IMG/VR virus record: IMGVR_UViG_3300043411_001777
Span: 124,001-188,000 of that record
Reading direction: 5' to 3' (one strand)
Length of the DNA stretch: 64,000 bases
The stretch's first letter is position 1, and each line of letters starts with the position of its first letter. The position numbers and the translations under genes were made by a program. Below the pieces are notes generated by a model. The model had not been told where the DNA came from, searched no databases, and saw nothing but the letters and a program-made list of their open reading frames with translations. Positions 1-64,000 of the stretch are shown one piece after another.

Positions 1-1138
1 GGGAAGGAGCATCAAACTCAACAACCCACGAGGTGGGGTCAACAGCGTCTACCGCACAGCTAAAAAAGCAACTGTCCATTAAGGCGTTCACATTAGCATC
101 AGCCCTAACCACCCGAAAAGCTGGAGCAGTTGCATCCAAAAACTTCTGGAGAAAAGCACAATTGGTGGCATGAAACACACCCCCAGTCAAATCAAACGTG
201 GGGTAAGCGACGTCCACAATGCATTCAAATTGGAGGTTCTCCACACAGACAATATCCGTTGCTCCTCCGTTAAAAACGTGAGAGCTTCCGGCCGTTCGGA
301 GTTGAACTCCGGTCGGGTTTCCTGGGAAAAAGACCCCACCTACCTCAAAACCTCTGTAACCCAAACCTACAAGGTTTACGAAGGGCTCTAACGTAAGGCT
401 CTCTGCGTACAGGCCCGGCTGAATTAGGATTGTCCAGGGGTTCGTGGAACTTGGGGCAGGCTCACCCCGAGACACTGCATCTGCCGCATAATCAATGGCA
501 TCCTGCACCGAAGAGAAATCTCCGTGTGCAACAGCCGCCATCGTAATGGCTGAGGTTGCCATGCTGCCAGGCAACTCAAACTCATTAGCTAAGGTGTTGG
601 GAGTCTCCGTATTATCCCGACCCCTATTGGCATCCACGAAGAGCGTACGGCCGCTAGTGGCAGTTCTGCGAAGCAGGGCAAGCATGCGCTGCATGTTCTT
701 ATTCTGGATACCCGCCCAACCCTTCGTGCTGATATCCACTGGGATATTCTCGGACGGATCCCGCTGCTCTGTGGGTGAGATAAGCTCCAACTGAGCAAAA
801 TCAGTCTGGCACCGTAACGCTACGTACTGAACGTCTTCCGTTCCCAGCCCAGAATCTATCAACAGCCGAACAAGATAGGTCCCTTCATTGTCCACTACAA
901 AATTAGCAGTTTGTGAGTTAGCATTATCAGGTGCCAAAAACACAGCGGCTGAGGCCGTCCCGTCTGGACGGTCAGGAATGAATGAAAGGGACCAAAGGTA
1001 TGTAGCCGCCACATTGATAGAGGTAAGGGCTACTTCATACCCAACCAGCAAATCGCTACGGCTTGCATTATCCACCGTTGGTGGGACCACAGGGCCCCCC
1101 AAACTAGAATGTAGCACTGATCGAATGTTAGCAGTCAC
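1..1138 (-). CDS. Tailspike/tail-fibre-like structural protein (3' part runs off the window; not in the supplied ORF track)
   Basis: Manual translation: GTG at 1138 with a GGAAAGGAG Shine-Dalgarno (1144-1152), open to the window edge (~379 codons). The N-terminus has a PKD/Ig-like pattern (TYLWSL...FVVDNEGTYLVRLLI). It is followed by GDFSSVQDAIDYA...TILIQPGLYAESLTL...VNLVG, the typical lead-in to right-handed beta-helix (pectin-lyase-like) domains. It lies directly downstream of the baseplate wedge genes. Confidence 0.7.
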   Translation of the reverse strand, partial: MTANIRSVLHSSLGGPVVPPTVDNASRSDLLVGYEVALTSINVAATYLWSLSFIPDRPDGTASAAVFLAPDNANSQTANFVVDNEGTYLVRLLIDSGLGTEDVQYVALRCQTDFAQLELISPTEQRDPSENIPVDISTKGWAGIQNKNMQRMLALLRRTATSGRTLFVDANRGRDNTETPNTLANEFELPGSMATSAITMAAVAHGDFSSVQDAIDYAADAVSRGEPAPSSTNPWTILIQPGLYAESLTLEPFVNLVGLGYRGFEVGGVFFPGNPTGVQLRTAGSSHVFNGGATDIVCVENLQFECIVDVAYPTFDLTGGVFHATNCAFLQKFLDATAPAFRVVRADANVNALMDSCFFSCAVDAVDPTSWVVEFDAPS

Positions 1139-1156
1139 CGATACTCCTTTCCCCTA

Positions 1157-2446
1157 TCAAGGACTATAGAAGAAATGGGAGACGTCCTCTCCCTCAACCA
1201 ATCGAGGGGTCTTTACTCCAAGCCGGTCCACCCCCACAGTATAGGACTGTCCGGTAAGAACTCGTGGCATTCGCTTGTACAAGCGAAGAAGACTGGGAGC
1301 AATTTGGACTTCCGTGTAAGTCCCAACAGGGACCACAAAACCCAATTTCCCCCCATCATTACCAGATAGGGCGTCAATTCGATAAGAACCGAGGTTGGGG
1401 CCTTCCGAAAACGTTAAAACCTCACCCTCAACTACCGATGCGAAATCCTGATCCGGATCGGTTACCGAATAACCACTGACAGTCGCAAGCCCCTCAAGAC
1501 CTGAGCTAGTGGTATATCGCCTGGGTGTGCTGTCATCAAAAACAAAGCCCAACACTTCCCGAACTCGATAGGTATTGGCATTCAGTCCAGCGTGGATTAC
1601 CAGCTCTGCACCCGGCAGGATATGCTCAAAGGACCTTGAGGTGTCCGAAAACAGAGTGCGATCCACCCATGTCGTACCCCCCTCTCCAGAAAGAGACTTA
1701 ACCCCTCCGCAATACTTTCGGTAATCCTCATAGTTGTAGGAGGATCCCGTCGCAAAGAACTCATCCTCAGGAACGGGGATAGTTTCGAGGAAGAGGTGTC
1801 GGTAGCTGTAAAGCACGTGAGCAGGCTTAAGTGCGCGAAGAACAATTCTGGCATTTTCCTGCAACAAGGCAGGGTTTTCGGGAAACTCTGTGCCCTCATC
1901 TTGAGAAACAAGGATTTCAAGTGAGAACTGGCTTCCCAAAGGTGCATTACTTCGCCGATCTCGATAGGTTATCGGCGTCTCAAGCACCGAGATATCCGCG
2001 TCAGTTAGAAGCTCCAAACCCTCTTGTATGGAGGTGGCTTTCGAACCCTTGACCAGAATTAGGAGCATCTGCTCCAAGAATGACCTAAAGGAAAGGTCAC
2101 CTTCTATCTTTGGATACCCACTAGCAACGTCTGGGAATACCAACTGCCCTATGATTTGGTACAAGAATTCAGGTCGTGTGTACGAGACTTGGTTGTCAGC
2201 GAACACCTCTTGAGCTTCAATTTGAAGCTTCGCGATCTGCTCCGCTAAGGCTTGGAATTCCAGGGTGTAAAACGGACCCGTAACCTCAGACACGTAATTG
2301 CTTGGCAGCAATTCCCGGTACACACGCATGATCTCTTCAAGCAAATTCTGAACGGCATCTCGCTTCGCCTGGGAGTCCCCTAAGGGGGCTGGATTTAGCG
2401 CGATCGAGGTTGAAAATTGCTGCTTAGGGTTAGGCTGGTCTGTCAT
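1157..2446 (-). CDS. Baseplate wedge protein, P2 gpI/DUF2313-like N-terminal domain with C-terminal extension
   Basis: 429 aa. It follows the J-like gene with an ATGA overlap. Motifs FLYQIIGQLVFP...DLSFRSFLEQMLLILVKGS...LRALKPAHV match the gpI-like pattern. Confidence 0.7.
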   Translation of the reverse strand: MTDQPNPKQQFSTSIALNPAPLGDSQAKRDAVQNLLEEIMRVYRELLPSNYVSEVTGPFYTLEFQALAEQIAKLQIEAQEVFADNQVSYTRPEFLYQIIGQLVFPDVASGYPKIEGDLSFRSFLEQMLLILVKGSKATSIQEGLELLTDADISVLETPITYRDRRSNAPLGSQFSLEILVSQDEGTEFPENPALLQENARIVLRALKPAHVLYSYRHLFLETIPVPEDEFFATGSSYNYEDYRKYCGGVKSLSGEGGTTWVDRTLFSDTSRSFEHILPGAELVIHAGLNANTYRVREVLGFVFDDSTPRRYTTSSGLEGLATVSGYSVTDPDQDFASVVEGEVLTFSEGPNLGSYRIDALSGNDGGKLGFVVPVGTYTEVQIAPSLLRLYKRMPRVLTGQSYTVGVDRLGVKTPRLVEGEDVSHFFYSP

Positions 2447-5400
2447 GCGCGACCCCGGATCCGAGCTGCAAAGTCCGGCTCTTCGTCCATCACAATCTCC
2501 AAGTCTCCTAGAGTCAAATACTCTATCGGAGAGGGGACAATGCTCTTGACACCTGAATCCCCATCCACCACATAATAGCAGTGATACTCATAATCCGTTG
2601 GAACCTCTCCCTTCGGAAGAACCAGCAGCACTCTATTACGAGAAAGCTCCTCACGCTTATCCGCGCGCTCTGTAGCTGTGGCAAACGGATATGCCGCCTG
2701 GAGGGTGCTTTCGTCCGTAACTCCTGGGACAACCATTCCGGAAGCACCAATAATGTACTCAGCTCCGGCCCGATACTTGAAAGGGACCCCATTTGCATTC
2801 GGAGGGGTGTCAAAATGGGTGAGGACAGTCTTATTCTGAGTTACCCCACGGAATTCGTATTCCGGGCCCCCACCATTGGTAGTGCTAGCCTCTAGCTCCT
2901 GCACAAGAAAAAACACATCGGTTGTGGAAGTAGACCATGAAGTGATATGAACGTAATCCGAGTCCTGCTCGACGAGCAAAGGTTCTTGGCTCACCACAGC
3001 CCCATCCGACTTTGTCATTTTCGTGAAAGGCAGAACCAAATAGGACACCCCTGACAACCCCTTAACCACATCCACAACATCAGACGGGTACAAGGGCTCC
3101 CCTTGGGATAGCCCATCAAAAAGTCTGGAAACTTCCGCCCGAATTGCACCCTTCATTTGGGTAGCCGACTTCTGCCGATAGGCAGAGTTTGCCAATACTA
3201 CAACGAGCACCAAACTGACAGGGACCGGAATGGCAGCCTTGGCGAGCACATCTGCACTCCCATGCCGATTGTTATCGAGGTCTTGCTGAACCGCAGAAAT
3301 CAAGGCATTGGTGCGGTAAGTGACCACAAAGTTCTCGTCATGCTCATAATCAAACAAAAGGGACTGGCCCTCCACAATTTCAGAATCAGAGGTTAGCTGA
3401 ATGCCAATAGGGGTAGTCTCATCCCCCGAAACTAAGGTGTAGTCGGGTGTTCCACTTAGAACAAAGGGACTGATGTACTCAACAGTTCGGTCATTTGAGA
3501 AAACGCGCAAAGACAAAGGGTTAGCCCCTAAGTTGTTGACGTATTCAATGCCGTCGAGAATAACATGAGCCTCGTCTTCCACAACAATAGGCTCACTTGA
3601 CGGAATACTGATATTCCCATCGGGATCCTGCACCACCTGTATGTAGTCATTTGCCTCTGAAGACCGCCCTAATTGGAAAGGGCTTTCCGTGTGGAACAAG
3701 CTATAGAGATCCGAAGAAACCGTCCCCGTTCGGGAACCTGTAAAAGACACGATGCTACTTACAGGTTGTCGGGTGAAGATGTACTTGTTGCTACGGCGAT
3801 AGCGATATGAACCTCGGATAAGGTCCTCCAAATCCAAATCCGCAGGGTCATTCAGGGTGCCGTCCAACTGAATCATGTTGTAGGACGTGACTTCCACGTT
3901 TGTGAGGTCAAAAGCATAGTCCTTTGACTCATTACGCATTTGGAAACCGAAGTCCCCGAAGTCCAGCATTTCAATGATGGGGTTTTCTTCGCTCAGATTC
4001 GGGTCGATGGCACGGAAACGCAGATCCGAAGGGTCTCCAAAGGTCTCAAATTGCATCCCCTTGACCAGAGAAAAGGAGAAAGCAAACGCATCTGTGACGG
4101 ACGCTTCCACGCCGCCACGAACCCAAACATCAACTTTCCCGCCCGTGTGCAAATCATGCTCAGGCAAGTAATCCCGAAGCATCAACGGATGCCCGGCCTC
4201 GATCACATTGACCTGGCGGACGCCACCGATAGCGGCCGCTGTGCGCACGATACCCTGTGCCGTCCCCACGTCCACCGACGCAATGGCGTTCCCTGCACGA
4301 GTAGCCAACTCACGATTAGTCTCACGGCCTTTACCGCCAAAGGTGCGGCTTTCGTTGGTTACCTGGACCCCAGCCGGGGCTCCCGTAATAGTCCGGATAA
4401 CCCCCGGAGCGACATCACCGCTAACCCCAGAAGAAGCCGCCTGAATGAATGCACGGGTCGACCAGCGCCCGGTGACAGGGTTGTAGTTAGAACCCGCCCC
4501 AGAAGCGTTTATCTGGGCATTTGAGGTCAACCTGAAGCGCTGCCCCCCACCGGACACTTCCTGCCCAATGAAGAAAGACAGGCTTGTTGACGGCCGCGAA
4601 GTCACATATATAGTAACCTCACCGCGGGAAGCCTTGCCACTCTCTCTTGAGGAAGCAGTACGGGCTGCCAAGGCGTCAAAACTGTTGTCGATCAAAGCCT
4701 GAACCTCAGCATCAGAACGCAGGTAAAAGGCGGCCTTTAGCTGTTGCTTGTAACTGCTCTGATTTACAGGGATTGAGGTTCCAGTTCCCGAAGGATCATC
4801 AATTGCAAGCAGGGTTGCAAAATTGGAGGCCGCGTGGACGAACTCCAAAATGAAGCGGATTCGAGAAGCTTCTAGGACGAAGGGGTCAATCTTAGTATCC
4901 CGAGTCACCGACCCGGCATGTACCGCGATTAGAGGCTGGCTTCTGTGGATTGCCTCCACGATCTGCCCATCGATTTGCGTGGTGGAAACCACAGGCAAAG
5001 AACCCACTTGCGGGGTTAGAAGTAGGGGTGTTCCAGACACCTCAGGACTGAAAGCACTCTCAACCTCAATATCAGAGATCAGGTATATCGCCGTAACGGC
5101 GTAAAAGACGGGCTCTGTTGGGGCAATAGTGCTAAACAGCGGGTTTGGAACGGTCGGGTTCGTGGATGTTAGGGTGCCCTGCCTATCGTGTACAAAAGAG
5201 AACTGTGTCTCAACCGAGACAGCCTGCACTGTGATAGAAGTCCGGAGTCGAGTAACCAACTCGGAAATCGAGAACCCTTCATTGAAATCTGTCTGCACGA
5301 CAACGCCATCCGCGTCTGTTTGGGTGCCCAACAGATTGAAATAGAGGGGGTCTGCTAGACGCACATCGTTTTCGTCTACGGTGATATCGGAGTCAATTTC

Positions 5401-5949
5401 CGTATCTGCTATATCAGATAGGACTTCCACACTCTCGCCCGTAGAAATCAGAGTCGGGTTGATCCGATACCAGCCTACAGACCCGCCTGCGGGTGCCGTG
5501 GTTGCGTAAACGTTGTAGCCCATTACGTTCGAATCTTCCAACCCAGAGATAACTACTTTCACAGTACGATCTTGACGCTCAACCCAAACACCAGTCGGGG
5601 GGGATGCTACGGACCCAAACTCATTCTCCGTAGATAGGATAGCCGTGGCTTTGCCCACCGAAGTGGACCCACCACTCGACAAAATACTCTTCACCTCAAT
5701 GACATTGTCCCCGAAAAACAGTTGCAGACCATTTGGGTAAGCCGCAGGATTTGGGACTGTAAACGAGGTCCCCTCAAACACAATAAGGTCCGGATCAGAG
5801 GAAAAGTCCCCGCCGTTGATAGCAATCTGCATATCAATGGTATCAGCATCCACAACGCCAGAGAAAAACCGGAACGATGACGTAGTGGAGAAGATGAAAT
5901 CTGACCGAAGAACATTATCCGGCCCGTAGAATTGCGGGGCAGTTGCCAT
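2443..5949 (-). CDS. Baseplate J-like (gp6-like) wedge protein with N-terminal FN3-like region
   Basis: 1168 aa. Baseplate_J-type motifs: GSVTRD..IDP, R..G..SRGEVT, QAASSGVSGDVAPGVI, VTN..RTFGG..RETNRELATRA, GGKVDVWVRG. It sits between the gp25-like and gpI-like genes. Confidence 0.85.
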   Translation of the reverse strand: MATAPQFYGPDNVLRSDFIFSTTSSFRFFSGVVDADTIDMQIAINGGDFSSDPDLIVFEGTSFTVPNPAAYPNGLQLFFGDNVIEVKSILSSGGSTSVGKATAILSTENEFGSVASPPTGVWVERQDRTVKVVISGLEDSNVMGYNVYATTAPAGGSVGWYRINPTLISTGESVEVLSDIADTEIDSDITVDENDVRLADPLYFNLLGTQTDADGVVVQTDFNEGFSISELVTRLRTSITVQAVSVETQFSFVHDRQGTLTSTNPTVPNPLFSTIAPTEPVFYAVTAIYLISDIEVESAFSPEVSGTPLLLTPQVGSLPVVSTTQIDGQIVEAIHRSQPLIAVHAGSVTRDTKIDPFVLEASRIRFILEFVHAASNFATLLAIDDPSGTGTSIPVNQSSYKQQLKAAFYLRSDAEVQALIDNSFDALAARTASSRESGKASRGEVTIYVTSRPSTSLSFFIGQEVSGGGQRFRLTSNAQINASGAGSNYNPVTGRWSTRAFIQAASSGVSGDVAPGVIRTITGAPAGVQVTNESRTFGGKGRETNRELATRAGNAIASVDVGTAQGIVRTAAAIGGVRQVNVIEAGHPLMLRDYLPEHDLHTGGKVDVWVRGGVEASVTDAFAFSFSLVKGMQFETFGDPSDLRFRAIDPNLSEENPIIEMLDFGDFGFQMRNESKDYAFDLTNVEVTSYNMIQLDGTLNDPADLDLEDLIRGSYRYRRSNKYIFTRQPVSSIVSFTGSRTGTVSSDLYSLFHTESPFQLGRSSEANDYIQVVQDPDGNISIPSSEPIVVEDEAHVILDGIEYVNNLGANPLSLRVFSNDRTVEYISPFVLSGTPDYTLVSGDETTPIGIQLTSDSEIVEGQSLLFDYEHDENFVVTYRTNALISAVQQDLDNNRHGSADVLAKAAIPVPVSLVLVVVLANSAYRQKSATQMKGAIRAEVSRLFDGLSQGEPLYPSDVVDVVKGLSGVSYLVLPFTKMTKSDGAVVSQEPLLVEQDSDYVHITSWSTSTTDVFFLVQELEASTTNGGGPEYEFRGVTQNKTVLTHFDTPPNANGVPFKYRAGAEYIIGASGMVVPGVTDESTLQAAYPFATATERADKREELSRNRVLLVLPKGEVPTDYEYHCYYVVDGDSGVKSIVPSPIEYLTLGDLEIVMDEEPDFAARIRGRA

Positions 5950-7076
5950 TAGAGCACTCCCAAGGATTGACCATTAGTCCCCGCCTGAGCAGTGACGCCT
6001 GGGACCGTGAAGACCACGGGGATATTGATAGGTTCGGCCGATGCGTTTTGCACCGTTATGTCAATTAGGAACACCGTCGGATCTTTCTCGTGCTGCATTA
6101 CATTAACACTCAATATCGAGTATAGCCGTTCTCGCGGTGAAACTTGTTGGACAACAGCCTGTTGCCTTTGAACGTTCTGCACCAGAGAAAGCGCGCGACG
6201 TACATCCTCAGATAAGAGGGCCGCAGTTCCGGCTAAAACCTTGGTTCCAACGACGGATTTTACGATTGACCCGTACTGACGGTGAAAGAAATTGCTTCCG
6301 CGCTCTGTAAGCAGCATCTTGAGCACGATTTGTTGCAGCAAGGACTCATTCTCAATGAGAATGTCTTGGCCAGAAGCATCATACCTGAAGTCATTCTCGA
6401 CATTCGTTCCGCCGCATCTGAGACACCGGTCTCTTGACGTAGCATAGCTAATCTTGAGTAACGGGTTGCTTAAGACGGGCTCTCTAAACCGCGGATACTT
6501 ATCCGTGATCGTTATGTCCCGTATCTGTCGGGAATATGCCAAGATATCCCATGCTGGCAAAATCTTCTGCCCACGCGCTCCGTAGCATCGACCATTTGAT
6601 GAGCTACCGAAACCCAACGCGGCAACGGCGGAACCAGATACCTTAACAAAGGATTCCGGTCCTACTTGAGAGGTGTCCGAAATGCTCAAATGCCCATTGA
6701 CATTTTCAGCTAGGAATGTCCCGCGCCCCCGCAGCTCACGCAAAACTTGTTCCGTTGTAAGACGCGTCCGGCTCGCTACGGGCAGGCTGATACCCCAACT
6801 CCCCTGAGAGGTCTCAACCGTCAAGTCTTTGGTCAACGGCGTTAAATCAAAGGGCCCCCCGACTGAAGCGAACAGTTGGGCCACAGAGAATAACCCCGAT
6901 TGGGGGATGGCAATATCATTAGCTGTGAGCCTGACTGTATTGCTACTAGCAATGCTCTGGGCAGTCTGCAAAGTCCTACGGTCTGAAGGGAGCGTCAAAC
7001 GCTCTTCGTAGGTTAAGTGGGGGCAGTTCCAGCCTAAGGCAAAATCACGTGACATTATTGCAGGGTCCTCTCCCAT
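5949..7076 (-). CDS. Baseplate wedge gp25/GPW-like protein with N-terminal extension
   Basis: 375 aa; the alternative ATG at 7055 (MSRDF) has a GGAG upstream. The C-terminal IENESLLQQIVLKMLLTERGSNFFHRQYGS...L..I..V.V....P....I.I.V pattern is gp25-like. It lies upstream of the J-like gene. Confidence 0.8.
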   Translation of the reverse strand: MGEDPAIMSRDFALGWNCPHLTYEERLTLPSDRRTLQTAQSIASSNTVRLTANDIAIPQSGLFSVAQLFASVGGPFDLTPLTKDLTVETSQGSWGISLPVASRTRLTTEQVLRELRGRGTFLAENVNGHLSISDTSQVGPESFVKVSGSAVAALGFGSSSNGRCYGARGQKILPAWDILAYSRQIRDITITDKYPRFREPVLSNPLLKISYATSRDRCLRCGGTNVENDFRYDASGQDILIENESLLQQIVLKMLLTERGSNFFHRQYGSIVKSVVGTKVLAGTAALLSEDVRRALSLVQNVQRQQAVVQQVSPRERLYSILSVNVMQHEKDPTVFLIDITVQNASAEPINIPVVFTVPGVTAQAGTNGQSLGVL

Positions 7077-7138
7077 ATCTAACGATAGACGGAGAACCGC
7101 CCAATAATCACACGATACCAGAACCCTAAAGAGGTGTA

Positions 7139-7765
7139 ATGCATGTGAGAGCTGCCATTATACAGCTTTGTATACTGTTCCTAGGCGCCTGCACCTATCA
7201 CACAACACCGCCTCCCTCACCAACTCTCCTACCCGTACCGATTATCCAGCAATATGGGCATGTTACAAATTGTGGCCCAACTTCCGCAGCAATGCTGCTT
7301 ATTGCGTACAACTCGGCACTGGATATGGGCAGCACCCAAACTCTAATTGGGGACTGGACTTGGGAAAAATTCCCAAGCCGTAAAGTGGCCTGGGCAGGTC
7401 AAGTGGGCCTAACTTCTGCCAAAATGCTTCAAGCTGCGTTAGCTGAATTCGGCTTCCTTACGACTCATGCGGAGTTTCCACCATACTTCCCCGCCATATT
7501 AGCTTGGACCCATTTGAAAATCGCAATCGGATCCCACAAACCGGTGCTGGCTCTTGTCGACGCGACGATTTTATGGGGACACCAAGCCAGAGGGCTCCAC
7601 TGGATCGTAGTAGTAGGCATTTTAAACGACACCGTTTGGTTCAATGACCCGGCCTATGGGACGCGATCCCAACTTCCCAAGCAAACGTTTCTAGAGGCCT
7701 GGCGTCTCCCTCCAGAATACAAAGGCTATGAAGCCCTCGTCCCAGAAAACCCTTTACCCCCCTAA
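7139..7765 (+). CDS. Putative lipoprotein carrying a C39-like (papain-fold) cysteine peptidase domain
   Basis: 208 aa with an AGAGGT Shine-Dalgarno. It has a hydrophobic N-terminus ending in the lipobox-like FLGA-C, then a Pro-rich linker. LPVPIIQQ...NCGPTSAAM supplies the oxyanion Gln and catalytic Cys, GLHWIVVVG the His, and WFNDPAYG the Asp. Confidence 0.8.
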   Translation: MHVRAAIIQLCILFLGACTYHTTPPPSPTLLPVPIIQQYGHVTNCGPTSAAMLLIAYNSALDMGSTQTLIGDWTWEKFPSRKVAWAGQVGLTSAKMLQAALAEFGFLTTHAEFPPYFPAILAWTHLKIAIGSHKPVLALVDATILWGHQARGLHWIVVVGILNDTVWFNDPAYGTRSQLPKQTFLEAWRLPPEYKGYEALVPENPLPP

Positions 7766-8638
7766 TGGGTCTCGAATCTCAGAAGGCATGTCTGGAAACA
7801 CAAAGTACAGAAGTCCGGACTGCACCGGAGCTGAGTACGCCCGGACCCCGTCCTCCCCAGTCTCGAAAATCAACTCATTCATATCGTGAATGAGTGACTG
7901 CACCAACTGGCCTCTATTGTAGAGGTCCGGATTGAAATCTGGGAACCCCGTCAAGGATCCAGAAAACGCCTGGTAGAGGGTTTCCTCCTTCTCGATAGTG
8001 AGCTGTTCCCTCAGGTCACATTGTTTGATGATACGCCACTCTATATCGGTCACGCGCTCCTTAATTGCTTGGCCAGCCCAAGCACGGATTTGGTGCATGG
8101 TTCGGACAACAGTCTCACTATCCCAAGCCGCCCGTGACAACTTCCCACCCATACGAGCCGGGTAATACCGATCGGACTTTACCCACCCACCCTGATAAGG
8201 CCCATACCCCGTCTCTCCAGGCTCTCCTACAGGGGAGTTAGGAGCCACTGACGAAGGAGCCAGCACACCACCGTGGGGGTATTCCTGGCTGAAAATTGGG
8301 AGCCCTGAGGGGTCCAGCTCCACAACACTGTGGGTGTCTGGATACCGAAAGGGCGAAATATCGTATGGGTTGCCCCCCTGTGCTATATATGCCTGTAACA
8401 GCTTACACAACACCGTATCTTGCCCAACGGAAAAGCCAGTCCGCTCTTCGGTCCGTGTGAGCACACCAGCACTGTCCCTGACTCCACGATAGTACACCCG
8501 CAAAAACCCAATCCGAGCGATCTCCACTTCCAGAATGCGGACGTGTGAGACAAGATCACGCCGATTGTTCAACAGCCAACGGGAAACCGCACGGAAATAG
8601 CCCGCGGGAAAATGCGATAGTTTGGAGAAACTCGACAT
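7754..8638 (-). CDS. Hypothetical protein, probably baseplate-associated
   Basis: 294-aa ORF translationally coupled (TAATG) to the upstream 984-aa gene. No family recognised. Confidence 0.6.
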   Translation of the reverse strand: MSSFSKLSHFPAGYFRAVSRWLLNNRRDLVSHVRILEVEIARIGFLRVYYRGVRDSAGVLTRTEERTGFSVGQDTVLCKLLQAYIAQGGNPYDISPFRYPDTHSVVELDPSGLPIFSQEYPHGGVLAPSSVAPNSPVGEPGETGYGPYQGGWVKSDRYYPARMGGKLSRAAWDSETVVRTMHQIRAWAGQAIKERVTDIEWRIIKQCDLREQLTIEKEETLYQAFSGSLTGFPDFNPDLYNRGQLVQSLIHDMNELIFETGEDGVRAYSAPVQSGLLYFVFPDMPSEIRDPLGG

Positions 8639-11592
8639 TAGATCACATCCGGAGGGTCTAAGACATTTTCAGGCTCGGTAACAGCAATAGAAGACCCGTC
8701 TAACAACGCCCCCAAAGAGGCTGCCGTTTCCTCTACGTCCGTAACCGAAAACAAGTCCAAGATAAACGAGGGCAGGGATGGCGCCACAAACGCAACCCCA
8801 GCACCATAAGCCAAGGGGCTGTCCGCAGGTTTGTTCTCTGCGTTCATGAAGGCCGAGATCAACCCGTCGGTCCCAGGAGCAATGCACATCAGCGCTGATC
8901 CACTCGGAATCAGGAAGGACAGCTTGGACAGGGCCGAAATCAGGGAGTCGATCTTACGGATGAACTCTTGGATCTCAGTCAAGCGGGCCTGAGCAAAATC
9001 AGAGTACGCCTGCAACGTCTCCCCGACACTTTTAACTCCCGTGGAAAACGAGGACAGCCAATTCAACACAGAATCAAACAGTCCGGCAATAGGTGGGAAT
9101 GCATCGAAAGCCTTTATGGCAATCCACTCCCCATCCTCCGGGGAGCGTAGCGAAGCCGAAGCCGCAACACCCAAAGCCAAGGCTGCTTCCGTCATGAGCC
9201 TGCCAGATTCAAACTCGGCCAGAGCAGAACGGCAAAACACCACTCGGCTCTTAACGGATTCGACTTCTAGCCCATTGGACAAATCGAGAAGCTGGGCTCG
9301 ACGGGAATAGAACACGGGGAGGTAATCTTCGCTCCCGATTGGGGTCGTGGTGGGCAATTCCCGTATATAGGAAGCAACATTGTCCGGAACAGCCAATGAG
9401 CCGTCTTCCTGTATGTATTTCTCATACACCATCCGCAGACCTGGGCTCGCTTCTTCAAGAAGGTCCGGCACATCCTCTGCGGATGCCGTGGCTGTGAAGT
9501 TGATCTCCAGAGCGGAGGACTCCACAAAATGGGGTGCTCGCCCTAGTAGGACACCAGGGGTTTTCAAAACCCCGCGAATGTCATCCGCAGAAATCCCTAG
9601 GCTGAAAGGGTTGACTGCAAGCCCAAAGTCTAACTCTTCGTGCGGGTGTGCTAACACAAGGGGGGCGAAGGTAGATTGCTCATAGCCCTCATTTGGTACG
9701 GCGTCTATAGCGTTGATTACGTCAATTGAACTTTGCTGTCTCACAGTTTTAGTGACAGAACTCAAAATTGTCATTGGCTTACTTGCATCAACAACTTCAG
9801 GAAAAGCCGCAAGAATGTCCCCCCAAGAGACCGTGCGGAGACGTGCAGTAGCCTGAGCAACTGCACTTTCTAACTCGGGGGTAGGCTTGATTTTGACATA
9901 TAGGTCAAGGGTGAGTTTTCGTGCGGCATCTGACAGGAACTTACGGAACAGCAAGGGGTTTGACCCCTCGGTTCTGACCATAGCTGTATATTCCGCCATG
10001 AAGTTGTTCAGAAGTCCACGGAAGGGCTCAAGCCCCGTCCGACGTAACGCAACACTCTGAAGAGGCAGATTGCCTTCCTGCACAGCCTTTACAATAGCAC
10101 TTCCCTTTGCGGCCTCCAACTCGTCTAACGTGGGGATGTCGGGCCTAACCAACGCCATTGTGATCAAAGCAGTTTCAATCGCATTGAGGAAAGCCTTTGT
10201 GTTAAGGCCCGGGACCATAATCCGCTTAGGCTCTGACCATGCTGAAAGACTTGACGAATCAAACTCTCCGACAATGTCAAGCACAACGGGCCCGCCTTCG
10301 GTGGGGTTCGTTTCTGACATATCGTAAAAGCAGCCCTTGTCCTTGATCTCTGAGATCAACTCTGCCGAACACGCTGCCACCCTAACATAGTAGTTGGCGG
10401 GTTTATGTTGCCCAGTCGGAGTAACCAAATCCCCATCAATAACAAAGTCTGCGTGCCAAGGCAAGAGGCTCGCACTTATTGTGACCGAATACTCATTCGT
10501 CGGCCACTGTACAGTGACTTGCTCAGAAGACACGAAAAAAGACCGCTGAAAATAGCGCATATCATTTTCTGGTTCTATAAGATCCGCACGCCGTACGTGC
10601 TTGAAATTCTCCAGAGGCAAAATTCCACGCGAAGGATCATTATCCAACACCCCGTATATCCGAACAGCTCCGTCCTCAATACTGCCGTCCGAGGCCAGCG
10701 ACCGCGCAAAGGCATATTGAGGATTCAACTTCAATAGCTCTGCACCACCGTGAAGCACAATAGGAGTGCCTCCAGCATCCCTAACCACTCCGAACTCGCG
10801 GGGCTGCACCCCAGCCGTCTTCACCGCATCAGGACGAGGGCGATCATAGACCAGCTTCACCCCCTCAAGGAGGGTGGACACCGTTACAATAAACCCACTC
10901 GGACCAGCAGCCGGAATTGGGTTATACGCATCCCGCACATTCGGATTCGGGCAGTCCCACACAATCCGGATTAAAGTCGGCGCTGATGTTGGCTTTAACG
11001 AAAGGATATTCTGATAGCTGTCGAAGTCCGTTACGTTAGTGGACTCAGAGCCAAAGTAAACCGCTTTGATCCGCGGGACCGGAAAAGACGACACCATTCG
11101 ACCAGAGAAATCAAGGTTGAACACCCTGCGGATGTTGTTGAGGAAAGACAACATCCGGTCAATATGCTGGAAATCCACCGAGGTATAGAAGAAGGCTGCC
11201 ACAATAGTGGTTGCGGGAGAAATATCTGGACGGGTCGGGTCGTCCCGGTCCGTCATCCTTGCCAGCATTCTCGTTTGATAGGCCTGGAAACCCCCGCGTA
11301 GATCCTCGTAGGGGGGCTTTGCAAGCGCCCAATCCCCAGTAATGTACAGCCCAAGGTCTCGGAAATCAGCCGCCAGCCCATCCAACTCAGTGACCAATTG
11401 CTGGACCAAAGCCGCCAAAGGGTCAATGTAGTCTGGTGCAAACGATTTGGCGAAATCCAAAAGGGATGAAGCTGTCGTAAAAAACGACACCAAATCGTTC
11501 ATTAGCTCGGATAAAGGCTCCCCAACATCCGATACGATATCAGGAACCTGAACCTTGAGATGCCCCCAAGTTCCTTTAGGAAGGTCGGCCAT
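8638..11592 (-). CDS. Hypothetical structural protein with helical N- and C-terminal regions
   Basis: 984-aa ORF within the baseplate operon, with amphipathic helical termini. No family recognised. Confidence 0.6.
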   Translation of the reverse strand: MADLPKGTWGHLKVQVPDIVSDVGEPLSELMNDLVSFFTTASSLLDFAKSFAPDYIDPLAALVQQLVTELDGLAADFRDLGLYITGDWALAKPPYEDLRGGFQAYQTRMLARMTDRDDPTRPDISPATTIVAAFFYTSVDFQHIDRMLSFLNNIRRVFNLDFSGRMVSSFPVPRIKAVYFGSESTNVTDFDSYQNILSLKPTSAPTLIRIVWDCPNPNVRDAYNPIPAAGPSGFIVTVSTLLEGVKLVYDRPRPDAVKTAGVQPREFGVVRDAGGTPIVLHGGAELLKLNPQYAFARSLASDGSIEDGAVRIYGVLDNDPSRGILPLENFKHVRRADLIEPENDMRYFQRSFFVSSEQVTVQWPTNEYSVTISASLLPWHADFVIDGDLVTPTGQHKPANYYVRVAACSAELISEIKDKGCFYDMSETNPTEGGPVVLDIVGEFDSSSLSAWSEPKRIMVPGLNTKAFLNAIETALITMALVRPDIPTLDELEAAKGSAIVKAVQEGNLPLQSVALRRTGLEPFRGLLNNFMAEYTAMVRTEGSNPLLFRKFLSDAARKLTLDLYVKIKPTPELESAVAQATARLRTVSWGDILAAFPEVVDASKPMTILSSVTKTVRQQSSIDVINAIDAVPNEGYEQSTFAPLVLAHPHEELDFGLAVNPFSLGISADDIRGVLKTPGVLLGRAPHFVESSALEINFTATASAEDVPDLLEEASPGLRMVYEKYIQEDGSLAVPDNVASYIRELPTTTPIGSEDYLPVFYSRRAQLLDLSNGLEVESVKSRVVFCRSALAEFESGRLMTEAALALGVAASASLRSPEDGEWIAIKAFDAFPPIAGLFDSVLNWLSSFSTGVKSVGETLQAYSDFAQARLTEIQEFIRKIDSLISALSKLSFLIPSGSALMCIAPGTDGLISAFMNAENKPADSPLAYGAGVAFVAPSLPSFILDLFSVTDVEETAASLGALLDGSSIAVTEPENVLDPPDVI

Positions 11593-11713
11593 TTGTCCCC
11601 AGCTTTGCCTTCTCGGCGGCTTCCCAGGTAAGCATTAGAGCTTTCATTTTCGCCAGAATAGCCTTAAGCTGTTCTGCCTCATAGGTGCCTGAAATGGGTT
11701 GCCACTTACTCAT
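11576..11713 (-). CDS. Small helical protein, 45 aa (missed by the ORF track)
   Basis: MSKWQPISGTYEAEQLKAILAKMKALMLTWEAAEKAKLGTNGRPS. The ATG overlaps the end of the 3690-aa gene, with GAGG just upstream, and the stop overlaps the start of the 984-aa gene. It exactly fills the gap between them. Confidence 0.65.
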   Translation of the reverse strand: MSKWQPISGTYEAEQLKAILAKMKALMLTWEAAEKAKLGTNGRPS

Positions 11714-14700
11714 TTAGCCTCGTTACCGTACGCCTAAGCATGGAAAATTGTGAGCCCTTTGCCCGTTTACTCGTAAGGGCTGCCCTGAATTGACGGATTG
11801 CCGCTAGGGTCCCCGTCGTCTTATGGGTCCGATACCCAAGCCACATAAGCCGTAGGGCACGGAACTTTTCCGAAGTGTCTAGCACTTCAGAGATCCTGTC
11901 TGGAAAGAGAGGGCGCACAATATCCCCGTCCTCAGAAGAGAATGAGGTATAGGGCCCCCCATCAGTCTTAAAGGCCGGGTCCACTCCAGAGTCATACGTT
12001 CGCGCAGTGAAATCCGTATTCGGCACCAGACGGTCCAACCTGGCATCCTGAATCCAAAAACGTCGATCCAAAATTGACAAAGCATCCGAACTGTTCGCGA
12101 AAGGGCTCACCCCAAACTCACCCATCAGATTACGGATTACTCCATTAGTTAGGAGTCCCCGGGCGACTTCTAGGTCCTCCAAATCCCCCAGAGAAGCGAT
12201 GTGAGTATCGTCCTGGAAATCGAAGTAAGAACCACCTTTCACTCCCCGCATAAGTGCCCCGAACTTATCAATCAGAGATAGGGTGCGCTCCCTCATCAGG
12301 AGGATGAGATCCACGGTCTCCGGCTCAAACAGAGAAAGTGGCCGGATGATCCGATAAGAAAAGGGTCGGATCGAATAGGCGTCTTCACTATAGGTTAGAA
12401 CATTCTTCACCTTAGTCGGACGCAAGTCGTTCTGCCCCTCTCTGTTATCCAAAGGAGCTGGGGACACGTAATCAGTGTGGTTTAGGAGGGAGTCATTTAC
12501 CGTAGGGTAAGCAACATAGCCCAGGGCTGCTTGCTCGGTCGCAGGAAATACTTGATCAGAGTCAATATCCCCGCTAAACGTAGTCACTGGGTCTACAACG
12601 AGGTGGTCACCAGCAACTTCCAAGACTCGATAGAACCCACGATTGTCGTCCAAATTAGAAGGTGACCCTGCCACGTAGCCAGCTCGTGTAGAGACTCGGG
12701 TGTCTCCAAATGCACGCGAGCCTCGATCTATAGAATTGGGGATTGCCCCGATTGGGTCCACGATAACGATATCCCCAACGGCAACCCCTAGAGTCTCGTA
12801 AGTCGTCCCCCCAACCACGGATTTATCATCGTATAGATGATTGGCTACGTCAGACCACGAATCGCCAGGAGTGAATTCCGGCACGTAACCGCCTTCCTCA
12901 GTATCCCAATCTGCAATTGTACGATGGACCTCTTTCGCCGTAATGAGGTTGAGTAACTGCTCGTTGGTTTGTTCGTGAGGAACAGGGGCCTGGCGCAGCC
13001 AAATCTCAAACCGATACCCTCCGTTTGAAGCGTGCCCACTAGGAATAACACTTTGAGGGGGCCGCAACAATAGCCGACCATCACTGATAACAGCCGCAAT
13101 CTCATGCTGCTCGATCAGATCCCCCTCCTCGTCCAAAATACGGAACCAATCACCTGCATGGATATTGACATTACTGTCTAGGAAGCCGCCAAGGTTAGTC
13201 CCCGTATACACTTGGAGATCATTCCACACATCACCGGCCCAAGGCGCCACCACATCGTTGTTGAAGTCCATCGTAAAAGACTCCGCCCGTACAGTAGCGA
13301 ACCCTTTATCGTCCTCAGACCAATCTGTAATGCGCCCGCGTCGAATTTCATAGGCGAACCGAAGAGCTTCAAAACTTGAGCTAACCTCGATTTGAGCCTC
13401 ATGCCAACGCCTACACCGACGAATCTCGAAATCAACTTCCTCCGGAAGCCCCGTGATATCGTCCTGATTTGCAGCGTAGAATAGCTCCTTATTCCGCACC
13501 CCAACATCAGCATCATCCATGTTGTTGTTGTCATCAACCACATGGGCATAATTTGTTCCCATGTTCAGTACGGGAAGGGGGAAAGAGGGCTCCAAAAAGA
13601 TGCCCGCCTGTGCATAAAAACCGGGGGTGGCCCCATCCGCCAAGATGAGCTGAGCCCCAGGCAAAAGGCAATGGGTCTTTAGATCGTTGGCAGCAATACC
13701 ATTGCCATAGGACCCGACCGGCACATTAAGCGACTTCCACTGGGCAGTCGTTAATTGGTCCAGAGAAAGGCATTTAGGAACTGACGGATATACCGCCTTT
13801 TCCAATGAATCCACAAAAGTAGCTAGTCCGCCTGAAATACCCCAAACCGTTCCTTCTGTAACCGTTAGATGGCCCGAGGCCGCATCCGCAGGCTTGTGGA
13901 CTTTCGCCCCACCGCCACTTTGCTGTCCATCGAAGAGCAACGCGACGCCAGACACCGACACTGGGGGCGCCAATTCCAAGAAGCGAATCCCGTACACGGA
14001 ATGATGGTTTGTCAATGTCGTCGACAAATCCGCCCCTACACCCGCACCCGATATGCTGGCGAGAGTCGGCGCCGCCGTATACCCTGTTCCGGGATGCGTG
14101 ATTGTCACGCTCGTTATATCTCCCAACCCGCCAACCGTAGCCACTATTGCCTTAGCTGTGACTCCAGCAACGGGGGCTGTAAACGTAATGACATCCCCGA
14201 TGGAATACCCCGTTCCTGGAACATCAATAGCAATTGAGACCACCGATCCAGGCTCATCGTAACCAACGACATTGTTAGACGGAAGCTCCCCTCCCTTTAC
14301 GTCTATCGGTAGGTGGCTCATCCCAGTCACATACCGACCAGCGATCGCCAAAGCAGCAAACTCGTCCGCTGTCATTGCCGTGTTATCAGCCCACCGATAC
14401 ACACCCGTCCCCAAGAACTTGTAGGCGATGGCGCTCATGCTTGTGTATTCGCAAGAGATTACGGACACACGGAAATCCGCAGCATCACTAGCATTCAAAG
14501 CAGCCGGGTCTAGGACAATGAACAAACGTCCGCTTGACTCAAAACCACTCTTGAGCCCACCGATTGAAACCGGAGAGTCCTCAAACCCTGCATAGTCACT
14601 GACCGTCAGCTCAGAGCTGCCCGAGTCAAACTCCACAATCGTGGGGAATTGAACGGGACACCAACCGCCGGAGCTATTTGCCCATGCCGTGTGTGAGCTT

Positions 14701-17700
14701 TCTCGGTATGGGTTTCCGCCCGTTGGGGTGACCGCATGCCGGACGAGATAGGTGCCGGTTTTCGTGCTGGCGATGTGGTCCCCGTATATTGGACTCGTTT
14801 TACCCAGCACACATAGGTCCCCAGGCTCGATATTGGCAAGGGCCCCATCAGCTACAACGATATCCGCCAAACGGGTGTCATAGAGGAACACTCCCACCTG
14901 AGTATGGGCCGCCGACTCTACATAGCCAACACCTCGGCAGATATAGTCCCCATCTACTTGTGACGTGGAAGGTATTGCCGAACAGATAATGTCGGCAGAC
15001 ACGATAGACGTATTCGGGTTCGTCTCAAGCGCCATAACCTTGATCGACCCCACCTCAGAATCTGCGCCCCGAGCCACCCACTGACCCCCCACATCCGACC
15101 GCAGGTAATAGGAGGCAGCATCCGTCGCAACTGTTGAGCGCGGCACGAACGTAAGAGCCGCAGACACCACGTCATTGATCGTGGAAGCCGTTCCGTCCCG
15201 CAGAGTAACCTCTCGAATCCGGAGCCCGCCCGCGAGGGAAACACCGGACAGCGGGTGAGTATACCCACGAGCCTTAACGTGACGCATATCCCAAACATCA
15301 CTGAACGTCAACCGATCTTCCCCAACCCAACCCGTATTGCTTCCGCCTCGATCGGCAGTCGAATTAAACGTGTCGATAGATAGGGAGAACTCATACCCAT
15401 ACAGACCCGTTTTACGTGCTCCCGCCACCGCATGGGGAATGAACCACTGATTTGGCGTGCCTCCGCCCCAATCGATAATCGCAGAGTCCTTTAGGTGGAT
15501 TTGACGATTTTCGATCACAGTTCCCGCTGGGGTTTCCTCCGTACCGAAAGTAATCCCAAAGCCGGTTAGGGTCCCGCTACTGAAATTGCCCCAGTAATCT
15601 GTTACGGTCCAAGTAGTACCAAAGATTCGGATGGTGAGGAACACCTGCCCCGCAGAAGGCAGACCAGGATCAGGGGAGTCCGTAATAGAGGCGTCTGTCC
15701 GCCAGTACAGCCGGAACGTGAAGATATTCTTGGACTTGTACCCAGTGCTTGACCACAACTCATTCAGATTACCCAAGCCGATGGTGTCACCATCGTTGAG
15801 AGCCAGCTTTGTCAAGCTGGAGAAGTCTAGAATGGTTAGATCCGCGCCCGTATCTTCAATGATCTGTAATCCGGGTGGGATAGCAACCTGCGGGTCCAGG
15901 GCATAATTGCCGGGGTCATCCGTGTACACAATGGCATTGTCAAACGTGTAACGAATGACACTGCCCGTATCCGGATCAGCCAAATTCAAAGGAGGGGTGG
16001 TGGGGGTTACGAATCTTGGGGGTTCGTAAATCGATCCGTAACTCCCACCACCAAGCGACACAGTGCTTATCTCTCCAACGGATATAATACCCTGCCAACC
16101 AGCTTCCACTACTTTAGGCTGAACCAAAACAAGGTCAAATCGACCAACGTCTCCAATACCAGGGTCCGTTGCACCATGAGCAACAGGAGTGGCATCTACG
16201 GGAACGATGAGGGCCGCAGGCTCAGCATAACCAGAGCCCCAAACCTCATAGGCGCTCAGGATTTCCCCCTCAGTTGACAAGATTTCATCCGGATAGAGAT
16301 ATCCGCCAGAACCATCTTCTGCTTCGATCACCAACGGCGCTGCCACCGCAGCATCCCCCAAGCGTTCCAGCTCTGAATTCAGGACGGCGACAAAGGGGAT
16401 AGCCTGGTCCCCCGTATCATCTAGCTCCTCACCGCGCAGAGCGGGGATTTCAAGGGGCCCTAGCTCAGTATAGCTGAACCCTGCCACAGCTTCCAATGAC
16501 TGAAGCGGCCTTGGGGAATTCTGCCCCAGAATCTCCTTCAAACCTATGAAACTCGGATCGGCAAAAGAAGGGAGGGAGATATCTAGGACACGGCCATCCT
16601 TTGTGATCGCCAAATCTCGACCCACCACATACTGGTCATTTCGAGATACGGCAACTTCCAAGTCATCTGTTGTTATGGGGCTGCTCAAAGCGGTATTGGA
16701 ATTTAGGCTAGGAGCCGCGTAGATAGTTGCCCCGGGCTGAAACTCGAACTCTCCCAACGGGATCGCCTGATCCGGACCTTGCCCGATGAGCAAATTGTTC
16801 GGATCGGCTATCCGAACGCTATTGACATTTCGGAATGTCAATACACAACCGTATTCCACAGAGTCAACGAAAACACCCGTAAACGAAGACTGTCCGAAAA
16901 TGTCCACGGTCTCGGGAGAGAAGAGCAAATAGGTCTCCCCAGAAGGCAGGCCGAAACTTAGCTGGTCACCCACTTGAAATCCTGGAACCGATAGGTCAGG
17001 ATTGCCTGATTCCAGATCCGGGTCCTCTCCGCCCTGAGACAGGAGATCCGCATAGCTAGGGAACCCGGTCTCCGGATCGATCTTGAAATCACGAAGAAGT
17101 TGCGGCGTAGCGATAATTACAGGATCTGTAATCGCAAGCGGGAACGCCCCACCGGGGACTCCAGTAGGGAAATACCCCCAAACCCGAGCCCGAGCCCGGC
17201 GTTTGAAAACAACTGCATCCGATACGCCCGTAATCTCACCCAACACCGGATTTTCAAGCTGACCAATCTGCTTTCGATACGTGCTACGTCGCGAGCCCCC
17301 AAACAACGTCCCCCAGCTATAACGGCCCTCACCATCCAAGTCCGATCCAATGCCCGGATATGTGGTGAAAAAGGCCCGCGTTGTAGTCGGAAACAGCCGA
17401 GAAAGCCCATGCTGCTCGCCCATTTGAGCAACCAAGGACGCTGCCTGTTGCTTAAAGAACGGGAAGAACGCTGTCCGAATAGCAGTCACCTTGCCAGGTG
17501 AAACGAGCACGTAATCGTCTACGTCATTCTTAATGAGTAGAACTTGCTTGCCAATCAACTGGTCAATGCGGTCGGCTTCAGGCAAATCTCCGGCAAGCTC
17601 ACCCTGAGAGAGAGTTGCCGTACGGGGCTCCATTAACGGATCGGTCCTCAGCACCCACAGGGTGTCAGCGGCCTCCTGCATGGATACTTCAGCCCACAGG

Positions 17701-20700
17701 TATCTTGGAGTAATCTGGCCGGAGATATCGTCCTCATACCCAGGCACCGGGAGGGTCTTATCCTTCCCAACCCAAAACCTGAACTTGCCTGACCGATCGC
17801 CAATGACTCCAGAAGTCATTGTCTCCAAGGCCTGCTCAAACCCTTCGATGGTCTCATTGTAGAAAGACAGCATTACACGGGAGGCACGATCCTTGTCAAG
17901 TAGATCAGCCAACCGAGTAAGCAGCCCAGCACGGCCGAATTCCCAGTTGTTCATTGGAGTTGCCGGAACAACACTGCCAGTCTCGGAATTCAAGTCCTGA
18001 ATTGCTTGGGTCACCGTTTCAGAAACGAATCGAGTCAGCGGAGTCACCCGCACATAGAACGAATCCGGAGACCTGTAAAAGAACCGGCCTTGGAGCTGGC
18101 TATTCAGCACACCATTGGCAACAGAAGGGGCGTCCCGGTATTTGAAGCTAGCATAGATCCGTGGGAAAATCAGCGCCCCACGATCAACAAAGGGCTCCAG
18201 ATACCGCAACTTTGTGTAGTGCAGCAAAAGCTGCTCCCCACGAGTTACACCCGCCGCTAGTTGAATACCTTCAGGCGTGAAAGTGTAGTCAACTTGAGAC
18301 CTTAACTCCCGGCCTTCTGGGAAGGAAATAAGCCGGACATCCGTCCCAAATGTCTGGGCACCGACTGCAATGGCTGTATCCTGCTCATAATAGAGCGGTA
18401 AGTAGGAGCATTTGACAGGCTCCGTTCCAGCCAAATCAAGGCGGACCGGCGAGGACAAGGTCACAAAAGTCTTAGACCCGTCCTCTGCCAGAGCTGTTCT
18501 CCGCACAATGTACGGCTGCCCAGCAACTTCTAGGAGGTGGCCGGGTTTGGCGAAGGCCGACACATCCCCAACGAAAGCAAGTGTCACAGCTCCGCGGGAA
18601 ACAGCATTAAATGCAAAGGCTTGGGGGAAAGACTGCAACACACCAAAGTTTGCGGACGTTGCTGTGCCATCAACACTGGCCGTAAAGGCTATGTCAGATA
18701 GCCACATCCCTACATCATTTACAGGCGCACGACTACCAAGTTCACTTGCAGTTGCAGGGTAGAGGGTCACCGCCGTAATGTCCTCGGCCGCAAACAGCTC
18801 CACGGATTTAATGTAGTGGCAAACCTCTCCAATCTTTAGGATTTGACCCGGCGTAAACTCAGACGCGCGATCACCACGCACACCAAAGCGATTCTTTCCG
18901 GAAGGAATGTAGAAAGGAGGACGGTATATCGGATAGGCACCGCTTCGAAAAGTGACCTCCCCACCAAAAGCAACGGGAACAGAACTGATCGCCTTGACCT
19001 CAGCTTGCTCCGGGACCTCCCGGTAAAACTTGATATTGGACCCCTCCACATAGAAATCCCGAGCGCCGCCATAATTCAAACGACGACCCCCGAGAGTAAC
19101 AATTGGGTCCGCCCCTCCCAAGTACCCGTAAACTGTAGCTGAAACTCGCGTGGCTACTTCTGTGTGGGTGAAACTGACAATTTCCGTTATGGCATCTCCG
19201 ACCTTCCGGCCTTCCATATCCGCCTGGAAGTACGTCAACTCTAGGACCTGTTCCGCTTGGAGAGGCTCTCTCAAAGAACAAGCTCCCGTTTGGGCGGACA
19301 CCATCACATCGGCGCCCAAGAGCAACTGCTCTGCGAAATAGAGCTGCCCTTCTCCGGCCTGCACATTCAGCTCGCCAGAGAAGGGGTCAAATTCAGCAGC
19401 ACCGTCCAAATCTGCCAATTCCAGGAAGGTCTCCTCCAAGTAGACTTGGGAAGTACCGTAAGCATCCAACACACTTTGTGGGAAGCGCAGAGTGCCTTTA
19501 GTAAGGCCCTCTCCCAGAACCTCGACAACCACAGGTGTCGTGCTCCATGCACTTACGATAGAGGGCTCGAAATAGGTGTCCCCAACGCGGATTTGGAATT
19601 TACCCGTGGAGAGCCGAATGTCCGAAACGGACACCACCAAAGTGTCTTGAGACAAGACCCCAAGCTTTACCGTTCGCAGAGGGCTAAGAAGAATGTCAAG
19701 CCCTTCTATGCCGTACCGGAGAGAAACACCACGACCACGCTCGATTGCTTGTGCAACCGGGGCCGTCTCAGAAACCTGAGTAAGCTGCTTAACAATGAAA
19801 GTCTCGGAAGGAAGATGGCTAAAGGGCCGCAGCACACCCCGGACTAACAACGAAGGGTCGTATACATTTGGCGAGAACCCCTCATAGAGGGCCCAGCTCA
19901 ATTCCGTGCTATCCTCCAACGTAGGGGTTAAGGTGATACCCCCATCAACCGACGTAACCATGAACCAAGAGCCGTCGATCTTAAACAGACTGCCCTCAAC
20001 CACCACACTCAGATCGGCATTCGAATCAGTAAAGATTCCCGAAGACACCTGACCCGTCTGCCCCGAGGAAACGAAAGCCCCGAAAGTCTCGGTCAAGAGC
20101 ATCTGCCCAGTCTGACCCCCTTGGGGGAGGTTGAAGTCTTCCTCATAGGTAAGAGGCGTAAGTGCTCCGCCCTCTTCTGCCAGCGAGATATGTCCGAGCC
20201 CGTCTATGTTCCGGACAGTTGGAGTGACCACGGAGGACACCCCCAAATCAAAGGAAAAGGTCTTCTTCTCAACAAGAATCTCAGTTTCCTTAGAAGAGAG
20301 CCAAGCTAGCTTGCTTTCCCCAAACAGGTATTCCACTTCCTCGAAATTGGAAACTGGGGTGTCCAGTAAAACTGGCTCACCCTCCGCGTCCAACGTACTG
20401 TTTCGCAGGTAGAAGAATACGTCCGTATCCAACCCAGGCCGGTCCTCTAACGGGATTGCCGGTAGAAACTGAAACGGAGCACTAGAAACCTTGTCCTGAA
20501 TGACGCCATTGTATTTAGCGTGGGCCTTGAAATCCGAAACCTCAGCATCCAATTCTGTATTGCTGTGTGACCGATAAAACCCAAAGCTCACACCCGAATC
20601 AGGATTCCAGGCCCCAACTTCTGCGTACCAGCCCTGAGCGAAACCGAGGGCCCGATTTCCAGTGTGGTTGGGACTCACCCGAATCAACAGCGGGTTCACA

Positions 20701-22778
20701 TTAGAGTGCAGCACCACGCGCCCATTTTCCGCGGTAGCCGTGCCCCGAAGCGCGACGCTATAGCCGGTGCTTTGCGTAGCAATTTGCGCTTGGATACTTG
20801 CTGCAACTTCCTCAGCCGTATAAGTCCCGTCACTGCTAAACGCAGAAACCCAAGTAAACTCATACCCGCCTAGGGAAAAAGACAACTCCTCATCCCCCTC
20901 AAACCTAAAGACGTGCTGGACTCTAGAGTAGAGAGTGCTGTCACTCGCCCAGGTTGACGGAGTAAAAGTGCTTTGGAGAAAGTGTATGTCCTGACCATTG
21001 ATGTTCTTCAGGTCTGCATTTGAAAATCGGACTAGACTCCCACTAGCCCCAAGCTCTTTTGCCACATAAGCCTCCCCCTTCTTGATCTTGTGGCGGGGTG
21101 GGATATCAGCCTCAAAGTCCACAACATTGATCGTATGGATTGTGAAGTCCCTAGAAAAAATCAGAGTGTCCCCAACACCATCCTCAATTGCCCTCACAGC
21201 ACCAGAGGCGGCGGCAACTGCTGTATCTCCCCCAGGTCGCACGCCCACCAGTTCGTCCACAGGAGTCAGCCCCGTGCCATCAAACGCTGTCAACGTCCCA
21301 GAAACGCCCAACCCAGGAACAGGGCTCCCGGCCGGGATATAGTAATCCCCGGAATTCAAAACCAGTGCCTGTGCGGCCTTTAATGGCTGAGGAACCGCAT
21401 TGAGCGCAACTCCATCATAGAAGACTCTGGCATCCAAATACGACCGGACAAACCCACTTGAGGTTGGCAAAGCCTTATTCAGATCGGTCTGGCTGAACCG
21501 AATCCGACCCGTCTCAAGGGAGACCCCGACTTCCCCTACAGCCAAAGAAAGTAGAGGAAGCTCCGCATCGGTATCCGTCAACGTAGGGGTTAAGTACCGC
21601 CGGTTTCCAATCCGAAGAAAGGGGTTGTCATTTTTCTCAGGAATTGGAGAAAGGAAAAGTGGGTCCGTTGAAGCCGATTCAAGAGATCCTAAGTCCCCGG
21701 TATTCTCTGCCGAGACTGCCTGGTAAACCCAAACCGTCTCCCCAATGTGATCGGACACAAACTCCGGATTAAAGCGCAACACCCCATCCTGACTAAGGGT
21801 CGCGTCTACAGTATCCGAACTCCAATCATACCGAGGCGCCTGCCCCTCGGTAACAACTCGGACATCTGCCCGTGTGCTTTGAGCCAACTCAAAACCAACC
21901 CGGAGGTGGAGCGGAGAAAGAACCCCCACAGGGAAAATTCTCGGCTTAGGGCTCAAAGGAATTGAATCGAGACCGATAACACCCAAAGAAGTTGGGGGAG
22001 CGCCTTTCCATGGCTCCCACCTTTGGGACTTCGCGCGCCAACCAAACCTCGTCTCGTATTTGTCGTTACGAGTCCACCAAAAGGTGGGCTCTTGCCGCTC
22101 AAAGCGGACTGCCACAATGGAATCGCCCCGAAGGGCGGATAAACCACCGTCCAAAAGGGACAACTGAGCACTGGAAAGAGTGACCAATCCAGCATAAGTA
22201 TCTTGCGTGGCGACCTGAAAAACCAGATACGGAACAGTCCCCGCACGACCTGCCGAAGGGTCCTCTTCGTCTAACCAGCCCCCATCATCATAGATGACAT
22301 CACCGCGAGCCACTACGAGATATTCGATGTATTCCAGGGAGCGATTGTCATCATCGGACACCACCACTTGTGCCGTTCCGTCAGCATAGGTGCGGCCCTC
22401 TCCATCCACAACGGAGAGAGAACCCAATCCTAAGCTCCCAGACCCCGCCTCTGACCAAGAAGGGAAGTACGTCAGGCTAGCCTCATTAGCGGCCCAAACC
22501 AGATACTCGCTTTCAGAAGCCGAAGGGGCTTCCAAAACCATATCCCGATAGGCATGCCCATGCACGTCCTGCCAGGTAACTCCCGTAACGGCCGGGGACC
22601 CGTCTCCTTCCTGAACGAAATCGACAACATCTGCCAAATTACGCAACACCCCGGAAGAGGCCTCGGCTGTCGTCGAAGCATTTGAGGTTGCCTGCCGTGC
22701 ACCACAAATCACATGCCCAGAAAAGGGGTGCTTCTTGTCCGCAAATTCGGCGTCAGTAGGGTCGGGGTTGAAGCTCAT
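11706..22778 (-). CDS. Giant (3690 aa) virion structural protein, probably baseplate or fibre-associated
   Basis: Uninterrupted 11-kb ORF, beta-rich and acidic in composition, located between the spike and wedge genes. It contains recognisable inserted modules (see findings). Confidence 0.7.
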   Translation of the reverse strand: MSFNPDPTDAEFADKKHPFSGHVICGARQATSNASTTAEASSGVLRNLADVVDFVQEGDGSPAVTGVTWQDVHGHAYRDMVLEAPSASESEYLVWAANEASLTYFPSWSEAGSGSLGLGSLSVVDGEGRTYADGTAQVVVSDDDNRSLEYIEYLVVARGDVIYDDGGWLDEEDPSAGRAGTVPYLVFQVATQDTYAGLVTLSSAQLSLLDGGLSALRGDSIVAVRFERQEPTFWWTRNDKYETRFGWRAKSQRWEPWKGAPPTSLGVIGLDSIPLSPKPRIFPVGVLSPLHLRVGFELAQSTRADVRVVTEGQAPRYDWSSDTVDATLSQDGVLRFNPEFVSDHIGETVWVYQAVSAENTGDLGSLESASTDPLFLSPIPEKNDNPFLRIGNRRYLTPTLTDTDAELPLLSLAVGEVGVSLETGRIRFSQTDLNKALPTSSGFVRSYLDARVFYDGVALNAVPQPLKAAQALVLNSGDYYIPAGSPVPGLGVSGTLTAFDGTGLTPVDELVGVRPGGDTAVAAASGAVRAIEDGVGDTLIFSRDFTIHTINVVDFEADIPPRHKIKKGEAYVAKELGASGSLVRFSNADLKNINGQDIHFLQSTFTPSTWASDSTLYSRVQHVFRFEGDEELSFSLGGYEFTWVSAFSSDGTYTAEEVAASIQAQIATQSTGYSVALRGTATAENGRVVLHSNVNPLLIRVSPNHTGNRALGFAQGWYAEVGAWNPDSGVSFGFYRSHSNTELDAEVSDFKAHAKYNGVIQDKVSSAPFQFLPAIPLEDRPGLDTDVFFYLRNSTLDAEGEPVLLDTPVSNFEEVEYLFGESKLAWLSSKETEILVEKKTFSFDLGVSSVVTPTVRNIDGLGHISLAEEGGALTPLTYEEDFNLPQGGQTGQMLLTETFGAFVSSGQTGQVSSGIFTDSNADLSVVVEGSLFKIDGSWFMVTSVDGGITLTPTLEDSTELSWALYEGFSPNVYDPSLLVRGVLRPFSHLPSETFIVKQLTQVSETAPVAQAIERGRGVSLRYGIEGLDILLSPLRTVKLGVLSQDTLVVSVSDIRLSTGKFQIRVGDTYFEPSIVSAWSTTPVVVEVLGEGLTKGTLRFPQSVLDAYGTSQVYLEETFLELADLDGAAEFDPFSGELNVQAGEGQLYFAEQLLLGADVMVSAQTGACSLREPLQAEQVLELTYFQADMEGRKVGDAITEIVSFTHTEVATRVSATVYGYLGGADPIVTLGGRRLNYGGARDFYVEGSNIKFYREVPEQAEVKAISSVPVAFGGEVTFRSGAYPIYRPPFYIPSGKNRFGVRGDRASEFTPGQILKIGEVCHYIKSVELFAAEDITAVTLYPATASELGSRAPVNDVGMWLSDIAFTASVDGTATSANFGVLQSFPQAFAFNAVSRGAVTLAFVGDVSAFAKPGHLLEVAGQPYIVRRTALAEDGSKTFVTLSSPVRLDLAGTEPVKCSYLPLYYEQDTAIAVGAQTFGTDVRLISFPEGRELRSQVDYTFTPEGIQLAAGVTRGEQLLLHYTKLRYLEPFVDRGALIFPRIYASFKYRDAPSVANGVLNSQLQGRFFYRSPDSFYVRVTPLTRFVSETVTQAIQDLNSETGSVVPATPMNNWEFGRAGLLTRLADLLDKDRASRVMLSFYNETIEGFEQALETMTSGVIGDRSGKFRFWVGKDKTLPVPGYEDDISGQITPRYLWAEVSMQEAADTLWVLRTDPLMEPRTATLSQGELAGDLPEADRIDQLIGKQVLLIKNDVDDYVLVSPGKVTAIRTAFFPFFKQQAASLVAQMGEQHGLSRLFPTTTRAFFTTYPGIGSDLDGEGRYSWGTLFGGSRRSTYRKQIGQLENPVLGEITGVSDAVVFKRRARARVWGYFPTGVPGGAFPLAITDPVIIATPQLLRDFKIDPETGFPSYADLLSQGGEDPDLESGNPDLSVPGFQVGDQLSFGLPSGETYLLFSPETVDIFGQSSFTGVFVDSVEYGCVLTFRNVNSVRIADPNNLLIGQGPDQAIPLGEFEFQPGATIYAAPSLNSNTALSSPITTDDLEVAVSRNDQYVVGRDLAITKDGRVLDISLPSFADPSFIGLKEILGQNSPRPLQSLEAVAGFSYTELGPLEIPALRGEELDDTGDQAIPFVAVLNSELERLGDAAVAAPLVIEAEDGSGGYLYPDEILSTEGEILSAYEVWGSGYAEPAALIVPVDATPVAHGATDPGIGDVGRFDLVLVQPKVVEAGWQGIISVGEISTVSLGGGSYGSIYEPPRFVTPTTPPLNLADPDTGSVIRYTFDNAIVYTDDPGNYALDPQVAIPPGLQIIEDTGADLTILDFSSLTKLALNDGDTIGLGNLNELWSSTGYKSKNIFTFRLYWRTDASITDSPDPGLPSAGQVFLTIRIFGTTWTVTDYWGNFSSGTLTGFGITFGTEETPAGTVIENRQIHLKDSAIIDWGGGTPNQWFIPHAVAGARKTGLYGYEFSLSIDTFNSTADRGGSNTGWVGEDRLTFSDVWDMRHVKARGYTHPLSGVSLAGGLRIREVTLRDGTASTINDVVSAALTFVPRSTVATDAASYYLRSDVGGQWVARGADSEVGSIKVMALETNPNTSIVSADIICSAIPSTSQVDGDYICRGVGYVESAAHTQVGVFLYDTRLADIVVADGALANIEPGDLCVLGKTSPIYGDHIASTKTGTYLVRHAVTPTGGNPYRESSHTAWANSSGGWCPVQFPTIVEFDSGSSELTVSDYAGFEDSPVSIGGLKSGFESSGRLFIVLDPAALNASDAADFRVSVISCEYTSMSAIAYKFLGTGVYRWADNTAMTADEFAALAIAGRYVTGMSHLPIDVKGGELPSNNVVGYDEPGSVVSIAIDVPGTGYSIGDVITFTAPVAGVTAKAIVATVGGLGDITSVTITHPGTGYTAAPTLASISGAGVGADLSTTLTNHHSVYGIRFLELAPPVSVSGVALLFDGQQSGGGAKVHKPADAASGHLTVTEGTVWGISGGLATFVDSLEKAVYPSVPKCLSLDQLTTAQWKSLNVPVGSYGNGIAANDLKTHCLLPGAQLILADGATPGFYAQAGIFLEPSFPLPVLNMGTNYAHVVDDNNNMDDADVGVRNKELFYAANQDDITGLPEEVDFEIRRCRRWHEAQIEVSSSFEALRFAYEIRRGRITDWSEDDKGFATVRAESFTMDFNNDVVAPWAGDVWNDLQVYTGTNLGGFLDSNVNIHAGDWFRILDEEGDLIEQHEIAAVISDGRLLLRPPQSVIPSGHASNGGYRFEIWLRQAPVPHEQTNEQLLNLITAKEVHRTIADWDTEEGGYVPEFTPGDSWSDVANHLYDDKSVVGGTTYETLGVAVGDIVIVDPIGAIPNSIDRGSRAFGDTRVSTRAGYVAGSPSNLDDNRGFYRVLEVAGDHLVVDPVTTFSGDIDSDQVFPATEQAALGYVAYPTVNDSLLNHTDYVSPAPLDNREGQNDLRPTKVKNVLTYSEDAYSIRPFSYRIIRPLSLFEPETVDLILLMRERTLSLIDKFGALMRGVKGGSYFDFQDDTHIASLGDLEDLEVARGLLTNGVIRNLMGEFGVSPFANSSDALSILDRRFWIQDARLDRLVPNTDFTARTYDSGVDPAFKTDGGPYTSFSSEDGDIVRPLFPDRISEVLDTSEKFRALRLMWLGYRTHKTTGTLAAIRQFRAALTSKRAKGSQFSMLRRTVTRLNE

Positions 22779-22781
22779 CAG

Positions 22782-23363
22782 TTAACTCACAGTGGAGGTG
22801 GTATTTCCGCTCGTCGCGAAAGTCGGTGTGGTGGTTACCCCAGCCACAACCCCAATGCCGGCTGACACGTTTAGAAGTGACGAAACGGTATGGGCAAGCC
22901 CTATGGATAAGGATGGGACCAGTAATCCCGATCCTAGGGATCCAAGTAAGCTAGAATTGAGAATGGGTATCAACAAACTTGGATCCGCTGCGACTAGCGC
23001 AGTGTCTACCCCTGTCGCAACTAAAGGAGAAACACCGCTGTAGTCAGCCTGAATTGTAAAGACTTCCGAAATGATAGATGCTATCACACGGGACAAGCTA
23101 GGCGAAGTAACCCCATTGAACCCTGCCGCCTGCATTTGCGCCTGGGCCAGTGTGAAATTAGCAGGAACCGCCAACTTACCTTGGACGCTGCCCACCCCAG
23201 CAAGACCGGAAGCGATCCCAGTTATACGGATAGTGGGGGTCCAAGCTAAAACGGCCTGGACAAAACCAATAGACAAGCGCTCGAAATTGATTCCGAGCAT
23301 TGGGATTTCGGCTACCTCACGTTTACTCAGGCACGTCGTAAGGAACGTTGGAAAAGATAGCAC
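22782..23363 (-). CDS. Hypothetical protein downstream of the spike
   Basis: 193 aa, Gly/Ser/Ala/Leu-rich. Its GTG start directly abuts the spike gene TGA. Confidence 0.6.
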   Translation of the reverse strand: MLSFPTFLTTCLSKREVAEIPMLGINFERLSIGFVQAVLAWTPTIRITGIASGLAGVGSVQGKLAVPANFTLAQAQMQAAGFNGVTSPSLSRVIASIISEVFTIQADYSGVSPLVATGVDTALVAADPSLLIPILNSSLLGSLGSGLLVPSLSIGLAHTVSSLLNVSAGIGVVAGVTTTPTFATSGNTTSTVS

Positions 23364-25757
23364 TCATACCCCAACAATATGGTTAGCAGCCCCCATGCCA
23401 AAAAAGGCAAAGGGCAGGCCCGTTAATGGGTCTAAGGACCCTGAACAGATAATACCACCCATATCAGGCCCTACGATAGGGGCACCCAAATACACCGACC
23501 GTCCCCTTACGGTTGCAGTCCCCGTTTCCGAAGCCACAGTAACCCCCGTAAAGCCCCTAAATTCAGCCGACCCGGCCGATGCCACTAGGGTCATGTTCCC
23601 CACCGCTACCTGCGCGTTAAGGCCGTCTGGCTTCAATTCCGTGCTGTTCTGACCCGATTTGTGGGTTATCTTGCCAGTGGTCGCCTCAAAACGTGCATTA
23701 CCTACATCAATCCTCGTTGTATGGTCCCCGAGCTGGAACAGCTCTTCCCGGGACCCCTGTACAAAAGTCGTCTTCTGGGCCACCATATTCGGTAAGGATG
23801 GGGCGTAGGTCACTTCATGTAAGGGCCCCGAGGTAGGCAGCCCCCACCTCGGACCAGAAAACAGTTCCGTCTTCCGCCCCGTTACATTCTCCACCATCTC
23901 CTGGGCGGACACATTCATCCGATTGCCAGAAAGCAGCTCGATAGTTTCCCCCATGACAACAGAGAGCGCGTTCCCCTGCATCTCTGTATTCTGGGCTTGC
24001 GTCTTCAACTTACGTTGCGCTGACAACCGCATCCCGGAGGCTGCTTCAATCTCAACCGAAATGCCATCCTTTGCGATTGCTGATTCCGATCCTTTTTTAG
24101 AGCCTCCGCCGAAAATACGCACGGACCCATGATCAGAACCCAAATCGAGGCCAACATTTGAAGCCGCATCCCCGCGAGACGACCTGAATGCAATACCTTG
24201 GTCAAGAGAAAGCTCTAGCTTCCCGCCCACCGAAAGCCGCAACCCACCAGCCAAAGCGACCTCAGCCGAGGTTTCCCGGATAGCCCCACCCACAAAAGCT
24301 TTGAGCTGGCCTTTTTTGTTCCAAGCGACAAAGGACGAAGCCGACCCGTCCAAGGGGGAAAGACGGAACAGACTAGCCATGTACTCCGACACGGGTGTTG
24401 CTATCTGACTCCGGGTTCCAGAACCGATAACCGCAGCTTCTAGTCGTGGGTTTACCGTTGGACCATCAAACAGCTTCGCAACAAGTGGCACCCCGTACTG
24501 GCGACGACCTTCAAGAGAAAAGGGGTCATTTCCGACCACGGTCCCAAGCACTGATTCTACGTGCGGGCGGTTCTGACTTTGCCCACCTCGGGTGTCTAAG
24601 TCAGACGTCGGTAGCCGGTCAGCGTCAAAAAGGTCAGTCTGCTCGGTAACGGGTAGGCGACCTTTAGACGTATTAGCAACCTCGATCCGATATTCGGTGA
24701 ACGTCTCAGCATCGGGGTCTAAGGCCCCATTCTGACCATTCTTGGCCACCCGAAAGAGAGGTTTGCCCCCATATGTGGGGAGACTTGGGTTCGTTGCAAA
24801 CCCAGCCTCGTCAATGAAGCCTCCATTCTTAAGAAACACATAGGGATCTAGGTGCCCATCCGTCGAATGCAACGGGGCCCCCAAAAAACCCTCCGCAGAA
24901 ATCTTTTCACCACGAGCAAGAATTCTCGCGGGGGTGAGGAAACCCTCAGACTCAATTGAGTCCGGCAAATCTCGCTCGTGAAGGGGTGCCCCGTTGACCA
25001 TTTGCAGAGGGCCATCCCACTGCTTGCCATCGGACACCATTGAGGCAGGAAGGGCCGTAGCGTCTCGCTGCACCATGCCGTGGTAAGAACGCACACCAGC
25101 CATGGCGTGAAACTGTTGTAGAGACCGCGTGACCAGTGCGTTATCTTGATCACGCAGCCTTAGTTCTCCGCCCCGCCGATTTGCTAGAGTAACACTCTCG
25201 TCGAGAATGAGATCAGCACCCTGTGACGAGCACCCGATGATGTTGCCAGGCTGGCCGTGCCTTAGCTTATGTCGAACTCGATTATAGACGCCGTCGACAA
25301 TCCCGCGCTCTTTGACATTGCCTAGGTCTGCCTCTTCGATTGGGAATCCCACAACGGTTTCCCAATCTCGTGCGGTCCAGACCCCGGGCACAATCCAATT
25401 GAGGATGATCGGGATCTTCGTCCCATTTGGGACGTCCGACTCTTGTGGCATGAACCCAACAACACAATAGTCCCCGACCTCGGGCAGGGATCCAAAATAA
25501 TGCCGGGCTCCGGCTCCGGGAGCGGGGAGCGGAACGGCAACGCGATCAAATTCATGTGGGGTGGCCCCGACAATCCGTAGGGAGACGAAGTGCTCTTCGT
25601 AATCCACCAACGTAACTCGGGCAATGCCAAAGTTGTTGTTTTTGGTTGACATCCGAGCAATGTCAACAGCGGCTTTACGAGAGGACACCCGGAATTTGGC
25701 CCTAATCCCAGCGGAATGAGCACTTACAGGAGCTTGTTCAAATCGCCTCATCTTCAA
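23364..25757 (-). CDS. Baseplate central spike (gp5/VgrG/gpV-like)
   Basis: 797 aa. N-terminal OB-fold-like GIARVTLVDYE...GAGARHYFGSLPEVGDYCVVGF. C-terminal short beta-strand repeats (ISVEIEAASGMRLSAQ, TLVASAGSAEF). It ends in IICSGSLDPLTGLP and follows the hub gene. Confidence 0.75.
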   Translation of the reverse strand: MKMRRFEQAPVSAHSAGIRAKFRVSSRKAAVDIARMSTKNNNFGIARVTLVDYEEHFVSLRIVGATPHEFDRVAVPLPAPGAGARHYFGSLPEVGDYCVVGFMPQESDVPNGTKIPIILNWIVPGVWTARDWETVVGFPIEEADLGNVKERGIVDGVYNRVRHKLRHGQPGNIIGCSSQGADLILDESVTLANRRGGELRLRDQDNALVTRSLQQFHAMAGVRSYHGMVQRDATALPASMVSDGKQWDGPLQMVNGAPLHERDLPDSIESEGFLTPARILARGEKISAEGFLGAPLHSTDGHLDPYVFLKNGGFIDEAGFATNPSLPTYGGKPLFRVAKNGQNGALDPDAETFTEYRIEVANTSKGRLPVTEQTDLFDADRLPTSDLDTRGGQSQNRPHVESVLGTVVGNDPFSLEGRRQYGVPLVAKLFDGPTVNPRLEAAVIGSGTRSQIATPVSEYMASLFRLSPLDGSASSFVAWNKKGQLKAFVGGAIRETSAEVALAGGLRLSVGGKLELSLDQGIAFRSSRGDAASNVGLDLGSDHGSVRIFGGGSKKGSESAIAKDGISVEIEAASGMRLSAQRKLKTQAQNTEMQGNALSVVMGETIELLSGNRMNVSAQEMVENVTGRKTELFSGPRWGLPTSGPLHEVTYAPSLPNMVAQKTTFVQGSREELFQLGDHTTRIDVGNARFEATTGKITHKSGQNSTELKPDGLNAQVAVGNMTLVASAGSAEFRGFTGVTVASETGTATVRGRSVYLGAPIVGPDMGGIICSGSLDPLTGLPFAFFGMGAANHIVGV

Positions 25758-28700
25758 TCCTTATCGAATGGGTCTAGCGTCGACTTCAACACTGACTCAC
25801 GCCGCTCCAAACTCTTACCACTGAAACTGTCTTCTGCTTGACGCCAAGCAACTGATTTCAATTCGGCTTGCTGGCGCATTACCTGTGCATACTTATCGGT
25901 CGAATCCAGTTCCAAGAATTCCTCAGAGCCAAAAAGATCCAGCGTTATTGCCGCCTCGCTAGCTTTGCAGCTACAAACCTGGCCGTCATGGGTCACTCGT
26001 ATATCTGTAAGTGTCTTAGCCGCATTAACGATGGGGATCTTATCCAATGATCCCAACCCATTGGAGAACATATTGGCAAGCCCGATTTGGAAATGGTCGC
26101 CATCGGACCCTGGCTTCGCCCCAAACAGGTCCAGGATTTGAGTGTCCGATAGGTTCCGCTTTCGGAGCGCGTCAATTACCTTTTGCTCTAGAGCTGCACC
26201 AGCTTCCACGCCCACCAGCTTACGGTTTTCAAAGACCGGGACGCCATTATGCATCTTCTGGCGGCCTTTCTCGTCAAGGGCTGGCTGAGGGACTGAAACG
26301 GACACCCCGCGGGTCAGGAAATCCGTGACTTCTTCGACCAATTGACGATCAAGAAGGGACAGGGGGTCTTGCGCGTGAAGGTTAGCCCACACCCCATCCG
26401 GGCTGATAGACACGTCGCGCCCATAACGAAAAGAGCCAATCACCTCAAAACCATTTGCGTCTGACACAGGGAAAATGGCGCTGTGTGTACCGGCTTCGAA
26501 ATTAGCTTGTGTCACCGTCTTTTTTGTGTAAGCCGCAGCAATCTTAATCCCCCAAGCCATTTCCAACTGTTGGGTGAAAAGGGACCACGCTTCCTCCACT
26601 TGCTCAGGGGTCCAATTAGCCTTAGTAATGGCCTCCAGCCAAGATCGCAGATTAGCGTTGAAGCTTTCAACAAGAGCTTTGGCAATAGGCTTAGCCAGCC
26701 GACTGGCAAACTCTGCCGTTGTCCAAGTTGATGCCTTAGGCGTTTGCAGTTGGATTCGGGGAGTCATTGGAACAGGAGCAAGCGAAGGTAAAGACTGCTC
26801 TATCGGAGGAACCGTTTGAATCGCTGTTGAGCCACGTTTGGGCACGTCAGCTAAGTCAAAGCTATCAAAAAGCTTTTGAAGATCGATTTCATCTTTACCC
26901 AGCCGGACCTTAAGAGGAACTGCCGGAGGACGGATGAGGATAGCCTGAGTTACCTGGGCCTCTGCCACATCAACCACTATGGGTTCGATCGCCTTTTCAT
27001 AGTAGTAGGAAAGACTGCGAAGCTCGTTCACTCCAACAAAAAAATCCGGTGCTGACCTCTGCACATAATCCGACAACACCGTCTCGAAATAGTCTTGAGT
27101 CTCCACCCCAGCCTCACGACTTAACGAGTAGACCTTTTGTGAAGACGTTACGTTTTTCTTCCCCTTGATTAGTTGGGAGGAGAACCGAATCTCCCGAATT
27201 TCAGACGTCGGGACAGACACACCACGGGGTCGGGACGGGTCTGCCGTTAGCACCCTAATACCCCGCGTTGGGCGCACTTTACCCAGCTCCGCTTCTGCCC
27301 TGTAAGCTCCAGGGTAGGGGAGACTCACTTCCTTCCGGAAGCCCTTCACCTCAATTCCAGCAAAGGCAGGGTCCAAGTCCAGAGGTGTTTCTATTATCTG
27401 TGTACCCCCCGAAGTGCTGTCATAGGTGATTTCGGCCTGGCCTTGAGACTCCGGATCAGGGTGCGAAGCAGAATAATAGCGGTATTCGCCTGGCTGAGAG
27501 GCATTTGACAAATGGGATTTCTTCTCAGACAACATCTCCAAAATGGAGATAGTCGAATCCAAATTGGCGAAATCAGAATTTTGGGCCTTGTAGCGTGAGC
27601 CCACCTGACGAATCAACTCCGCAATGAGGGCCACACCAGCACGTTCCGCCTCATTGAGCGTGGCCTCAAATGCCTTTAGGTCTCCGTCCTTTAAGGCCTG
27701 TAGGGTCGTGGCCCGATCCTGCAACTTCGTCCGCTCTTCTTCCAAGGCAAGCAGCGAGGTTCCTGCTTTCTTTGCAGCTTCGCGCTTCTCGTTTACGACG
27801 CCGAGGGCATTTGTAGCCTTTTCCAGCTCCTGGTCACTAGGCTTTGCTACACGATAGAGGTTCTCTCGTGCATTGATAGTACCTTCTGGGATTTGCTCTG
27901 ACTTGCCGAAGTAGAACCGCACAGCCTTTGGGCTAGCCGTTCCGTCCCCACGAAGGGTTCCAGGCATATCCATAACATAAACGTCTTGATCCGATCCATC
28001 CTTACGGAGGATGCCCAAATGCACTGCCATATCCAACATCCGGTCAAGCCCGGCTGCGTCCGTTATCGATAGATCCAAACCACTCACGTAATGCAGCGGG
28101 TTGATCTTTTTGGGGTCCAACGCCATCACCACATTAGGGAAGCCAACCTTACGCGGGCGGCCGTCATTGTCCAACACCTCAAGCAACCGCTCGGGAAGAT
28201 CAGGACGGTCTAGCCGAATCGCCGAAATTCCACCCACCCCTTTGCCAATGAACCCTGGTGCGGCAAACTTTGACCGCTTCGCGATTAGACTAAGCGTGGT
28301 TGTGGCTTGGGCTCCTGGTGCAAAGCTATGGCTGAAACTGTTGATGTAGTAAAAGCAGTCCCGATTAACAATGTACACGGGGTATCCGGGTCTTAGCTCC
28401 GGGCGTAGCGGGATCGTAAGGGTTGCACGTTTCGTGGGTGCATTCATTACGTCCAGACGATTAGCCCCAGAGTAGTAAAGAGCTTTAGCATCATTCAGAA
28501 ATGAGGTGCTGAAATCCGCAGGACGCCAACCATATTGGGCAACCAACCGGTAATCGATATACGTGCCAATGTTGCCATACTCACCTTCGCCAGCGCCAAT
28601 CTGAATGTTAGCAAAAAGACCGTTCGTCCCTTTGATGTAGGTCGCCTGAGGCTCATCCTCCGAGGGGTTGAAGTTGATGATGTCAATTGGTTCAATGCGA

Positions 28701-30868
28701 TAGGCCCGTGAGCCAGATGTGTCTAGGTTGTAGAAGGGGGGCTTGAAAACCAAATCCCCGTCCACATCCTGGTAGAACTCAAATCCCGTAACTGTCGTAA
28801 CACTTTGGGCTACGTCGAGTTTGCTTTCGTAGGTGCTCTCAAAGAGAGAAATCGTACTTGTGGTCAAGTCCGCCGAAAAGGCGTGCATCTCCGAAAGGTT
28901 GATTTCGGGCACTTTGCTGTCACCGATACCCAAAGATTGGGTTAAGGCGCCACGGCGCAGCTTATCCGTAAGAGCCACGGCCTGAGAAGCTTCCAACAGG
29001 CCCTTCACATTGGGGTCCTTCGAGGCATTCACACCCGGGAACCGATTTTTCAAGAGCGTCGAAAGCTGAGATGCCGAAAGACGTGCTAAAAAGGCACTTT
29101 GCGCCGCAGAAAACAAGTCACCGTTCAACCCGTGGAGACGGAGTTTGGTTTCCCTAGCCTTAAAACGCTGTTCCCAATACTTGACGGTATACGAGAAAAA
29201 AGACTCGTTTGTTCTTGTGGACTTAGCATCCTGATCACCAGCTTGCTGAAGAGCCCAAGCAACACCGCCAGCGGAACCCGCCATATCATGGTGAAGGGTA
29301 TACATAATCTGATAGGGGTGCTGCTTCGAGAACACGTGGGACATAACAGACATTCGCAGCTTGCCATTGTCTGGCTTCGCCCCCATCACAGAGGCGTTCG
29401 TGCTCATCTTGTGGTATTCCCAAAAATGAAGCATGCTCCCACAGGAAACTTGAATTGTGCCCGATCCGGGAGCCCAAGAATGGTTGACGCTAGTGACCAC
29501 CCCTCGAAAGGTGTGGTAATAGGGGTAGCCGATAAGCTCATCCAAACCTGAACCCGTCAGCCCTGTTTTATCCAGGAGGGAGGCACCGATTTCGACAGGA
29601 CGGTCGAAATTCAACTGGTCCAGCTCTTTTTTAGTCAATGGGTTCAGGGGAAGGTCACCCGCTGAAACTACCTCATTCACAGTAGCCTCAGGCACCACCT
29701 TGTTAATTTGGAGGTTGGCTACAGGGGGAGAAGGGTTACCCTTTGGACCTAGGAACACCTCATTTTTACTTGAGGAAGCTAATGCTATTGCCGTATTGTA
29801 GGCCTCTTCTTTCGACTTACCACGAGACCGTAAAGCCATATACAGGGTCGGGAAACCACCATCGGAGTGTGGATCCTCCCCGATTTTTTTGATGTGGCTC
29901 GCAGCATTGTAGTGGGAGACCACGCCCGAACTTTCAGGGTTTGCGCCTGAATTTGCGATATAAAAAGAGTCCCCCTTGACACCCGCAAACTCTAATCCAC
30001 CTGAGCCATCTGTATTTGACCCCATCCCATATGTAGCAGACACATAGGTTGTGAGCGCATACATGACCTCCAACTGATCCACTGGAGGCACTACATACTG
30101 TCCGCCGTGGGCCCAAGGCGCAGGGATTACCTTAGCACCCTCTGCTGCTGCGCCTGGAGAATACGGGCTGATGAACTCGATTCCGACAGACCCGTCATTT
30201 AACCCAGGAGTGTGAAACACCGTTTCAGTGGATGGGTCCGCAAACTGGTAAACAGTCCCATCCATCCCGACGGCATAATGCACACCAAGATTCTGCTTAA
30301 GCAGTGCCCGTACGGCTCCGTCTACAGACGAACCCGTAGACTCGTGGACTATCATTTGATAAGGAGCCTCGGTCCGAGGAATGGACTTGAACCCTTTCAA
30401 CACCTGAGGACCCGGCGAGGCACCCGAAAACTGCCGCTTCCTTTCATCGAAAGGATTATCCAAGGTCGCGAAATCCTCAGAAGCACCCTCAGGGACTTCG
30501 GCCTCCCCAATTGAAGACTCCGGTTCTGCCAAGTTGGCATACATTCCACGAGTAGGGAAGTACCCACGCATGTAAATCGTCACTTCCAACCCGGGACGCA
30601 TGATGTACTTGGCATCCCGAGCGAAGGAAGCCTCGTCATGGGCCGGAACCGAAAGCGAGAAATTAGCTGAGGCTGCACCGGGCTCCACACCCGCTTCCAC
30701 GCCCACGTCCGTAACGAACTTCTGGAGATCAACCTGCCCGTTGCAAGTCGCACACCCAGGCAGCATGATGTCCCCGTTTACGAGGACCAACGCATCGGGG
30801 GTCATCTGTACGAACTTTCGCCCCCCTAGACGCCACGTCCCCGCATAGGGTCTGTTCTCAATTCCCAT
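25754..30868 (-). CDS. Baseplate hub (gp27/gp44-like) with inserted N-acetylmuramoyl-L-alanine amidase domain
   Basis: 1704 aa. Hub-like motifs: PGLEVTIYMRGY, FRGVVTSVNHS, FEFYQDVDGDLVFKPPFYN, ATLTIPLRPELRPGYPV. Amidase_2-like segment: MIVHEST...GVHYAVGMDGTVYQ...FHT...NDGSVGIEF...DQLE...VVSHY. Confidence 0.8.
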   Translation of the reverse strand: MGIENRPYAGTWRLGGRKFVQMTPDALVLVNGDIMLPGCATCNGQVDLQKFVTDVGVEAGVEPGAASANFSLSVPAHDEASFARDAKYIMRPGLEVTIYMRGYFPTRGMYANLAEPESSIGEAEVPEGASEDFATLDNPFDERKRQFSGASPGPQVLKGFKSIPRTEAPYQMIVHESTGSSVDGAVRALLKQNLGVHYAVGMDGTVYQFADPSTETVFHTPGLNDGSVGIEFISPYSPGAAAEGAKVIPAPWAHGGQYVVPPVDQLEVMYALTTYVSATYGMGSNTDGSGGLEFAGVKGDSFYIANSGANPESSGVVSHYNAASHIKKIGEDPHSDGGFPTLYMALRSRGKSKEEAYNTAIALASSSKNEVFLGPKGNPSPPVANLQINKVVPEATVNEVVSAGDLPLNPLTKKELDQLNFDRPVEIGASLLDKTGLTGSGLDELIGYPYYHTFRGVVTSVNHSWAPGSGTIQVSCGSMLHFWEYHKMSTNASVMGAKPDNGKLRMSVMSHVFSKQHPYQIMYTLHHDMAGSAGGVAWALQQAGDQDAKSTRTNESFFSYTVKYWEQRFKARETKLRLHGLNGDLFSAAQSAFLARLSASQLSTLLKNRFPGVNASKDPNVKGLLEASQAVALTDKLRRGALTQSLGIGDSKVPEINLSEMHAFSADLTTSTISLFESTYESKLDVAQSVTTVTGFEFYQDVDGDLVFKPPFYNLDTSGSRAYRIEPIDIINFNPSEDEPQATYIKGTNGLFANIQIGAGEGEYGNIGTYIDYRLVAQYGWRPADFSTSFLNDAKALYYSGANRLDVMNAPTKRATLTIPLRPELRPGYPVYIVNRDCFYYINSFSHSFAPGAQATTTLSLIAKRSKFAAPGFIGKGVGGISAIRLDRPDLPERLLEVLDNDGRPRKVGFPNVVMALDPKKINPLHYVSGLDLSITDAAGLDRMLDMAVHLGILRKDGSDQDVYVMDMPGTLRGDGTASPKAVRFYFGKSEQIPEGTINARENLYRVAKPSDQELEKATNALGVVNEKREAAKKAGTSLLALEEERTKLQDRATTLQALKDGDLKAFEATLNEAERAGVALIAELIRQVGSRYKAQNSDFANLDSTISILEMLSEKKSHLSNASQPGEYRYYSASHPDPESQGQAEITYDSTSGGTQIIETPLDLDPAFAGIEVKGFRKEVSLPYPGAYRAEAELGKVRPTRGIRVLTADPSRPRGVSVPTSEIREIRFSSQLIKGKKNVTSSQKVYSLSREAGVETQDYFETVLSDYVQRSAPDFFVGVNELRSLSYYYEKAIEPIVVDVAEAQVTQAILIRPPAVPLKVRLGKDEIDLQKLFDSFDLADVPKRGSTAIQTVPPIEQSLPSLAPVPMTPRIQLQTPKASTWTTAEFASRLAKPIAKALVESFNANLRSWLEAITKANWTPEQVEEAWSLFTQQLEMAWGIKIAAAYTKKTVTQANFEAGTHSAIFPVSDANGFEVIGSFRYGRDVSISPDGVWANLHAQDPLSLLDRQLVEEVTDFLTRGVSVSVPQPALDEKGRQKMHNGVPVFENRKLVGVEAGAALEQKVIDALRKRNLSDTQILDLFGAKPGSDGDHFQIGLANMFSNGLGSLDKIPIVNAAKTLTDIRVTHDGQVCSCKASEAAITLDLFGSEEFLELDSTDKYAQVMRQQAELKSVAWRQAEDSFSGKSLERRESVLKSTLDPFDKD

Positions 30869-30871
30869 GGA

Positions 30872-32131
30872 TCAAAACCTTCTGAATGGAGACGGGTTCC
30901 TATCCAATACAGGAACAGTCGGGGCAACCTCTGGGGCACGGAAACCTGCTAATCCTACCGGACGCGTTACTGCAATCTGCCGGCTATCCCGCACCAGCCC
31001 AGCCTCAGCCTGCCGAGATTGAAGGAACGGCTGCAACTCACTCAGATTCGAGGCCCCGTCAGACACCGGATTGACCCGCGCAGCAAGACGAGTATCCTCC
31101 ACATAACGGTTGGGAGACCGAAGTGGGGAGGCCACATTCTGAGTATGCGTGTCAATGACATTTGACGCTGTGAACTCGATTTGGAATTCCATTCCGCCAT
31201 TCTGCTGAGACTCTTCATATGAATACGTCAAGCTGTCCATCGAACCATAGTAGATCCAACCATCATAGTGGATGGAAATCCCACCCACGAAATGGTGTGC
31301 GTTAGAAGCCCCCAACGTATCGTACACATAACCGTTGTTCAAGTAGAACGTAAAGAGGTTCATCAGATTCTGCCAAGCGGCTGAATCCCGCTTAGAAGCA
31401 AACTGAACACCACGGCCGCCCGACATAAAGGCACCACACTTCGCGGTAAAAGACAGCTTAGGCTGATTCTCTCCCCACACGTGGAAAACGTACCCGTGTC
31501 GAGTCTTATCGTTGAAGTTTTGGACCTTTTCGTAATTGATGGCCAACGTTGTTGGGTTGATCAATAGCACCAAGGGAGGTGCATTGCGAATAGCGTCCAA
31601 CTGCATTGCAATGTCGAGTGCCTGGTACAGGTCGTTATACGTGGGCTTGCCAATACGATTGGAATACCGACCGTCGAAGGTTGCAGACCCGCCCGTGACC
31701 CCCGCTTGAGACTGGACACGGTCCCCGGCATTACGCACAACATACTGTTCAGCACTGGCTGCATAGAAAGCGTTTGAGAGGGACGGGATACCTTCCGAAG
31801 TTGCCTGTTGAAGGAATCTCCCCGAGCGGGCCCCATCAAAAATGTCTCCACGTAGCACTTTCCGCTGACCTGGGGTTGCCTCATTGGTGAAGATGATAGG
31901 AAGCTCCAGCTTCAAAACGAAGGGGCTTAGGGCTCGTAAGTACGGGTCAGACCCGTCGATAGGGGCTGCTTGTGCGTCTTCATACTCGGCCGCCAACCTA
32001 CCGGCTGTGCGGATGCCTCCATATGCTTTTGGAGCTATGGGGCTGGTGTTGAATCCCTCGGGCCGTTGCTCTTGTGGAGACACCGAGCCCCGGGACGAAA
32101 ACCTTGTAGGGTTGCCGACTACAATGCTCAT
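30872..32131 (-). CDS. Tail tube initiator-like baseplate protein (paralog 2)
   Basis: 419 aa. The C-terminal half (LVLLINPTTLAINYEK...VWGENQPKLSF...YDGWIYYGSMDSLTYS) aligns by eye with the neighbouring 215-aa protein. It lies after the tape measure gene. Confidence 0.65.
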   Translation of the reverse strand: MSIVVGNPTRFSSRGSVSPQEQRPEGFNTSPIAPKAYGGIRTAGRLAAEYEDAQAAPIDGSDPYLRALSPFVLKLELPIIFTNEATPGQRKVLRGDIFDGARSGRFLQQATSEGIPSLSNAFYAASAEQYVVRNAGDRVQSQAGVTGGSATFDGRYSNRIGKPTYNDLYQALDIAMQLDAIRNAPPLVLLINPTTLAINYEKVQNFNDKTRHGYVFHVWGENQPKLSFTAKCGAFMSGGRGVQFASKRDSAAWQNLMNLFTFYLNNGYVYDTLGASNAHHFVGGISIHYDGWIYYGSMDSLTYSYEESQQNGGMEFQIEFTASNVIDTHTQNVASPLRSPNRYVEDTRLAARVNPVSDGASNLSELQPFLQSRQAEAGLVRDSRQIAVTRPVGLAGFRAPEVAPTVPVLDRNPSPFRRF

Positions 32132-32775
32132 ATGGTGCCCCTCGGAGTTGAAATGAATGCGGGGGAACTTCCGTCTCGGACGGACTTCTCTTGCCGCTGA
32201 TAGGGCTGAGACCGAATACGAGTAATCTCACGCTCAACGTTGAAAGACGCGCTCAATTGGAATTGAAACGGCTTAGTCGCATCTTCGGTCACCACAAAGG
32301 TCTGGAATCTGCCAATATAGATCCCACCATCGAAGGTGACCTTTAGTGAGCCACGAATTGCCAATTCCCCCCGATCATCGTAAATGTCTCCGTTGGAATG
32401 GAAAAGGGACAACAGGCTCAGGAATTTGTCATAGGCCAAAGTCTCTCTTCGAGTGCCCCCGATATTCAGCCCGCCACCCGTAGTGTTTGACAACCCTGAG
32501 TAGACGCGTTTGAAGCCCCCTGTTGCAGCGGAGAAGTTCATCTGCGTTGGGGCGTCACCCCAATGCTGCTCGACAAACCCGCCTTCTGTTTGGATGCGCT
32601 CGATAACCTTGGAGTATGAGAACTGCATAGAGGACGGGTTGACGTGCAGAACCAAGCGCAACCCCTCGGGCAGAACCGAGGTGTAGCCGTCAGGGGCCAG
32701 CACGTCAAACACGACGGGCCTCTTACCTCCAAACTCATCGTCGACTGCTCGGAATGCTGACTTAAAGGTTGGCAT
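32128..32775 (-). CDS. Tail tube initiator-like baseplate protein (paralog 1)
   Basis: 215 aa. LVLHVNPSSMQFSYSK...HWGDAPTQMNF...FDGGIYIGRFQTFVVTEDATKPFQFQLSASF is a tube-like fold pattern. It lies immediately downstream of the tape measure gene. Confidence 0.7.
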   Translation of the reverse strand: MPTFKSAFRAVDDEFGGKRPVVFDVLAPDGYTSVLPEGLRLVLHVNPSSMQFSYSKVIERIQTEGGFVEQHWGDAPTQMNFSAATGGFKRVYSGLSNTTGGGLNIGGTRRETLAYDKFLSLLSLFHSNGDIYDDRGELAIRGSLKVTFDGGIYIGRFQTFVVTEDATKPFQFQLSASFNVEREITRIRSQPYQRQEKSVRDGSSPAFISTPRGTI

Positions 32776-35645
32776 TAGCGTTTCCCATTTAGAAGCTCAC
32801 CGATGAGCTTGTGGAGACCGGTTTCGCTTGGGATCGCGATGACACTATTGTTGTTAATGGTCACTCCTGCGGACTTCGCCAGGAGGCCCGTCAGGGTCCT
32901 CAACTCAAGTGCCCTCTCTTCCAGCTCTGGAGTAGGCGCCCGCATCGTTCCAGCCACCATTTGCTCTGCCTGGGTTCTGATTTCGGTCGGATGAATGTCT
33001 TTGAGCTTGCCAGAAGTTCTCAAATACTCTCGGTTGAGCTTTTCCATTTCCCCAACAGGGTCAAAGGTACCCCCGGGCTTCATTGCTGTAAGCCTAGCCG
33101 CCAAAGCCCCACTTAACGAATAACCCGCCGCCGCAATTAGTTCTTTAGAGCCTGGCCCCCACCCAACAGCTTCTTCGCCCGTAAAGTATTCGTCTGTCGC
33201 CCCACCGCCAGAAACAGTTGTTCTTGTTGGAGACAAACCCATCATATCATATAAAGACCAAATGCCAGGGTGTGCCTTCAAAGCTTCTTGGGGGGTTGCT
33301 CCCATTGCAACCATTTTATGAGCCGCCTGACCGCTACGAAGCCGGTCTTCCAAACCGCGCCGAGCCGTCAGCCTGCGGGCCACAGCGGCACGCTGTGCAA
33401 TTAGCTCATCCCGCTCCCCTCCTAAAGGCGCATTTGCTATCAGACCATTAAGCCGCTCCATTTCCTTGGCTTCTGTGTCAATATCTTTGCGGGCGTTGCT
33501 TAGGGCCCCCACGAAATCAAATTTCCCCATTTGGGTAAAGAAATCGTCCTCTTTAAGACTGTCTTTAGTAAACCACTGGAAAAGGCCCTCAATTCCCGCC
33601 GCGATATCCGCAAAAACGCCACTTACTGCCCGACTCAAAGTATCAGACATTGTCGTTGTGGCACTAGCAATTTCACGCGCAAGCCTAGTGTTTTCATCCT
33701 CTAGCTTTGACAAATCCTGAAGGGCTGCCGCATGAGAATAGTAGTCTTCTACAGATCCAATAGGATCTCCATACTCAATGCTGTCCCCCGACATCCGGGC
33801 ACCAACAACCTTACTATCCTTAATTCCAAGCCCCCATTTCCGAGCATGCCAAGCCGCTACTTCCGGGCTTAGTTCTTGACCAATCAACTTCTGCATGGCG
33901 GTAAAAGCGTCCGCAGCGCCTTTTGTAAATTCAGCCAAGGCCCGTATATCGGCTTCCGATTTTCCGGACATACCTTTCAGCCGCATCACACCCTCAACCC
34001 CTTCTTGGTTCATGACATCATGAAGTTGTCGATTACTGCCATGAGTGGCGGCTTTGATTTGCAGCGCGAGGAAGTCTGCCGGACTCAACAGACTGATATT
34101 CGCAAGCCGCTGGCTTTCGTTATCCGTGTCGATGAATTGGGTTAGCCGGTCCAAGGCACGGCCAGTGCCATCCCCCGTAGCCTTGACATAAGCACTAAAT
34201 GCTGCAAGCTGATCCGGACTCATTGCCTTTAGTCGATCAACAAGATTTGCCGAAGTCATCCCCCCCTCAACTCCAGCATGGCGAGCCGCAGAGTCCAAAA
34301 AGGCAGGGTTATCACCTATGGCTTGGAAAAGCTCACGGACACTAGCATCCGTGGCACCCTTATACAACTTTTGCAGGAACTTGTCCCCGACAATAGTACC
34401 CACCTTAACCGAATCTTCCGTTGAAAGCCCCGTACCCCACGAAACCAAGCCCTGCAATAGCTTACCGGCCTCTTTCGAGGACATAAACTTGCCCAATTTA
34501 GCTAGCAATCCAGCAGTCTCTTCCAACCGGATGTTGTACATGCTCATCCCAGCCGTGGCCTGCAACACCGTCGAAAAGAACCGCTTAGTGCCAAACCCAC
34601 TGTCCACCGCATGAGCATATACAGCCGCCATCTTCTCGGATACTGAATCCAAGGAGACTGACAAATCATCCATGGCATCGGCCATATGCGTGGCGGCTTC
34701 TTCCGCAGACTCAAAACCCAACGTCCCATACACAACGGCACGCTCCGACACCTCTCGAAAACGCTCCATCCGCTCTGTAGCCGTCTCCAGCCCAGCAGTC
34801 ATTTCCTTTAGGTCGTAGCCCGTCTTTTCGAATGACCCCAGGATGCCAAAATGCGTCTCAGCATCCATATTCCACTTATTCAGGAAGCCTAACGCCCCAT
34901 CCCCGCCAATACCTGATTGGCGGACTTCACGGAAAGCCGCCCCAGCACCACCACCAGAGGCATACGAACCGATGCTGATACCTGCCTGCATGATTGACTT
35001 GTTCAATGTGGCAAGCGAATCCGTAATGTCCATCACCACGTTGTAGAGGCCATAAGCGGCGGCCCCGATTACGCCAGCCTTCATCAGCCCGGCACCACCC
35101 AAGCCCATAACCGTATTGGCTTTGCCCCCCTTGCCCTCTTGCGTGTTATGGGCTGCCCTAGCCGCCAAGGCATTACCCATGCGGCTTAGCAGACTAAAAT
35201 CGGCCCCGCGGACTGCTTGTGCTAATGTCCCCGGCGCCCCGAGTGCACCCGACAGACGGTCTGTCTTAGAGCGGCGCGCAGCAGAGGCCCCTTCTCGGGC
35301 CAAATCCTCTCGTGCCTGCGCGAGCCTCTCAATCCCTTGGATCTCCTGCTTTTGGAGCTTCAGAAGACGAACCCTATCCCGCTCAGCCCCCTTATCTGTG
35401 CGCCCTTTCAACGCCATCTCTTCTTTAGAGAACTGGCGTTGTTTAGCCATCATTTTCTCAACTTCGCGTTTGGAAAACTGCACCGAGTCATGAATCGCCA
35501 CTGCACCACGAACAAGGTTCTTTTTGAACGAATCAGAGGCCGCAGCCATTTCCTGTGCGATTTTGGGGTCAAAATCATACTCCTGAGTGATCTTAATGAC
35601 CGAATCCCACTGCTCGCTTGTGACACCTCCTTTTTTCTTGGCCAT
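32775..35645 (-). CDS. Tape measure protein
   Basis: 956 aa, Ala/Gly-rich and helical, with a hydrophobic GAGLMKAGVIGAAAYGLYNVV stretch. It occupies the canonical position after tube and chaperones. Confidence 0.75.
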   Translation of the reverse strand: MAKKKGGVTSEQWDSVIKITQEYDFDPKIAQEMAAASDSFKKNLVRGAVAIHDSVQFSKREVEKMMAKQRQFSKEEMALKGRTDKGAERDRVRLLKLQKQEIQGIERLAQAREDLAREGASAARRSKTDRLSGALGAPGTLAQAVRGADFSLLSRMGNALAARAAHNTQEGKGGKANTVMGLGGAGLMKAGVIGAAAYGLYNVVMDITDSLATLNKSIMQAGISIGSYASGGGAGAAFREVRQSGIGGDGALGFLNKWNMDAETHFGILGSFEKTGYDLKEMTAGLETATERMERFREVSERAVVYGTLGFESAEEAATHMADAMDDLSVSLDSVSEKMAAVYAHAVDSGFGTKRFFSTVLQATAGMSMYNIRLEETAGLLAKLGKFMSSKEAGKLLQGLVSWGTGLSTEDSVKVGTIVGDKFLQKLYKGATDASVRELFQAIGDNPAFLDSAARHAGVEGGMTSANLVDRLKAMSPDQLAAFSAYVKATGDGTGRALDRLTQFIDTDNESQRLANISLLSPADFLALQIKAATHGSNRQLHDVMNQEGVEGVMRLKGMSGKSEADIRALAEFTKGAADAFTAMQKLIGQELSPEVAAWHARKWGLGIKDSKVVGARMSGDSIEYGDPIGSVEDYYSHAAALQDLSKLEDENTRLAREIASATTTMSDTLSRAVSGVFADIAAGIEGLFQWFTKDSLKEDDFFTQMGKFDFVGALSNARKDIDTEAKEMERLNGLIANAPLGGERDELIAQRAAVARRLTARRGLEDRLRSGQAAHKMVAMGATPQEALKAHPGIWSLYDMMGLSPTRTTVSGGGATDEYFTGEEAVGWGPGSKELIAAAGYSLSGALAARLTAMKPGGTFDPVGEMEKLNREYLRTSGKLKDIHPTEIRTQAEQMVAGTMRAPTPELEERALELRTLTGLLAKSAGVTINNNSVIAIPSETGLHKLIGELLNGKR

Positions 35646-35646
35646 T

Positions 35647-36807
35647 TTAGTCCTCGCGATCAGTTAAGTGGATACGACGCTGGGATATCTGCTCCTGCAA
35701 AGATCCTTTGCCTCGGCTGACACCGTATTGCTCTTGCACTTCAGTAAGCAACTGCTCAGGGGGCCGATCGAAATTCGCGGCCTTTCGTGCAACCTTCTCA
35801 TTATAGGGGTTGTCATAGAAGACTTTTCGGTTTCCAAGAGAGGAAACCAATTCTTCGATCTGAGATGGCAAGTATGCCACCAGACCCCCAGTCTCCTGCC
35901 CACGAACCTCCGCCTCCAAATCCTGTTCGTCGTAATACGACGAACGGGCCTCTTCAATCTCTCTGAGCCGATCCTCATGTTGCTGGCGCATCCCATCCTT
36001 ATAGGCCAGAACCATACGATCGTGATCGTCTAACTCGCCGCGAATCCAACGATGAACTTCCTCCCGCAAATCTTCCTCAGACTTGTTGCTGTGAGTTGCC
36101 GCCAGCTTGACTGTTTTACTGGGAGGTGCTCCCTTGGACGTCCAGTAAAACTCATCCAGCAAAGCCAGCCTTGCTTTCTGCTCTGTTTCCCGCCGCGTAT
36201 TATCCCGTTCAATATGACCCTTAACCCACTTTGGGGCGTTCGTCATTGCTACAAACCGAAAGCGCAGCCATTCAAGCTCTTCCTTCTCCGATTTGTCCTC
36301 CAACTGATTGACCGTGATCCACAATTTCTGCACGTCATTCATGCCTAACACCGATGGGTCGGCCACTCCTGCATTGAACTTAGTGGTCCCCATTGCGGAC
36401 CAAAGCTCCCGAGAGATCCTCTCAAGGGTGTAGGGGATAACTGCGTTCAGAGCTTTCCGACTTCGCTTAAAAAAGCCATTGATTTGTGTGGTCAAGATAC
36501 TCAGCGCTTGTCGGGGTAACTGTCGCAACAAGGGCATTAGATCCGGGACATTATCCCGACCTGATTGGAAGAGGTTGACCCCATCAATCATCCAAATGGA
36601 TTGAGCCAACCACCACAACTGGAAATCCTCAGGAGAAGCATAGGCTGCCCGTTGCCGCAACAAAAACCTGTCCGCGCCACACAAGCTTCGCAACACAAGC
36701 TGCGTTTTACCGAGCTGGACCGGAGCTGATATGAACCCGGGAGAGATGAGATCCTCCACATCGTTATACAGCTCGTGTCTCTGCTCAAAGGTGGTTTGGG
36801 GCTTCAT
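35647..36807 (-). CDS. Putative tail assembly chaperone 2
   Basis: 386 aa between chaperone 1 and the tape measure gene, with an ATGA overlap. Assignment is by position. Confidence 0.5.
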   Translation of the reverse strand: MKPQTTFEQRHELYNDVEDLISPGFISAPVQLGKTQLVLRSLCGADRFLLRQRAAYASPEDFQLWWLAQSIWMIDGVNLFQSGRDNVPDLMPLLRQLPRQALSILTTQINGFFKRSRKALNAVIPYTLERISRELWSAMGTTKFNAGVADPSVLGMNDVQKLWITVNQLEDKSEKEELEWLRFRFVAMTNAPKWVKGHIERDNTRRETEQKARLALLDEFYWTSKGAPPSKTVKLAATHSNKSEEDLREEVHRWIRGELDDHDRMVLAYKDGMRQQHEDRLREIEEARSSYYDEQDLEAEVRGQETGGLVAYLPSQIEELVSSLGNRKVFYDNPYNEKVARKAANFDRPPEQLLTEVQEQYGVSRGKGSLQEQISQRRIHLTDRED

Positions 36808-37808
36808 CTACGGGGACGGAATCTGGGGTTGACGTTCACGTCACTATCATTGAGAACAAGGTCTGAGCCATTATCCAACCCAACCGGGATGTTGGGGTCT
36901 TCCGTATGTCGGACACTCACAGGGGCATTGTTTGCCCGCAACTGACGCTGGCGAAACAGCGCCAAATTGGCCTCTTGAAGTTGATCCGGATCCGAGGCGT
37001 CAATGAACGAATCCATTTCCTGACGAGCCTTGGGCGGAGGCGGAACGTTTGACGGAATGCTAGGGGCAAAAGCCGTGGGGGGCGGGGCTACTTCCTTAGG
37101 AACTAAAGGTTCTCGCTTCCCTACGGCTCGGGCATTACCGCTTAGGGGTGTCGTTGCCTTGGGGGCCGGGGGAGGCTCCACGGGCTCCGCGGGAGCTGTC
37201 TTAAACACTACGGTGGGTTCTGCCTCAGCAAGGCTCATCCCGCCTTGCTGCCGAAGTTGGTCGGTGTAAGACAATGAGAGCTTACGCTTTTCCTCCAAAC
37301 GCTCAATCTGGGCCCTAAGACGATCAATTTCCAGATCGATATCAGCGGGTTCAAATTTGATTGCAGCCTCTACGCGCTTTTCCATCCGCTCAACAAGAGC
37401 AACGTACTTCGTATAGACTCTTGCCTGCAAAGGGGGACCCCATCTCTCAATCAGAGGACGGATTGCTTGCGAACGGGGCTGTTTAATAGGCCGTCCATTC
37501 TCGTCTTCTCCAACCTCCACAAATTCGACCCCGCTAAGATCAAGGGAGCCGATCTTGACAATCGAGGCTGCTAACGCGTGAATTCGGAACAGTCGCGCCA
37601 TTTTACCAAAAGCATCAGACACCTGATATCGGTCATCAGCGTCCTTTATGTCCTCCAGAGCTGTTGAGGCCATCTCTGTAGCCTCGTCATGTTCCGTAGA
37701 GGACATAATGCGAAGAGTGACAGGAATGTCCTCAACATAGAAAGTTTCTTCGTCCTTACCAAGCTTTTCTAGCTTGGCAAAGGCCGCTTCAAGCACGTTT
37801 AGATTCAT
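36804..37808 (-). CDS. Putative tail assembly chaperone 1
   Basis: Probable start is the ATG at 37808 (MNLNVLE; AAGGGA upstream) rather than the track GTG at 37862, which lies inside a terminator hairpin. 334 aa with a Pro-rich tail. It follows the tube gene. Confidence 0.55.
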   Translation of the reverse strand: MNLNVLEAAFAKLEKLGKDEETFYVEDIPVTLRIMSSTEHDEATEMASTALEDIKDADDRYQVSDAFGKMARLFRIHALAASIVKIGSLDLSGVEFVEVGEDENGRPIKQPRSQAIRPLIERWGPPLQARVYTKYVALVERMEKRVEAAIKFEPADIDLEIDRLRAQIERLEEKRKLSLSYTDQLRQQGGMSLAEAEPTVVFKTAPAEPVEPPPAPKATTPLSGNARAVGKREPLVPKEVAPPPTAFAPSIPSNVPPPPKARQEMDSFIDASDPDQLQEANLALFRQRQLRANNAPVSVRHTEDPNIPVGLDNGSDLVLNDSDVNVNPRFRPRR

Positions 37809-37832
37809 TGGGTTTCCCTTAAGTAGAGGCGC

Positions 37833-37870
37833 AAAACAAGACGAGGCAGGGGGATTAGCCACTGCCTCGT
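37833..37870 (-). terminator. Probable intrinsic terminator after the tail tube gene
   Basis: Minus strand reads ACGAGGCAG-12 nt loop-CTGCCTCGT (perfect 9-bp stem), then CTTGTTTT. It starts 27 nt after the tube stop codon. Confidence 0.6.
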
Positions 37871-37897
37871 ACTTTACCGCCTACCTAGGGTCACCTA

Positions 37898-38731
37898 TTA
37901 GGTGTTAATTGCACCCAAGGCACTTAGAGCCGCAGAACCAAAGTTACCAGCACCTTGTCCAAGAGAGGCTAGGGCCTGGTTTGCATACCGGATGGAGCCC
38001 TTCTGACCAACGGTCGGGTCGTTACCGGAAGCGATGAACTCACCATAGGCACTTGCGAAATCATGAACATCAGTCATAACAAGCTGACCAGACTCCATAA
38101 TCGCTGCGGAATCCTTTGAGAAGGTCACTTCATACGAAGTGAACCAGCAAGCCTCATACAGGGTAACAATGGCACTGTGCCCACGGTTTGCACCGGGACG
38201 GCTCTTACCGTCATTTGTCACTTGAGGGAAGGTTGCGACCTTAATACCACCGTCAAACTGGCCTGGCGTTCCACCTTGGCCGTTGTTGTAGCCAACGTTT
38301 GCACCGTCAAGGTCAAAGTCCGCTAGGGAGCTAAACACGATTTGCTGCTCGATATCGAACGGCCAACGGTGGTGAGCGATAGAACGAACAGCACCGTCAA
38401 CACCCGCGGCATAACCCGTTGCCTGCCAGAGGTTGCACAGATAAAGCATCGCCCGCTCACAACTTCCGGTGTAGTCCGTAACACCGACAACCTGCTCAGC
38501 GATCTTATCGCCAAACCCGATTCCTCGAATCGTCTCCTGCTGGCGAGACTGCGAAGGGCTGAAGGTGCTCATCGCACCCATTTGATGGAGAGAGGTGCTA
38601 TCCCCATAGTGCGGAGTAAGGATCTTCACCTTCTGCGAAATCGCCACGCGAGTTTCCGGAGAAGCGCCTCGATCATAAATTGGGGAAGTCCCGCCGACTC
38701 CGCCCTGTGGGTTCCTATCCTGATTTGGCAT
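37898..38731 (-). CDS. Major tail tube protein
   Basis: 277 aa directly after the sheath. Tube-like motifs: GAMSTFSPSQSR...IRGIGFGD.IAEQV.G, HHRWPFDIEQ, VTLYEACWFTSYEVTFSKD...IMES. Confidence 0.8.
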   Translation of the reverse strand: MPNQDRNPQGGVGGTSPIYDRGASPETRVAISQKVKILTPHYGDSTSLHQMGAMSTFSPSQSRQQETIRGIGFGDKIAEQVVGVTDYTGSCERAMLYLCNLWQATGYAAGVDGAVRSIAHHRWPFDIEQQIVFSSLADFDLDGANVGYNNGQGGTPGQFDGGIKVATFPQVTNDGKSRPGANRGHSAIVTLYEACWFTSYEVTFSKDSAAIMESGQLVMTDVHDFASAYGEFIASGNDPTVGQKGSIRYANQALASLGQGAGNFGSAALSALGAINT

Positions 38732-38839
38732 TTTGAATTCTCCGTTTGTGTTTCAACTACAAAGCCGCTGAAACAGGCTTTTTGAGCTAATTCTAGGGGT
38801 CCACCCCTCTAATATCTGCCACTCTATAGACTAATTACA

Positions 38840-38877
38840 TTCTCGGTTCCCGGCTGAATTCAACCGGGAACCGAGAA
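38840..38877. other. Long inverted repeat/hairpin between the sheath and tube genes
   Basis: TTCTCGGTTCCCGG-CTGAATTCAA-CCGGGAACCGAGAA: perfect 14-bp arms with a palindromic loop core (TGAATTCA). No U-tract on either strand. Confidence 0.85.
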
Positions 38878-38885
38878 CACCCTTG

Positions 38886-41800
38886 TTACAGGCGGCTTCT
38901 GATCGCGAGCACGACTCGAACGTATAGGAGGGGGAACACGGGGGCAAAAAATGCAGAAACCACAACCCTTGTTGGATCAACGGGGTCAACGGTTGCCTTG
39001 ATTCCCGTGTATGCCACGATGATTTGAGCCTGCACGAGACCCTTCAATAGGGCCGCGATTTCGCCTTCAATCTGGGGCAGAATTCCGGGAAGGAACTTGA
39101 CACCGATGAACCTATCCAAGACCGAACGAATGCGCTTCTGCACATCATCAGCGATGAGCTGAATCTCGGGCAAGGTCTTAAGCTTCTCGTCCCGATTCTG
39201 GTGAGTCGTCCAAGCGTCACGGACCCGAATGAAGGGCGAGCGCTCTTCCAACACAACCATTCCGGACTGTGCGAGATTATTCATCTCGGGCACTGTTAGC
39301 CGACGAGGAAGCCGACTAAACCCACGAAGCCTACGCCCAACCCAAGGTGTTGCTACGTCCACCTGAGGTGCCGTCACCGAACCCACCAGAGCCGCAGCTA
39401 CGTAGTAGCCGTCCAAGAAATGCTCACGCTGGGCACCCTGTGCATCCTCCAACACGATTGTCGCAGAATCTGGGTACACCACCCGCATACGGGGGTCGTT
39501 CAGCGTACGAGCCGAAATCATGGCCCTGTCAGGGGTCATGCCGGCGCTGTAGCCGATAATGGAGGTCCGCTCCGACTCATACCGAGGGGACGACATCTTG
39601 GCGTTGCTACGCTGTAGCAGCGTGAACAACGTATCGCTGTCTCCACGAAGAGGAGTGATAATGTCAGGGTTGGTATTGCCTGCAAGAGGCCCTTCCAACT
39701 CATCCAATGCCGCACGATACGAGGTAAGCGAAGCTTGCTGCGAGCCCGTCTCACGAGGAACTTGCTTAAGTCCGATGACCACCGCACCGTTCACGAAGGC
39801 CAAGTAAGCCGCCAGCGAAAGCGGGTTGTCCGGAGAAAGAGCACCGAAGGCCCTTTCCACGGCTGCCTGCTTGGAGTAGAACTTCGTCTTGAAGTCCTCC
39901 TTCGTGTAGCTGTAGGACACGTAGTAGAGATCCCCAACCGAAGGCTCGGACCCACCACGCTCATGCGTGGTGACAAGAGCCGTATCTCCGATAGTGGTAT
40001 TGGCCGTATTTGCCACCTTCAATTCGACACCACCAAGAGCCCGATGAGGGATATTGGCATTTGTCAAAAATGACGTGGAGACCGTAAACCGGAACGTGGC
40101 GTTACCGCCCGTTGGGTAAGCCTGCCATGGGCCCGAAGGATTAGCATTGAACCCACGAGGAAGAACCGTAAACGTCAAGCCTGTGACCGAGTCACGGTAG
40201 GTCTGACCAACAATACCATCCTGCCCGGTTCCATTGTTCAGCACCGACTCGTTGATAGAACCCGAACCGTCAGGATTCGAGCTGACCACGAAGAACCCGT
40301 CAAGAGCAGCCTCGCCAACCGCACCATCCCCATCCTCTGCAAAGAGGCCCGTATTGTAGGAAAGAACGCTGTCCGTGACAACGCTTCCAACCGTGGGGTC
40401 CTTGATAAGGACGATAGATGCCGCCCCAATTCCGCTAGCCGTCTCACCCAAGCTCTGAATGTGGAGGTACTCATTACCCGCATCGTCTGCCAAAACATCG
40501 GCCAATGCCAAAGTGGCAAAGGTCTCGTTTGGTGAGGCGTTCTCCGCACCGAAGTCGAAAGCCCAAGAGGCAAAAGTCGTGTGCCGATACTCGTTCAAGG
40601 CCGAAGCCAGCACGCGAGCATCAACCAGAACCCGCTGGCCCGCCGCACCTTCAGTGAAGCCCAACTTGGTGTTTGCCACACCGTTACCGATGACCACAGT
40701 CCCAGCAACCGTGGACTCGCCACTAACTAGGCGGATTCCAGCACCTTCCTGGACGACATAACCGGCTGCAAAAACTGCCGCCGCGTTTGCGCCGAAAGGA
40801 GAGCCCGCAATCCCTGCCATAGCATCGATGATCTGATCAATCACCGACCCATTGGAGGTTCCAGCGGCCGGGCCCAGAGGAGTTGCCGTGCCCGTGTCCG
40901 TAGACGTAAAGTTTACGGTGACTGCCGTCCCATCCAAGGTGAACTTGAAGGTGTCGTTGGCAGCTTGGGTCCCCGAACCATCATAGAAAGTGACCAGCGG
41001 CTGAGCATTGGAATTCATCCCACCAGCGAAGCCCACCTCTCCTAGGAGAGACGCCTTCTGGACAACAGCGCCAGCACCACCCATACCAAAGTCATTGACT
41101 GTCAAACCAGCCTTGGTGTTGCCCGAACCCGCGCGAACAACCAAAGCCATCTGGTCGAGTGCGTTCTGAGGGTGGATAGAACCACTTCCAAAAGCGTTCG
41201 GGACAATACGGTTACGGAGCATGAGCCGATCATAGGGCTTATTGCTCGTCCCAGACATAGTCTTTTCGTAAGACTTTGCGATGGGACCCTGGATCAAAAT
41301 GGTCTGCCCAGCACCGAAGGTTGCTGCTGTGTCCAAACCTGCGAGGACACAGAAATCGACCGCTTCCGAAGCTCCCGTAAGGAACTGGAGAGCACCCGCG
41401 CTATCTACACCCGGAAGACGAACACTGAACTCCAAGCGCCCGTCGGCGTCGGCCACACAGTAAATCTTAAGTCCTGCGAGGGTTACGTCCCCACCAATTG
41501 CTGTTGCAACACTGGTGTCAATTGCGGACTGAACCTGAGCTGCCAACAGCGCCGCAGTTGCGAACGGACCGTTTCCGAGGTCAACAGTGTCACTGTAGGA
41601 GTGACCACTATCTCCCGTAAACTGTAGCTTCAGCTTGTCGTGCTTATTGACGGCCAGCGTAGTAGACCCGTTGAACTTCGTAGCACCCTTCAACACCGCA
41701 AGGGTGTCTGGATTGTAGATGCGATACTCGTCCGCAGAAGTAACAGCACCGCCGTCCCAAGCGGCTACGGTTGCCACTCCAGTGGAGGCGACATAATCCG

Positions 41801-44510
41801 TAACGGTACGAACCTGGCCCGCCGATGCCCGTAGCGCGAGAGCGATACGAATTGCGTTGCTGGAGGTCACCGTTGTTGGGTGTCCAGACAAGGTCACAAC
41901 AGCAAGGGTACCACCGCCATTTGTTGCAGTAACCGTTCCGCCATTAAGGGCTGTGTTGAACAACGCCTGAGCAGCAGCATGGTTAATTGCCGCCACCAGC
42001 GAGGTAGCATCCTGAATATCAGTGCCCGACTGGTCGAAAATTTGGCTCGCAAGGGTAGGAGCCCCAGCCGCTGTAAACACGACACCAGCAATAGTGATCG
42101 TATCTGCAACGCTGACGTTAGCAAGAGTTGCCGTTCCAATATCCGCACCCTCGCCAATTACCACCACCCAATCGTTGTAGTAATCGTCAATCCCAGTTCG
42201 AACAGCCGCCTCAAGGGTAATGGTCGTCGTGGTTCCACCAGCCGCCGTTCCCTGGTGCCCGTTAGCAGCCTCATTCAAAGCGTCAACGAACACACCGATG
42301 TCAACACCGTTCTGGGCTTCAACCCGAGCAGTAATCTCGACCCCGTCTACATTGAGGTTGACTTCCTCAGTTGCCGTCAAGGAGTACGACTGACCTACCG
42401 TCGAACCGGTTCCACCTGTATAGGCAATCTCATCGGAGACGAGAACCGCAGGGAAACCTCCACCGTGAGTCGTGGGGTTGGAGAGATCCAAACCACCGAC
42501 ACCAGCAAGAAGCTCTTCCGAGTCCACCACAACCCGGAACTTATCCGACTGCCCCTCAATGATTTCGTAGGGGCCAGAACCAGGGAAGGTGTAACGGGCG
42601 GGCGAAGCATCACGCGCCGCAAACTGCACTGTCACAACTTCTGCAACCGGGCCCGTAAAGTCCGCACCCGAGACACCCTCAAAATGCACGTCCGGGGTTA
42701 GTTCCGAACCACTGGGAAACTCCAACGTCACATTGGTGAGGGAGGAACCCTTCGTTGCCGTCGAGAAAGCAGCTCCGTAAAGCAGCTCCCCATCACTGTC
42801 CGCAATGGTGTACCGACCAGTTCCAGAAGCCCCCACCGCCGTAACAGCTAGGGTGAACTCCCCGTCGCCAAGCTCATTGTAGTAGAAGCTGGCATAGACG
42901 GTTGCGCCGACAGCCACTTCTTCGGCCAGGGTGATTGTGGAACCCTCAACCGAGATAACGTCCACCGGACCGCGCACAAGCGCATCCTGCACACCAAATC
43001 CCCAGTATGCCTTGACAACATCGGGACGGTTTGCAGGCACGTCGATACGATCATTTGCGACCGTCTGGAACAGACTGGAGCCCAATTCCGTTGCCCGACC
43101 ATTTCCAAGAGTCGGCGTGAACGGGAGCAAGAATGCTGTCTTGCTCGCCACACTGCGCCCACTGCTAGAGGTGGTGGTTGCCGTGCAAGGCGTCAAATAG
43201 GTGCGGCTATCGATGAGGGTAGCCGTGATTTGCTGGCTGCCAAACTCAACCGAGCTTGTAGAAGCAGACTCATCCGCGTCTACAACAACACCCGTACCCC
43301 AAACGATCTTGTCGTCGCGCAGGATGAAATCCGCGCCCTGGATATAGTCACTCGACCCGGGGACTGTACCCACCCGCTCAACAGAGGTAATTCCGTAGTT
43401 GGCGAGGTAATCAAACGTATCCTGCCACGTGTTGTGGTAATACGTGATCTTGACACTAGCCCCAACAGCCGGGGCGACTGCAAGGGTAACCGCACGAGTT
43501 GCACCGTCCACGGACTCAACCGTGACCGTGACATTGTCAACCTTAGCCAAAACCTTCGTGGGGTCCGTAGTGGTCAGACCGCCATTAGAACCATCAACGA
43601 TAGGACCGTTGAACGTGTAGAATGTCCGACGACGAGTATCCCCCTGCCCGAAGGCGAACCCAAGGAGTGCATTAGCACTTCCGGAACCCACCGACAAGCT
43701 CTGGTCTGCCTGCAAAAGCAAAGCTGACTTACCGAAGTTGTTGACAAAAGTGGAAGCCTCTAGTGTTCCAGCAGAGGCACTCGACAACACCAGGGCAACC
43801 TCCGCCATCGTGTAATCAGCACGCTCGGGGATTTCAATGTCAAACTCAACCCCGTCAACAGTGATCGTAAAGACGTTGTTGTTTTCCACAACAACGTTGT
43901 CATCCACGTCAAGCTGGTCGGCGTAAAAGTCTAAAGTCTCCGTGCCAGAAACGTCTTCGTCGGAAATGCCGCTCTGAGCCCGAACCTTTGCATTCTCAGG
44001 CGAGACCTGAGCAGAGACATCATCCGTCTGGAGAGTGTCTTTGCGGTTGAAGAAGTAGGTGCACCGCACCAAATCCGTCGATAGGATCGCCTGGGCCAAC
44101 TCAACAACACCCGTCGCACCAGCAACGGAGCGAACGATAACCGGGTCGCCATTGACGGTGACCTTAACATTCTCCGCCGCATTCGTGGTAACCCCACGAC
44201 CATTCCCCGTCACGATTGGGAAATTCGTTACCCGGAATTTGGTAGCTGTGCCATTCCAATTCCCAAGCGTCAACTGACCGGTCCCAGCAGCAACCGCAAG
44301 AACCGCGTGCCCAGTCTGGTCCTCACCCACAACCTGTTGGTCGACAGAGGAAGAAGACCCGCGAACGACTTCAAGGTCACGCTGGCTCAGCGTCTCCGAG
44401 CCCTCACCGATAAAAACAGGCAACTTGAGCGCATCGAGGGCACCGCTAATCGGGTTCTCGAAATTGGTCTCAGTCTTTACACCTGGGGATTCGTACACTT
44501 CATTCGCCAT
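38886..44510 (-). CDS. Contractile tail sheath protein with multiple inserted domains
   Basis: 1874 aa. Sheath N-terminus YESPGVKTET. Sheath C-terminal core: LSLAAYLAFVNGA, ERTSIIG, DPRMRVVYPD, SGMVVLEE...IRVRDAWTT, IADDVQKRIRSVLDRFIG, VSAFFAPVFPLLYVRV. Confidence 0.9.
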   Translation of the reverse strand: MANEVYESPGVKTETNFENPISGALDALKLPVFIGEGSETLSQRDLEVVRGSSSSVDQQVVGEDQTGHAVLAVAAGTGQLTLGNWNGTATKFRVTNFPIVTGNGRGVTTNAAENVKVTVNGDPVIVRSVAGATGVVELAQAILSTDLVRCTYFFNRKDTLQTDDVSAQVSPENAKVRAQSGISDEDVSGTETLDFYADQLDVDDNVVVENNNVFTITVDGVEFDIEIPERADYTMAEVALVLSSASAGTLEASTFVNNFGKSALLLQADQSLSVGSGSANALLGFAFGQGDTRRRTFYTFNGPIVDGSNGGLTTTDPTKVLAKVDNVTVTVESVDGATRAVTLAVAPAVGASVKITYYHNTWQDTFDYLANYGITSVERVGTVPGSSDYIQGADFILRDDKIVWGTGVVVDADESASTSSVEFGSQQITATLIDSRTYLTPCTATTTSSSGRSVASKTAFLLPFTPTLGNGRATELGSSLFQTVANDRIDVPANRPDVVKAYWGFGVQDALVRGPVDVISVEGSTITLAEEVAVGATVYASFYYNELGDGEFTLAVTAVGASGTGRYTIADSDGELLYGAAFSTATKGSSLTNVTLEFPSGSELTPDVHFEGVSGADFTGPVAEVVTVQFAARDASPARYTFPGSGPYEIIEGQSDKFRVVVDSEELLAGVGGLDLSNPTTHGGGFPAVLVSDEIAYTGGTGSTVGQSYSLTATEEVNLNVDGVEITARVEAQNGVDIGVFVDALNEAANGHQGTAAGGTTTTITLEAAVRTGIDDYYNDWVVVIGEGADIGTATLANVSVADTITIAGVVFTAAGAPTLASQIFDQSGTDIQDATSLVAAINHAAAQALFNTALNGGTVTATNGGGTLAVVTLSGHPTTVTSSNAIRIALALRASAGQVRTVTDYVASTGVATVAAWDGGAVTSADEYRIYNPDTLAVLKGATKFNGSTTLAVNKHDKLKLQFTGDSGHSYSDTVDLGNGPFATAALLAAQVQSAIDTSVATAIGGDVTLAGLKIYCVADADGRLEFSVRLPGVDSAGALQFLTGASEAVDFCVLAGLDTAATFGAGQTILIQGPIAKSYEKTMSGTSNKPYDRLMLRNRIVPNAFGSGSIHPQNALDQMALVVRAGSGNTKAGLTVNDFGMGGAGAVVQKASLLGEVGFAGGMNSNAQPLVTFYDGSGTQAANDTFKFTLDGTAVTVNFTSTDTGTATPLGPAAGTSNGSVIDQIIDAMAGIAGSPFGANAAAVFAAGYVVQEGAGIRLVSGESTVAGTVVIGNGVANTKLGFTEGAAGQRVLVDARVLASALNEYRHTTFASWAFDFGAENASPNETFATLALADVLADDAGNEYLHIQSLGETASGIGAASIVLIKDPTVGSVVTDSVLSYNTGLFAEDGDGAVGEAALDGFFVVSSNPDGSGSINESVLNNGTGQDGIVGQTYRDSVTGLTFTVLPRGFNANPSGPWQAYPTGGNATFRFTVSTSFLTNANIPHRALGGVELKVANTANTTIGDTALVTTHERGGSEPSVGDLYYVSYSYTKEDFKTKFYSKQAAVERAFGALSPDNPLSLAAYLAFVNGAVVIGLKQVPRETGSQQASLTSYRAALDELEGPLAGNTNPDIITPLRGDSDTLFTLLQRSNAKMSSPRYESERTSIIGYSAGMTPDRAMISARTLNDPRMRVVYPDSATIVLEDAQGAQREHFLDGYYVAAALVGSVTAPQVDVATPWVGRRLRGFSRLPRRLTVPEMNNLAQSGMVVLEERSPFIRVRDAWTTHQNRDEKLKTLPEIQLIADDVQKRIRSVLDRFIGVKFLPGILPQIEGEIAALLKGLVQAQIIVAYTGIKATVDPVDPTRVVVSAFFAPVFPLLYVRVVLAIRSRL
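41823..42134 (-). repeat. Shared ~105-aa module, copy 1 (inside the tail sheath)
   Basis: TATLANVSVADTITIAGVVFTAAGA...GTDIQDATSLVAAINHAAAQAL...TATNGGGTLAVVTL; matches copies 2 and 3. Confidence 0.9.
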
Positions 44511-44531
44511 GATCCCACCTCTGAAGGAAAC

Positions 44532-44954
44532 TTAGGGCTCTCTACGTTTTATCTGACTCATAGCCAGAGAATTGACACGATCCTTAATAGGCATTTCATG
44601 CGACTGCATAATCCGATAGGAACCGTCCGCTGATTTAGCTAAATCCTCTTTTGTCTTTCCTGGGTTTCCACGCAGAATACGTTGCTTCTCCACGTTCCTC
44701 TTTTCGATGGTTTCCCATCCCTGTTCACTAGAACGACCAATAACACGATCAATGTGTGTGTCTAAATCGTGTATCCCGGTGTTCTGAGGGCCTGCCCCTT
44801 TAACCGCTTGGTTAAACACCCCTGAAATCGTATCCGGCATAAGAGGTTCCAGGACGGTTTTACAGCTTGGGCAGGGCTTACTGCGTGCTGAGATAGGAGC
44901 AGCCTTTTCCCACTTAACTCCACATGCTTCACATTTGTAATTGTAGACTGGCAT
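44532..44954 (-). CDS. FmdB-family zinc-ribbon protein
   Basis: The N-terminus MPVYNYKCEACG...PCPSCK is the FmdB/CxxC_CxxC_SSSS zinc-ribbon signature. Confidence 0.8.
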   Translation of the reverse strand: MPVYNYKCEACGVKWEKAAPISARSKPCPSCKTVLEPLMPDTISGVFNQAVKGAGPQNTGIHDLDTHIDRVIGRSSEQGWETIEKRNVEKQRILRGNPGKTKEDLAKSADGSYRIMQSHEMPIKDRVNSLAMSQIKRREP

Positions 44955-44962
44955 TTCGCACC

Positions 44963-46165
44963 TTACCGGAGCATTTCAAAGGTTCCGGTCCGCCCAGACC
45001 AGAATGGATCTTCCCACGTCTCTAGCCCCAATGCTTCTAAAGCCTGAAGACGGCCTTCTGAATAAGCATATGCAGCAAGCTGGTCGTCATTCAGACCTGC
45101 AATCTGAGCCATTTCTAGCGCAGTATGCCACCCAGCAGAACGGATGTATTTGTCTAGAGGGACGTGGAGGGACCAATGTGCCTCTACACTAACTGACACC
45201 GCCGACACGTAAAGATAGTCGTCTCCAGCCTCATCGTACACTTCTTCAGACTCACCAGAGAACTGCACGTCTATAATGTTGAGACCTTGTGCTGCCAATT
45301 CAGACCGGCGCACTGCCCACAAGTACATCGTGGTTTCATCGGCTAGTACGGACCTATCATGTAAGTCCGTGGACGTGATATCCAGATCCAAATTGATCTG
45401 CCACAACCCACCAAACTCCAAAGCCGTTGGTTGTCGGACAGAAGACACCACAACAGCGGCTTGATCTCCTACCTCAATCTTTCTGCCAAAAGCCAGCACC
45501 ACACCCGGCAATGCTTGATTATTGGCATTCATGGGGTAAAGCTTGATCGGGTCCGTCGTCCCAGCGAAATACCGGTAATCGGCTTCCAAATATCGATTCG
45601 CAGGTAATGCCTCGGCAAGGGTAACCCTCCCAGTTGGCTTACCTTGCCCATCCTTCTCGATAGTGTAGTTCACTCCTTCGTAGAGGAGAAACCGCGCCGG
45701 CATCTCATACAGCCGCAATGAGCCCGCATGAGGAGCCTGGGCAAGCTGAACTTCCAGTACATCAGGAATCAAAGGTTCCGCGTATACGTCATAGAATTTG
45801 TCTATCACGTACTCATCATCACTGATTACCTCAATGTAATAGGCGCCTGGAGGTGTGGGGAAAGCACCGTCATTGTTTTGGATGGCTCTAGCGTCTTCGC
45901 GAACCCATTCCAAAAAAACACCCGGCTTGTTCCGTATCTTAGTGGCCTGGCAATAGGAGTAGATGACCCCAAGGTAATTGTCCGCACTCAGATCAACCCG
46001 TGATCCACCAGACACACGGACGATAATTGAAGACTGTGGCCGCGTATCAAACCGATAGGAGCCAGAAATGACCAAACGATCCCTGAAATTGGGATCATGA
46101 GACCAATAGCGCCTCAACTCTTCGATTATGCGCCTTTTTACGGCCTCTGTTAGCTGGAAGTACAA
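44963..46165 (-). CDS. Putative tail completion/terminator-like protein
   Basis: 400 aa with a TTG start. C-terminal GGLWQINLDLDITSTDLHDRSVLADETTMYLW...IIDVQFSGESEEVYD is terminator-like. It lies upstream of the sheath. Confidence 0.5.
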   Translation of the reverse strand: MYFQLTEAVKRRIIEELRRYWSHDPNFRDRLVISGSYRFDTRPQSSIIVRVSGGSRVDLSADNYLGVIYSYCQATKIRNKPGVFLEWVREDARAIQNNDGAFPTPPGAYYIEVISDDEYVIDKFYDVYAEPLIPDVLEVQLAQAPHAGSLRLYEMPARFLLYEGVNYTIEKDGQGKPTGRVTLAEALPANRYLEADYRYFAGTTDPIKLYPMNANNQALPGVVLAFGRKIEVGDQAAVVVSSVRQPTALEFGGLWQINLDLDITSTDLHDRSVLADETTMYLWAVRRSELAAQGLNIIDVQFSGESEEVYDEAGDDYLYVSAVSVSVEAHWSLHVPLDKYIRSAGWHTALEMAQIAGLNDDQLAAYAYSEGRLQALEALGLETWEDPFWSGRTGTFEMLR

Positions 46166-46205
46166 ATCGAGTTATCCCTCTCCCTTCCAAGGGGATAACT
46201 CGATT
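46165..46205 (-). promoter_or_regulatory. 14-bp hairpin overlapping the ribosome-binding region and TTG start of the downstream gene
   Basis: Minus strand reads AATCGAGTTATCCC-CTTGGAAGGGAGA-GGGATAACTCGATT. The last T is the first base of the TTG start. The hairpin begins 2 nt after the stop of the 53-aa ORF. Confidence 0.7.
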
Positions 46206-46207
46206 AT

Positions 46208-46369
46208 TCAAGAGGCCTTGCTCTTCCGCTTCTTAGGCTCTTGAGCGGGCTCCCCCACCACTTCGGGTGCTGGCTGTGTCTTAGGGCGTAGAGGTGCCCC
46301 CTTAACGTCTTCGGCTGCCACAACAGGCCGGGTCAACTGATCTGCCTTACGATGCTTACGAACTTTCAT
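46208..46369 (-). CDS. Small basic Pro-rich protein, 53 aa (missed by the ORF track)
   Basis: MKVRKHRKADQLTRPVVAAEDVKGAPLRPKTQPAPEVVGEPAQEPKKRKSKAS. ATGA overlap with the upstream stop and AAGGGG 8 nt upstream. Confidence 0.65.
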   Translation of the reverse strand: MKVRKHRKADQLTRPVVAAEDVKGAPLRPKTQPAPEVVGEPAQEPKKRKSKAS

Positions 46370-46998
46370 TTCCTGAGCCCCTTTTTAACGGACGCGTGTA
46401 TCTGAGCTATCAGCTCATTCCTTACTAACTGAAATATACGCTGTTTAGCTTTGGCAATCGCTCGTGGCAGAAAGGTGAACTTAGCGATCCCCGGGTGAAT
46501 CCAGGCATCCGACATCTTCATCGGCGCTGAGCGAAAAATGATTTGACCATTCCGACCCTTAAGTGGGACGATCAAAGGCAGGCGATTACCCCGCCCAATA
46601 CGCCCCCGTCTTCGTTCGGAGGGTGTTATCCGATAACGTTCAGGGTGCTGCTTCTTAGCCTCTTGTGTGAGCCAAGGCATTTTCCTGGAAGGAATGTTGC
46701 TTTTCGTCAACTGTACAATCCCCCAGAAATTGGATTTGATGGTGACCGTCCGCTCTCCAGTAATCTCATACCAGAATGCCTTATTCAAAGCGAGAGGGCG
46801 CTTTATCGGCTTTGTGGGGTCAGCGCCTTCCCGAGGCGCACGCTTTAGTGACCACCCGCGTTTAGCGAAGTCAGCTTTGATCTCCGCAATCAGAGTGCTA
46901 ATCAACACCTTGCCTATACGGTGTAACAGCTCATCCCCAAGGTCAATGTCTAACTTACCTGACCACTGGCCCGCATAAACCGAGCGGAGGGTGCTCAC
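46366..46998 (-). CDS. Basic neck/head-tail connector-like protein (HK97 gp10-like position)
   Basis: Probable start is the GTG at 46998 (GTGA overlap, GAAGGA upstream); 210 aa. C-terminal WIHPGIAKFTFLPRAIAKAKQRI resembles HK97 gp10-like C-termini. Confidence 0.45.
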   Translation of the reverse strand: MSTLRSVYAGQWSGKLDIDLGDELLHRIGKVLISTLIAEIKADFAKRGWSLKRAPREGADPTKPIKRPLALNKAFWYEITGERTVTIKSNFWGIVQLTKSNIPSRKMPWLTQEAKKQHPERYRITPSERRRGRIGRGNRLPLIVPLKGRNGQIIFRSAPMKMSDAWIHPGIAKFTFLPRAIAKAKQRIFQLVRNELIAQIHASVKKGLRK

Positions 46999-47276
46999 CC
47001 ATGGTCCTTCTGCCACGTTGGCATAGCTTTTTTGGTGATCTGCATGCAATATGCAGAGTTGTACTTGCCATGGATCTTTTGCACCATCTCAAACAAAGCC
47101 TCACCCGGAGAATCACCCTCTCCTGAAAAGGAGCTATGGGTTCCATGCGTGCCGAAAGCGGCAAACCACCGCCCATTCTTAAACTCAAACGTGGTCCCGC
47201 CCAAAATGCTAGTATCGTAAGGAACCCCAGCTCGTCGGGCCATAAAGGCATTTGCCACTTTTACTGCCATTTTCAT
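46995..47276 (-). CDS. Hypothetical protein
   Basis: 93 aa, coupled by overlaps on both sides. Confidence 0.55.
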   Translation of the reverse strand: MKMAVKVANAFMARRAGVPYDTSILGGTTFEFKNGRWFAAFGTHGTHSSFSGEGDSPGEALFEMVQKIHGKYNSAYCMQITKKAMPTWQKDHG

Positions 47277-48022
47277 AGCCCCCCCAGATCATATTGATGA
47301 TAGGCACTTCTCAGACGAGAAATATCCTGAGGGGGCAAATCCCCTCCCTTTTTAATGGTCGCCGCACTCGCTTCTATGAAGGTCAGCAAAGCCCTATCAT
47401 TTTTGGCCCTAGCAGCACGCCAAAGCTCGCGCAAACCTTCCAAAAAGTTCGGCACGTTGTCGATCTTAGTTGAAGGCTTAGGAGCTGGCTTCTGTGCCCG
47501 TGCAACTAACGTCTCAAGCAATTGAACTTGCTTGAGAGTCAAAATCCCACCCCCCGTAAGCTTCTGGTGGAAATCACATAGAATTGGCTCATTCTGCCAA
47601 TCTGCACGGCTTTCGATACGCTTCTTCAAGTCCGAAATGTAGCGGTCCTGGTCCTCAATCAAGGCCAAAGCATCGTAAAAGCCGGCCGACTTGGTGTAGG
47701 CTTCCTGCATTCGATCGAAACCATCCCGCCACGTCTTCTTCCAGTTGATGGTGCGCTTGAAATGCCCCTGGCCCTGGGCCTTTCTGTTGAGGGTCCGCTT
47801 GGTCGCCGTACTGACCAAAGCCAGCTTCATAGAAGCATCCCCTCGACCCATGGCGTCATCCTTTGACCCAATGGTACTGGACAGCGCCACCGCTACATCC
47901 GGGGCTATAGGAAGCCAGTAAACACCCGTGGTTCCCGGCTTCATTTTGACAGGCCCCTTGAGGGGGAGTGTCTTAATCCATAGCTCCAACTCTTCTCTGG
48001 TGATTTGAACGTAAGTGCTCAT
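47273..48022 (-). CDS. Hypothetical protein downstream of the helicase
   Basis: 249 aa, with an ATGA overlap with the helicase stop. Confidence 0.6.
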   Translation of the reverse strand: MSTYVQITREELELWIKTLPLKGPVKMKPGTTGVYWLPIAPDVAVALSSTIGSKDDAMGRGDASMKLALVSTATKRTLNRKAQGQGHFKRTINWKKTWRDGFDRMQEAYTKSAGFYDALALIEDQDRYISDLKKRIESRADWQNEPILCDFHQKLTGGGILTLKQVQLLETLVARAQKPAPKPSTKIDNVPNFLEGLRELWRAARAKNDRALLTFIEASAATIKKGGDLPPQDISRLRSAYHQYDLGGL

Positions 48023-51000
48023 CGCGAACCCCTGATAAACAGTGATGCCAAGCGGCGGGCAAGCTCCTCACCATTTTCATACTGAGCCAGCTCGTCTTCC
48101 TCTTCGTATCCAGTCGGTGGCTCTTCCTCAGGGGGCTCCCAGCCCTCCAAAGACCGTGCAATATCCTCAGGTGCTTCGTCCGCAGGATCCCAACCGTCTT
48201 CATCTTCCCACGGGCCCGAACGCTCCCGAACCCCTTCCTGGGGAGCCGCATCCGTAATTGGAGCCCCGTCCGGAATTAGAGTGCCATCCGGCGTAGCATA
48301 TGGGATACATGCCTCATACAGGAACTGCGAGCTAATCCCAAGCGTGGGGTGCGGAATGTCTAACAAGGTACAGCGATTCTCAGCTCTAGTGATTGCCACA
48401 TAGGCAAGGCGACGCTCACCCCACAAATCCGGGCCTTCTCCCGCCGTGCCGGATTTCCCACATCTCGGGAACCGACCGCCCACAACAGGGACGTACATAT
48501 GAGGAACCTCCAGACCCTTCCAGCCGTGCATGGTCAGGATCTGAACAGCATCCCGGCTATAGGTCTCTTCGTCTTCCTCTGTGCCAACGGACAGTTTCTC
48601 ATTTGCACGCTGTAGCTTGCGGACATAATCCATCGCCGAAGCCATGGACTCATGGTTCTCAAGCAGGCCGATTAGAGGCTCGACAGGACCGAGGGCTAGG
48701 GTTCTAATCTGCTCCTCCGTGACCTGAACCACCTCGCTCTCAGCCAAGAGCAATGCCATCTTCTCTTCGTCCTCAGAAACAGCCTCCATCATCGATTCGA
48801 TGATGGTTTTGCCCTCAAAACCCCTTAGATCCAGAATTTGATTGAGGATTTCTTTGGGGGTGCCTTGGAAAGAGGCAACCTTTGCCAGATTCTCGGTGTA
48901 CTCCGCAAGTAGGTCATTGTAAGACCAACCACGATCGCCACGATTCTTGGAGGGGTAAATCACATTGACCCCTCCGTTAATCAACCACTTCAACCAATTC
49001 TGAGACTGGGCTTTATCCAACAGATTTTGAAGTAGGGAATCTCCGGAAATGCGCGTCTTGGGGAACTTGGTTGCGGAAACAACGATCTCGTTAACTTCTT
49101 CCTTCGGGCCGTCCACACCCAACTCCGCCAAAGTCAACCACTGCACGAGCCCCTTGGTGAGAGGATCTCCGAAGAAAGACACTGGGGAACGGAAAGGAAT
49201 GCCTTTCTTAAGCATTTCCAGCCCGTAGTGGAAAGCCTCAGCATTAGTCCGAACCGCTATACCGAAGTCAGAATACCGGGTGTGCCCAGAGGACTCGTCC
49301 TGAACCAACTCAGCAACCTGAGAGGCCACGTACTTTGCAGCATCTTCAACGGCCGGCTGACGGACCGTTTCAACACGCCCCTCGTCCTTACGCTCAGGAT
49401 TTGCCTTGCAGACAAGGGGGATCCTGTTTTTATTGTGCTGAACAAGACGCTGCGCCGCCTCGACAATCTGCTTACCAGAACGGTAATTCGTATCCAAAGA
49501 CTTGGTGACGAAATCACCCCCCTTAAGATCCGAAAGTGCTGTAAATTGCTCAGGATTTGCCCCGCGGAAGGCATAAATTGCCTGCGAATCGTCCCCGATC
49601 CATGCGTAGGTATCCGCAGTCATCTTCCCATCAGCGCGAGGCTTCAAAGTAGCTGGATCCAGGTAGCCAGCAAGCAAGCCATATAGGTAATACTGAACAG
49701 TATTAGAGTCTTGCGCCTCATCCACGAGGATGACCTTGAACTTGCGCTGTAGGTTAGCCAGCAGCTCAGGTTGCCCGATTAGGGCCTGAACCGTGTCAAT
49801 GAGAATATCGTTCATATCCCCAATGCCCTGGAAAGCAGCCTCGCCATGTGGGCCTTTTAGCCACTCGTATGCGGCATACACCGCAGCGTGGACATTCTCC
49901 TCTCCGCTGTAGTCTACGGTATCCCCGCCCTCAGAATCTCCCGTCGAAGAAGCGACGTCCTTACCGTGCCAGGCCTCCGTAGGCGAGATTGCCAAACCCT
50001 TCATTCGTGTAATGTAGGTCTTGAACTCAGATGGGGGGATCGGCTCCTCACCCTTATCCGTCTTACGGACAAGAGGATTACCTAAGTTGAACCACTCTCC
50101 CGCAGGCTGCTTGAAATAGACATACTCGTCTGCCCGACGACCCTTCTTTAGGTCCGGACCCGTGCTTTCTTCTGCCGAAAGACGCTCCATTGGATGGTCA
50201 ACAGCAGCCCTCTTGGGCATCCCACCCACACCGATGTCAAACTGAACCCCCGTCATGTTGAAAATGTCCTGCATCTGCACTTTCTGCACAGCAGAAAGAC
50301 GCGCGGGACTCTTCAGATTGTCCGTCAACTTCCGGTTAATGGCAAACCACTTGCCATCATCCTCGAAATACGACCGGAGAACCCCCTTCAAGAAAGGATT
50401 CTTCATGAGGTGGAGATTTTGGTAAGCCTTGGAAAGGGCCTGGGAAAAGGTCAGCGTATTTGCCGAAGTGTCAAGGGAGTTGTTAGGAGCTGCCCGTTGC
50501 TGGACCTTAGGATTACGTGCCTGACGGGGATCACCCATATGATGGGGGCGGCCCGTCGCGAAGATGTTGGCAAACATGCTCGTTTCAGGCGGAGGGTTTG
50601 GAGCCGCATCATCCGTCATCTTAACCTGCGCCATCGCAAGCTTCAGCAAGGTGGACTCAATCCACTTTTCCCGCACACCCGCGTAACGCTTCCGTTTGAA
50701 CGAACCGCCCTGCCGGTTGATGATGTTTCCAGCAATGCTGTGGGAGGTGCCGAAATTGCGTAGCGCCTCACTGTCAATGTTAGACCCGAAAGTCTGAATG
50801 CGTTTGATAAGCTCGTGAGCCGCCTTCCGTGTAAAGCTCGTGGCCAGAATAGCCGTGGAAGGAACCCCCAGCTCAGTCATGTGGTATTTGACTTTGGAGG
50901 CCAGAACACGAGTCTTACCCGATCCTGCGGTAGCTGCGATGAGCGCCTTCCCCCGCACCATCATGGCCTCTTCCTGCATCGGAGAGTGTCCAAGCTGCTT

Positions 51001-51834
51001 ACCCGTCTCGGTACGCCAGCCCGCATGTTGCGGGGTGCCTGACACGGCCGCCGACATAACCGCTGAAGGGTCGGGGGACGAGTCCGCGATTTGCTGGATA
51101 GACTTGATCAGGTCGATCTTCCGGGACTCTAGCTCAGCAGCCTGAGGGGTATTAGGGTCGGTAACACCCAAAGAAGAAGTGACTTCTGCCAACTCAGAGG
51201 CGACGCCCTTAGCGGTTTCTGCACCAGCCATGATTTGCTCGGTCTCCGATACCGGGGTGCCTGCAAAGGCGGCTGCATCGATTAGCCAATTACGGATAGT
51301 GGACAAATCGCCTGAAACGAACCTAGAACCGGCTGCCTTATTCAAGCGACTTGCGGGGTTCTCCTCTTGAGAGACGGCACTTAGAGAATGTGCCAGAGCG
51401 GTTTCGCGACCGGAAGAGAAAATCTCACGCAGTAGACCAACCCGGCTCGAAAGCCAGGGGAAAATTTCCATTCCCGCCTGTGAGATATTCCGAGCCCTTT
51501 GAAAGACTGGGGCCGGCAAACGCGTAACACGCACCGCAGGCATCAGAACCGGGTTCTTGTCAGCAAGCGGGGCCAAGTGCTGCTCGAAACCTGCAATCAC
51601 CTGGGGCAGCCACCGACGGAAAACAGACTCGATTCGATTGTTGAGCAGCTTTAACGTTTTGGTGTCTGAGGGATTAACGATCTCCACCCACTCCATAAAC
51701 GCGTCATAGCCGATGCTCACAACCATCAGGTCAAGCAGACGGGCCGGCAGAACTTCATCCCCGTCCTTAAAGGTACGGCCTACAGCGATTTTGTTACGTG
51801 TCAAATCACGTCTCCCTAATGAAAACAGTTCCAA
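48019..51834 (-). CDS. UvrD/PcrA/Rep-family SF1A DNA helicase with N-terminal extension, internal insertion and acidic tail
   Basis: All SF1A motifs are present: ATAGSGKT (I), SFTRKAA (Ia), LVDEAQD (II), IGDDSQAIYAFRGA (III), TNYRS (IV), TMHGWKGLE (V), ERRLAYVAITRA (VI). The start codon is uncertain (track gives TTG). Confidence 0.92.
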   Translation of the reverse strand: MELFSLGRRDLTRNKIAVGRTFKDGDEVLPARLLDLMVVSIGYDAFMEWVEIVNPSDTKTLKLLNNRIESVFRRWLPQVIAGFEQHLAPLADKNPVLMPAVRVTRLPAPVFQRARNISQAGMEIFPWLSSRVGLLREIFSSGRETALAHSLSAVSQEENPASRLNKAAGSRFVSGDLSTIRNWLIDAAAFAGTPVSETEQIMAGAETAKGVASELAEVTSSLGVTDPNTPQAAELESRKIDLIKSIQQIADSSPDPSAVMSAAVSGTPQHAGWRTETGKQLGHSPMQEEAMMVRGKALIAATAGSGKTRVLASKVKYHMTELGVPSTAILATSFTRKAAHELIKRIQTFGSNIDSEALRNFGTSHSIAGNIINRQGGSFKRKRYAGVREKWIESTLLKLAMAQVKMTDDAAPNPPPETSMFANIFATGRPHHMGDPRQARNPKVQQRAAPNNSLDTSANTLTFSQALSKAYQNLHLMKNPFLKGVLRSYFEDDGKWFAINRKLTDNLKSPARLSAVQKVQMQDIFNMTGVQFDIGVGGMPKRAAVDHPMERLSAEESTGPDLKKGRRADEYVYFKQPAGEWFNLGNPLVRKTDKGEEPIPPSEFKTYITRMKGLAISPTEAWHGKDVASSTGDSEGGDTVDYSGEENVHAAVYAAYEWLKGPHGEAAFQGIGDMNDILIDTVQALIGQPELLANLQRKFKVILVDEAQDSNTVQYYLYGLLAGYLDPATLKPRADGKMTADTYAWIGDDSQAIYAFRGANPEQFTALSDLKGGDFVTKSLDTNYRSGKQIVEAAQRLVQHNKNRIPLVCKANPERKDEGRVETVRQPAVEDAAKYVASQVAELVQDESSGHTRYSDFGIAVRTNAEAFHYGLEMLKKGIPFRSPVSFFGDPLTKGLVQWLTLAELGVDGPKEEVNEIVVSATKFPKTRISGDSLLQNLLDKAQSQNWLKWLINGGVNVIYPSKNRGDRGWSYNDLLAEYTENLAKVASFQGTPKEILNQILDLRGFEGKTIIESMMEAVSEDEEKMALLLAESEVVQVTEEQIRTLALGPVEPLIGLLENHESMASAMDYVRKLQRANEKLSVGTEEDEETYSRDAVQILTMHGWKGLEVPHMYVPVVGGRFPRCGKSGTAGEGPDLWGERRLAYVAITRAENRCTLLDIPHPTLGISSQFLYEACIPYATPDGTLIPDGAPITDAAPQEGVRERSGPWEDEDGWDPADEAPEDIARSLEGWEPPEEEPPTGYEEEDELAQYENGEELARRLASLFIRGSR

Positions 51835-51860
51835 CCTGAGGGCGGAATAACCACATTACC

Positions 51861-52115
51861 CTAATCGTCCTGGTATCTTTCTAGCGCTTTGGGCAATAGA
51901 GAATGACGCTTCACCATGGGGTGAACCCTATCGATGATGAAAAGCTCAGCAAATTGCTGTAGCTCCTCAGGAAGCTCCCGAATGTCTTCCACAAGATGGT
52001 TACGCTCAATTTCCCAACGCAGATTTTCCAAAACGGACACCCAATGGTTGACCGCTTCCCTATCCCAAGAAGCTTTCTTCAACCTTTGATTCAAAGCCCC
52101 AATTGACTTTACCAT
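51861..52115 (-). CDS. Hypothetical helical protein, 84 aa
   Basis: Probable ATG at 52115 with GGAG upstream (the track start is TTG at 52130). Confidence 0.55.
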   Translation of the reverse strand: MVKSIGALNQRLKKASWDREAVNHWVSVLENLRWEIERNHLVEDIRELPEELQQFAELFIIDRVHPMVKRHSLLPKALERYQDD

Positions 52116-53515
52116 GTAATGTTCTCCCAAGCCTTTGTTCTACCGCGAGGCTCATCCGCATCAGGGACGTTTGCCTTCTCAGTCCCCATCGGCGTGGTGT
52201 TCAGCTCGCCAGAAGGGAATGGGCCCTGAGGATCCTGCCAGCCCTCCACCTCTTCTCGGGATGGGCCCCCATCGATAGGCATCCTAGGCATATCGATGAA
52301 CGAAGGCCTAGACTCTGGGTACACCAAATCCGAAGTTCCGTCAATAGGAACCGAATACCGGATGTCAGCCTCGTCGATATAGCCTATCGTGAAATGCTGT
52401 TGCAAAATGTTACCGCGATTAGTAGGTCGACGAACAGGTCCGATCGAATACCGTTCGTTGGTCTGCTTAACAACGAAATCTCGCTGGGTTAGTAGGGGGC
52501 TTGGGCCCATCCACACCTCATAGGAGTGCTGCTTAACACGCCCGCCCGCCAATTGAGTAATCCGACGTTCAGCATCATCCGGAGCGATAATAGCATCGAA
52601 AGGACCGTCAAACCCACCCACATATGAAGTGCCGTAGCACGTGGGGCAATTCTTTTTAGGCTGCCCTAGGTAATCCCGCTGCCGAGGATCCAGCCCACAA
52701 TCACAGGGGACCCCGCAAACCTTCCGAGTGAAAAGCTTGACCCGCTCCCCACCTTGCTGGAGGATCCAAGCATTACGCCGAACACCCTCCCGCCAAATGT
52801 AATCCAGCTTCTCAATTTCGTGGTTGGAGGTCGGTTGGCTATAACCAAACGGCGTTTCAACCAAATACCCGTCGACATTCGCGACGGTTGTCAACCGGTA
52901 ATGGAGATACCGATCCAACCCGGAAACTACAAAGTTCTTCGGGGTGTAGTACACCACCTCCACCGAAGAAGCCGCATTCGGAATAGAGGCGTTGGTTTCC
53001 GTCTCGGTCACAACCTCCCAATCGGGTTGATTTATGAGCGTGATCTCTCCAGATCGGCCGAAAACCGAATCGACGGGGACTTCAACCCCGTCGATATACA
53101 ACTCGACATCTTTAGGAGCATTCGCCCACTGTGGCCCATCACCGGGGAGGTGGTGATAGCGTTTGACAATAGTCCCGCGGGTTCGGATCACCCAACGGCG
53201 ATTGTTAGGGGCGTCCCCTTTGTGAACCCAGCCCGTAGACCAATCCACAACCTCACGAATCTCAGCATAATCGAGGCGGTCCCGGAACATCGTCCCCTGA
53301 ACAGGGAATTCGTTGATCCGATGGAAAGGGCCCCGGTCGGAAGACTCCGACCGGTAAATGTTAACCCCCAGGATGTTGAACTTAGCGTTCTTTGCCAGTG
53401 CGGTCGGAGTATCCCAACGGATGTCTAGAATCCCAGGCAAAAAGGGGGAGACCACTACCACGTTTGGGGGTGGTAGTGGGAATTCATCACTTGCGGGCTC
53501 CCAACCTGTTGCCAA
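52109..53515 (-). CDS. Head-closure/neck protein with N-terminal FN3-like region and Cys cluster
   Basis: 468 aa. WILQQGGERVKLF.RK..GVPCDC...NCPTCYGTSYVGGF is a Zn-binding neck pattern. It is followed by PLLTQRDFVVKQTNERYSIGPV...LQQHFTI, a head-closure-like beta-barrel. Confidence 0.65.
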   Translation of the reverse strand: MATGWEPASDEFPLPPPNVVVVSPFLPGILDIRWDTPTALAKNAKFNILGVNIYRSESSDRGPFHRINEFPVQGTMFRDRLDYAEIREVVDWSTGWVHKGDAPNNRRWVIRTRGTIVKRYHHLPGDGPQWANAPKDVELYIDGVEVPVDSVFGRSGEITLINQPDWEVVTETETNASIPNAASSVEVVYYTPKNFVVSGLDRYLHYRLTTVANVDGYLVETPFGYSQPTSNHEIEKLDYIWREGVRRNAWILQQGGERVKLFTRKVCGVPCDCGLDPRQRDYLGQPKKNCPTCYGTSYVGGFDGPFDAIIAPDDAERRITQLAGGRVKQHSYEVWMGPSPLLTQRDFVVKQTNERYSIGPVRRPTNRGNILQQHFTIGYIDEADIRYSVPIDGTSDLVYPESRPSFIDMPRMPIDGGPSREEVEGWQDPQGPFPSGELNTTPMGTEKANVPDADEPRGRTKAWENITW

Positions 53516-53549
53516 TGTAACCTCTTATCTGAGGCCAATTATCGGCATT

Positions 53550-53816
53550 CTAACGCAGCTCTTTACGCACCGTTCCGTCGGCCTCTACTACGAAAGGCAC
53601 GCCGTCTGGGATACCAAGACGGGTAATCCCAGACTCCACCCACGCCCGCTCTTGCTTTCGCGCTTCCTGTAAAGCCAGTCGAAGCTGGCCTTCCCGCTCC
53701 GAAATCAGCCCCAGCTCGTGCACAAACTGTTCAGCTTTGGCATGTGCCTGCCAATAGCCTTCCATTTCTGCCTCGGACAACTGCCCCATAACCTCGCCAA
53801 GTTTTGGATTCATCAC
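53550..53816 (-). CDS. Hypothetical coiled-coil protein
   Basis: 88 aa, with a GTGA overlap with the MazG-like stop. Confidence 0.55.
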   Translation of the reverse strand: MMNPKLGEVMGQLSEAEMEGYWQAHAKAEQFVHELGLISEREGQLRLALQEARKQERAWVESGITRLGIPDGVPFVVEADGTVRKELR

Positions 53817-54439
53817 GCCTTCCTATTCAGTGAATCGGCTTCCGTAAAGCCTTGAGGATAACGGGCCTTAAGCTTTGCGATGTTGCTGGCAAGCACTTCC
53901 TCTAGGGCCTCCGAAAAAGGCTTGTCGGGGAAGAGGGCCAAAGTCCCCTGAGCCAACATATCCGCGATGACAGAAAGCCGATCGCCAATATCAAACAGCC
54001 CAGCCGGATGTCCATGAAAGAATACCTTCTTCTGATAGTCCACATAGCCGGACACAGACACAATCAACTGAGCAACCAACTTAGGAAACTCAATTGTCCA
54101 AGGAAAAGGCTCCCTGGGAGTGCTTTCCACAAATAGGTGCTTGAGCTTCTTGGTTAAGTTAGCACAAACGTCAGAGAGCTTTAACCCCCAAGAATCAGCG
54201 CAGGTTGCGGCATACCACCACAAGTCGCCCATCTCCAACCGAGCCTTAGCCTTCAGGCTAGAAATTTCCTCCGTACCCATTGGGTCGGGCCCGAACATCA
54301 AAGGCAACACCAGCTCCATCAACTCGCCCGACTCACCGGACAACCCAGTATAAGTCATAATGCGGTAATCCCGCTCCGACAAGTCCTTATTCTTGGTCAC
54401 AATTGCCAATTGCTGATAGCGATCAAAATCTACTGTCAA
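53813..54439 (-). CDS. MazG-like nucleoside triphosphate pyrophosphohydrolase
   Basis: FDRYQQLA...GLSGESGELMELV...LEMGDLWWY, then KKVFFHGH...LEEVLASNIAKLKARYPQGF; these are MazG-like signatures. Confidence 0.85.
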   Translation of the reverse strand: MTVDFDRYQQLAIVTKNKDLSERDYRIMTYTGLSGESGELMELVLPLMFGPDPMGTEEISSLKAKARLEMGDLWWYAATCADSWGLKLSDVCANLTKKLKHLFVESTPREPFPWTIEFPKLVAQLIVSVSGYVDYQKKVFFHGHPAGLFDIGDRLSVIADMLAQGTLALFPDKPFSEALEEVLASNIAKLKARYPQGFTEADSLNRKA

Positions 54440-54867
54440 GACTTACCCCCATAAGGAACCCGAACTACATGAGTAAGACCTTCCCACTCAGATTTAGCTA
54501 ACGGGCCCACAACTAATACACGAATCTCGCTGTTAAGCATTTTTGCGACCATGTCTTTGGTCCCCTTTCCGCCCGGAAAGGCCACCCCAATAATCGTATG
54601 GCCCTCTTCACGAAAGACCAAAAGCTTGTCGAGCATAGCGGAATTGCGCACCAGACCCGCAGCGTTACCCAACCGGTCCCATTCAGCCATGACCGTAAGA
54701 AACGGATACCCCCTTTCCTTAGCCCATAGCTGTGCGAGTCTGTCTGCCCCTTTAGCCCCACCTTCTTGGATAGTGAATGGGGTTTTTGCATAAAGCCGAT
54801 CTAACAGACCCCACACAAAAGACTTATCCGCAAAGTTACGGCCTCCCGTAATCTGACAGTACAACAT
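54436..54867 (-). CDS. YspA/DUF2493-like SLOG-family protein
   Basis: Probable ATG at 54867 (TAATG overlap with the thyX stop). ITGGRNF...EGGAKGADRLAQLWA...AEWDRLGNAAGLVRNSAML...VAFPGGKGTKDMV. Confidence 0.85.
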   Translation of the reverse strand: MLYCQITGGRNFADKSFVWGLLDRLYAKTPFTIQEGGAKGADRLAQLWAKERGYPFLTVMAEWDRLGNAAGLVRNSAMLDKLLVFREEGHTIIGVAFPGGKGTKDMVAKMLNSEIRVLVVGPLAKSEWEGLTHVVRVPYGGKS

Positions 54868-56159
54868 TACCGGGCCGTAATGGTCTGGTCGCCACGCCGA
54901 ACATCCCAATCATCCGGGTCCATATCCACGTGGAGTAACACTTCAGGATGGGTGAATGCGAGATCGCCGATCATATTGTGGATGGCTTTACGAAGAGTTG
55001 GGTGTACAGCTTTTCCAGACCGTAGCTCCAAAACATACACCGCCGCTGGTAGTCCATACGTGACCTGGAAAGGTACTTTGAACCCGAGGGGGATGAGATA
55101 CTGAGAGGCAACATCATCCTCAATCGAGGAAATCAACTCAACCTGCTCAGAAATCAGCGCCTCAGCCTCTGCACGCATTGGCCCGAGCTGCTCTAGATAC
55201 CAGGACTCAAACCCCAGATCCGTCGTCAACTTAGGGACTCGGCAGACACCATTTCGGTGGCGCTGAATGTCGCGCCAGGACCCGTAATCCAACTCCCCTC
55301 GGAACGATAGGGATCCAAGCTCCGCCATATGCGCTGGCAATGCCGAACCTCTGGGCCTCGTAATCAGCATTTCGTAGTAGGGCTTTAGAGCGCCATCATC
55401 AATAGTGGACCGGATATCCCACTTCTTTGGAGGGAGAGGCTTATAGCTCCCGTAAGTGGACGCCTCCCAGACAACTCGATCCGGGTACAACTTCTCCCCA
55501 AAGCTTGATGGGTATTGCTCACGCAATAGTGCCAGGGCGCCAGAAGCCAGCTCCCGCACTTCCTGCAAAGGATGCTGGATCAACAGCCCTAAATGGTCAG
55601 AGGCCTGCCGTAGGTTTGTATGCCAGGAGAGCTGGGTGGTTTTACCAGCCGGAAGGAACCCCCGCAAAATGTCAAAGGTACGAGCTTTGATCGCTCGCTC
55701 GTATGTGTCCTCTTTCTCAGAGGACTTACGCGGGTATTGAGACCGAACCCACTCCAAAACCGGAGCTTGCTTTTCCGCATAAAAGCGCTCCCACCTATCA
55801 ATAATCGTCGTAGCCGTTTGCCCAATCGGGTTAACCACAGGGCGATTCGCCATATCGATATAGCGGGTGGAAGTTTCCTGTCCGGAATAGAGCGACCAAT
55901 CCTGAATAGCCTTAGCGGCTAGAATGGAAACGTTCTCGAAAAACAGCGTCGTGGAGCCACAATCCGCAATGGACTTATGCCCATAACCGACAACATACTT
56001 TTCGACGAATTTGCCCGATCCGACCTTACGGACCTTCTCTAGGTGAGTCTCCACACTCTCTCCGGAACGAGAGTAGAGTGCCTGCACCATAGCCAAATCT
56101 TCGGAATGAAGGCCGTCCTCAAGAAAGAGGACGGCCTTACCAACTTGCTTCTTGAGCAT
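54867..56159 (-). CDS. thyX: Flavin-dependent thymidylate synthase, two-domain form
   Basis: Probable ATG at 56159 (MLKKQ; AAGGA upstream). First domain: GYGHKSIADCG, QETSTRY, RGFLPAG, TNLRQ. Second domain: DYGSWRDIQRHR, YLIPLG, ELRSGKAVHP. Confidence 0.88.
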   Translation of the reverse strand: MLKKQVGKAVLFLEDGLHSEDLAMVQALYSRSGESVETHLEKVRKVGSGKFVEKYVVGYGHKSIADCGSTTLFFENVSILAAKAIQDWSLYSGQETSTRYIDMANRPVVNPIGQTATTIIDRWERFYAEKQAPVLEWVRSQYPRKSSEKEDTYERAIKARTFDILRGFLPAGKTTQLSWHTNLRQASDHLGLLIQHPLQEVRELASGALALLREQYPSSFGEKLYPDRVVWEASTYGSYKPLPPKKWDIRSTIDDGALKPYYEMLITRPRGSALPAHMAELGSLSFRGELDYGSWRDIQRHRNGVCRVPKLTTDLGFESWYLEQLGPMRAEAEALISEQVELISSIEDDVASQYLIPLGFKVPFQVTYGLPAAVYVLELRSGKAVHPTLRKAIHNMIGDLAFTHPEVLLHVDMDPDDWDVRRGDQTITAR

Positions 56160-56161
56160 CG

Positions 56162-56323
56162 TTACTTCGTTTCCTTTGGAATGCCATTCTCGACAAGAGA
56201 ACGCAACCACTGCTTGGTGGAAATAGGATTGTCTAACCGTTCAATGTGTTGAAGTAACATCACAACATGCTGTTTGCATTGCAGCAAACAGAGCTGCTTT
56301 ATTTGCTCTCTATCCTCATCCAT
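56162..56323 (-). CDS. Small hypothetical protein, 53 aa (missed by the ORF track)
   Basis: MDEDREQIKQLCLLQCKQHVVMLLQHIERLDNPISTKQWLRSLVENGIPKETK. GAGG lies 7 nt upstream, and the stop is 2 nt before the probable thyX ATG. Confidence 0.65.
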   Translation of the reverse strand: MDEDREQIKQLCLLQCKQHVVMLLQHIERLDNPISTKQWLRSLVENGIPKETK

Positions 56324-56332
56324 GACAGAGCC

Positions 56333-56632
56333 TCACTTCTGGCAAGGGCAAGAAGTAGCCAGGGTAAACCAATTCCCGCACTTCAAACATACTTGAGGTT
56401 GTTGGGCAAACGGTGTAAAGGTGGACGTTTGGACAAACGGCACATTAACCGAGGTTAGGTTAAAGAAGCTGTTGAATTTGTCTGCATAATCCAGCAGTAT
56501 CCGTAGGATATCGGGATTCACATCCCTATTCTCCTTCATCAAAGCCAACTGGGCCCCGACAGCCTCAAACCAAAGAGTGTGGTGCTCGGACAAAGACCGA
56601 AACACCGTCCCCGAAGACTTTTCATCCGCCAT
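56333..56632 (-). CDS. Hypothetical protein with C-terminal zinc-ribbon-like CxxC...CxC
   Basis: 99 aa ending VCLKCGNWFTLATSCPCQK. Confidence 0.55.
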   Translation of the reverse strand: MADEKSSGTVFRSLSEHHTLWFEAVGAQLALMKENRDVNPDILRILLDYADKFNSFFNLTSVNVPFVQTSTFTPFAQQPQVCLKCGNWFTLATSCPCQK

Positions 56633-56641
56633 ACAAACCCC

Positions 56642-58972
56642 TTACTTTTCAACCGTGAAATACGCCGAGGAAGCAAAGACGGAAACGAGCCCGCCATCAG
56701 GAACCTCGAAAAAGGTCCCCTCCTTCTCCTCTTTCGAGAGCGCCAAGGCCGGATACTTCTGAGCCAATTCCTCAGCATTCATCACTGCTACCCCATCCGG
56801 AACCAGCCCCGTTGCCCCAACCTGGAAAACAAGATCCCTAAACCCGGCGTAACAAGAATCGATCCAATTACCGATCTGGCGAAGCTCCTCATTAAGAGCG
56901 AGGACCCGATCGTCAGCGGACATAGCCTTTAGCGCCACGTATTCCTTGTCGAAAAAGGATGCGAATTCCTTATCCATGATGTCGTCCGCAGCATTAGGCT
57001 TGCCCTTCTTAGGAGGCCCCTTTTCTACCGAAACATCAGCATCCCAAATACCGTCCAACGTCGCCTTAACGGGCCCGCCACCCCGCTTCATTACATAGCG
57101 AGCATCGAAGAAGGCATTACCCGACTTCATCTTGGATGCAGCCGTAAGCTCAACAGTACCCACCACAACCTCAAAAGAGGTACGGGCGTCCACCTCACCA
57201 TTAGCGATCGCGTCCTCCAACTTAACGTAAGTATTAGTCGTCGGGAACGAAACGTAAAGGGAGGGGCTCAAGTAATGAGCCTTCAGCTCGGCAATCTGCT
57301 CCGCCGTGTATTCCGTGGACGAACCCTTCAAGGTCGCCTTCAAGAGCTTTTGACGAGCGGTCATCCTGAACAGCTCACGAACATCGTTACCAGATGGGAG
57401 CTGGGCTGCCTTATCACCCACCACAGGGAATTCAGACAGCGCGATCTTTACGGGCGCGTTCGGGTCAAACCCATCCACAGGCACGAACCCAGCCTTCGCT
57501 AGACAGGCCCAGGCTCGCTTGTTAGACACCTTCACCATTAGGTGAGAAGCATTGACCGCACCATCACCCACAATCGTGTAGGCGCGGAAATCCGACAGCT
57601 TTAGAGGGATGCCCGCAACCTCATGGATGGGCTTGCCGGTCTTCCGGTTCACCAGCTCAATCGCTTGAGCGATTGTGATGTTTGCCGTCGGGCTACTGCG
57701 GTTCACATCTACAGACGTGACCGACACCCACTCATCAGTCCCAACGGGCTCCGTTTTGAGCGTGGGCTCTTCCAAAGAACCGTCCTCTTTCCGGATACCC
57801 GCAACCCGCTTTAACCCACGACGCTTATAGATAGACTGCAAGTCGGGCAGGTTAATCCGGATGGAATCCTTGTTAGCTTCCAAGATATCCAGGAAGTCCA
57901 ACACAGAGGACCCGCCGAACCCAGGAACCCCATAATTACACACCTCGTCGAGAACCGTGTTGAAGACACGGAACTCGCAAGCCTCAGCAAAGGCCGCCAA
58001 ATCTGGGTTGGTCAACGCCCGATAATTGTCCAGGGTGAACTTCTTATTCCGAGTCGAACACAGGGCAAACTTAGCCTGATTGATCAGGCCTTCCGACAAG
58101 GAAGCCTTAATGAAGGCACATAGCGCCTTCATATCGATATCCTGAGCGTCGGAAGTTGTTCCCGTCACCTTATAGAAGCGCAGGATTCGAGCCCCTTCTG
58201 GGCTGGCACCCCTAACGGTCAGGGCATTACGGCTTCCAAGAATCTTCTTATCCGCATTTGACACATACACCACAAAATCGGCACCCTCAGTAGGGATTTC
58301 GATTGTGGGTACAGTCTTACCTGCCAACTGACTAAACCCAGCGTGCAAGCCCTCGTATACCTGCTTCGCATTTTTGGCCCGAATCGTCGACCCACTCAGC
58401 TTGTTACTGATGCTCGCGAGGAACTGAAAATCACAGTAGTCACTGTAACCTATGGTATTGACGAATACTCCGGGGTGCTTTTGGAGAGCCTGGACGTATA
58501 GATCCACGTCCCTACGCTCTGTCGTAGGGGAATAGTCGTTAGCATAACCATCCGTGTGGAGAGAAATGCACGTCAGCTCACCCTCCCGAACAAGAGATTC
58601 CGCAAGCTTTAGGCTCTGCGAGATACAGGTCATTGCCGTTGCACGAATGCTACGAAGTTCCTTTAGGAAGGAACTGCCCGCCTGCACAATTTCGGCTACG
58701 GGAACACGGGAGAAATGAAGCTTGACGTCCCCATGAGACGAATAGGAAATGAGGGAGACTAGCATTTCCGGCGTGTGGAATTCTTCCAACGTCAGGAGCT
58801 TTTCGATCATAACCTTTGCATCATCGATAGAGCCATACATCGAACCAGAACGGTCGATATCGATGATATGGTGGCCGGGTTGAGCCGTTGCCTGGAGCTG
58901 TGGGACAGGCGACTCCACCGCCTGCCAAAAAGAATGGATCTGCCCATCGTACTTCCGAAGTGTAAACTGCAT
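56642..58972 (-). CDS. von Willebrand factor A (vWA) domain protein with long C-terminal region
   Basis: 776 aa. Intact MIDAS motif DIDRSGSM...MTCISQSL...LHTDGYAND. Confidence 0.85.
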   Translation of the reverse strand: MQFTLRKYDGQIHSFWQAVESPVPQLQATAQPGHHIIDIDRSGSMYGSIDDAKVMIEKLLTLEEFHTPEMLVSLISYSSHGDVKLHFSRVPVAEIVQAGSSFLKELRSIRATAMTCISQSLKLAESLVREGELTCISLHTDGYANDYSPTTERRDVDLYVQALQKHPGVFVNTIGYSDYCDFQFLASISNKLSGSTIRAKNAKQVYEGLHAGFSQLAGKTVPTIEIPTEGADFVVYVSNADKKILGSRNALTVRGASPEGARILRFYKVTGTTSDAQDIDMKALCAFIKASLSEGLINQAKFALCSTRNKKFTLDNYRALTNPDLAAFAEACEFRVFNTVLDEVCNYGVPGFGGSSVLDFLDILEANKDSIRINLPDLQSIYKRRGLKRVAGIRKEDGSLEEPTLKTEPVGTDEWVSVTSVDVNRSSPTANITIAQAIELVNRKTGKPIHEVAGIPLKLSDFRAYTIVGDGAVNASHLMVKVSNKRAWACLAKAGFVPVDGFDPNAPVKIALSEFPVVGDKAAQLPSGNDVRELFRMTARQKLLKATLKGSSTEYTAEQIAELKAHYLSPSLYVSFPTTNTYVKLEDAIANGEVDARTSFEVVVGTVELTAASKMKSGNAFFDARYVMKRGGGPVKATLDGIWDADVSVEKGPPKKGKPNAADDIMDKEFASFFDKEYVALKAMSADDRVLALNEELRQIGNWIDSCYAGFRDLVFQVGATGLVPDGVAVMNAEELAQKYPALALSKEEKEGTFFEVPDGGLVSVFASSAYFTVEK

Positions 58973-59072
58973 ATTGGTGCCTTGTAAGTTGAGTTATGTC
59001 CTTAAGTGGACTTTCAACTTTACCGGACACCCACCACAATCGCACTCAGAACGTTGGTTTTTCAGAGCCACC

Positions 59073-60002
59073 TCAAATGTAAGACCGCGGAGAAAGTACC
59101 CCACGACCCAATCTTGGGCCCATCGCGCTCGTTAATCCGATTCCAAACCGAGGTTGTGAGAGACCCTTAATGTACTTGACGGTCTCTTTCTTCGTCTCTT
59201 TAGCTGATTCCATTCGGCCGTTTGCCAGCTCAGCCAAAGATTGGAATTTGTCTGCCTTAGAGATGTCAAGGCTAACCCCTCCAATACTGTACGAAAATTC
59301 GTCCTGGACCCAATTTACAGCCAAAGCAAACATGGCCCAATGAACAGCGCTCCAAAAGACGGGTGTACGCCACGCAGCTTGCTGTTGAACCAATTGGTCA
59401 AGTCCGGGGATAAAAGTCCTCGGAGCCTCCATATTCCACCAATCTAAGCCCATCCGCAGGTACAGCTCTAACTCGTAATCCTCCCAGACACGACCGAAAA
59501 TGCGGTTGTAGCTGCCGATCCTAGCCTCGTGCTCGGGAGGTCTGAAATGATAAAACTGATCAGGCGCCTGGTCCCGAATTAGGATCCTCAAATCCCTTAT
59601 AAGTTGAGTAGTTGCAGCGCTATAGCCAACCGTGGATAGCTGCCCCTCTCCAACAACGGTGAATTCCTGAGCCACCAATTGAACCGTGGACCCGGCATTC
59701 TGTTTGAACGTCCACTTAATCCGATATGTCCCTGATTGGGCGGTAGAAGGCACATGGAAATGCGCGTAGTATTCTCCAACGATTGGATTTTCCGGAGTCC
59801 GAGTTGCGGACCCAATCAACACTTCTGCCTCAGGGGGCCCTACATCCACGAGATAGATCGCATAGGTTATCTCATAAGCGTTTGTGGGGTTGTCATCGGA
59901 ATCCTCCAAAAAGATGGTGAGGTCTCCGCGTTCCGTGGTGTCTCCTGGTTCAAACGAGCTGGCCATTCTTCCCCCTAAACGGAAAAGGCTTTGTTGGTTC
60001 AA
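59073..60002 (-). CDS. Putative head-tail adaptor/neck protein
   Basis: Alternative ATG at 59966. The N-terminus is Ig-like (GEYYAHF...GTYRIKWTF). The C-terminus LIRDLRILIRD...DYELELYL...SYSIGGVSLDISKADKFQSL is adaptor-like. Confidence 0.55.
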   Translation of the reverse strand: MNQQSLFRLGGRMASSFEPGDTTERGDLTIFLEDSDDNPTNAYEITYAIYLVDVGPPEAEVLIGSATRTPENPIVGEYYAHFHVPSTAQSGTYRIKWTFKQNAGSTVQLVAQEFTVVGEGQLSTVGYSAATTQLIRDLRILIRDQAPDQFYHFRPPEHEARIGSYNRIFGRVWEDYELELYLRMGLDWWNMEAPRTFIPGLDQLVQQQAAWRTPVFWSAVHWAMFALAVNWVQDEFSYSIGGVSLDISKADKFQSLAELANGRMESAKETKKETVKYIKGLSQPRFGIGLTSAMGPRLGRGVLSPRSYI

Positions 60003-60041
60003 AACAAAGCCTTTTCCAGCAATTCCTTATGTCAGTCGGTC

Positions 60042-60941
60042 TTAGATTTCGTTACCGAGATAATCGTATACTACCAGCACTTCATGGGCTCCCGTAGCTG
60101 GGAGCGCATTACCTGCCAAGTCCGTAGCACGGGGCCGTAGGGAGGTAACCTCACCAGCCGCATATGCGAAATTCGGATTCTTGAAGGTCATGGACCCCTT
60201 CATCACAGAAAGATCCCCAACCGCAGCCGACGCATTCAACGAGGTGTTGCGGTAAAAGCGGGGAATGTTTCGGAACCCGGACTCATCCACCGCTATGAAG
60301 CGGCCTGCTTCATAGTAGGTTGAAGTTGCGTTATCGACGGCCGTAGCCCGTTCCGCAGCCGTACGGAACGTCCCACCGTTTGTTGCAATGATGGTGTTCT
60401 TGGCGACGATATAAACTTCACCAGAAAGGATGCGTAGGATTTCTTCTACGGTCCCAAAAGAGTCTCCCTCAGCAAGGCCGGAAGAAGCTACAACACCAGC
60501 GAGCGCGGCATCGATAGCAGCTTCAGTTAGCGGGGTTCCCGCCTCAACAAGCGCAAGGATAGCTTCCGCCATATCCAGAGCTTGTGCTGGGGTGCATACA
60601 GCACCCGCTGCGCCAGCGTCAATACGCTCCCGTAGGTACGCGACCAACCCGTAATCAGCACGGGTCGTGACGTCACTGTCCGCACCGCCACCATCAGTAT
60701 CAGCATCCGCCAATACGACTAGCGTCCGGGTCATCCGGCTTCCCGAAACATAGGCCACCCCAGTGCTATCGAGCACCGTAGCACCAAGTTGGTCAGCGCC
60801 TTGTGGCAGGTATCCGGACTGACCGACGGGGTCGATCGAAGAATTACGCTGTGAGGTGTTGGGCTGAAGATCCTTCAAATGGATATTCATTCCCACCACA
60901 TCATTCCGGCGTGGAACAATGTAGGCCCGTAGAACTGACAT
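60042..60941 (-). CDS. Putative head/neck accessory structural protein, paralog 3
   Basis: 299 aa. It shares N-terminal YI..R.ND...DL.PN.SQ, central GL.AYL and ILRILSGEVY, and C-terminal VVYD..GN motifs with its two upstream neighbours. Confidence 0.6.
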   Translation of the reverse strand: MSVLRAYIVPRRNDVVGMNIHLKDLQPNTSQRNSSIDPVGQSGYLPQGADQLGATVLDSTGVAYVSGSRMTRTLVVLADADTDGGGADSDVTTRADYGLVAYLRERIDAGAAGAVCTPAQALDMAEAILALVEAGTPLTEAAIDAALAGVVASSGLAEGDSFGTVEEILRILSGEVYIVAKNTIIATNGGTFRTAAERATAVDNATSTYYEAGRFIAVDESGFRNIPRFYRNTSLNASAAVGDLSVMKGSMTFKNPNFAYAAGEVTSLRPRATDLAGNALPATGAHEVLVVYDYLGNEI

Positions 60942-61834
60942 TAGACACCTCCAATGACATTGCCGTCATCATCGTAAACAACAACACCGCGCGCAATTCC
61001 TGTAGCAGGGATATGCCCTCCCCCAATATCAAGAGCGGTTCCAGCAGCACCATAGGTGAAACCTTCATTGATCCAGGCGAAGCCATCATCAACAAGGTGG
61101 CTTAGCTGCCCCTCTGCAACGGACATATGCAGCTCACCACAATCGATAATCGTCCGCAACTTACGGAAAGTAACATCCTGGGTTCCGGACTGTGTTGCCG
61201 CAGGAATGCTGACAATGCTAGTCTTATTGTACTTGAACCCGCCAGCAATGGACTTAGTCAAGTTCGGCGCTGTTACGAAAAAGCCGACGGGTGTATGAGT
61301 TGCGCCAGTGCCGGGGAAGGCCCCGCCAGCCCCGGAAACTGCCGAACTTGCAGGAAGCTTGTACACTTCACCACGAAGAATTCGCAGAACGCCAGCAACC
61401 GAACCCGTGGACTCGGAGTTAGCCACCGTGCCGTCAAGGTCCGAGTTGGAGACACCCGCAAACGCATTGATTGCGGTGTTGATGTCGCTAAGCGTGAGGG
61501 GGTTGCCCGCAGCAACCTCATCCAAGATGAGGGCGGCAATTCCATTTGCCATAGTCGCGGTTAGCGTATCATTTGCACCGGCCCCGACCATCTCGACATT
61601 ATCGATCAAGTAAGCGGCGAGGCCGTAGTAGTCCGCATTGGTCTCCAATGCGCCACCACCGGCATCTGTAGTCGCTACTGTGTCATTCTGAACATAGTGC
61701 GACAGATACCCTGTCTGAGGGACAGGAGAGTATGCTGGAATACACTGACTGGAGTTAGGCACCAGATCAGTAATTTGGAGGTCATTTGCATCCAAATCAT
61801 TTCTAGCAAGGACGATATAGGCAAGATCCGCCAT
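60941..61834 (-). CDS. Putative head/neck accessory structural protein, paralog 2
   Basis: 297 aa with an AAGGAG Shine-Dalgarno; same motifs as the other paralogs. Confidence 0.6.
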   Translation of the reverse strand: MADLAYIVLARNDLDANDLQITDLVPNSSQCIPAYSPVPQTGYLSHYVQNDTVATTDAGGGALETNADYYGLAAYLIDNVEMVGAGANDTLTATMANGIAALILDEVAAGNPLTLSDINTAINAFAGVSNSDLDGTVANSESTGSVAGVLRILRGEVYKLPASSAVSGAGGAFPGTGATHTPVGFFVTAPNLTKSIAGGFKYNKTSIVSIPAATQSGTQDVTFRKLRTIIDCGELHMSVAEGQLSHLVDDGFAWINEGFTYGAAGTALDIGGGHIPATGIARGVVVYDDDGNVIGGV

Positions 61835-61845
61835 GGAAATTCTCC

Positions 61846-63024
61846 TTATGCGATGAGGGTGCCGTCATCCGCATAGACGGTGACAAGCCGTTGGCTGGCC
61901 AAATTGACACCAGAAACAGTCAAAGCCTTCTGATACTGGCTAGGAATGAAATTCTGTACGTCACTATCGGGGAAGAGGGTCACGCCCGCAGTGAACCGTG
62001 CTAGATACCCAGCGCTCAGGCTCATTTGAAATGAAGTGCCATCCACAGTGCCGCGGATCGGCTTGCGCTCAACGGACTCGGTATCACCAGTAGCGAGCAA
62101 CGGCCGAATCTCACCCTGAACCATCTGGCTGTCCCAAACAGTGCGGGTACGGGTAAAGGAACCCTGAACCACCGTGTTAAAAATGGTTAGAGGAAGGTCG
62201 GCCGCAACCAAAACTTGGCTGCCCTTGGGGAGGAAGTATTCCCGACCTGCAAGGATCGAAAGGATGTCTGCAACCGTTGCTGTAGATCCACCACCAGTTA
62301 GACTGGTCCCGGCCACCACCGCTGCAAGAACAGTGTTGATATTCGAGGCCGCGAGGGCCTGGCCCGCGTCTACACGCGCAATCAGAGCCGCAGCAGCTTC
62401 GGCAAGGTCCGCAGCAGACCAGGCCATTGTTGCCTTTGTCAGGACTGCACTAGAAACCGCCAAACGGGTTCCGTTGGACGAAACCACCGTACCCTCTGTG
62501 AGGTACGTATTGTCCGAGCCACCCGCCGTGAGGGTAACCACCGCCAGGGTACCACCACCGTTAGTTGCAGTAATAGTCCGACCACCGCCAAGGGCCGCTG
62601 TGATTAGTGCCTGAGTTGCAGCGTGCTGCACCGCAGCAACAAAAGAGGTTGCGTCCTGGATGTCTGTCCCGTTCTGAGCAAACACCTGATTTGGTAGGTC
62701 AGCCGCACCAGCCGCAGTGATTTCAACCCCGGCAATTGTTACCGTATCAGCAACGGATACGTTGGCGAGGGTGACCGTTGCAGTAGGAGCAACCGTTCCA
62801 GCGGGAACAACATTGTCTAGCAAATACGCCTGTAGGCCTCGCGCGTCAGCGACCGTCTTACCCGTTGTGGCACTGTAGCGGACGTTGTTGTTCTGAGCGC
62901 GGTTTACATACCGGTTCTGTGGGGGTGGATCAATAGACCCATTCCGCTGGGAAGCATTGGGGAGCAAGTCCCACAAATGGACAATTCCGTCGGGAAGATC
63001 ATGTGCTAGACAAATGTATGGCAT
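61846..63024 (-). CDS. Putative head/neck accessory structural protein, paralog 1 (carries the inserted shared module)
   Basis: 392 aa with an AGGAG Shine-Dalgarno; same motifs plus a ~112-aa insert. Confidence 0.6.
   Translation of the reverse strand: MPYICLAHDLPDGIVHLWDLLPNASQRNGSIDPPPQNRYVNRAQNNNVRYSATTGKTVADARGLQAYLLDNVVPAGTVAPTATVTLANVSVADTVTIAGVEITAAGAADLPNQVFAQNGTDIQDATSFVAAVQHAATQALITAALGGGRTITATNGGGTLAVVTLTAGGSDNTYLTEGTVVSSNGTRLAVSSAVLTKATMAWSAADLAEAAAALIARVDAGQALAASNINTVLAAVVAGTSLTGGGSTATVADILSILAGREYFLPKGSQVLVAADLPLTIFNTVVQGSFTRTRTVWDSQMVQGEIRPLLATGDTESVERKPIRGTVDGTSFQMSLSAGYLARFTAGVTLFPDSDVQNFIPSQYQKALTVSGVNLASQRLVTVYADDGTLIA
62449..62784 (-). repeat. Shared module, copy 2
   Basis: TATVTLANVSVADTVTIAGVEITAAGA...GTDIQDATSFVAAVQHAATQAL...TATNGGGTLAVVTL...VVSSNGTRLAVSS. 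Confidence 0.9.
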
Positions 63025-63084
63025 ATTCCACTCCTATCAGCTCTCTAACCTAAGAGAAAGCTATAAACCGAAAAGCGCAGGTTT

Positions 63085-64000
63085 TTACTGCGAAGTCGAA
63101 GAATCGAGATTCGCCTGTACCGAAAATGACATTGGGGAAGCCCCCGCCGCAGCCAACACGATTTCCTTGAACCTCCCAAGAATTTCGACGGTCTCACCTT
63201 GACCAATAGAGTACATGGGCAAACCCAACCCTAAGGAATACAAAAGGGTGCCAGACGTTTCGTTGTTCCGGATAAAGCCTTCTCGGCTTCCTCGTGGAAG
63301 AACAATATGAAGCGGGGGTGGGGTAGCAGAGGTCAAATCATACGCCGGGTAATTTCCTGAAGAACATCCCGTATTGGCGGGAGCCGTTCCGCCAAACGTA
63401 TACGACGCCTCCGGCATCGTGAAAAAGTGCGCTGGAGGAACTACGTGAACCGGGCCCCAAATCGGGACACCTGTATTGACAGTGCCACCAACCGTTCTGG
63501 GAGACGTTAACACTTCCTGGAGACGGTAAAAGGCCATCTGGTCGTCGAACGGGACGTTACGGACAAAATCCAAGGTTCCACTAGAAACCGCTAACCGAAC
63601 TCCGTTAGAGCTGACCACAGTTACGGCGTCGTAAGCCGCAGCCGTTGACCCTGCATAGAGAGTCACAACAGCCCCATCAGCAACAGCAGTAACGACCAAA
63701 CCGCCGCCAATAGCCGCAGTGATTAACGCCTGACTTGCGGCGTGGTTAATAGCAGCAGCAAGGGATGTGGCATCTGCCGTATCCGTACCCCCCTGTGAGA
63801 AAATCTGATTCGGTAAGTCAGCAACACCCGCGGCTACAAAGTCAACCCCCTGAATGGTTACCGTGTCAGCGACGTTAACCGAAGCCAACGTTACACTAGC
63901 TTTTGCCACAGAGCTGTTGTTTCCAATGAAATCTTCTACGTTGAACAGTGCCCGTGCTAAGCCCTTATTTCCCTCTCCGTATAGACCAAGCTTACGGTTG
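63085..64000 (-). CDS. Putative structural protein (5' end beyond the window) containing shared module copy 3
   Basis: The track start (GTG at 63909) is probably not the true start. The frame stays open to the window edge (..NRKLGLYGEGNKGLARALFNVEDFIGNNSSVAKASVTL..). Confidence 0.65.
   Translation of the reverse strand, partial: NRKLGLYGEGNKGLARALFNVEDFIGNNSSVAKASVTLASVNVADTVTIQGVDFVAAGVADLPNQIFSQGGTDTADATSLAAAINHAASQALITAAIGGGLVVTAVADGAVVTLYAGSTAAAYDAVTVVSSNGVRLAVSSGTLDFVRNVPFDDQMAFYRLQEVLTSPRTVGGTVNTGVPIWGPVHVVPPAHFFTMPEASYTFGGTAPANTGCSSGNYPAYDLTSATPPPLHIVLPRGSREGFIRNNETSGTLLYSLGLGLPMYSIGQGETVEILGRFKEIVLAAAGASPMSFSVQANLDSSTSQ
63577..63903 (-). repeat. Shared module, copy 3
   Basis: KASVTLASVNVADTVTIQGVDFVAAGVADLPNQIF.QGGTDTADATSLAAAINHAASQAL...VVSSNGVRLAVSSG. 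Confidence 0.9.

What the first reader, a model, noticed from the sequence alone, without database searches (positions are those of the whole stretch)
7139..7765. Lone antisense lipoprotein-peptidase gene inside the baseplate operon
This is the only credible plus-strand gene in 64 kb. It is divergent from the gp25-like gene and overlaps the 294-aa gene tail-to-tail by 12 bp (7754-7765). It encodes a lipobox-like signal (FLGA-C), a Pro-rich spacer and an intact Cys-His-Asp C39-like peptidase. A membrane-anchored extracytoplasmic protease expressed independently of late genes would suit superinfection exclusion (cleaving receptors, pili, S-layer or incoming phage proteins) or envelope remodelling (inference). 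Its transcription would also run antisense to the upstream baseplate genes.
Basis: partly seen in the sequence, partly recalled or inferred. Interest (0 to 1): 0.6.

Follow-up and report, generated by a model that had tools for sequence, protein, structure and literature searches.

The report
Captured exported peptidase in huge phage
A giant uncultured phage carries, backwards inside its baseplate gene block, an intact gene for an exported (probably lipid-anchored) cysteine peptidase whose only close relatives are in Myxococcota bacteria and one other phage-like contig; it is a well-supported accessory gene of unknown substrate, interesting but not extraordinary.

Summary
ORF 7139-7765 (+), 208 aa, is a real gene. 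It is the only non-shadow plus-strand gene in about 94 kb of minus-strand genes. It lies 62 bp from the gp25-like gene, divergently, and overlaps the 294-aa gene tail-to-tail by 12 bp.

It scores above Pfam's cut-off for Peptidase_C39_2. A confident AF2 model has a C39-like papain fold. Q38, C45, H154 and D170 are conserved across 24 homologues. An N-terminal signal with a lipobox-like LGA|C18 and a Pro-rich linker precede the domain.

New findings:
- All 14 matches in species-representative genomes are Myxococcota MAGs. There the gene is single-copy in the four genomes checked, usually beside a three-gene bactofilin cluster, and usually carries an ordinary signal peptide.
- Eight related huge phages share the surrounding synteny and none has this gene. 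Two carry a GIY-YIG homing endonuclease at the same junction, so the site takes insertions.
- The phage also has a stand-alone Amidase_2 and a tail-borne Amidase_2, so this is probably not the main endolysin.

No RNA data exist. Superinfection exclusion remains an untested guess. My best reading is an accessory envelope peptidase shared with Myxococcota, probably captured from that lineage.

The parts
7139..7765 (+). CDS of the 208-aa exported C39-like cysteine peptidase (stop codon included)
   Evidence: PF13529 scores 32.3 bits (cut-off 24). 25 homologue clusters below 1e-10.
7131..7135 (+). Shine-Dalgarno-like GAGGT, 3 nt before ATG 7139 and 9 nt before in-frame GTG 7145
   Evidence: A 5-mer SD occurs before 33 of 207 phage ORFs against 4.4% of random 20-mers. 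There is none before Met52.
7077..7138 (.). 62-bp divergent spacer between the gp25-like gene and the peptidase gene; any promoter for the peptidase gene would lie here or inside the gp25-like gene
   Evidence: No plus-strand sigma-70-like site was found. No shared upstream motif was found.
7139..7189 (+). Signal peptide, residues 1-17 (one Arg in the n-region, then a hydrophobic core)
   Evidence: Kyte-Doolittle 9-residue mean up to 2.97; helix 2-17; 36 of 37 family sequences have such a hydrophobic segment before the catalytic domain.
7181..7192 (+). Lipobox-like L15-G16-A17-C18; Cys18 is the putative lipidated first residue of the mature protein
   Evidence: fits the PS51257-like pattern but not the G+LPP pattern; a lipobox-like motif is rare in the family (clear in P0022, possible in P0024).
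7193..7240 (+). Pro-rich linker, residues 19-34 (6 Pro), modelled as coil
7232..7654 (+). Peptidase_C39_2 domain as matched by Pfam (residues 32-172); the modelled fold continues to about residue 204
7250..7252 (+). Gln38, putative oxyanion-hole residue
   Evidence: conserved in at least 90%; aligns with the Gln before the catalytic Cys in 3erv and 6mpz.
7271..7273 (+). Cys45, putative nucleophile, in the invariant C-G-P motif (preceding Asn in at least 90%)
7598..7600 (+). His154, putative general base
7646..7648 (+). Asp170, third member of the putative triad, 16 residues after the His
7754..7765 (.). 12-bp convergent overlap of the peptidase gene with the 294-aa gene
   Evidence: 100%-identical contigs from two other studies span it (7675-7900 and 7748-7948).
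7754..8638 (-). 294-aa conserved structural-block gene (g294), upstream neighbour in the minus-strand operon
   Evidence: 41-49% identical homologues in 7 IMG/VR phage contigs. No Pfam or PHROG match.
5949..7076 (-). gp25-like (sheath-initiator / baseplate) gene, downstream neighbour in the minus-strand operon

Best explanation
This is an accessory ('moron'-type) gene of a huge phage. Shown: the window lies in a 206-kb fragment that CheckV rates 39% complete, and its closest sequenced relative is a 485-kb uncultured phage. The gene sits in a junction of the baseplate block (g294 | gp25-like) that is empty in most relatives and that takes insertions. Its only close relatives are a rare family found in Myxococcota genomes and one other phage-like contig. 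Inferred: the gene was captured from that bacterial lineage. Inferred from sequence: the protein is exported by Sec and probably lipid-modified at Cys18. It would then hang from a membrane on a Pro-rich tether, with a catalytically competent clan-CA, C39-like (PF13529) domain in the periplasm, using Q38/C45/H154/D170. Because it keeps every invariant residue of the cellular family, it most likely cuts the same envelope substrate as the bacterial enzyme. My preferred guess for that substrate is a peptidoglycan or other envelope peptide. Two hints point that way: the cellular gene's fixed place beside bactofilin genes, and the endolysin peptidase domains that are its nearest viral structural neighbours. 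Its opposite orientation implies its own transcription, uncoupled from the late baseplate operon. The phage would thereby add a tethered copy of a host envelope peptidase to the infected cell, for envelope remodelling. Whether the benefit is exclusion of other phages or help with release is not resolved.
For: Real gene and family. Fold: AF2 pLDDT 89.4, pTM 0.82. VIA Z 16.6 to 3erv, 16.4 to the LahT double-glycine protease, 16.1 to the PeiR endoisopeptidase. Foldseek agrees. Catalytic residues align with the Q, C, H and D of 3erv and 6mpz in a profile search. Export: hydrophobic N-terminus and lipobox-like pattern; 36 of 37 family sequences have a hydrophobic N-terminal segment before the catalytic domain. 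Link to Myxococcota: all 14 matches in species-representative genomes are Myxococcota or 'Deltaproteobacteria' MAGs. There is one copy in each of four genomes checked. Only 7 of 301 sampled Myxococcota genomes have it. The phage protein falls inside the family, separated from the outgroup by a branch with SH-aLRT 100. Most chromosomal loci with enough flank share abhydrolase - hypothetical - 3 bactofilins - peptidase synteny. Accessory status: 7 IMG/VR relatives and LR745208.1 share the flanking synteny and none has the gene. In 5 of them g294 and gp25-like lie about 50-90 bp apart. In 2, a GIY-YIG/NUMOD3 endonuclease sits at the same junction. The assembly is sound: 99-100% identical contigs from wastewater and sediment studies cover the gene interior and the 3' junction. 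Not the main endolysin: a stand-alone 226-aa Amidase_2 and an Amidase_2 domain in the 1704-aa structural protein exist. A second phage-like contig (L006, 6 of 10 proteins with PHROG matches) carries a family member.
Against: There is no expression evidence: no RNA run holds the sequence. No promoter-like site was found on the plus strand in the spacer, and no terminator after the gene. The lipobox has Gly at position -2, fails the stricter pattern and is absent from most homologues, so ordinary signal-peptidase cleavage after A17 is possible. SignalP and LipoP could not be run. The substrate is unknown, and bactofilin synteny may be inherited gene order with no functional link. Gene GC (0.515; GC3 0.50) matches the phage and not most Myxococcota homologues (GC 0.65-0.75). 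So any transfer was old, or came from a low-GC member such as the 53%-GC contigs L007/L008. The direction of transfer is inferred from breadth and synteny only; the tree is unresolved inside the family and only the quick tree finished. The Foldseek and VIA matches (TM about 0.5-0.6, top Z values tied) do not separate protein-cutting from peptidoglycan-cutting relatives.
Confidence: 0.5

Rival explanations
1. Enzymatic superinfection exclusion. The tethered peptidase, made early, would cleave a surface receptor, pilus, secretin or incoming phage protein, so that later phages cannot infect the cell.
For: The gene is a lone antisense gene in the tail/baseplate block. That resembles the placement of the T5 lipoprotein Llp next to the receptor-binding protein gene; Llp is made early and blocks FhuA from the periplasmic side (PMC9586334). 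The protein has a lipobox-like signal. It is accessory and absent in 8 relatives, as exclusion genes usually are.
Against: There is no homology to any known exclusion or defence protein (PHROGs, PADLOC). Known exclusion lipoproteins (Llp, Cor) are small binders, not enzymes. Early timing is assumed, not shown. The cellular orthologues look like ordinary chromosomal genes rather than defence genes.
Confidence: 0.18
2. Secreted auxiliary lysin. A Sec-exported peptidoglycan endopeptidase would accumulate in the periplasm and help lysis, alongside the amidase.
For: The nearest viral structural neighbours are endolysin or Lysin A peptidase domains: the Gordonia phage OneUp endolysin (TM 0.58-0.60), cyanophage 'lysozymes' and mycobacteriophage Lysin A. 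Peptidase_C39_2 is counted among the enzymatic domains of phage lysins (PMC8223927). PeiR, a cell-wall endoisopeptidase, scores Z 16.1.
Against: That survey found the domain only in lysins of phages of Gram-positive hosts. The gene sits in the baseplate block and not beside any recognisable lysis gene. The record already has a stand-alone Amidase_2 and a tail-borne one. No wall-binding domain is present. The structural scores are tied with protein-cutting C39 domains. Eight related phages do without it.
Confidence: 0.17
3. Silent passenger. The gene was dropped into a recombination hot spot, perhaps during homing-endonuclease-driven repair, and is not expressed or gives no benefit.
For: The same junction holds GIY-YIG/NUMOD3 endonuclease genes in two relatives. 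No promoter or terminator was found. Codon fit to the phage is 1.8 sd below the mean.
Against: The 208-codon frame is intact and keeps all 10 invariant family residues despite a long terminal branch (1.08 changes per site). Its composition matches the phage. It has a strong Shine-Dalgarno box. Near-identical copies occur in three studies. All this argues for purifying selection while in the phage.
Confidence: 0.08
4. The true product is the 157-aa protein from Met52, as in the public gene call: a cytoplasmic fragment without signal peptide or catalytic Cys.
For: That is the call stored in the protein collections.
Against: Residues 26-51 align with all homologues and include Q38 and the invariant C45-G46-P47. 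The Pfam match starts at residue 32. There is a Shine-Dalgarno box before Met1/Val3 and none before Met52.
Confidence: 0.03

Closest known systems
Myxococcota chromosomal C39-like peptidase family (unnamed; e.g. P0007 in GCA_041690335.1 and GCA_041687695.1, P0003, P0006, P0022)
   Same: 35-44% identity over the whole catalytic domain. The same invariant residues (C45, G46, P47, W73, G90, W146, H154, V157, D170, W188). An N-terminal export signal. Similar size.
   Different: The cellular genes lie at a fixed locus, usually next to three bactofilin genes, and mostly carry ordinary signal peptides with longer linkers. The phage copy is shorter, has a lipobox-like motif, phage-like GC and no such neighbours.
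Pfam PF13529 Peptidase_C39_2 / PDB 3erv (putative C39-like peptidase, Bacillus anthracis)
   Same: Score above the gathering cut-off. Best structural match: Z 16.6, 163 residues aligned. Q, C, H and D align in the profile search.
   Different: Only 15-19% identity. 3erv itself has no known substrate, so the match gives fold and chemistry but not function.
C39 bacteriocin-processing peptidase domains of ABC transporters (ComA, PCAT1, LahT; PF03412)
   Same: The same fold (Z 15.8-16.4, rmsd about 2 A over 133 residues). The His and Asp lie 16 residues apart here; from memory, the spacing in ComA is about the same.
   Different: PF03412 scores 19.9 bits, below its cut-off of 22. Those domains are cytoplasmic and fused to a transporter. 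This protein is free-standing and exported.
FapD, periplasmic C39-like peptidase of the Pseudomonas Fap amyloid system
   Same: A free-standing C39-like peptidase acting on secreted envelope proteins. Its catalytic Cys is needed for FapC secretion (PMC6173800). It is a precedent for a protein-processing role in the periplasm.
   Different: There is no FapF-type partner or amyloid gene near the phage gene or its Myxococcota orthologues.
Phage T5 Llp and T1-type Cor superinfection-exclusion lipoproteins
   Same: A phage-encoded lipoprotein gene placed in the tail / receptor-binding region and expressed apart from late genes (PMC9586334).
   Different: Llp and Cor are small non-enzymatic receptor binders. 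There is no homology, and this protein carries a full peptidase domain.
C39_2-type peptidase domains of phage endolysins (Gordonia phage OneUp endolysin, mycobacteriophage Lysin A)
   Same: The best structural matches among viral proteins. The domain family is listed as a lysin catalytic domain.
   Different: About 14% identity. Those are cytoplasmic lysins of phages of Gram-positive or mycolate hosts, with no signal peptide or lipobox, and they sit in lysis cassettes.

Membership tests
Pfam PF13529 Peptidase_C39_2 (clan CA) | Whole-protein HMM score at or above the gathering cut-off | tested here: met
   32.3 bits against 24; E 1.7e-7; residues 32-172 on profile positions 2-143 of 143.
Pfam PF13529 Peptidase_C39_2 (clan CA) | Catalytic Cys and His (plus Asp and oxyanion Gln) present and aligned | tested here: met
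   C45, H154 and D170 are invariant and Q38 is in at least 90% of 25 sequences. They align with the corresponding residues of 3erv and 6mpz.
Pfam PF13529 Peptidase_C39_2 (clan CA) | Papain-like alpha+beta fold | tested here: met
   On a predicted model only: pLDDT 89.4; Z 16.6, 16.4 and 16.0 to 3erv, LahT and PCAT1; Foldseek probability 1.00.
MEROPS C39 / PF03412 bacteriocin-processing peptidase | HMM score at or above the cut-off | tested here: not met
   19.9 bits against 22.
MEROPS C39 / PF03412 bacteriocin-processing peptidase | N-terminal domain of an ABC exporter, acting on double-glycine leaders | tested here: not met
   It is a free-standing 208-aa protein with its own signal peptide. 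No ABC transporter gene adjoins it. Substrate specificity cannot be tested here.
Bacterial lipoprotein (signal peptidase II substrate) | n-region with K/R, hydrophobic core, then lipobox [LVI][ASTVI][GAS]C ending in Cys | tested here: inconclusive
   It fits a PROSITE-PS51257-like pattern (written from memory), ending in LGA|C18. It has Gly at -2 and fails the G+LPP pattern. LipoP and SignalP are not available. Most homologues have no lipobox.
Bacterial lipoprotein (signal peptidase II substrate) | Lipid modification and globomycin-sensitive processing | not testable with these tools
   Needs an experiment.
Phage moron / accessory gene | Absent from the same locus in related phages | tested here: met
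   Eight relatives with conserved flanking synteny lack it.
Phage moron / accessory gene | Own promoter and terminator, expressed independently | tested here: inconclusive
   The opposite strand implies separate transcription. No consensus promoter or terminator was found and no RNA data exist.
Superinfection-exclusion lipoproteins (Llp / Cor type) | Homology to a known exclusion protein | tested here: not met
   No PHROG, PADLOC or NCBIfam match.
Superinfection-exclusion lipoproteins (Llp / Cor type) | Early expression and block of reinfection | not testable with these tools
   No RNA run. The host is uncultured.
Phage endolysin | Sits in a lysis cassette, or is the only wall hydrolase of the phage | tested here: not met
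   It lies in the baseplate block. Amidase_2 occurs twice elsewhere in the record. The record is only 39% complete.
Phage endolysin | Peptidoglycan-cleaving activity | not testable with these tools
   There is only structural resemblance to lysin peptidase domains.

The most novel reading that the evidence does not exclude
A huge phage has taken a periplasmic cysteine peptidase from its Myxococcota-type host, given it a lipid anchor, and expresses it from its own promoter as an enzymatic superinfection-exclusion or receptor-shaving factor. That would be an exclusion lipoprotein that works by catalysis and not by binding. It would also tie this clade of roughly 0.5-Mb phages to an uncultured Myxococcota lineage.
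Probability: 0.15. Interest if true: 0.7.

Novelty: new member of a known kind. Interest (0 to 1): 0.42.

Why it matters
The finding gives four practical results.
1. It gives a host lead for a clade of huge phages. Relatives include a 485-kb uncultured phage. All close genomic relatives of the gene lie in a narrow, uncultured Myxococcota lineage.
2. It corrects a public gene call that cuts off the signal peptide and the catalytic cysteine.
3. It marks the g294 | gp25-like junction as a recurrent insertion site, shared with GIY-YIG homing endonucleases. Such a site is a natural place to look for accessory cargo in this clade.
4. It defines a small, uncharacterised family of exported C39-like peptidases that sits next to bactofilin genes in Myxococcota. 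The cellular role of that family is itself worth testing.

If the phage protein proved to be an enzymatic exclusion factor, that would be a new mechanism class. As it stands, it is a well-documented accessory gene of unknown substrate.

Tried and rejected
- Word-index protein search: only the record's own truncated call was found.
- INPHARED tblastn with the peptidase: no match.
- IMG/VR pattern scans with the protein and with the family alignment: no relative.
- PHROGs, NCBIfam and PADLOC: no match for the peptidase.
- IMG/VR scan with the gp25-like protein: no pattern match. The 294-aa protein worked instead.
- Single-sequence PDB search: only a weak hit, E 0.09.
- Promoter and terminator consensus scan: nothing on the plus strand near the gene. 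The minus-strand terminator-like (7394-7372) and promoter-like (7268-7241) sites inside the gene are within chance expectation.
- Search for shared upstream k-mers among 112 upstream regions of the phage: no motif, and nothing shared with the 62-bp spacer beyond a weakly enriched hexamer.
- Flanking direct or inverted repeats that would mark an insertion: only short, chance-level repeats.
- Alignment of the g294 | gp25-like spacers of relatives with the window's spacer: no convincing conservation.
- Integrase (PF00589), Phage_lysozyme, SLT and M23 in the record: none, but the record is only 39% complete.
- RNA evidence: no RNA run holds the stretch.
- Tree: the careful tree did not finish in time; only the quick tree is reported, and the phage's position inside the family is unresolved.
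- L006 shares nothing with this phage except the peptidase gene.
- One mis-specified genome search was corrected.

Full report
**Setting.** The window is bases 124,001-188,000 of a 206,089-bp linear IMG/VR virus record that CheckV rates 39% complete, so the full genome may be near 0.5 Mb. The record has 53% GC. It encodes very large proteins (3690, 1874, 1704 and 1271 aa), and most of them match nothing in Pfam. The Baseplate_J-like protein next to the finding is 38% identical over 99% of its length to a 485-kb uncultured phage, LR745208.1. This is therefore a member of a clade of huge phages.

**The observation.**
- ORF 7139..7765 (+) encodes 208 aa.
- A greedy ORF map of the whole record shows an unbroken run of minus-strand genes from record position 97,271 to 191,683. 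This gene is the single exception.
- The other plus-strand ORFs of 110 aa or more in the window all lie inside longer minus-strand ORFs.
- The gene lies 62 bp from the start of the 375-aa gp25-like gene, divergently. That neighbour has a weak Sheath_initiator match and PHROG baseplate matches.
- Its last 12 bases overlap the end of the 294-aa gene.
- Contigs from two other studies (wastewater and sediment metagenomes) are 100% identical over 7327-7534, 7675-7900 and 7748-7948. The gene and its convergent junction are therefore not an assembly artefact, and the phage occurs in several habitats.

**Is it a gene, and where does it start?**
- Pfam Peptidase_C39_2 scores 32.3 bits against a cut-off of 24, over residues 32-172.
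- An exhaustive phmmer search of 1.84 billion representatives found 50 proteins at E of 0.001 or less. Of these, 25 are below 1e-10, at 35-44% identity.
- The public call for this record starts at Met52 (157 aa). That start cannot be right. Residues 26-51 align with every homologue and hold Q38 and the invariant C45-G46-P47.
- A GAGGT Shine-Dalgarno box lies just upstream of ATG 7139. Nothing comparable precedes Met52.
- The box is only 3 nt from ATG 7139 but 9 nt from the in-frame GTG 7145. The real start may therefore be two codons later, which does not change the mature protein.
- Codon fit to the phage is 1.8 sd below the mean of similar-sized genes, but clearly better than any antisense frame.

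**Anatomy of the protein.**
- The N-terminus has one Arg, a strongly hydrophobic core and the sequence LGA followed by Cys18. This fits a PS51257-like lipobox pattern that I wrote from memory, but not the stricter G+LPP pattern.
- Six prolines lie in residues 19-34. The AF2 model shows helix 2-17, then coil to residue 41, then a compact domain (pLDDT 89.4, pTM 0.82).
- In a 25-sequence alignment, C45, G46, P47, W73, G90, W146, H154, V157, D170 and W188 are invariant. Q38 and N44 are nearly so.
- A profile of that alignment matches 3erv, the LahT double-glycine protease, a CdiA-CT papain-like toxin and ComA. The Q, C, H and D residues are in register.
- Structure searches agree on a C39-like papain fold. 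VIA gives Z 16.6 (3erv), 16.4 (LahT), 16.4 (Alr0975), 16.1 (the PeiR pseudomurein endoisopeptidase) and 16.0 (PCAT1). Foldseek gives the same set.
- These scores are tied. They establish fold and chemistry but not substrate.
- True C39 (PF03412) is below its cut-off at 19.9 against 22 bits. The protein is not fused to a transporter, so it is C39-like and not a C39 bacteriocin processor.

**Where the family lives.**
- All 14 matches in one-genome-per-species contigs are MAGs labelled Myxococcota, Myxococcales or Deltaproteobacteria.
- Four such genomes (5.3-9.3 Mb) each have one copy. Only 7 of 301 sampled genomes of that phylum have it. It is a narrow lineage trait.
- In the chromosomal loci the gene sits in conserved order: sigma-54 response regulator, FHA protein, alpha/beta hydrolase, a hypothetical gene, sometimes a phosphoribosyltransferase, three bactofilin genes, sometimes a GMC oxidoreductase, then the peptidase gene on the other strand.
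- The bactofilin triplet lies within about 2.5 kb in 15 distinct chromosomal loci in which I could look. It is missing in L012 and in the L007/L008 locus.
- Of 37 family sequences examined, 36 have a hydrophobic N-terminal segment, so the family is exported. Only the phage protein and P0022 have a clear lipobox-like motif at the end of that segment, with P0024 a possible third.
- A quick maximum-likelihood tree separates the family from more distant C39_2 proteins with SH-aLRT 100. It places the phage protein inside the family on a long branch (1.08), with no resolved sister.
- One further member (P0012, 42% identical) lies on a 30-kb contig of small genes. Six of ten of its proteins tested match PHROG families. 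It shares nothing else with this phage.
- The phage gene has phage-like composition (GC 0.515) and most cellular homologues have GC 0.65-0.75. However, the chromosomal contigs carrying P0022 have 53% GC. A donor or host of similar GC is therefore conceivable.
- Direction of transfer (bacterium to phage) is inferred from breadth, single-copy status and synteny on the cellular side. The tree does not prove it.

**The locus in related phages.**
- The 294-aa neighbour has 41-49% identical homologues in seven IMG/VR contigs. All seven keep the order g984, g294, gp25-like, J-like, g429, as far as each contig reaches.
- In five of them g294 and gp25-like are about 50-90 bp apart.
- In L027 and L028 the gap holds a co-oriented gene of about 240-250 aa with GIY-YIG and NUMOD3 domains, that is, a free-standing homing endonuclease.
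- In LR745208.1 the gap is about 300 bp and holds no ORF of 80 aa or more.
- None of the eight has the peptidase. The junction is therefore a variable insertion site, and the peptidase gene is cargo specific to this phage.
- No flanking repeats mark the insertion. The spacers do not align convincingly.

**What it does.** Three things are shown, or nearly so:
- The gene is intact, conserved and accessory.
- The protein is an exported clan-CA peptidase with all catalytic residues.
- The gene lies on the strand opposite the structural operon, so it needs its own transcription.

Three things are inferred:
- It is lipid-anchored.
- It acts on the same envelope substrate as the Myxococcota enzyme, because all family-specific invariant residues are kept.
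- That substrate is a peptidoglycan or other envelope peptide.

The hints for the last point are indirect. From general knowledge, bactofilins in several bacteria position cell-wall enzymes, and the cellular gene sits beside bactofilin genes. The best viral structural neighbours are endolysin or Lysin A peptidase domains. Peptidase_C39_2 is listed among lysin catalytic domains, although only for phages of Gram-positive hosts in that survey (PMC8223927). A protein-processing role like that of the periplasmic C39-like FapD (PMC6173800) is a serious alternative.

The phage already has a stand-alone 226-aa Amidase_2, a plausible endolysin, and an Amidase_2 domain inside the 1704-aa structural protein, a plausible tail lysin. 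The peptidase is therefore unlikely to be the main lysis enzyme.

It has no direct support here: no homology and no timing data.

**What could not be settled.**
- No RNA run holds the sequence.
- No plus-strand promoter or terminator was found.
- No shared upstream motif exists among the phage's intergenic regions.
- SignalP and LipoP are not available.
- The host is uncultured.

**Verdict.** The object is a new member of known kinds, both as a PF13529 peptidase and as a phage accessory gene. Three features give it moderate interest: its exclusive genomic kinship with an uncultured Myxococcota lineage, its lipobox, and its place in an insertion hot spot shared with homing endonucleases.

Noticed in passing
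L027:3876-4595 (+) and L028:6861-7619 (+): In two related phages the same g294 | gp25-like junction holds a free-standing GIY-YIG + NUMOD3 homing endonuclease gene, co-oriented with the operon. The junction is a recurrent insertion site.
   Followed up: yes
L002, L004, L009-L011, L013, L015-L023 (Myxococcota loci): The cellular orthologue sits in a conserved block: sigma-54 regulator, FHA protein, alpha/beta hydrolase, hypothetical, three bactofilins, sometimes a GMC oxidoreductase, then the peptidase on the other strand. It is often followed by giant proteins with only faint Cu-binding_MopE (PF11617) hits. A functional link between the exported peptidase and bactofilins is untested.
   Followed up: partly
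window 7139-7765; public call = residues 52-208 (P0001): The stored gene call for this record starts at Met52. It omits the signal peptide and the catalytic Cys45, so automatic annotation would miss both export and activity.
   Followed up: yes
window 30008-30355 (-), inside the 1704-aa ORF 25754-30868: An Amidase_2 (N-acetylmuramoyl-L-alanine amidase) domain is embedded in a giant structural-block protein. It is a candidate virion-borne wall hydrolase.
   Followed up: no
G000:C1:92066-92746 (+), outside the window (L024:1432-2109): A stand-alone 226-aa Amidase_2 protein is the most plausible endolysin in the record.
   Followed up: partly
window 11706-22778 (-), 38886-44510 (-), 25754-30868 (-): ORFs of 3690, 1874 and 1704 aa lie in the structural block. 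Neighbouring smaller ORFs in the block have no Pfam match; the giant ORFs themselves were not scanned.
   Followed up: no
window 48019-56210 (-): A nucleotide-metabolism and replication cluster is co-oriented with the structural genes. It holds a 1271-aa UvrD-like helicase, a MazG-like protein, a YspA/SLOG-domain protein and a long (447-aa) ThyX. A VWA-domain protein lies at 56642-58972.
   Followed up: no
L033 = LR745208.1:256842-274204: A 485-kb uncultured phage genome is the closest sequenced relative (J-like protein 38% identical over 99%). It has a gap of about 300 bp with no ORF of 80 aa or more at the same junction.
   Followed up: partly
L006:10001-10603 (+): A second, unrelated phage-like contig (53% GC, many small ORFs, PHROG matches) carries a 200-aa member of the same peptidase family with an ordinary signal peptide. 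Phages may have picked up this family more than once.
   Followed up: partly
window 7394-7362 (-) and 7268-7241 (-): A terminator-like hairpin with a T-run and a promoter-like site lie on the minus strand inside the peptidase gene. They could split the baseplate operon's transcript, but they are within the number expected by chance.
   Followed up: no
L026-L032: Relatives that share the baseplate synteny range from 43% to 62% GC. The clade may therefore infect quite different hosts.
   Followed up: no

What the first reader, a model, noticed from the sequence alone, without database searches (positions are those of the whole stretch)
41823..63903. One plug-in module inserted in frame into three unrelated virion proteins (sheath, head-region paralog, terminal ORF)
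Seen in the sequence: the same ~105-115-aa module occurs at 41823-42134 (sheath), 62449-62784 (392-aa protein) and 63577-63903 (terminal ORF). The sheath and 392-aa copies share about 60 of 80 aligned residues by hand, far more than the 392-aa protein appears to share with its own tandem paralogs. Many codons differ synonymously, so this looks like protein-level conservation and not a fresh DNA duplication. The copies are insertions. The two paralogs lack the module and have only a short Gly/Ala loop at that point (IDAGAAGAV, EMVGAGANDT). In the sheath it splits a recognisable phage beta-domain (GTAAGGTTTTITL...DDYYNDWVVVIGEG/AGQVRTVTDY...VATV) at its glycine loop. Inference: this is a mobile surface-display or adhesion domain shuffled among sheath, neck and head proteins, which would present one binding or cross-linking activity in many copies along the virion. 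It has no intein features.
Basis: partly seen in the sequence, partly recalled or inferred. Interest (0 to 1): 0.78.

Follow-up and report, generated by a model that had tools for sequence, protein, structure and literature searches.

The report
Roving surface domain in huge-phage proteins
A self-contained ~105-residue domain sits in frame inside a giant tail sheath and two other proteins of an uncultured huge phage, and comparison with related phages shows it has been repeatedly inserted, lost, multiplied and homogenised within genomes; it is a new sequence family of an already known kind of phage surface ornament.

Summary
The same 104-112-aa module lies in frame in a 1874-aa tail sheath, in a 392-aa protein and in a 383-aa protein that runs off the window end. 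The copies are 61-69% identical in protein. Their synonymous sites are saturated.

The insertion reading is also supported. All three host families have clean empty-site orthologs in related huge phages. Other sheath orthologs carry the module at three other sites, one as an array of about 8 copies. The 392-aa family carries 0, 1, 2 or 3 copies at one site. Copies cluster by genome and not by host protein: the three own copies form a clade (98/95), and an AU test rejects co-divergence (p = 5e-10).

The module is a widespread family with no match in Pfam, PHROGs or PDB sequences (849 cluster representatives, at least 12 unrelated host families, arrays of up to 9-11 copies). Its predicted alpha/beta fold matches a segment of small myophage sheaths that I infer to be the outward domain III (A-1(L) Z 10.9; Mu, PhiTE, Milano). 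It also matches a domain of podophage nozzle proteins and flagellin/FliD surface domains.

The "head" and "neck" labels are not supported, and the function is untested. It is a new member of a known kind, the promiscuous virion decoration domains.

The parts
38886..44510 (-). Gene for a 1874-aa giant tail sheath protein, host 1 of the module.
   Evidence: The C-terminal 380 aa score 0.97 (200 of 256 shared features) against tail-sheath clusters in the ESM Atlas, and all ten best named hits are sheath families. There is no Pfam, PHROG or PDB sequence hit. Orthologs of 1772-1784 aa occur in five huge-phage records. The downstream gene order is conserved in L005, and a baseplate PHROG hit lies at 23364-25757.
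41823..42134 (-). Module copy in the sheath (residues 793-896).
   Evidence: It is absent, with a clean junction, from the sheath orthologs of G001, G002, G003 and G005 and from P0218. For G004 the evidence is the contiguous split of the query match.
42135..42251 (-). N-terminal half of the small beta-domain that the module splits (residues about 754-792).
   Evidence: In empty-site orthologs the two halves are contiguous and joined by a short Gly/Ala loop.
41709..41822 (-). C-terminal half of the split beta-domain (residues about 897-934).
61846..63024 (-). Gene for the 392-aa protein, host 2. Its core fold is unknown. The conserved N-terminus (MPYICLA) confirms the start.
   Evidence: There are 86 homologs, aligned as A3. 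The model has pLDDT 80.8. The host part has no fold or family match.
62449..62784 (-). Module copy in the 392-aa protein (residues 81-192).
   Evidence: The model shows an alpha/beta domain with pLDDT above 90. Fold matches cover residues 78-198 only.
63085..64000 (-). Gene for the 383-aa protein, host 3. The window end cuts it (true start at window-equivalent 64236). The host part is predicted to be a jelly-roll/cupin-like beta sandwich built from its N- and C-terminal segments.
   Evidence: The model has pLDDT 67.6, and jelly-roll matches reach Z about 7, which is generic. Orthologs P0107, P0175 and the G005 421-aa frame carry the module at the same site. P0223 (270 aa) lacks it.
63577..63903 (-). 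Module copy in the 383-aa protein (residues 112-220).
60941..61834 (-). 297-aa tandem paralog of the 392-aa protein, without the module.
60042..60941 (-). 299-aa tandem paralog of the 392-aa protein, without the module.
11706..22778 (-). 3690-aa ORF with no module here. Its 3922-aa ortholog in phage G005 carries one module, at a point equivalent to residues 2434-2439 of this ORF (about window 15460-15480). This is an empty site in this genome.

Best explanation
The module is an autonomously folding alpha/beta accessory domain of about 105 residues. It belongs to a large family that current family and structure libraries do not recognise by sequence.

In this clade of huge phages (the record is 206 kb and CheckV rates it 39% complete) the module spreads by in-frame duplication or insertion of its coding segment into loops of other proteins. 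It also expands into tandem arrays, is lost again, and is exchanged or homogenised among the copies within a genome. In this phage all three copies descend from the type carried by the 392-aa family.

Inferred function: the module sits on the outside of the sheath, by analogy with the outward additional domains of other sheaths. There, and on the other two proteins, it displays one common binding specificity in many copies. The ligand is most likely a polymer on the host cell surface or in the environment, which would give weak multivalent adsorption as proposed for Ig-like domains on phages.

Shown here: the existence of the domain, its discreteness, its fold class, the presence/absence and copy-number polymorphism, the several insertion sites, the clustering by genome and the purifying selection.

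Inferred only: exposure on the virion, virion membership of the 392-aa and 383-aa proteins, and the ligand.

The confidence of 0.5 is for the whole statement including the inferred function. For the anatomy and the evolutionary part alone I would put it at about 0.85.
For: - Three copies at 61-69% protein identity, with saturated synonymous sites and omega about 0.2.
- Profile search: 849 representatives at E <= 1e-3 and 285 at E <= 1e-10, with arrays of up to 9-11 copies. After masking the module there are at least 12 multi-member unrelated host families plus many singletons.
- Empty-site orthologs exist for the sheath (5 of 5 IMG/VR relatives), for the 392-aa family (262-275-aa forms) and for the 383-aa family (P0223).
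- Sheath ortholog P0218 has our site empty but carries modules at two other sites. P0221 has about 8 copies at yet another site.
- G005 carries the module in the ortholog of our 3690-aa ORF and not in its sheath.
- Module tree: the own copies form a clade (98/95*) nested among modules of the 392-aa family. The two copies of P0218 form a clade (100/98). In G005 the 383-aa-ortholog copy groups with the giant-ORF copy (95/93*).
- An AU test rejects monophyly of the copies at the 383-aa site (p = 4.9e-10).
- At least 11 copy-number changes occurred among 64 members of the 392-aa family.
- Fold: matches are confined to model residues 78-198. They hit segments of small sheath proteins (A-1(L) 92-186 Z 10.9, PhiTE Z 8.9, Mu 101-212 Z 8.1 at 21% identity, Milano, Bas63, Sf14), podophage nozzle proteins (Z 8.2-9.4), flagellin and FliD D2-D3 (Z 5.6-7.2), a crAss001 capsid chain (7qof_a) and the Patience minor capsid protein.
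- In Mu, sheath domain III 'extends outward' and is the structurally divergent part of sheaths (PMC11915804). Additional sheath domains lie away from the tube and are proposed to serve adhesion or stability (PMC9230969).
Against: - No binding, localisation or expression data exist.
- The sheath assignment rests on language-model features and synteny, with no HMM or solved-structure match.
- The 392-aa and 383-aa hosts have no recognisable virion family, and their gene block is flanked by non-structural genes. A shared intracellular role cannot be excluded.
- Fold scores of Z 8-11 for a small alpha/beta domain are only moderately above the tool's background. Sequence homology to sheath domain III is not shown (no PDB hit with the profile).
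- Columns conserved across the family look structural (Gly, Thr, hydrophobic residues) and no obvious binding motif is visible.
Confidence: 0.5

Rival explanations
1. Structural cement. The modules make contacts between neighbouring subunits (sheath ring to ring, or between the three host proteins) and stabilise an unusually large virion. Within-genome similarity is kept because the copies bind each other or the same structural partner.
For: Additional sheath domains have been proposed to cement the tail, for example phage 812 domain II contacting a neighbouring subunit (PMC9230969). Weak shape matches of both models to capsid cement-protein clusters exist in the Atlas, at TM 0.3-0.44. Clustering of copies by genome fits co-adaptation of interacting copies.
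Against: Five related phages build the same roughly 1775-aa sheath without the module. Copy number ranges from 0 to about 8 at variable sites. Both points are hard to reconcile with a precise lattice contact. The complex prediction of two modules gave no answer and counts neither way.
Confidence: 0.22
2. Docking platform. The module is a common socket for one phage-encoded accessory, such as fibres, whiskers or a decoration protein, which is thereby attached along the tail and at other sites.
For: Phage A-1(L) uses an insertion domain of a baseplate wedge protein to hold its long tail fibre, and the fibre arm lies along a groove on the sheath (PMC10966104). The same fold occurs in podophage nozzle proteins and at baseplates. 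Within-genome homogeneity would fit one shared partner.
Against: No partner gene has been identified. The fold match in T7 gp12 (residues 150-248) could not be assigned to the described fibre-dock domain from the text read. Long tandem arrays of 6-9 copies in other proteins look more like spacers or adhesins than sockets.
Confidence: 0.13
3. Ancient static domain. The module was present in the ancestors of all three host families, has simply been retained, and was deleted in some lineages. There would have been no transfer between proteins.
For: In the 392-aa family the module is nearly universal, and with the paralogs as outgroup the empty forms are nested inside module-bearing clades. That points to loss in that family. 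Synonymous saturation shows that nothing is recent.
Against: The AU test rejects co-divergence at the 383-aa site (p = 5e-10). Module-bearing sheaths are scattered among empty ones, at moderate support (89-94%), and use four different sites. The own copies form a clade nested within modules of the 392-aa type.
Confidence: 0.04

Closest known systems
Outward 'additional' domains of myophage tail sheath proteins, e.g. domain III of Mu gp39. The matched segments (A-1(L) gp9 residues 92-186, also PhiTE, Milano, Sf14, Bas63) are inferred, not shown, to be this domain.
   Same: Best structural matches: Z 7.9-10.9, rmsd 2.4-2.7 A over 84-93 residues, 17-22% identity. These are accessory, surface-facing, non-core parts of the sheath subunit and vary between phages (PMC11915804, PMC9230969).
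   Different: No sequence-level relationship was detected. Here the domain is nested inside another accessory domain of a roughly 1775-aa sheath. It is present in only some orthologs, sits at different sites, and also occurs in non-sheath proteins and in long tandem arrays.
Ig-like (Big_2, I-set, FN3) decoration domains that are promiscuous among phage structural proteins.
   Same: Same evolutionary behaviour: a small autonomous domain added to diverse virion proteins, exchanged horizontally, dispensable for assembly, and proposed to give weak adhesion (discussed in PMC9230969; the original description by Fraser et al. 2006 is from my own knowledge).
   Different: A different fold: alpha/beta with two long helices and not a beta sandwich. 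No Pfam Ig family matches. Insertion into internal loops is common here, whereas Ig-like domains are mostly appended terminally.
Flagellin D2/D3 and FliD D2-D3 surface domains (Pfam Flagellin_IN motif region).
   Same: Fold-level similarity at Z 5.6-7.2 over about 90 residues. The sequence rhythm is similar (strand, helix with a conserved 'AIN', strand). Both are variable, surface-exposed inserts in a self-assembling filament subunit whose core is built from the N- and C-termini.
   Different: No Pfam Flagellin_IN hit at E <= 10. The fold scores are within the tool's background range. The hosts are phage proteins.
Inserted domain of podophage nozzle proteins (T7 gp12 residues about 150-248; also P-SCSP1u, Kp7, HRP29).
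   Same: Z 7.0-9.4, rmsd 2.1-2.6 A over 83-85 residues. It is an insertion in a larger tail protein.
   Different: 11-16% identity. The function of that nozzle segment was not established from the paper read.

Membership tests
Phage tail sheath (Pfam Phage_sheath_1 PF04984 / Phage_sheath_1C PF17482), for the 1874-aa host | Match to the family HMMs or to solved sheath sequences | tested here: not met
   No Pfam hit at E <= 0.1 for the whole protein or at E <= 10 for the C-terminal 504 aa. No PDB sequence hit with the single sequence or with a 6-ortholog profile.
Phage tail sheath, for the 1874-aa host | Sheath-like conserved core at the C-terminus, and tail gene context | tested here: met
   ESM Atlas features: first hit 0.97 with 200 shared features, and ten of ten named hits are sheath families. 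A baseplate PHROG lies downstream, and the gene order is conserved next to the ortholog in L005.
Sheath domain-III-like alpha/beta insertion fold, for the module | Structural superposition covering most of the domain, standing above unrelated hits | tested here: met
   A-1(L) Z 10.9 (93 residues, 2.4 A). Five chains reach Z >= 8 out of 48,161, all of them phage sheath or nozzle proteins, and every match is confined to model residues 78-198. The module in the second model gives the same hits.
Sheath domain-III-like fold, for the module | Detectable sequence homology | tested here: not met
   A profile of 26 modules finds no PDB sequence at E <= 10.
Ig-like phage decoration domains (Big_2, I-set, FN3) | Beta-sandwich fold and a Pfam Ig-family match | tested here: not met
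   The predicted fold is alpha/beta (helices 121-133, 135-145, 173-177). There are no Pfam hits.
Flagellin_IN / FliD D2-D3 | Pfam PF07196 match, or a strong fold match | tested here: inconclusive
   No Pfam hit. Fold Z is 5.6-7.2, within the tool's background range. One Atlas feature hit carries Flagellin_IN in 22% of its members, at a score of 0.88.
Intein (Hint) | Hint domain; Cys/Ser/Thr at the N-junction, His-Asn at the C-junction and a nucleophile at +1; a host reading frame restored by excision | tested here: not met
   No Hint Pfam hit. The C-terminal boundaries (RAS|A, VSS|A, VSS|G) lack His-Asn. The module is a conserved folded domain that also occurs in tandem arrays.
DNA mobile element (IS, MITE, homing-endonuclease cassette) | Terminal inverted repeats, target-site duplication or an endonuclease/transposase ORF | tested here: not met
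   Only chance-level repeats of 11-18 nt lie around the three copies. There is no extra ORF. The DNA of the copies is 60-63% identical with saturated synonymous sites, so any junction signal would have been erased.

The most novel reading that the evidence does not exclude
The module family is maintained in concert within each huge-phage genome because all copies must recognise one lineage-specific ligand. Its repeated re-insertion into new loops of the sheath, of giant tail proteins and of other particle proteins would then be an adaptive way to retune the avidity and geometry of whole-virion adhesion. Under this reading the entire surface of a half-micrometre particle acts as a receptor-binding organ, distinct from the tail fibres.
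Probability: 0.15. Interest if true: 0.8.

Novelty: new member of a known kind. Interest (0 to 1): 0.55.

Why it matters
Huge phages encode very large structural proteins that remain almost unannotated. This work defines one reusable building block of those proteins. It is a domain family with hundreds of cluster representatives and no match in Pfam, PHROGs or PDB sequences.

The work ties that block by fold to the outward domains of well-studied sheaths, to nozzle proteins and to flagellar surface domains. It also documents the block's dynamics in unusually clear form: filled and empty alleles, several insertion sites in one protein family, arrays of 0 to about 8 copies, and within-genome homogenisation.

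That gives a concrete, expressible candidate for testing what accessory domains on phage tails actually bind. It could also be a useful marker for annotating virion proteins in metagenomic megaphages, and it is a natural example of which loops in a sheath tolerate insertions.

Tried and rejected
- Pfam and PHROGs scans of all hosts, of the isolated module and of 16 module-bearing proteins gave nothing for the module.
- PDB sequence searches with the module profile, the sheath C-terminus and a sheath ortholog profile gave nothing meaningful.
- Neither megablast of the sheath gene nor tblastn of the module found a match in 50,697 GenBank phage records. The family is so far metagenome-only at BLAST sensitivity.
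- The search for related loci failed with the module alignment, which has no conserved 7-mer. It also failed with the single 392-aa protein. It worked with the ortholog alignment.
- Identity of the 392-aa core: fold searches in PDB, BFVD and Atlas hit only the module or gave TM 0.3-0.5 to connector, tube and cement models. The Atlas feature search of an empty-site ortholog scored 0.66, which is noise. The core remains unknown.
- The 383-aa core gave only generic jelly-roll/cupin matches at Z about 7.
- The complex prediction of two modules returned 'no answer', which is not evidence either way.
- Flanking DNA repeats and target-site duplications: none beyond chance.
- Genome-specific residue patch: nine scattered positions, uninformative without coordinates.
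- P0207 (1912 aa, module at 797-897) looked like a sheath ortholog because of its length and module position. It carries a NosD beta-helix and shares only the module with our sheath, so I rejected it.

Full report
**Context.** The window is bases 124001-188000 of a 206,089-bp IMG/VR virus record. CheckV rates the record 39% complete, which implies a genome of roughly half a megabase. Nearly all long ORFs lie on the minus strand, and several are giant: 3690, 1874, 1704, 1271 and 1168 aa. The window holds no tRNA gene.

**Observation.**
- They are residues 793-896 of the 1874-aa ORF (38886-44510), residues 81-192 of the 392-aa ORF (61846-63024), and residues 112-220 of a third ORF.
- The window end cuts the third ORF. 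In the full record it is 383 aa, so the module is internal there as well.
- Protein identity is 61-69%. BLASTP E-values run from 1e-20 to 1e-32, and these are the only copies in the record.
- The hosts share nothing else with one another. The 392-aa protein matches its own tandem paralogs (297 and 299 aa) only in local stretches of 40-44% identity. Those paralogs have a short Gly/Ala loop where the module sits.
- At the DNA level the copies are 60-63% identical, and the longest shared exact run is 11-13 nt. pS is 0.67-0.76, which is saturated. Omega is about 0.2.

**Is it an insertion?** Yes, in all three hosts.
- The 392-aa family has 86 homologs. Forms of 262-275 aa lack the module cleanly. 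Forms of 377-448 aa carry one copy at the same site. One 513-aa form carries two, and forms of 616-686 aa carry three.
- On a tree of the host parts, copy number changes at least 11 times among 64 proteins. With the module-less paralogs as outgroup, the empty orthologs are nested inside module-bearing clades. In this family the module is therefore old and has been lost and multiplied repeatedly.
- Sheath orthologs in five huge-phage records (223-536 kb) are 1772-1784 aa long. The query match breaks exactly at residues 787-794 and 890-898. The two halves of a small beta-domain are contiguous in them, joined by a short loop.
- The 383-aa family has three orthologs with the module at the same site. 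One 270-aa ortholog (P0223, seen on 29 contigs of up to 511 kb) lacks it.

**Mobility.**
- Sheath ortholog P0218 has our site empty but carries modules at two other positions, equivalent to about residues 975 and 1195 of our protein. Sheath ortholog P0221 (2479 aa, NCBI metagenome contig, locus L005) has an array of about eight copies at yet another position.
- On the sheath tree, module-bearing proteins are scattered among empty ones. This rests on moderate support (89-94%) and eight taxa.
- In phage G005 the sheath is empty, but the ortholog of our 3690-aa ORF carries one copy that ours lacks.
- In a tree of 42 module copies, the three copies of this genome form a clade (98/95) nested among modules of the 392-aa family.
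- In the same tree the two P0218 copies form a clade (100/98). The G005 copy from the 383-aa ortholog groups with the copy from the giant ORF (95/93).
- An AU test rejects the tree in which the four copies at the orthologous 383-aa site are kept together (p = 4.9e-10). Copies therefore do not co-diverge with their hosts.
- They have either been re-seeded or converted within genomes, most likely from the 392-aa type in this phage. Saturated synonymous sites show that these events are old.
- There are no flanking repeats, no endonuclease gene and no intein features. The mechanism was presumably illegitimate or short-homology recombination followed by selection. That is an inference.

**What the module is.**
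- A profile of 26 copies finds 849 cluster representatives at E <= 1e-3 among 1.84 billion proteins, and 285 at E <= 1e-10. Host lengths run from 133 to 2479 aa, and many hosts carry tandem arrays of up to 9-11 units.
- After masking the module, the hosts fall into at least 12 unrelated multi-member families plus many singletons.
- Pfam, PHROGs and PDB sequences do not recognise the module. GenBank phage records hold no tblastn match.
- The AlphaFold model of the 392-aa protein (31-sequence alignment, mean pLDDT 80.8, module above 90) shows a compact alpha/beta domain.
- Every significant structural match covers only residues 78-198. The matches are listed here:
  - cyanophage A-1(L) sheath residues 92-186 (Z 10.9);
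  - sheaths of PhiTE (Z 8.9), Mu gp39 residues 101-212 (Z 8.1, 21% identity), Milano, Bas63 and Sf14;
  - podophage nozzle proteins at about residues 150-248 (Z 7.0-9.4);
  - P. aeruginosa flagellin and FliD D2-D3 (Z 5.6-7.2);
  - a crAss001 capsid chain and the Patience minor capsid protein.
- The module in the separately modelled 383-aa protein gives the same hits.
- In Mu, sheath domain III "extends outward" and is the divergent part of sheaths (PMC11915804). Additional sheath domains in general lie away from the tube and are thought to aid adhesion or stability (PMC9230969).
- I infer, but did not verify residue by residue, that the matched segments are those outward domains.

**The hosts.**
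- The 1874-aa protein is supported as a tail sheath by ESM Atlas features of its C-terminal 380 aa (0.97, all named hits are sheath families). The conserved downstream gene order and a baseplate PHROG hit at 23364-25757 agree. No HMM or PDB sequence match supports it.
- The core of the 392-aa family has no fold or family match.
- The 383-aa core is predicted to be a jelly-roll/cupin-like sandwich formed by its N- and C-terminal segments. The matches are only generic, at Z about 7.
- The gene block that holds these two proteins is flanked by SWIM, poly(A)-polymerase-like, SNF2, ThyX and UvrD genes.

**Function.**
- Nothing here measures function. I favour multivalent display of one binding specificity on the particle surface (0.5).
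- The reasons are as follows: the domain is dispensable in close relatives; its copy number and site are free to vary; it also forms long arrays; the fold class is used on exposed surfaces of tails and flagella; and copies within a genome stay alike.
- The rivals are inter-subunit cement (0.22) and a docking socket for a shared accessory (0.13). A static ancient domain (0.04) is largely refuted.
- The complex prediction of two modules returned no answer.

**Verdict.** The finding is real and the insertion/mobility interpretation holds up. It is a new sequence family of a known kind, the promiscuous accessory decoration domains of phage virion proteins. Its evolutionary dynamics are unusually well documented. 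Interest is moderate.

Noticed in passing
window 38886-44510; loci L064-L071, L005: The tail sheath subunit is about 1775-1874 aa and is conserved at that size in at least five other huge-phage records (2479 aa in one). A survey of 112 sheaths reports 426-713 aa for its two-domain class (PMC9230969). About 1400 residues must form accessory domains.
   Followed up: partly
window 11706-22778: A 3690-aa ORF in the tail block. Its 3922-aa ortholog in G005 is 34-43% identical over nearly the full length. The function was not examined (tape measure, fibre or other).
   Followed up: partly
window 44532-44954; L005 9347-9811; L004 2200-2574: A small Zn-ribbon (FmdB-like, Zn_ribbon_8) gene lies immediately upstream of the sheath gene here and in L005. 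In L004 it lies immediately upstream of the 383-aa ortholog. It may be a conserved late-gene regulator or a structural partner.
   Followed up: no
window 48019-51834: A UvrD-like helicase of 1271 aa. Its N-terminal helicase domain (profile positions 5-267) is spread over residues 287-768, so it holds a large insertion. A Hint-domain protein occurs in the related contig L005, but no intein was looked for here.
   Followed up: no
window 54867-56210 and 56642-58972: A ThyX homolog of 447 aa, longer than the 191-position Pfam domain it matches, and a 776-aa VWA-domain protein (phrog_2426). Both lie between the tail block and the block with the module-bearing paralogs.
   Followed up: no
window 63085-64000: The ORF lister gives a 274-aa ORF starting at GTG 63909. 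The real gene continues past the window end to 383 aa. The public gene call for the 392-aa protein (P0001, 325 aa) is also shorter than the ortholog-supported start at 63024.
   Followed up: yes
G000 188591-189910 (locus L074 591-1910): The 439-aa protein upstream of the 383-aa gene has a very basic, low-complexity N-terminal half and a C-terminal SWIM zinc finger.
   Followed up: no
window 41709-42251 and orthologs: The small beta-domain split by the module has a recurring motif (aromatic-rich strand, Gly loop, 'GQxRTIxxY', 'ATV', 'W', 'YxIYNP'). It appears to be one of many repeated accessory domains in the giant sheath and was not classified.
   Followed up: no
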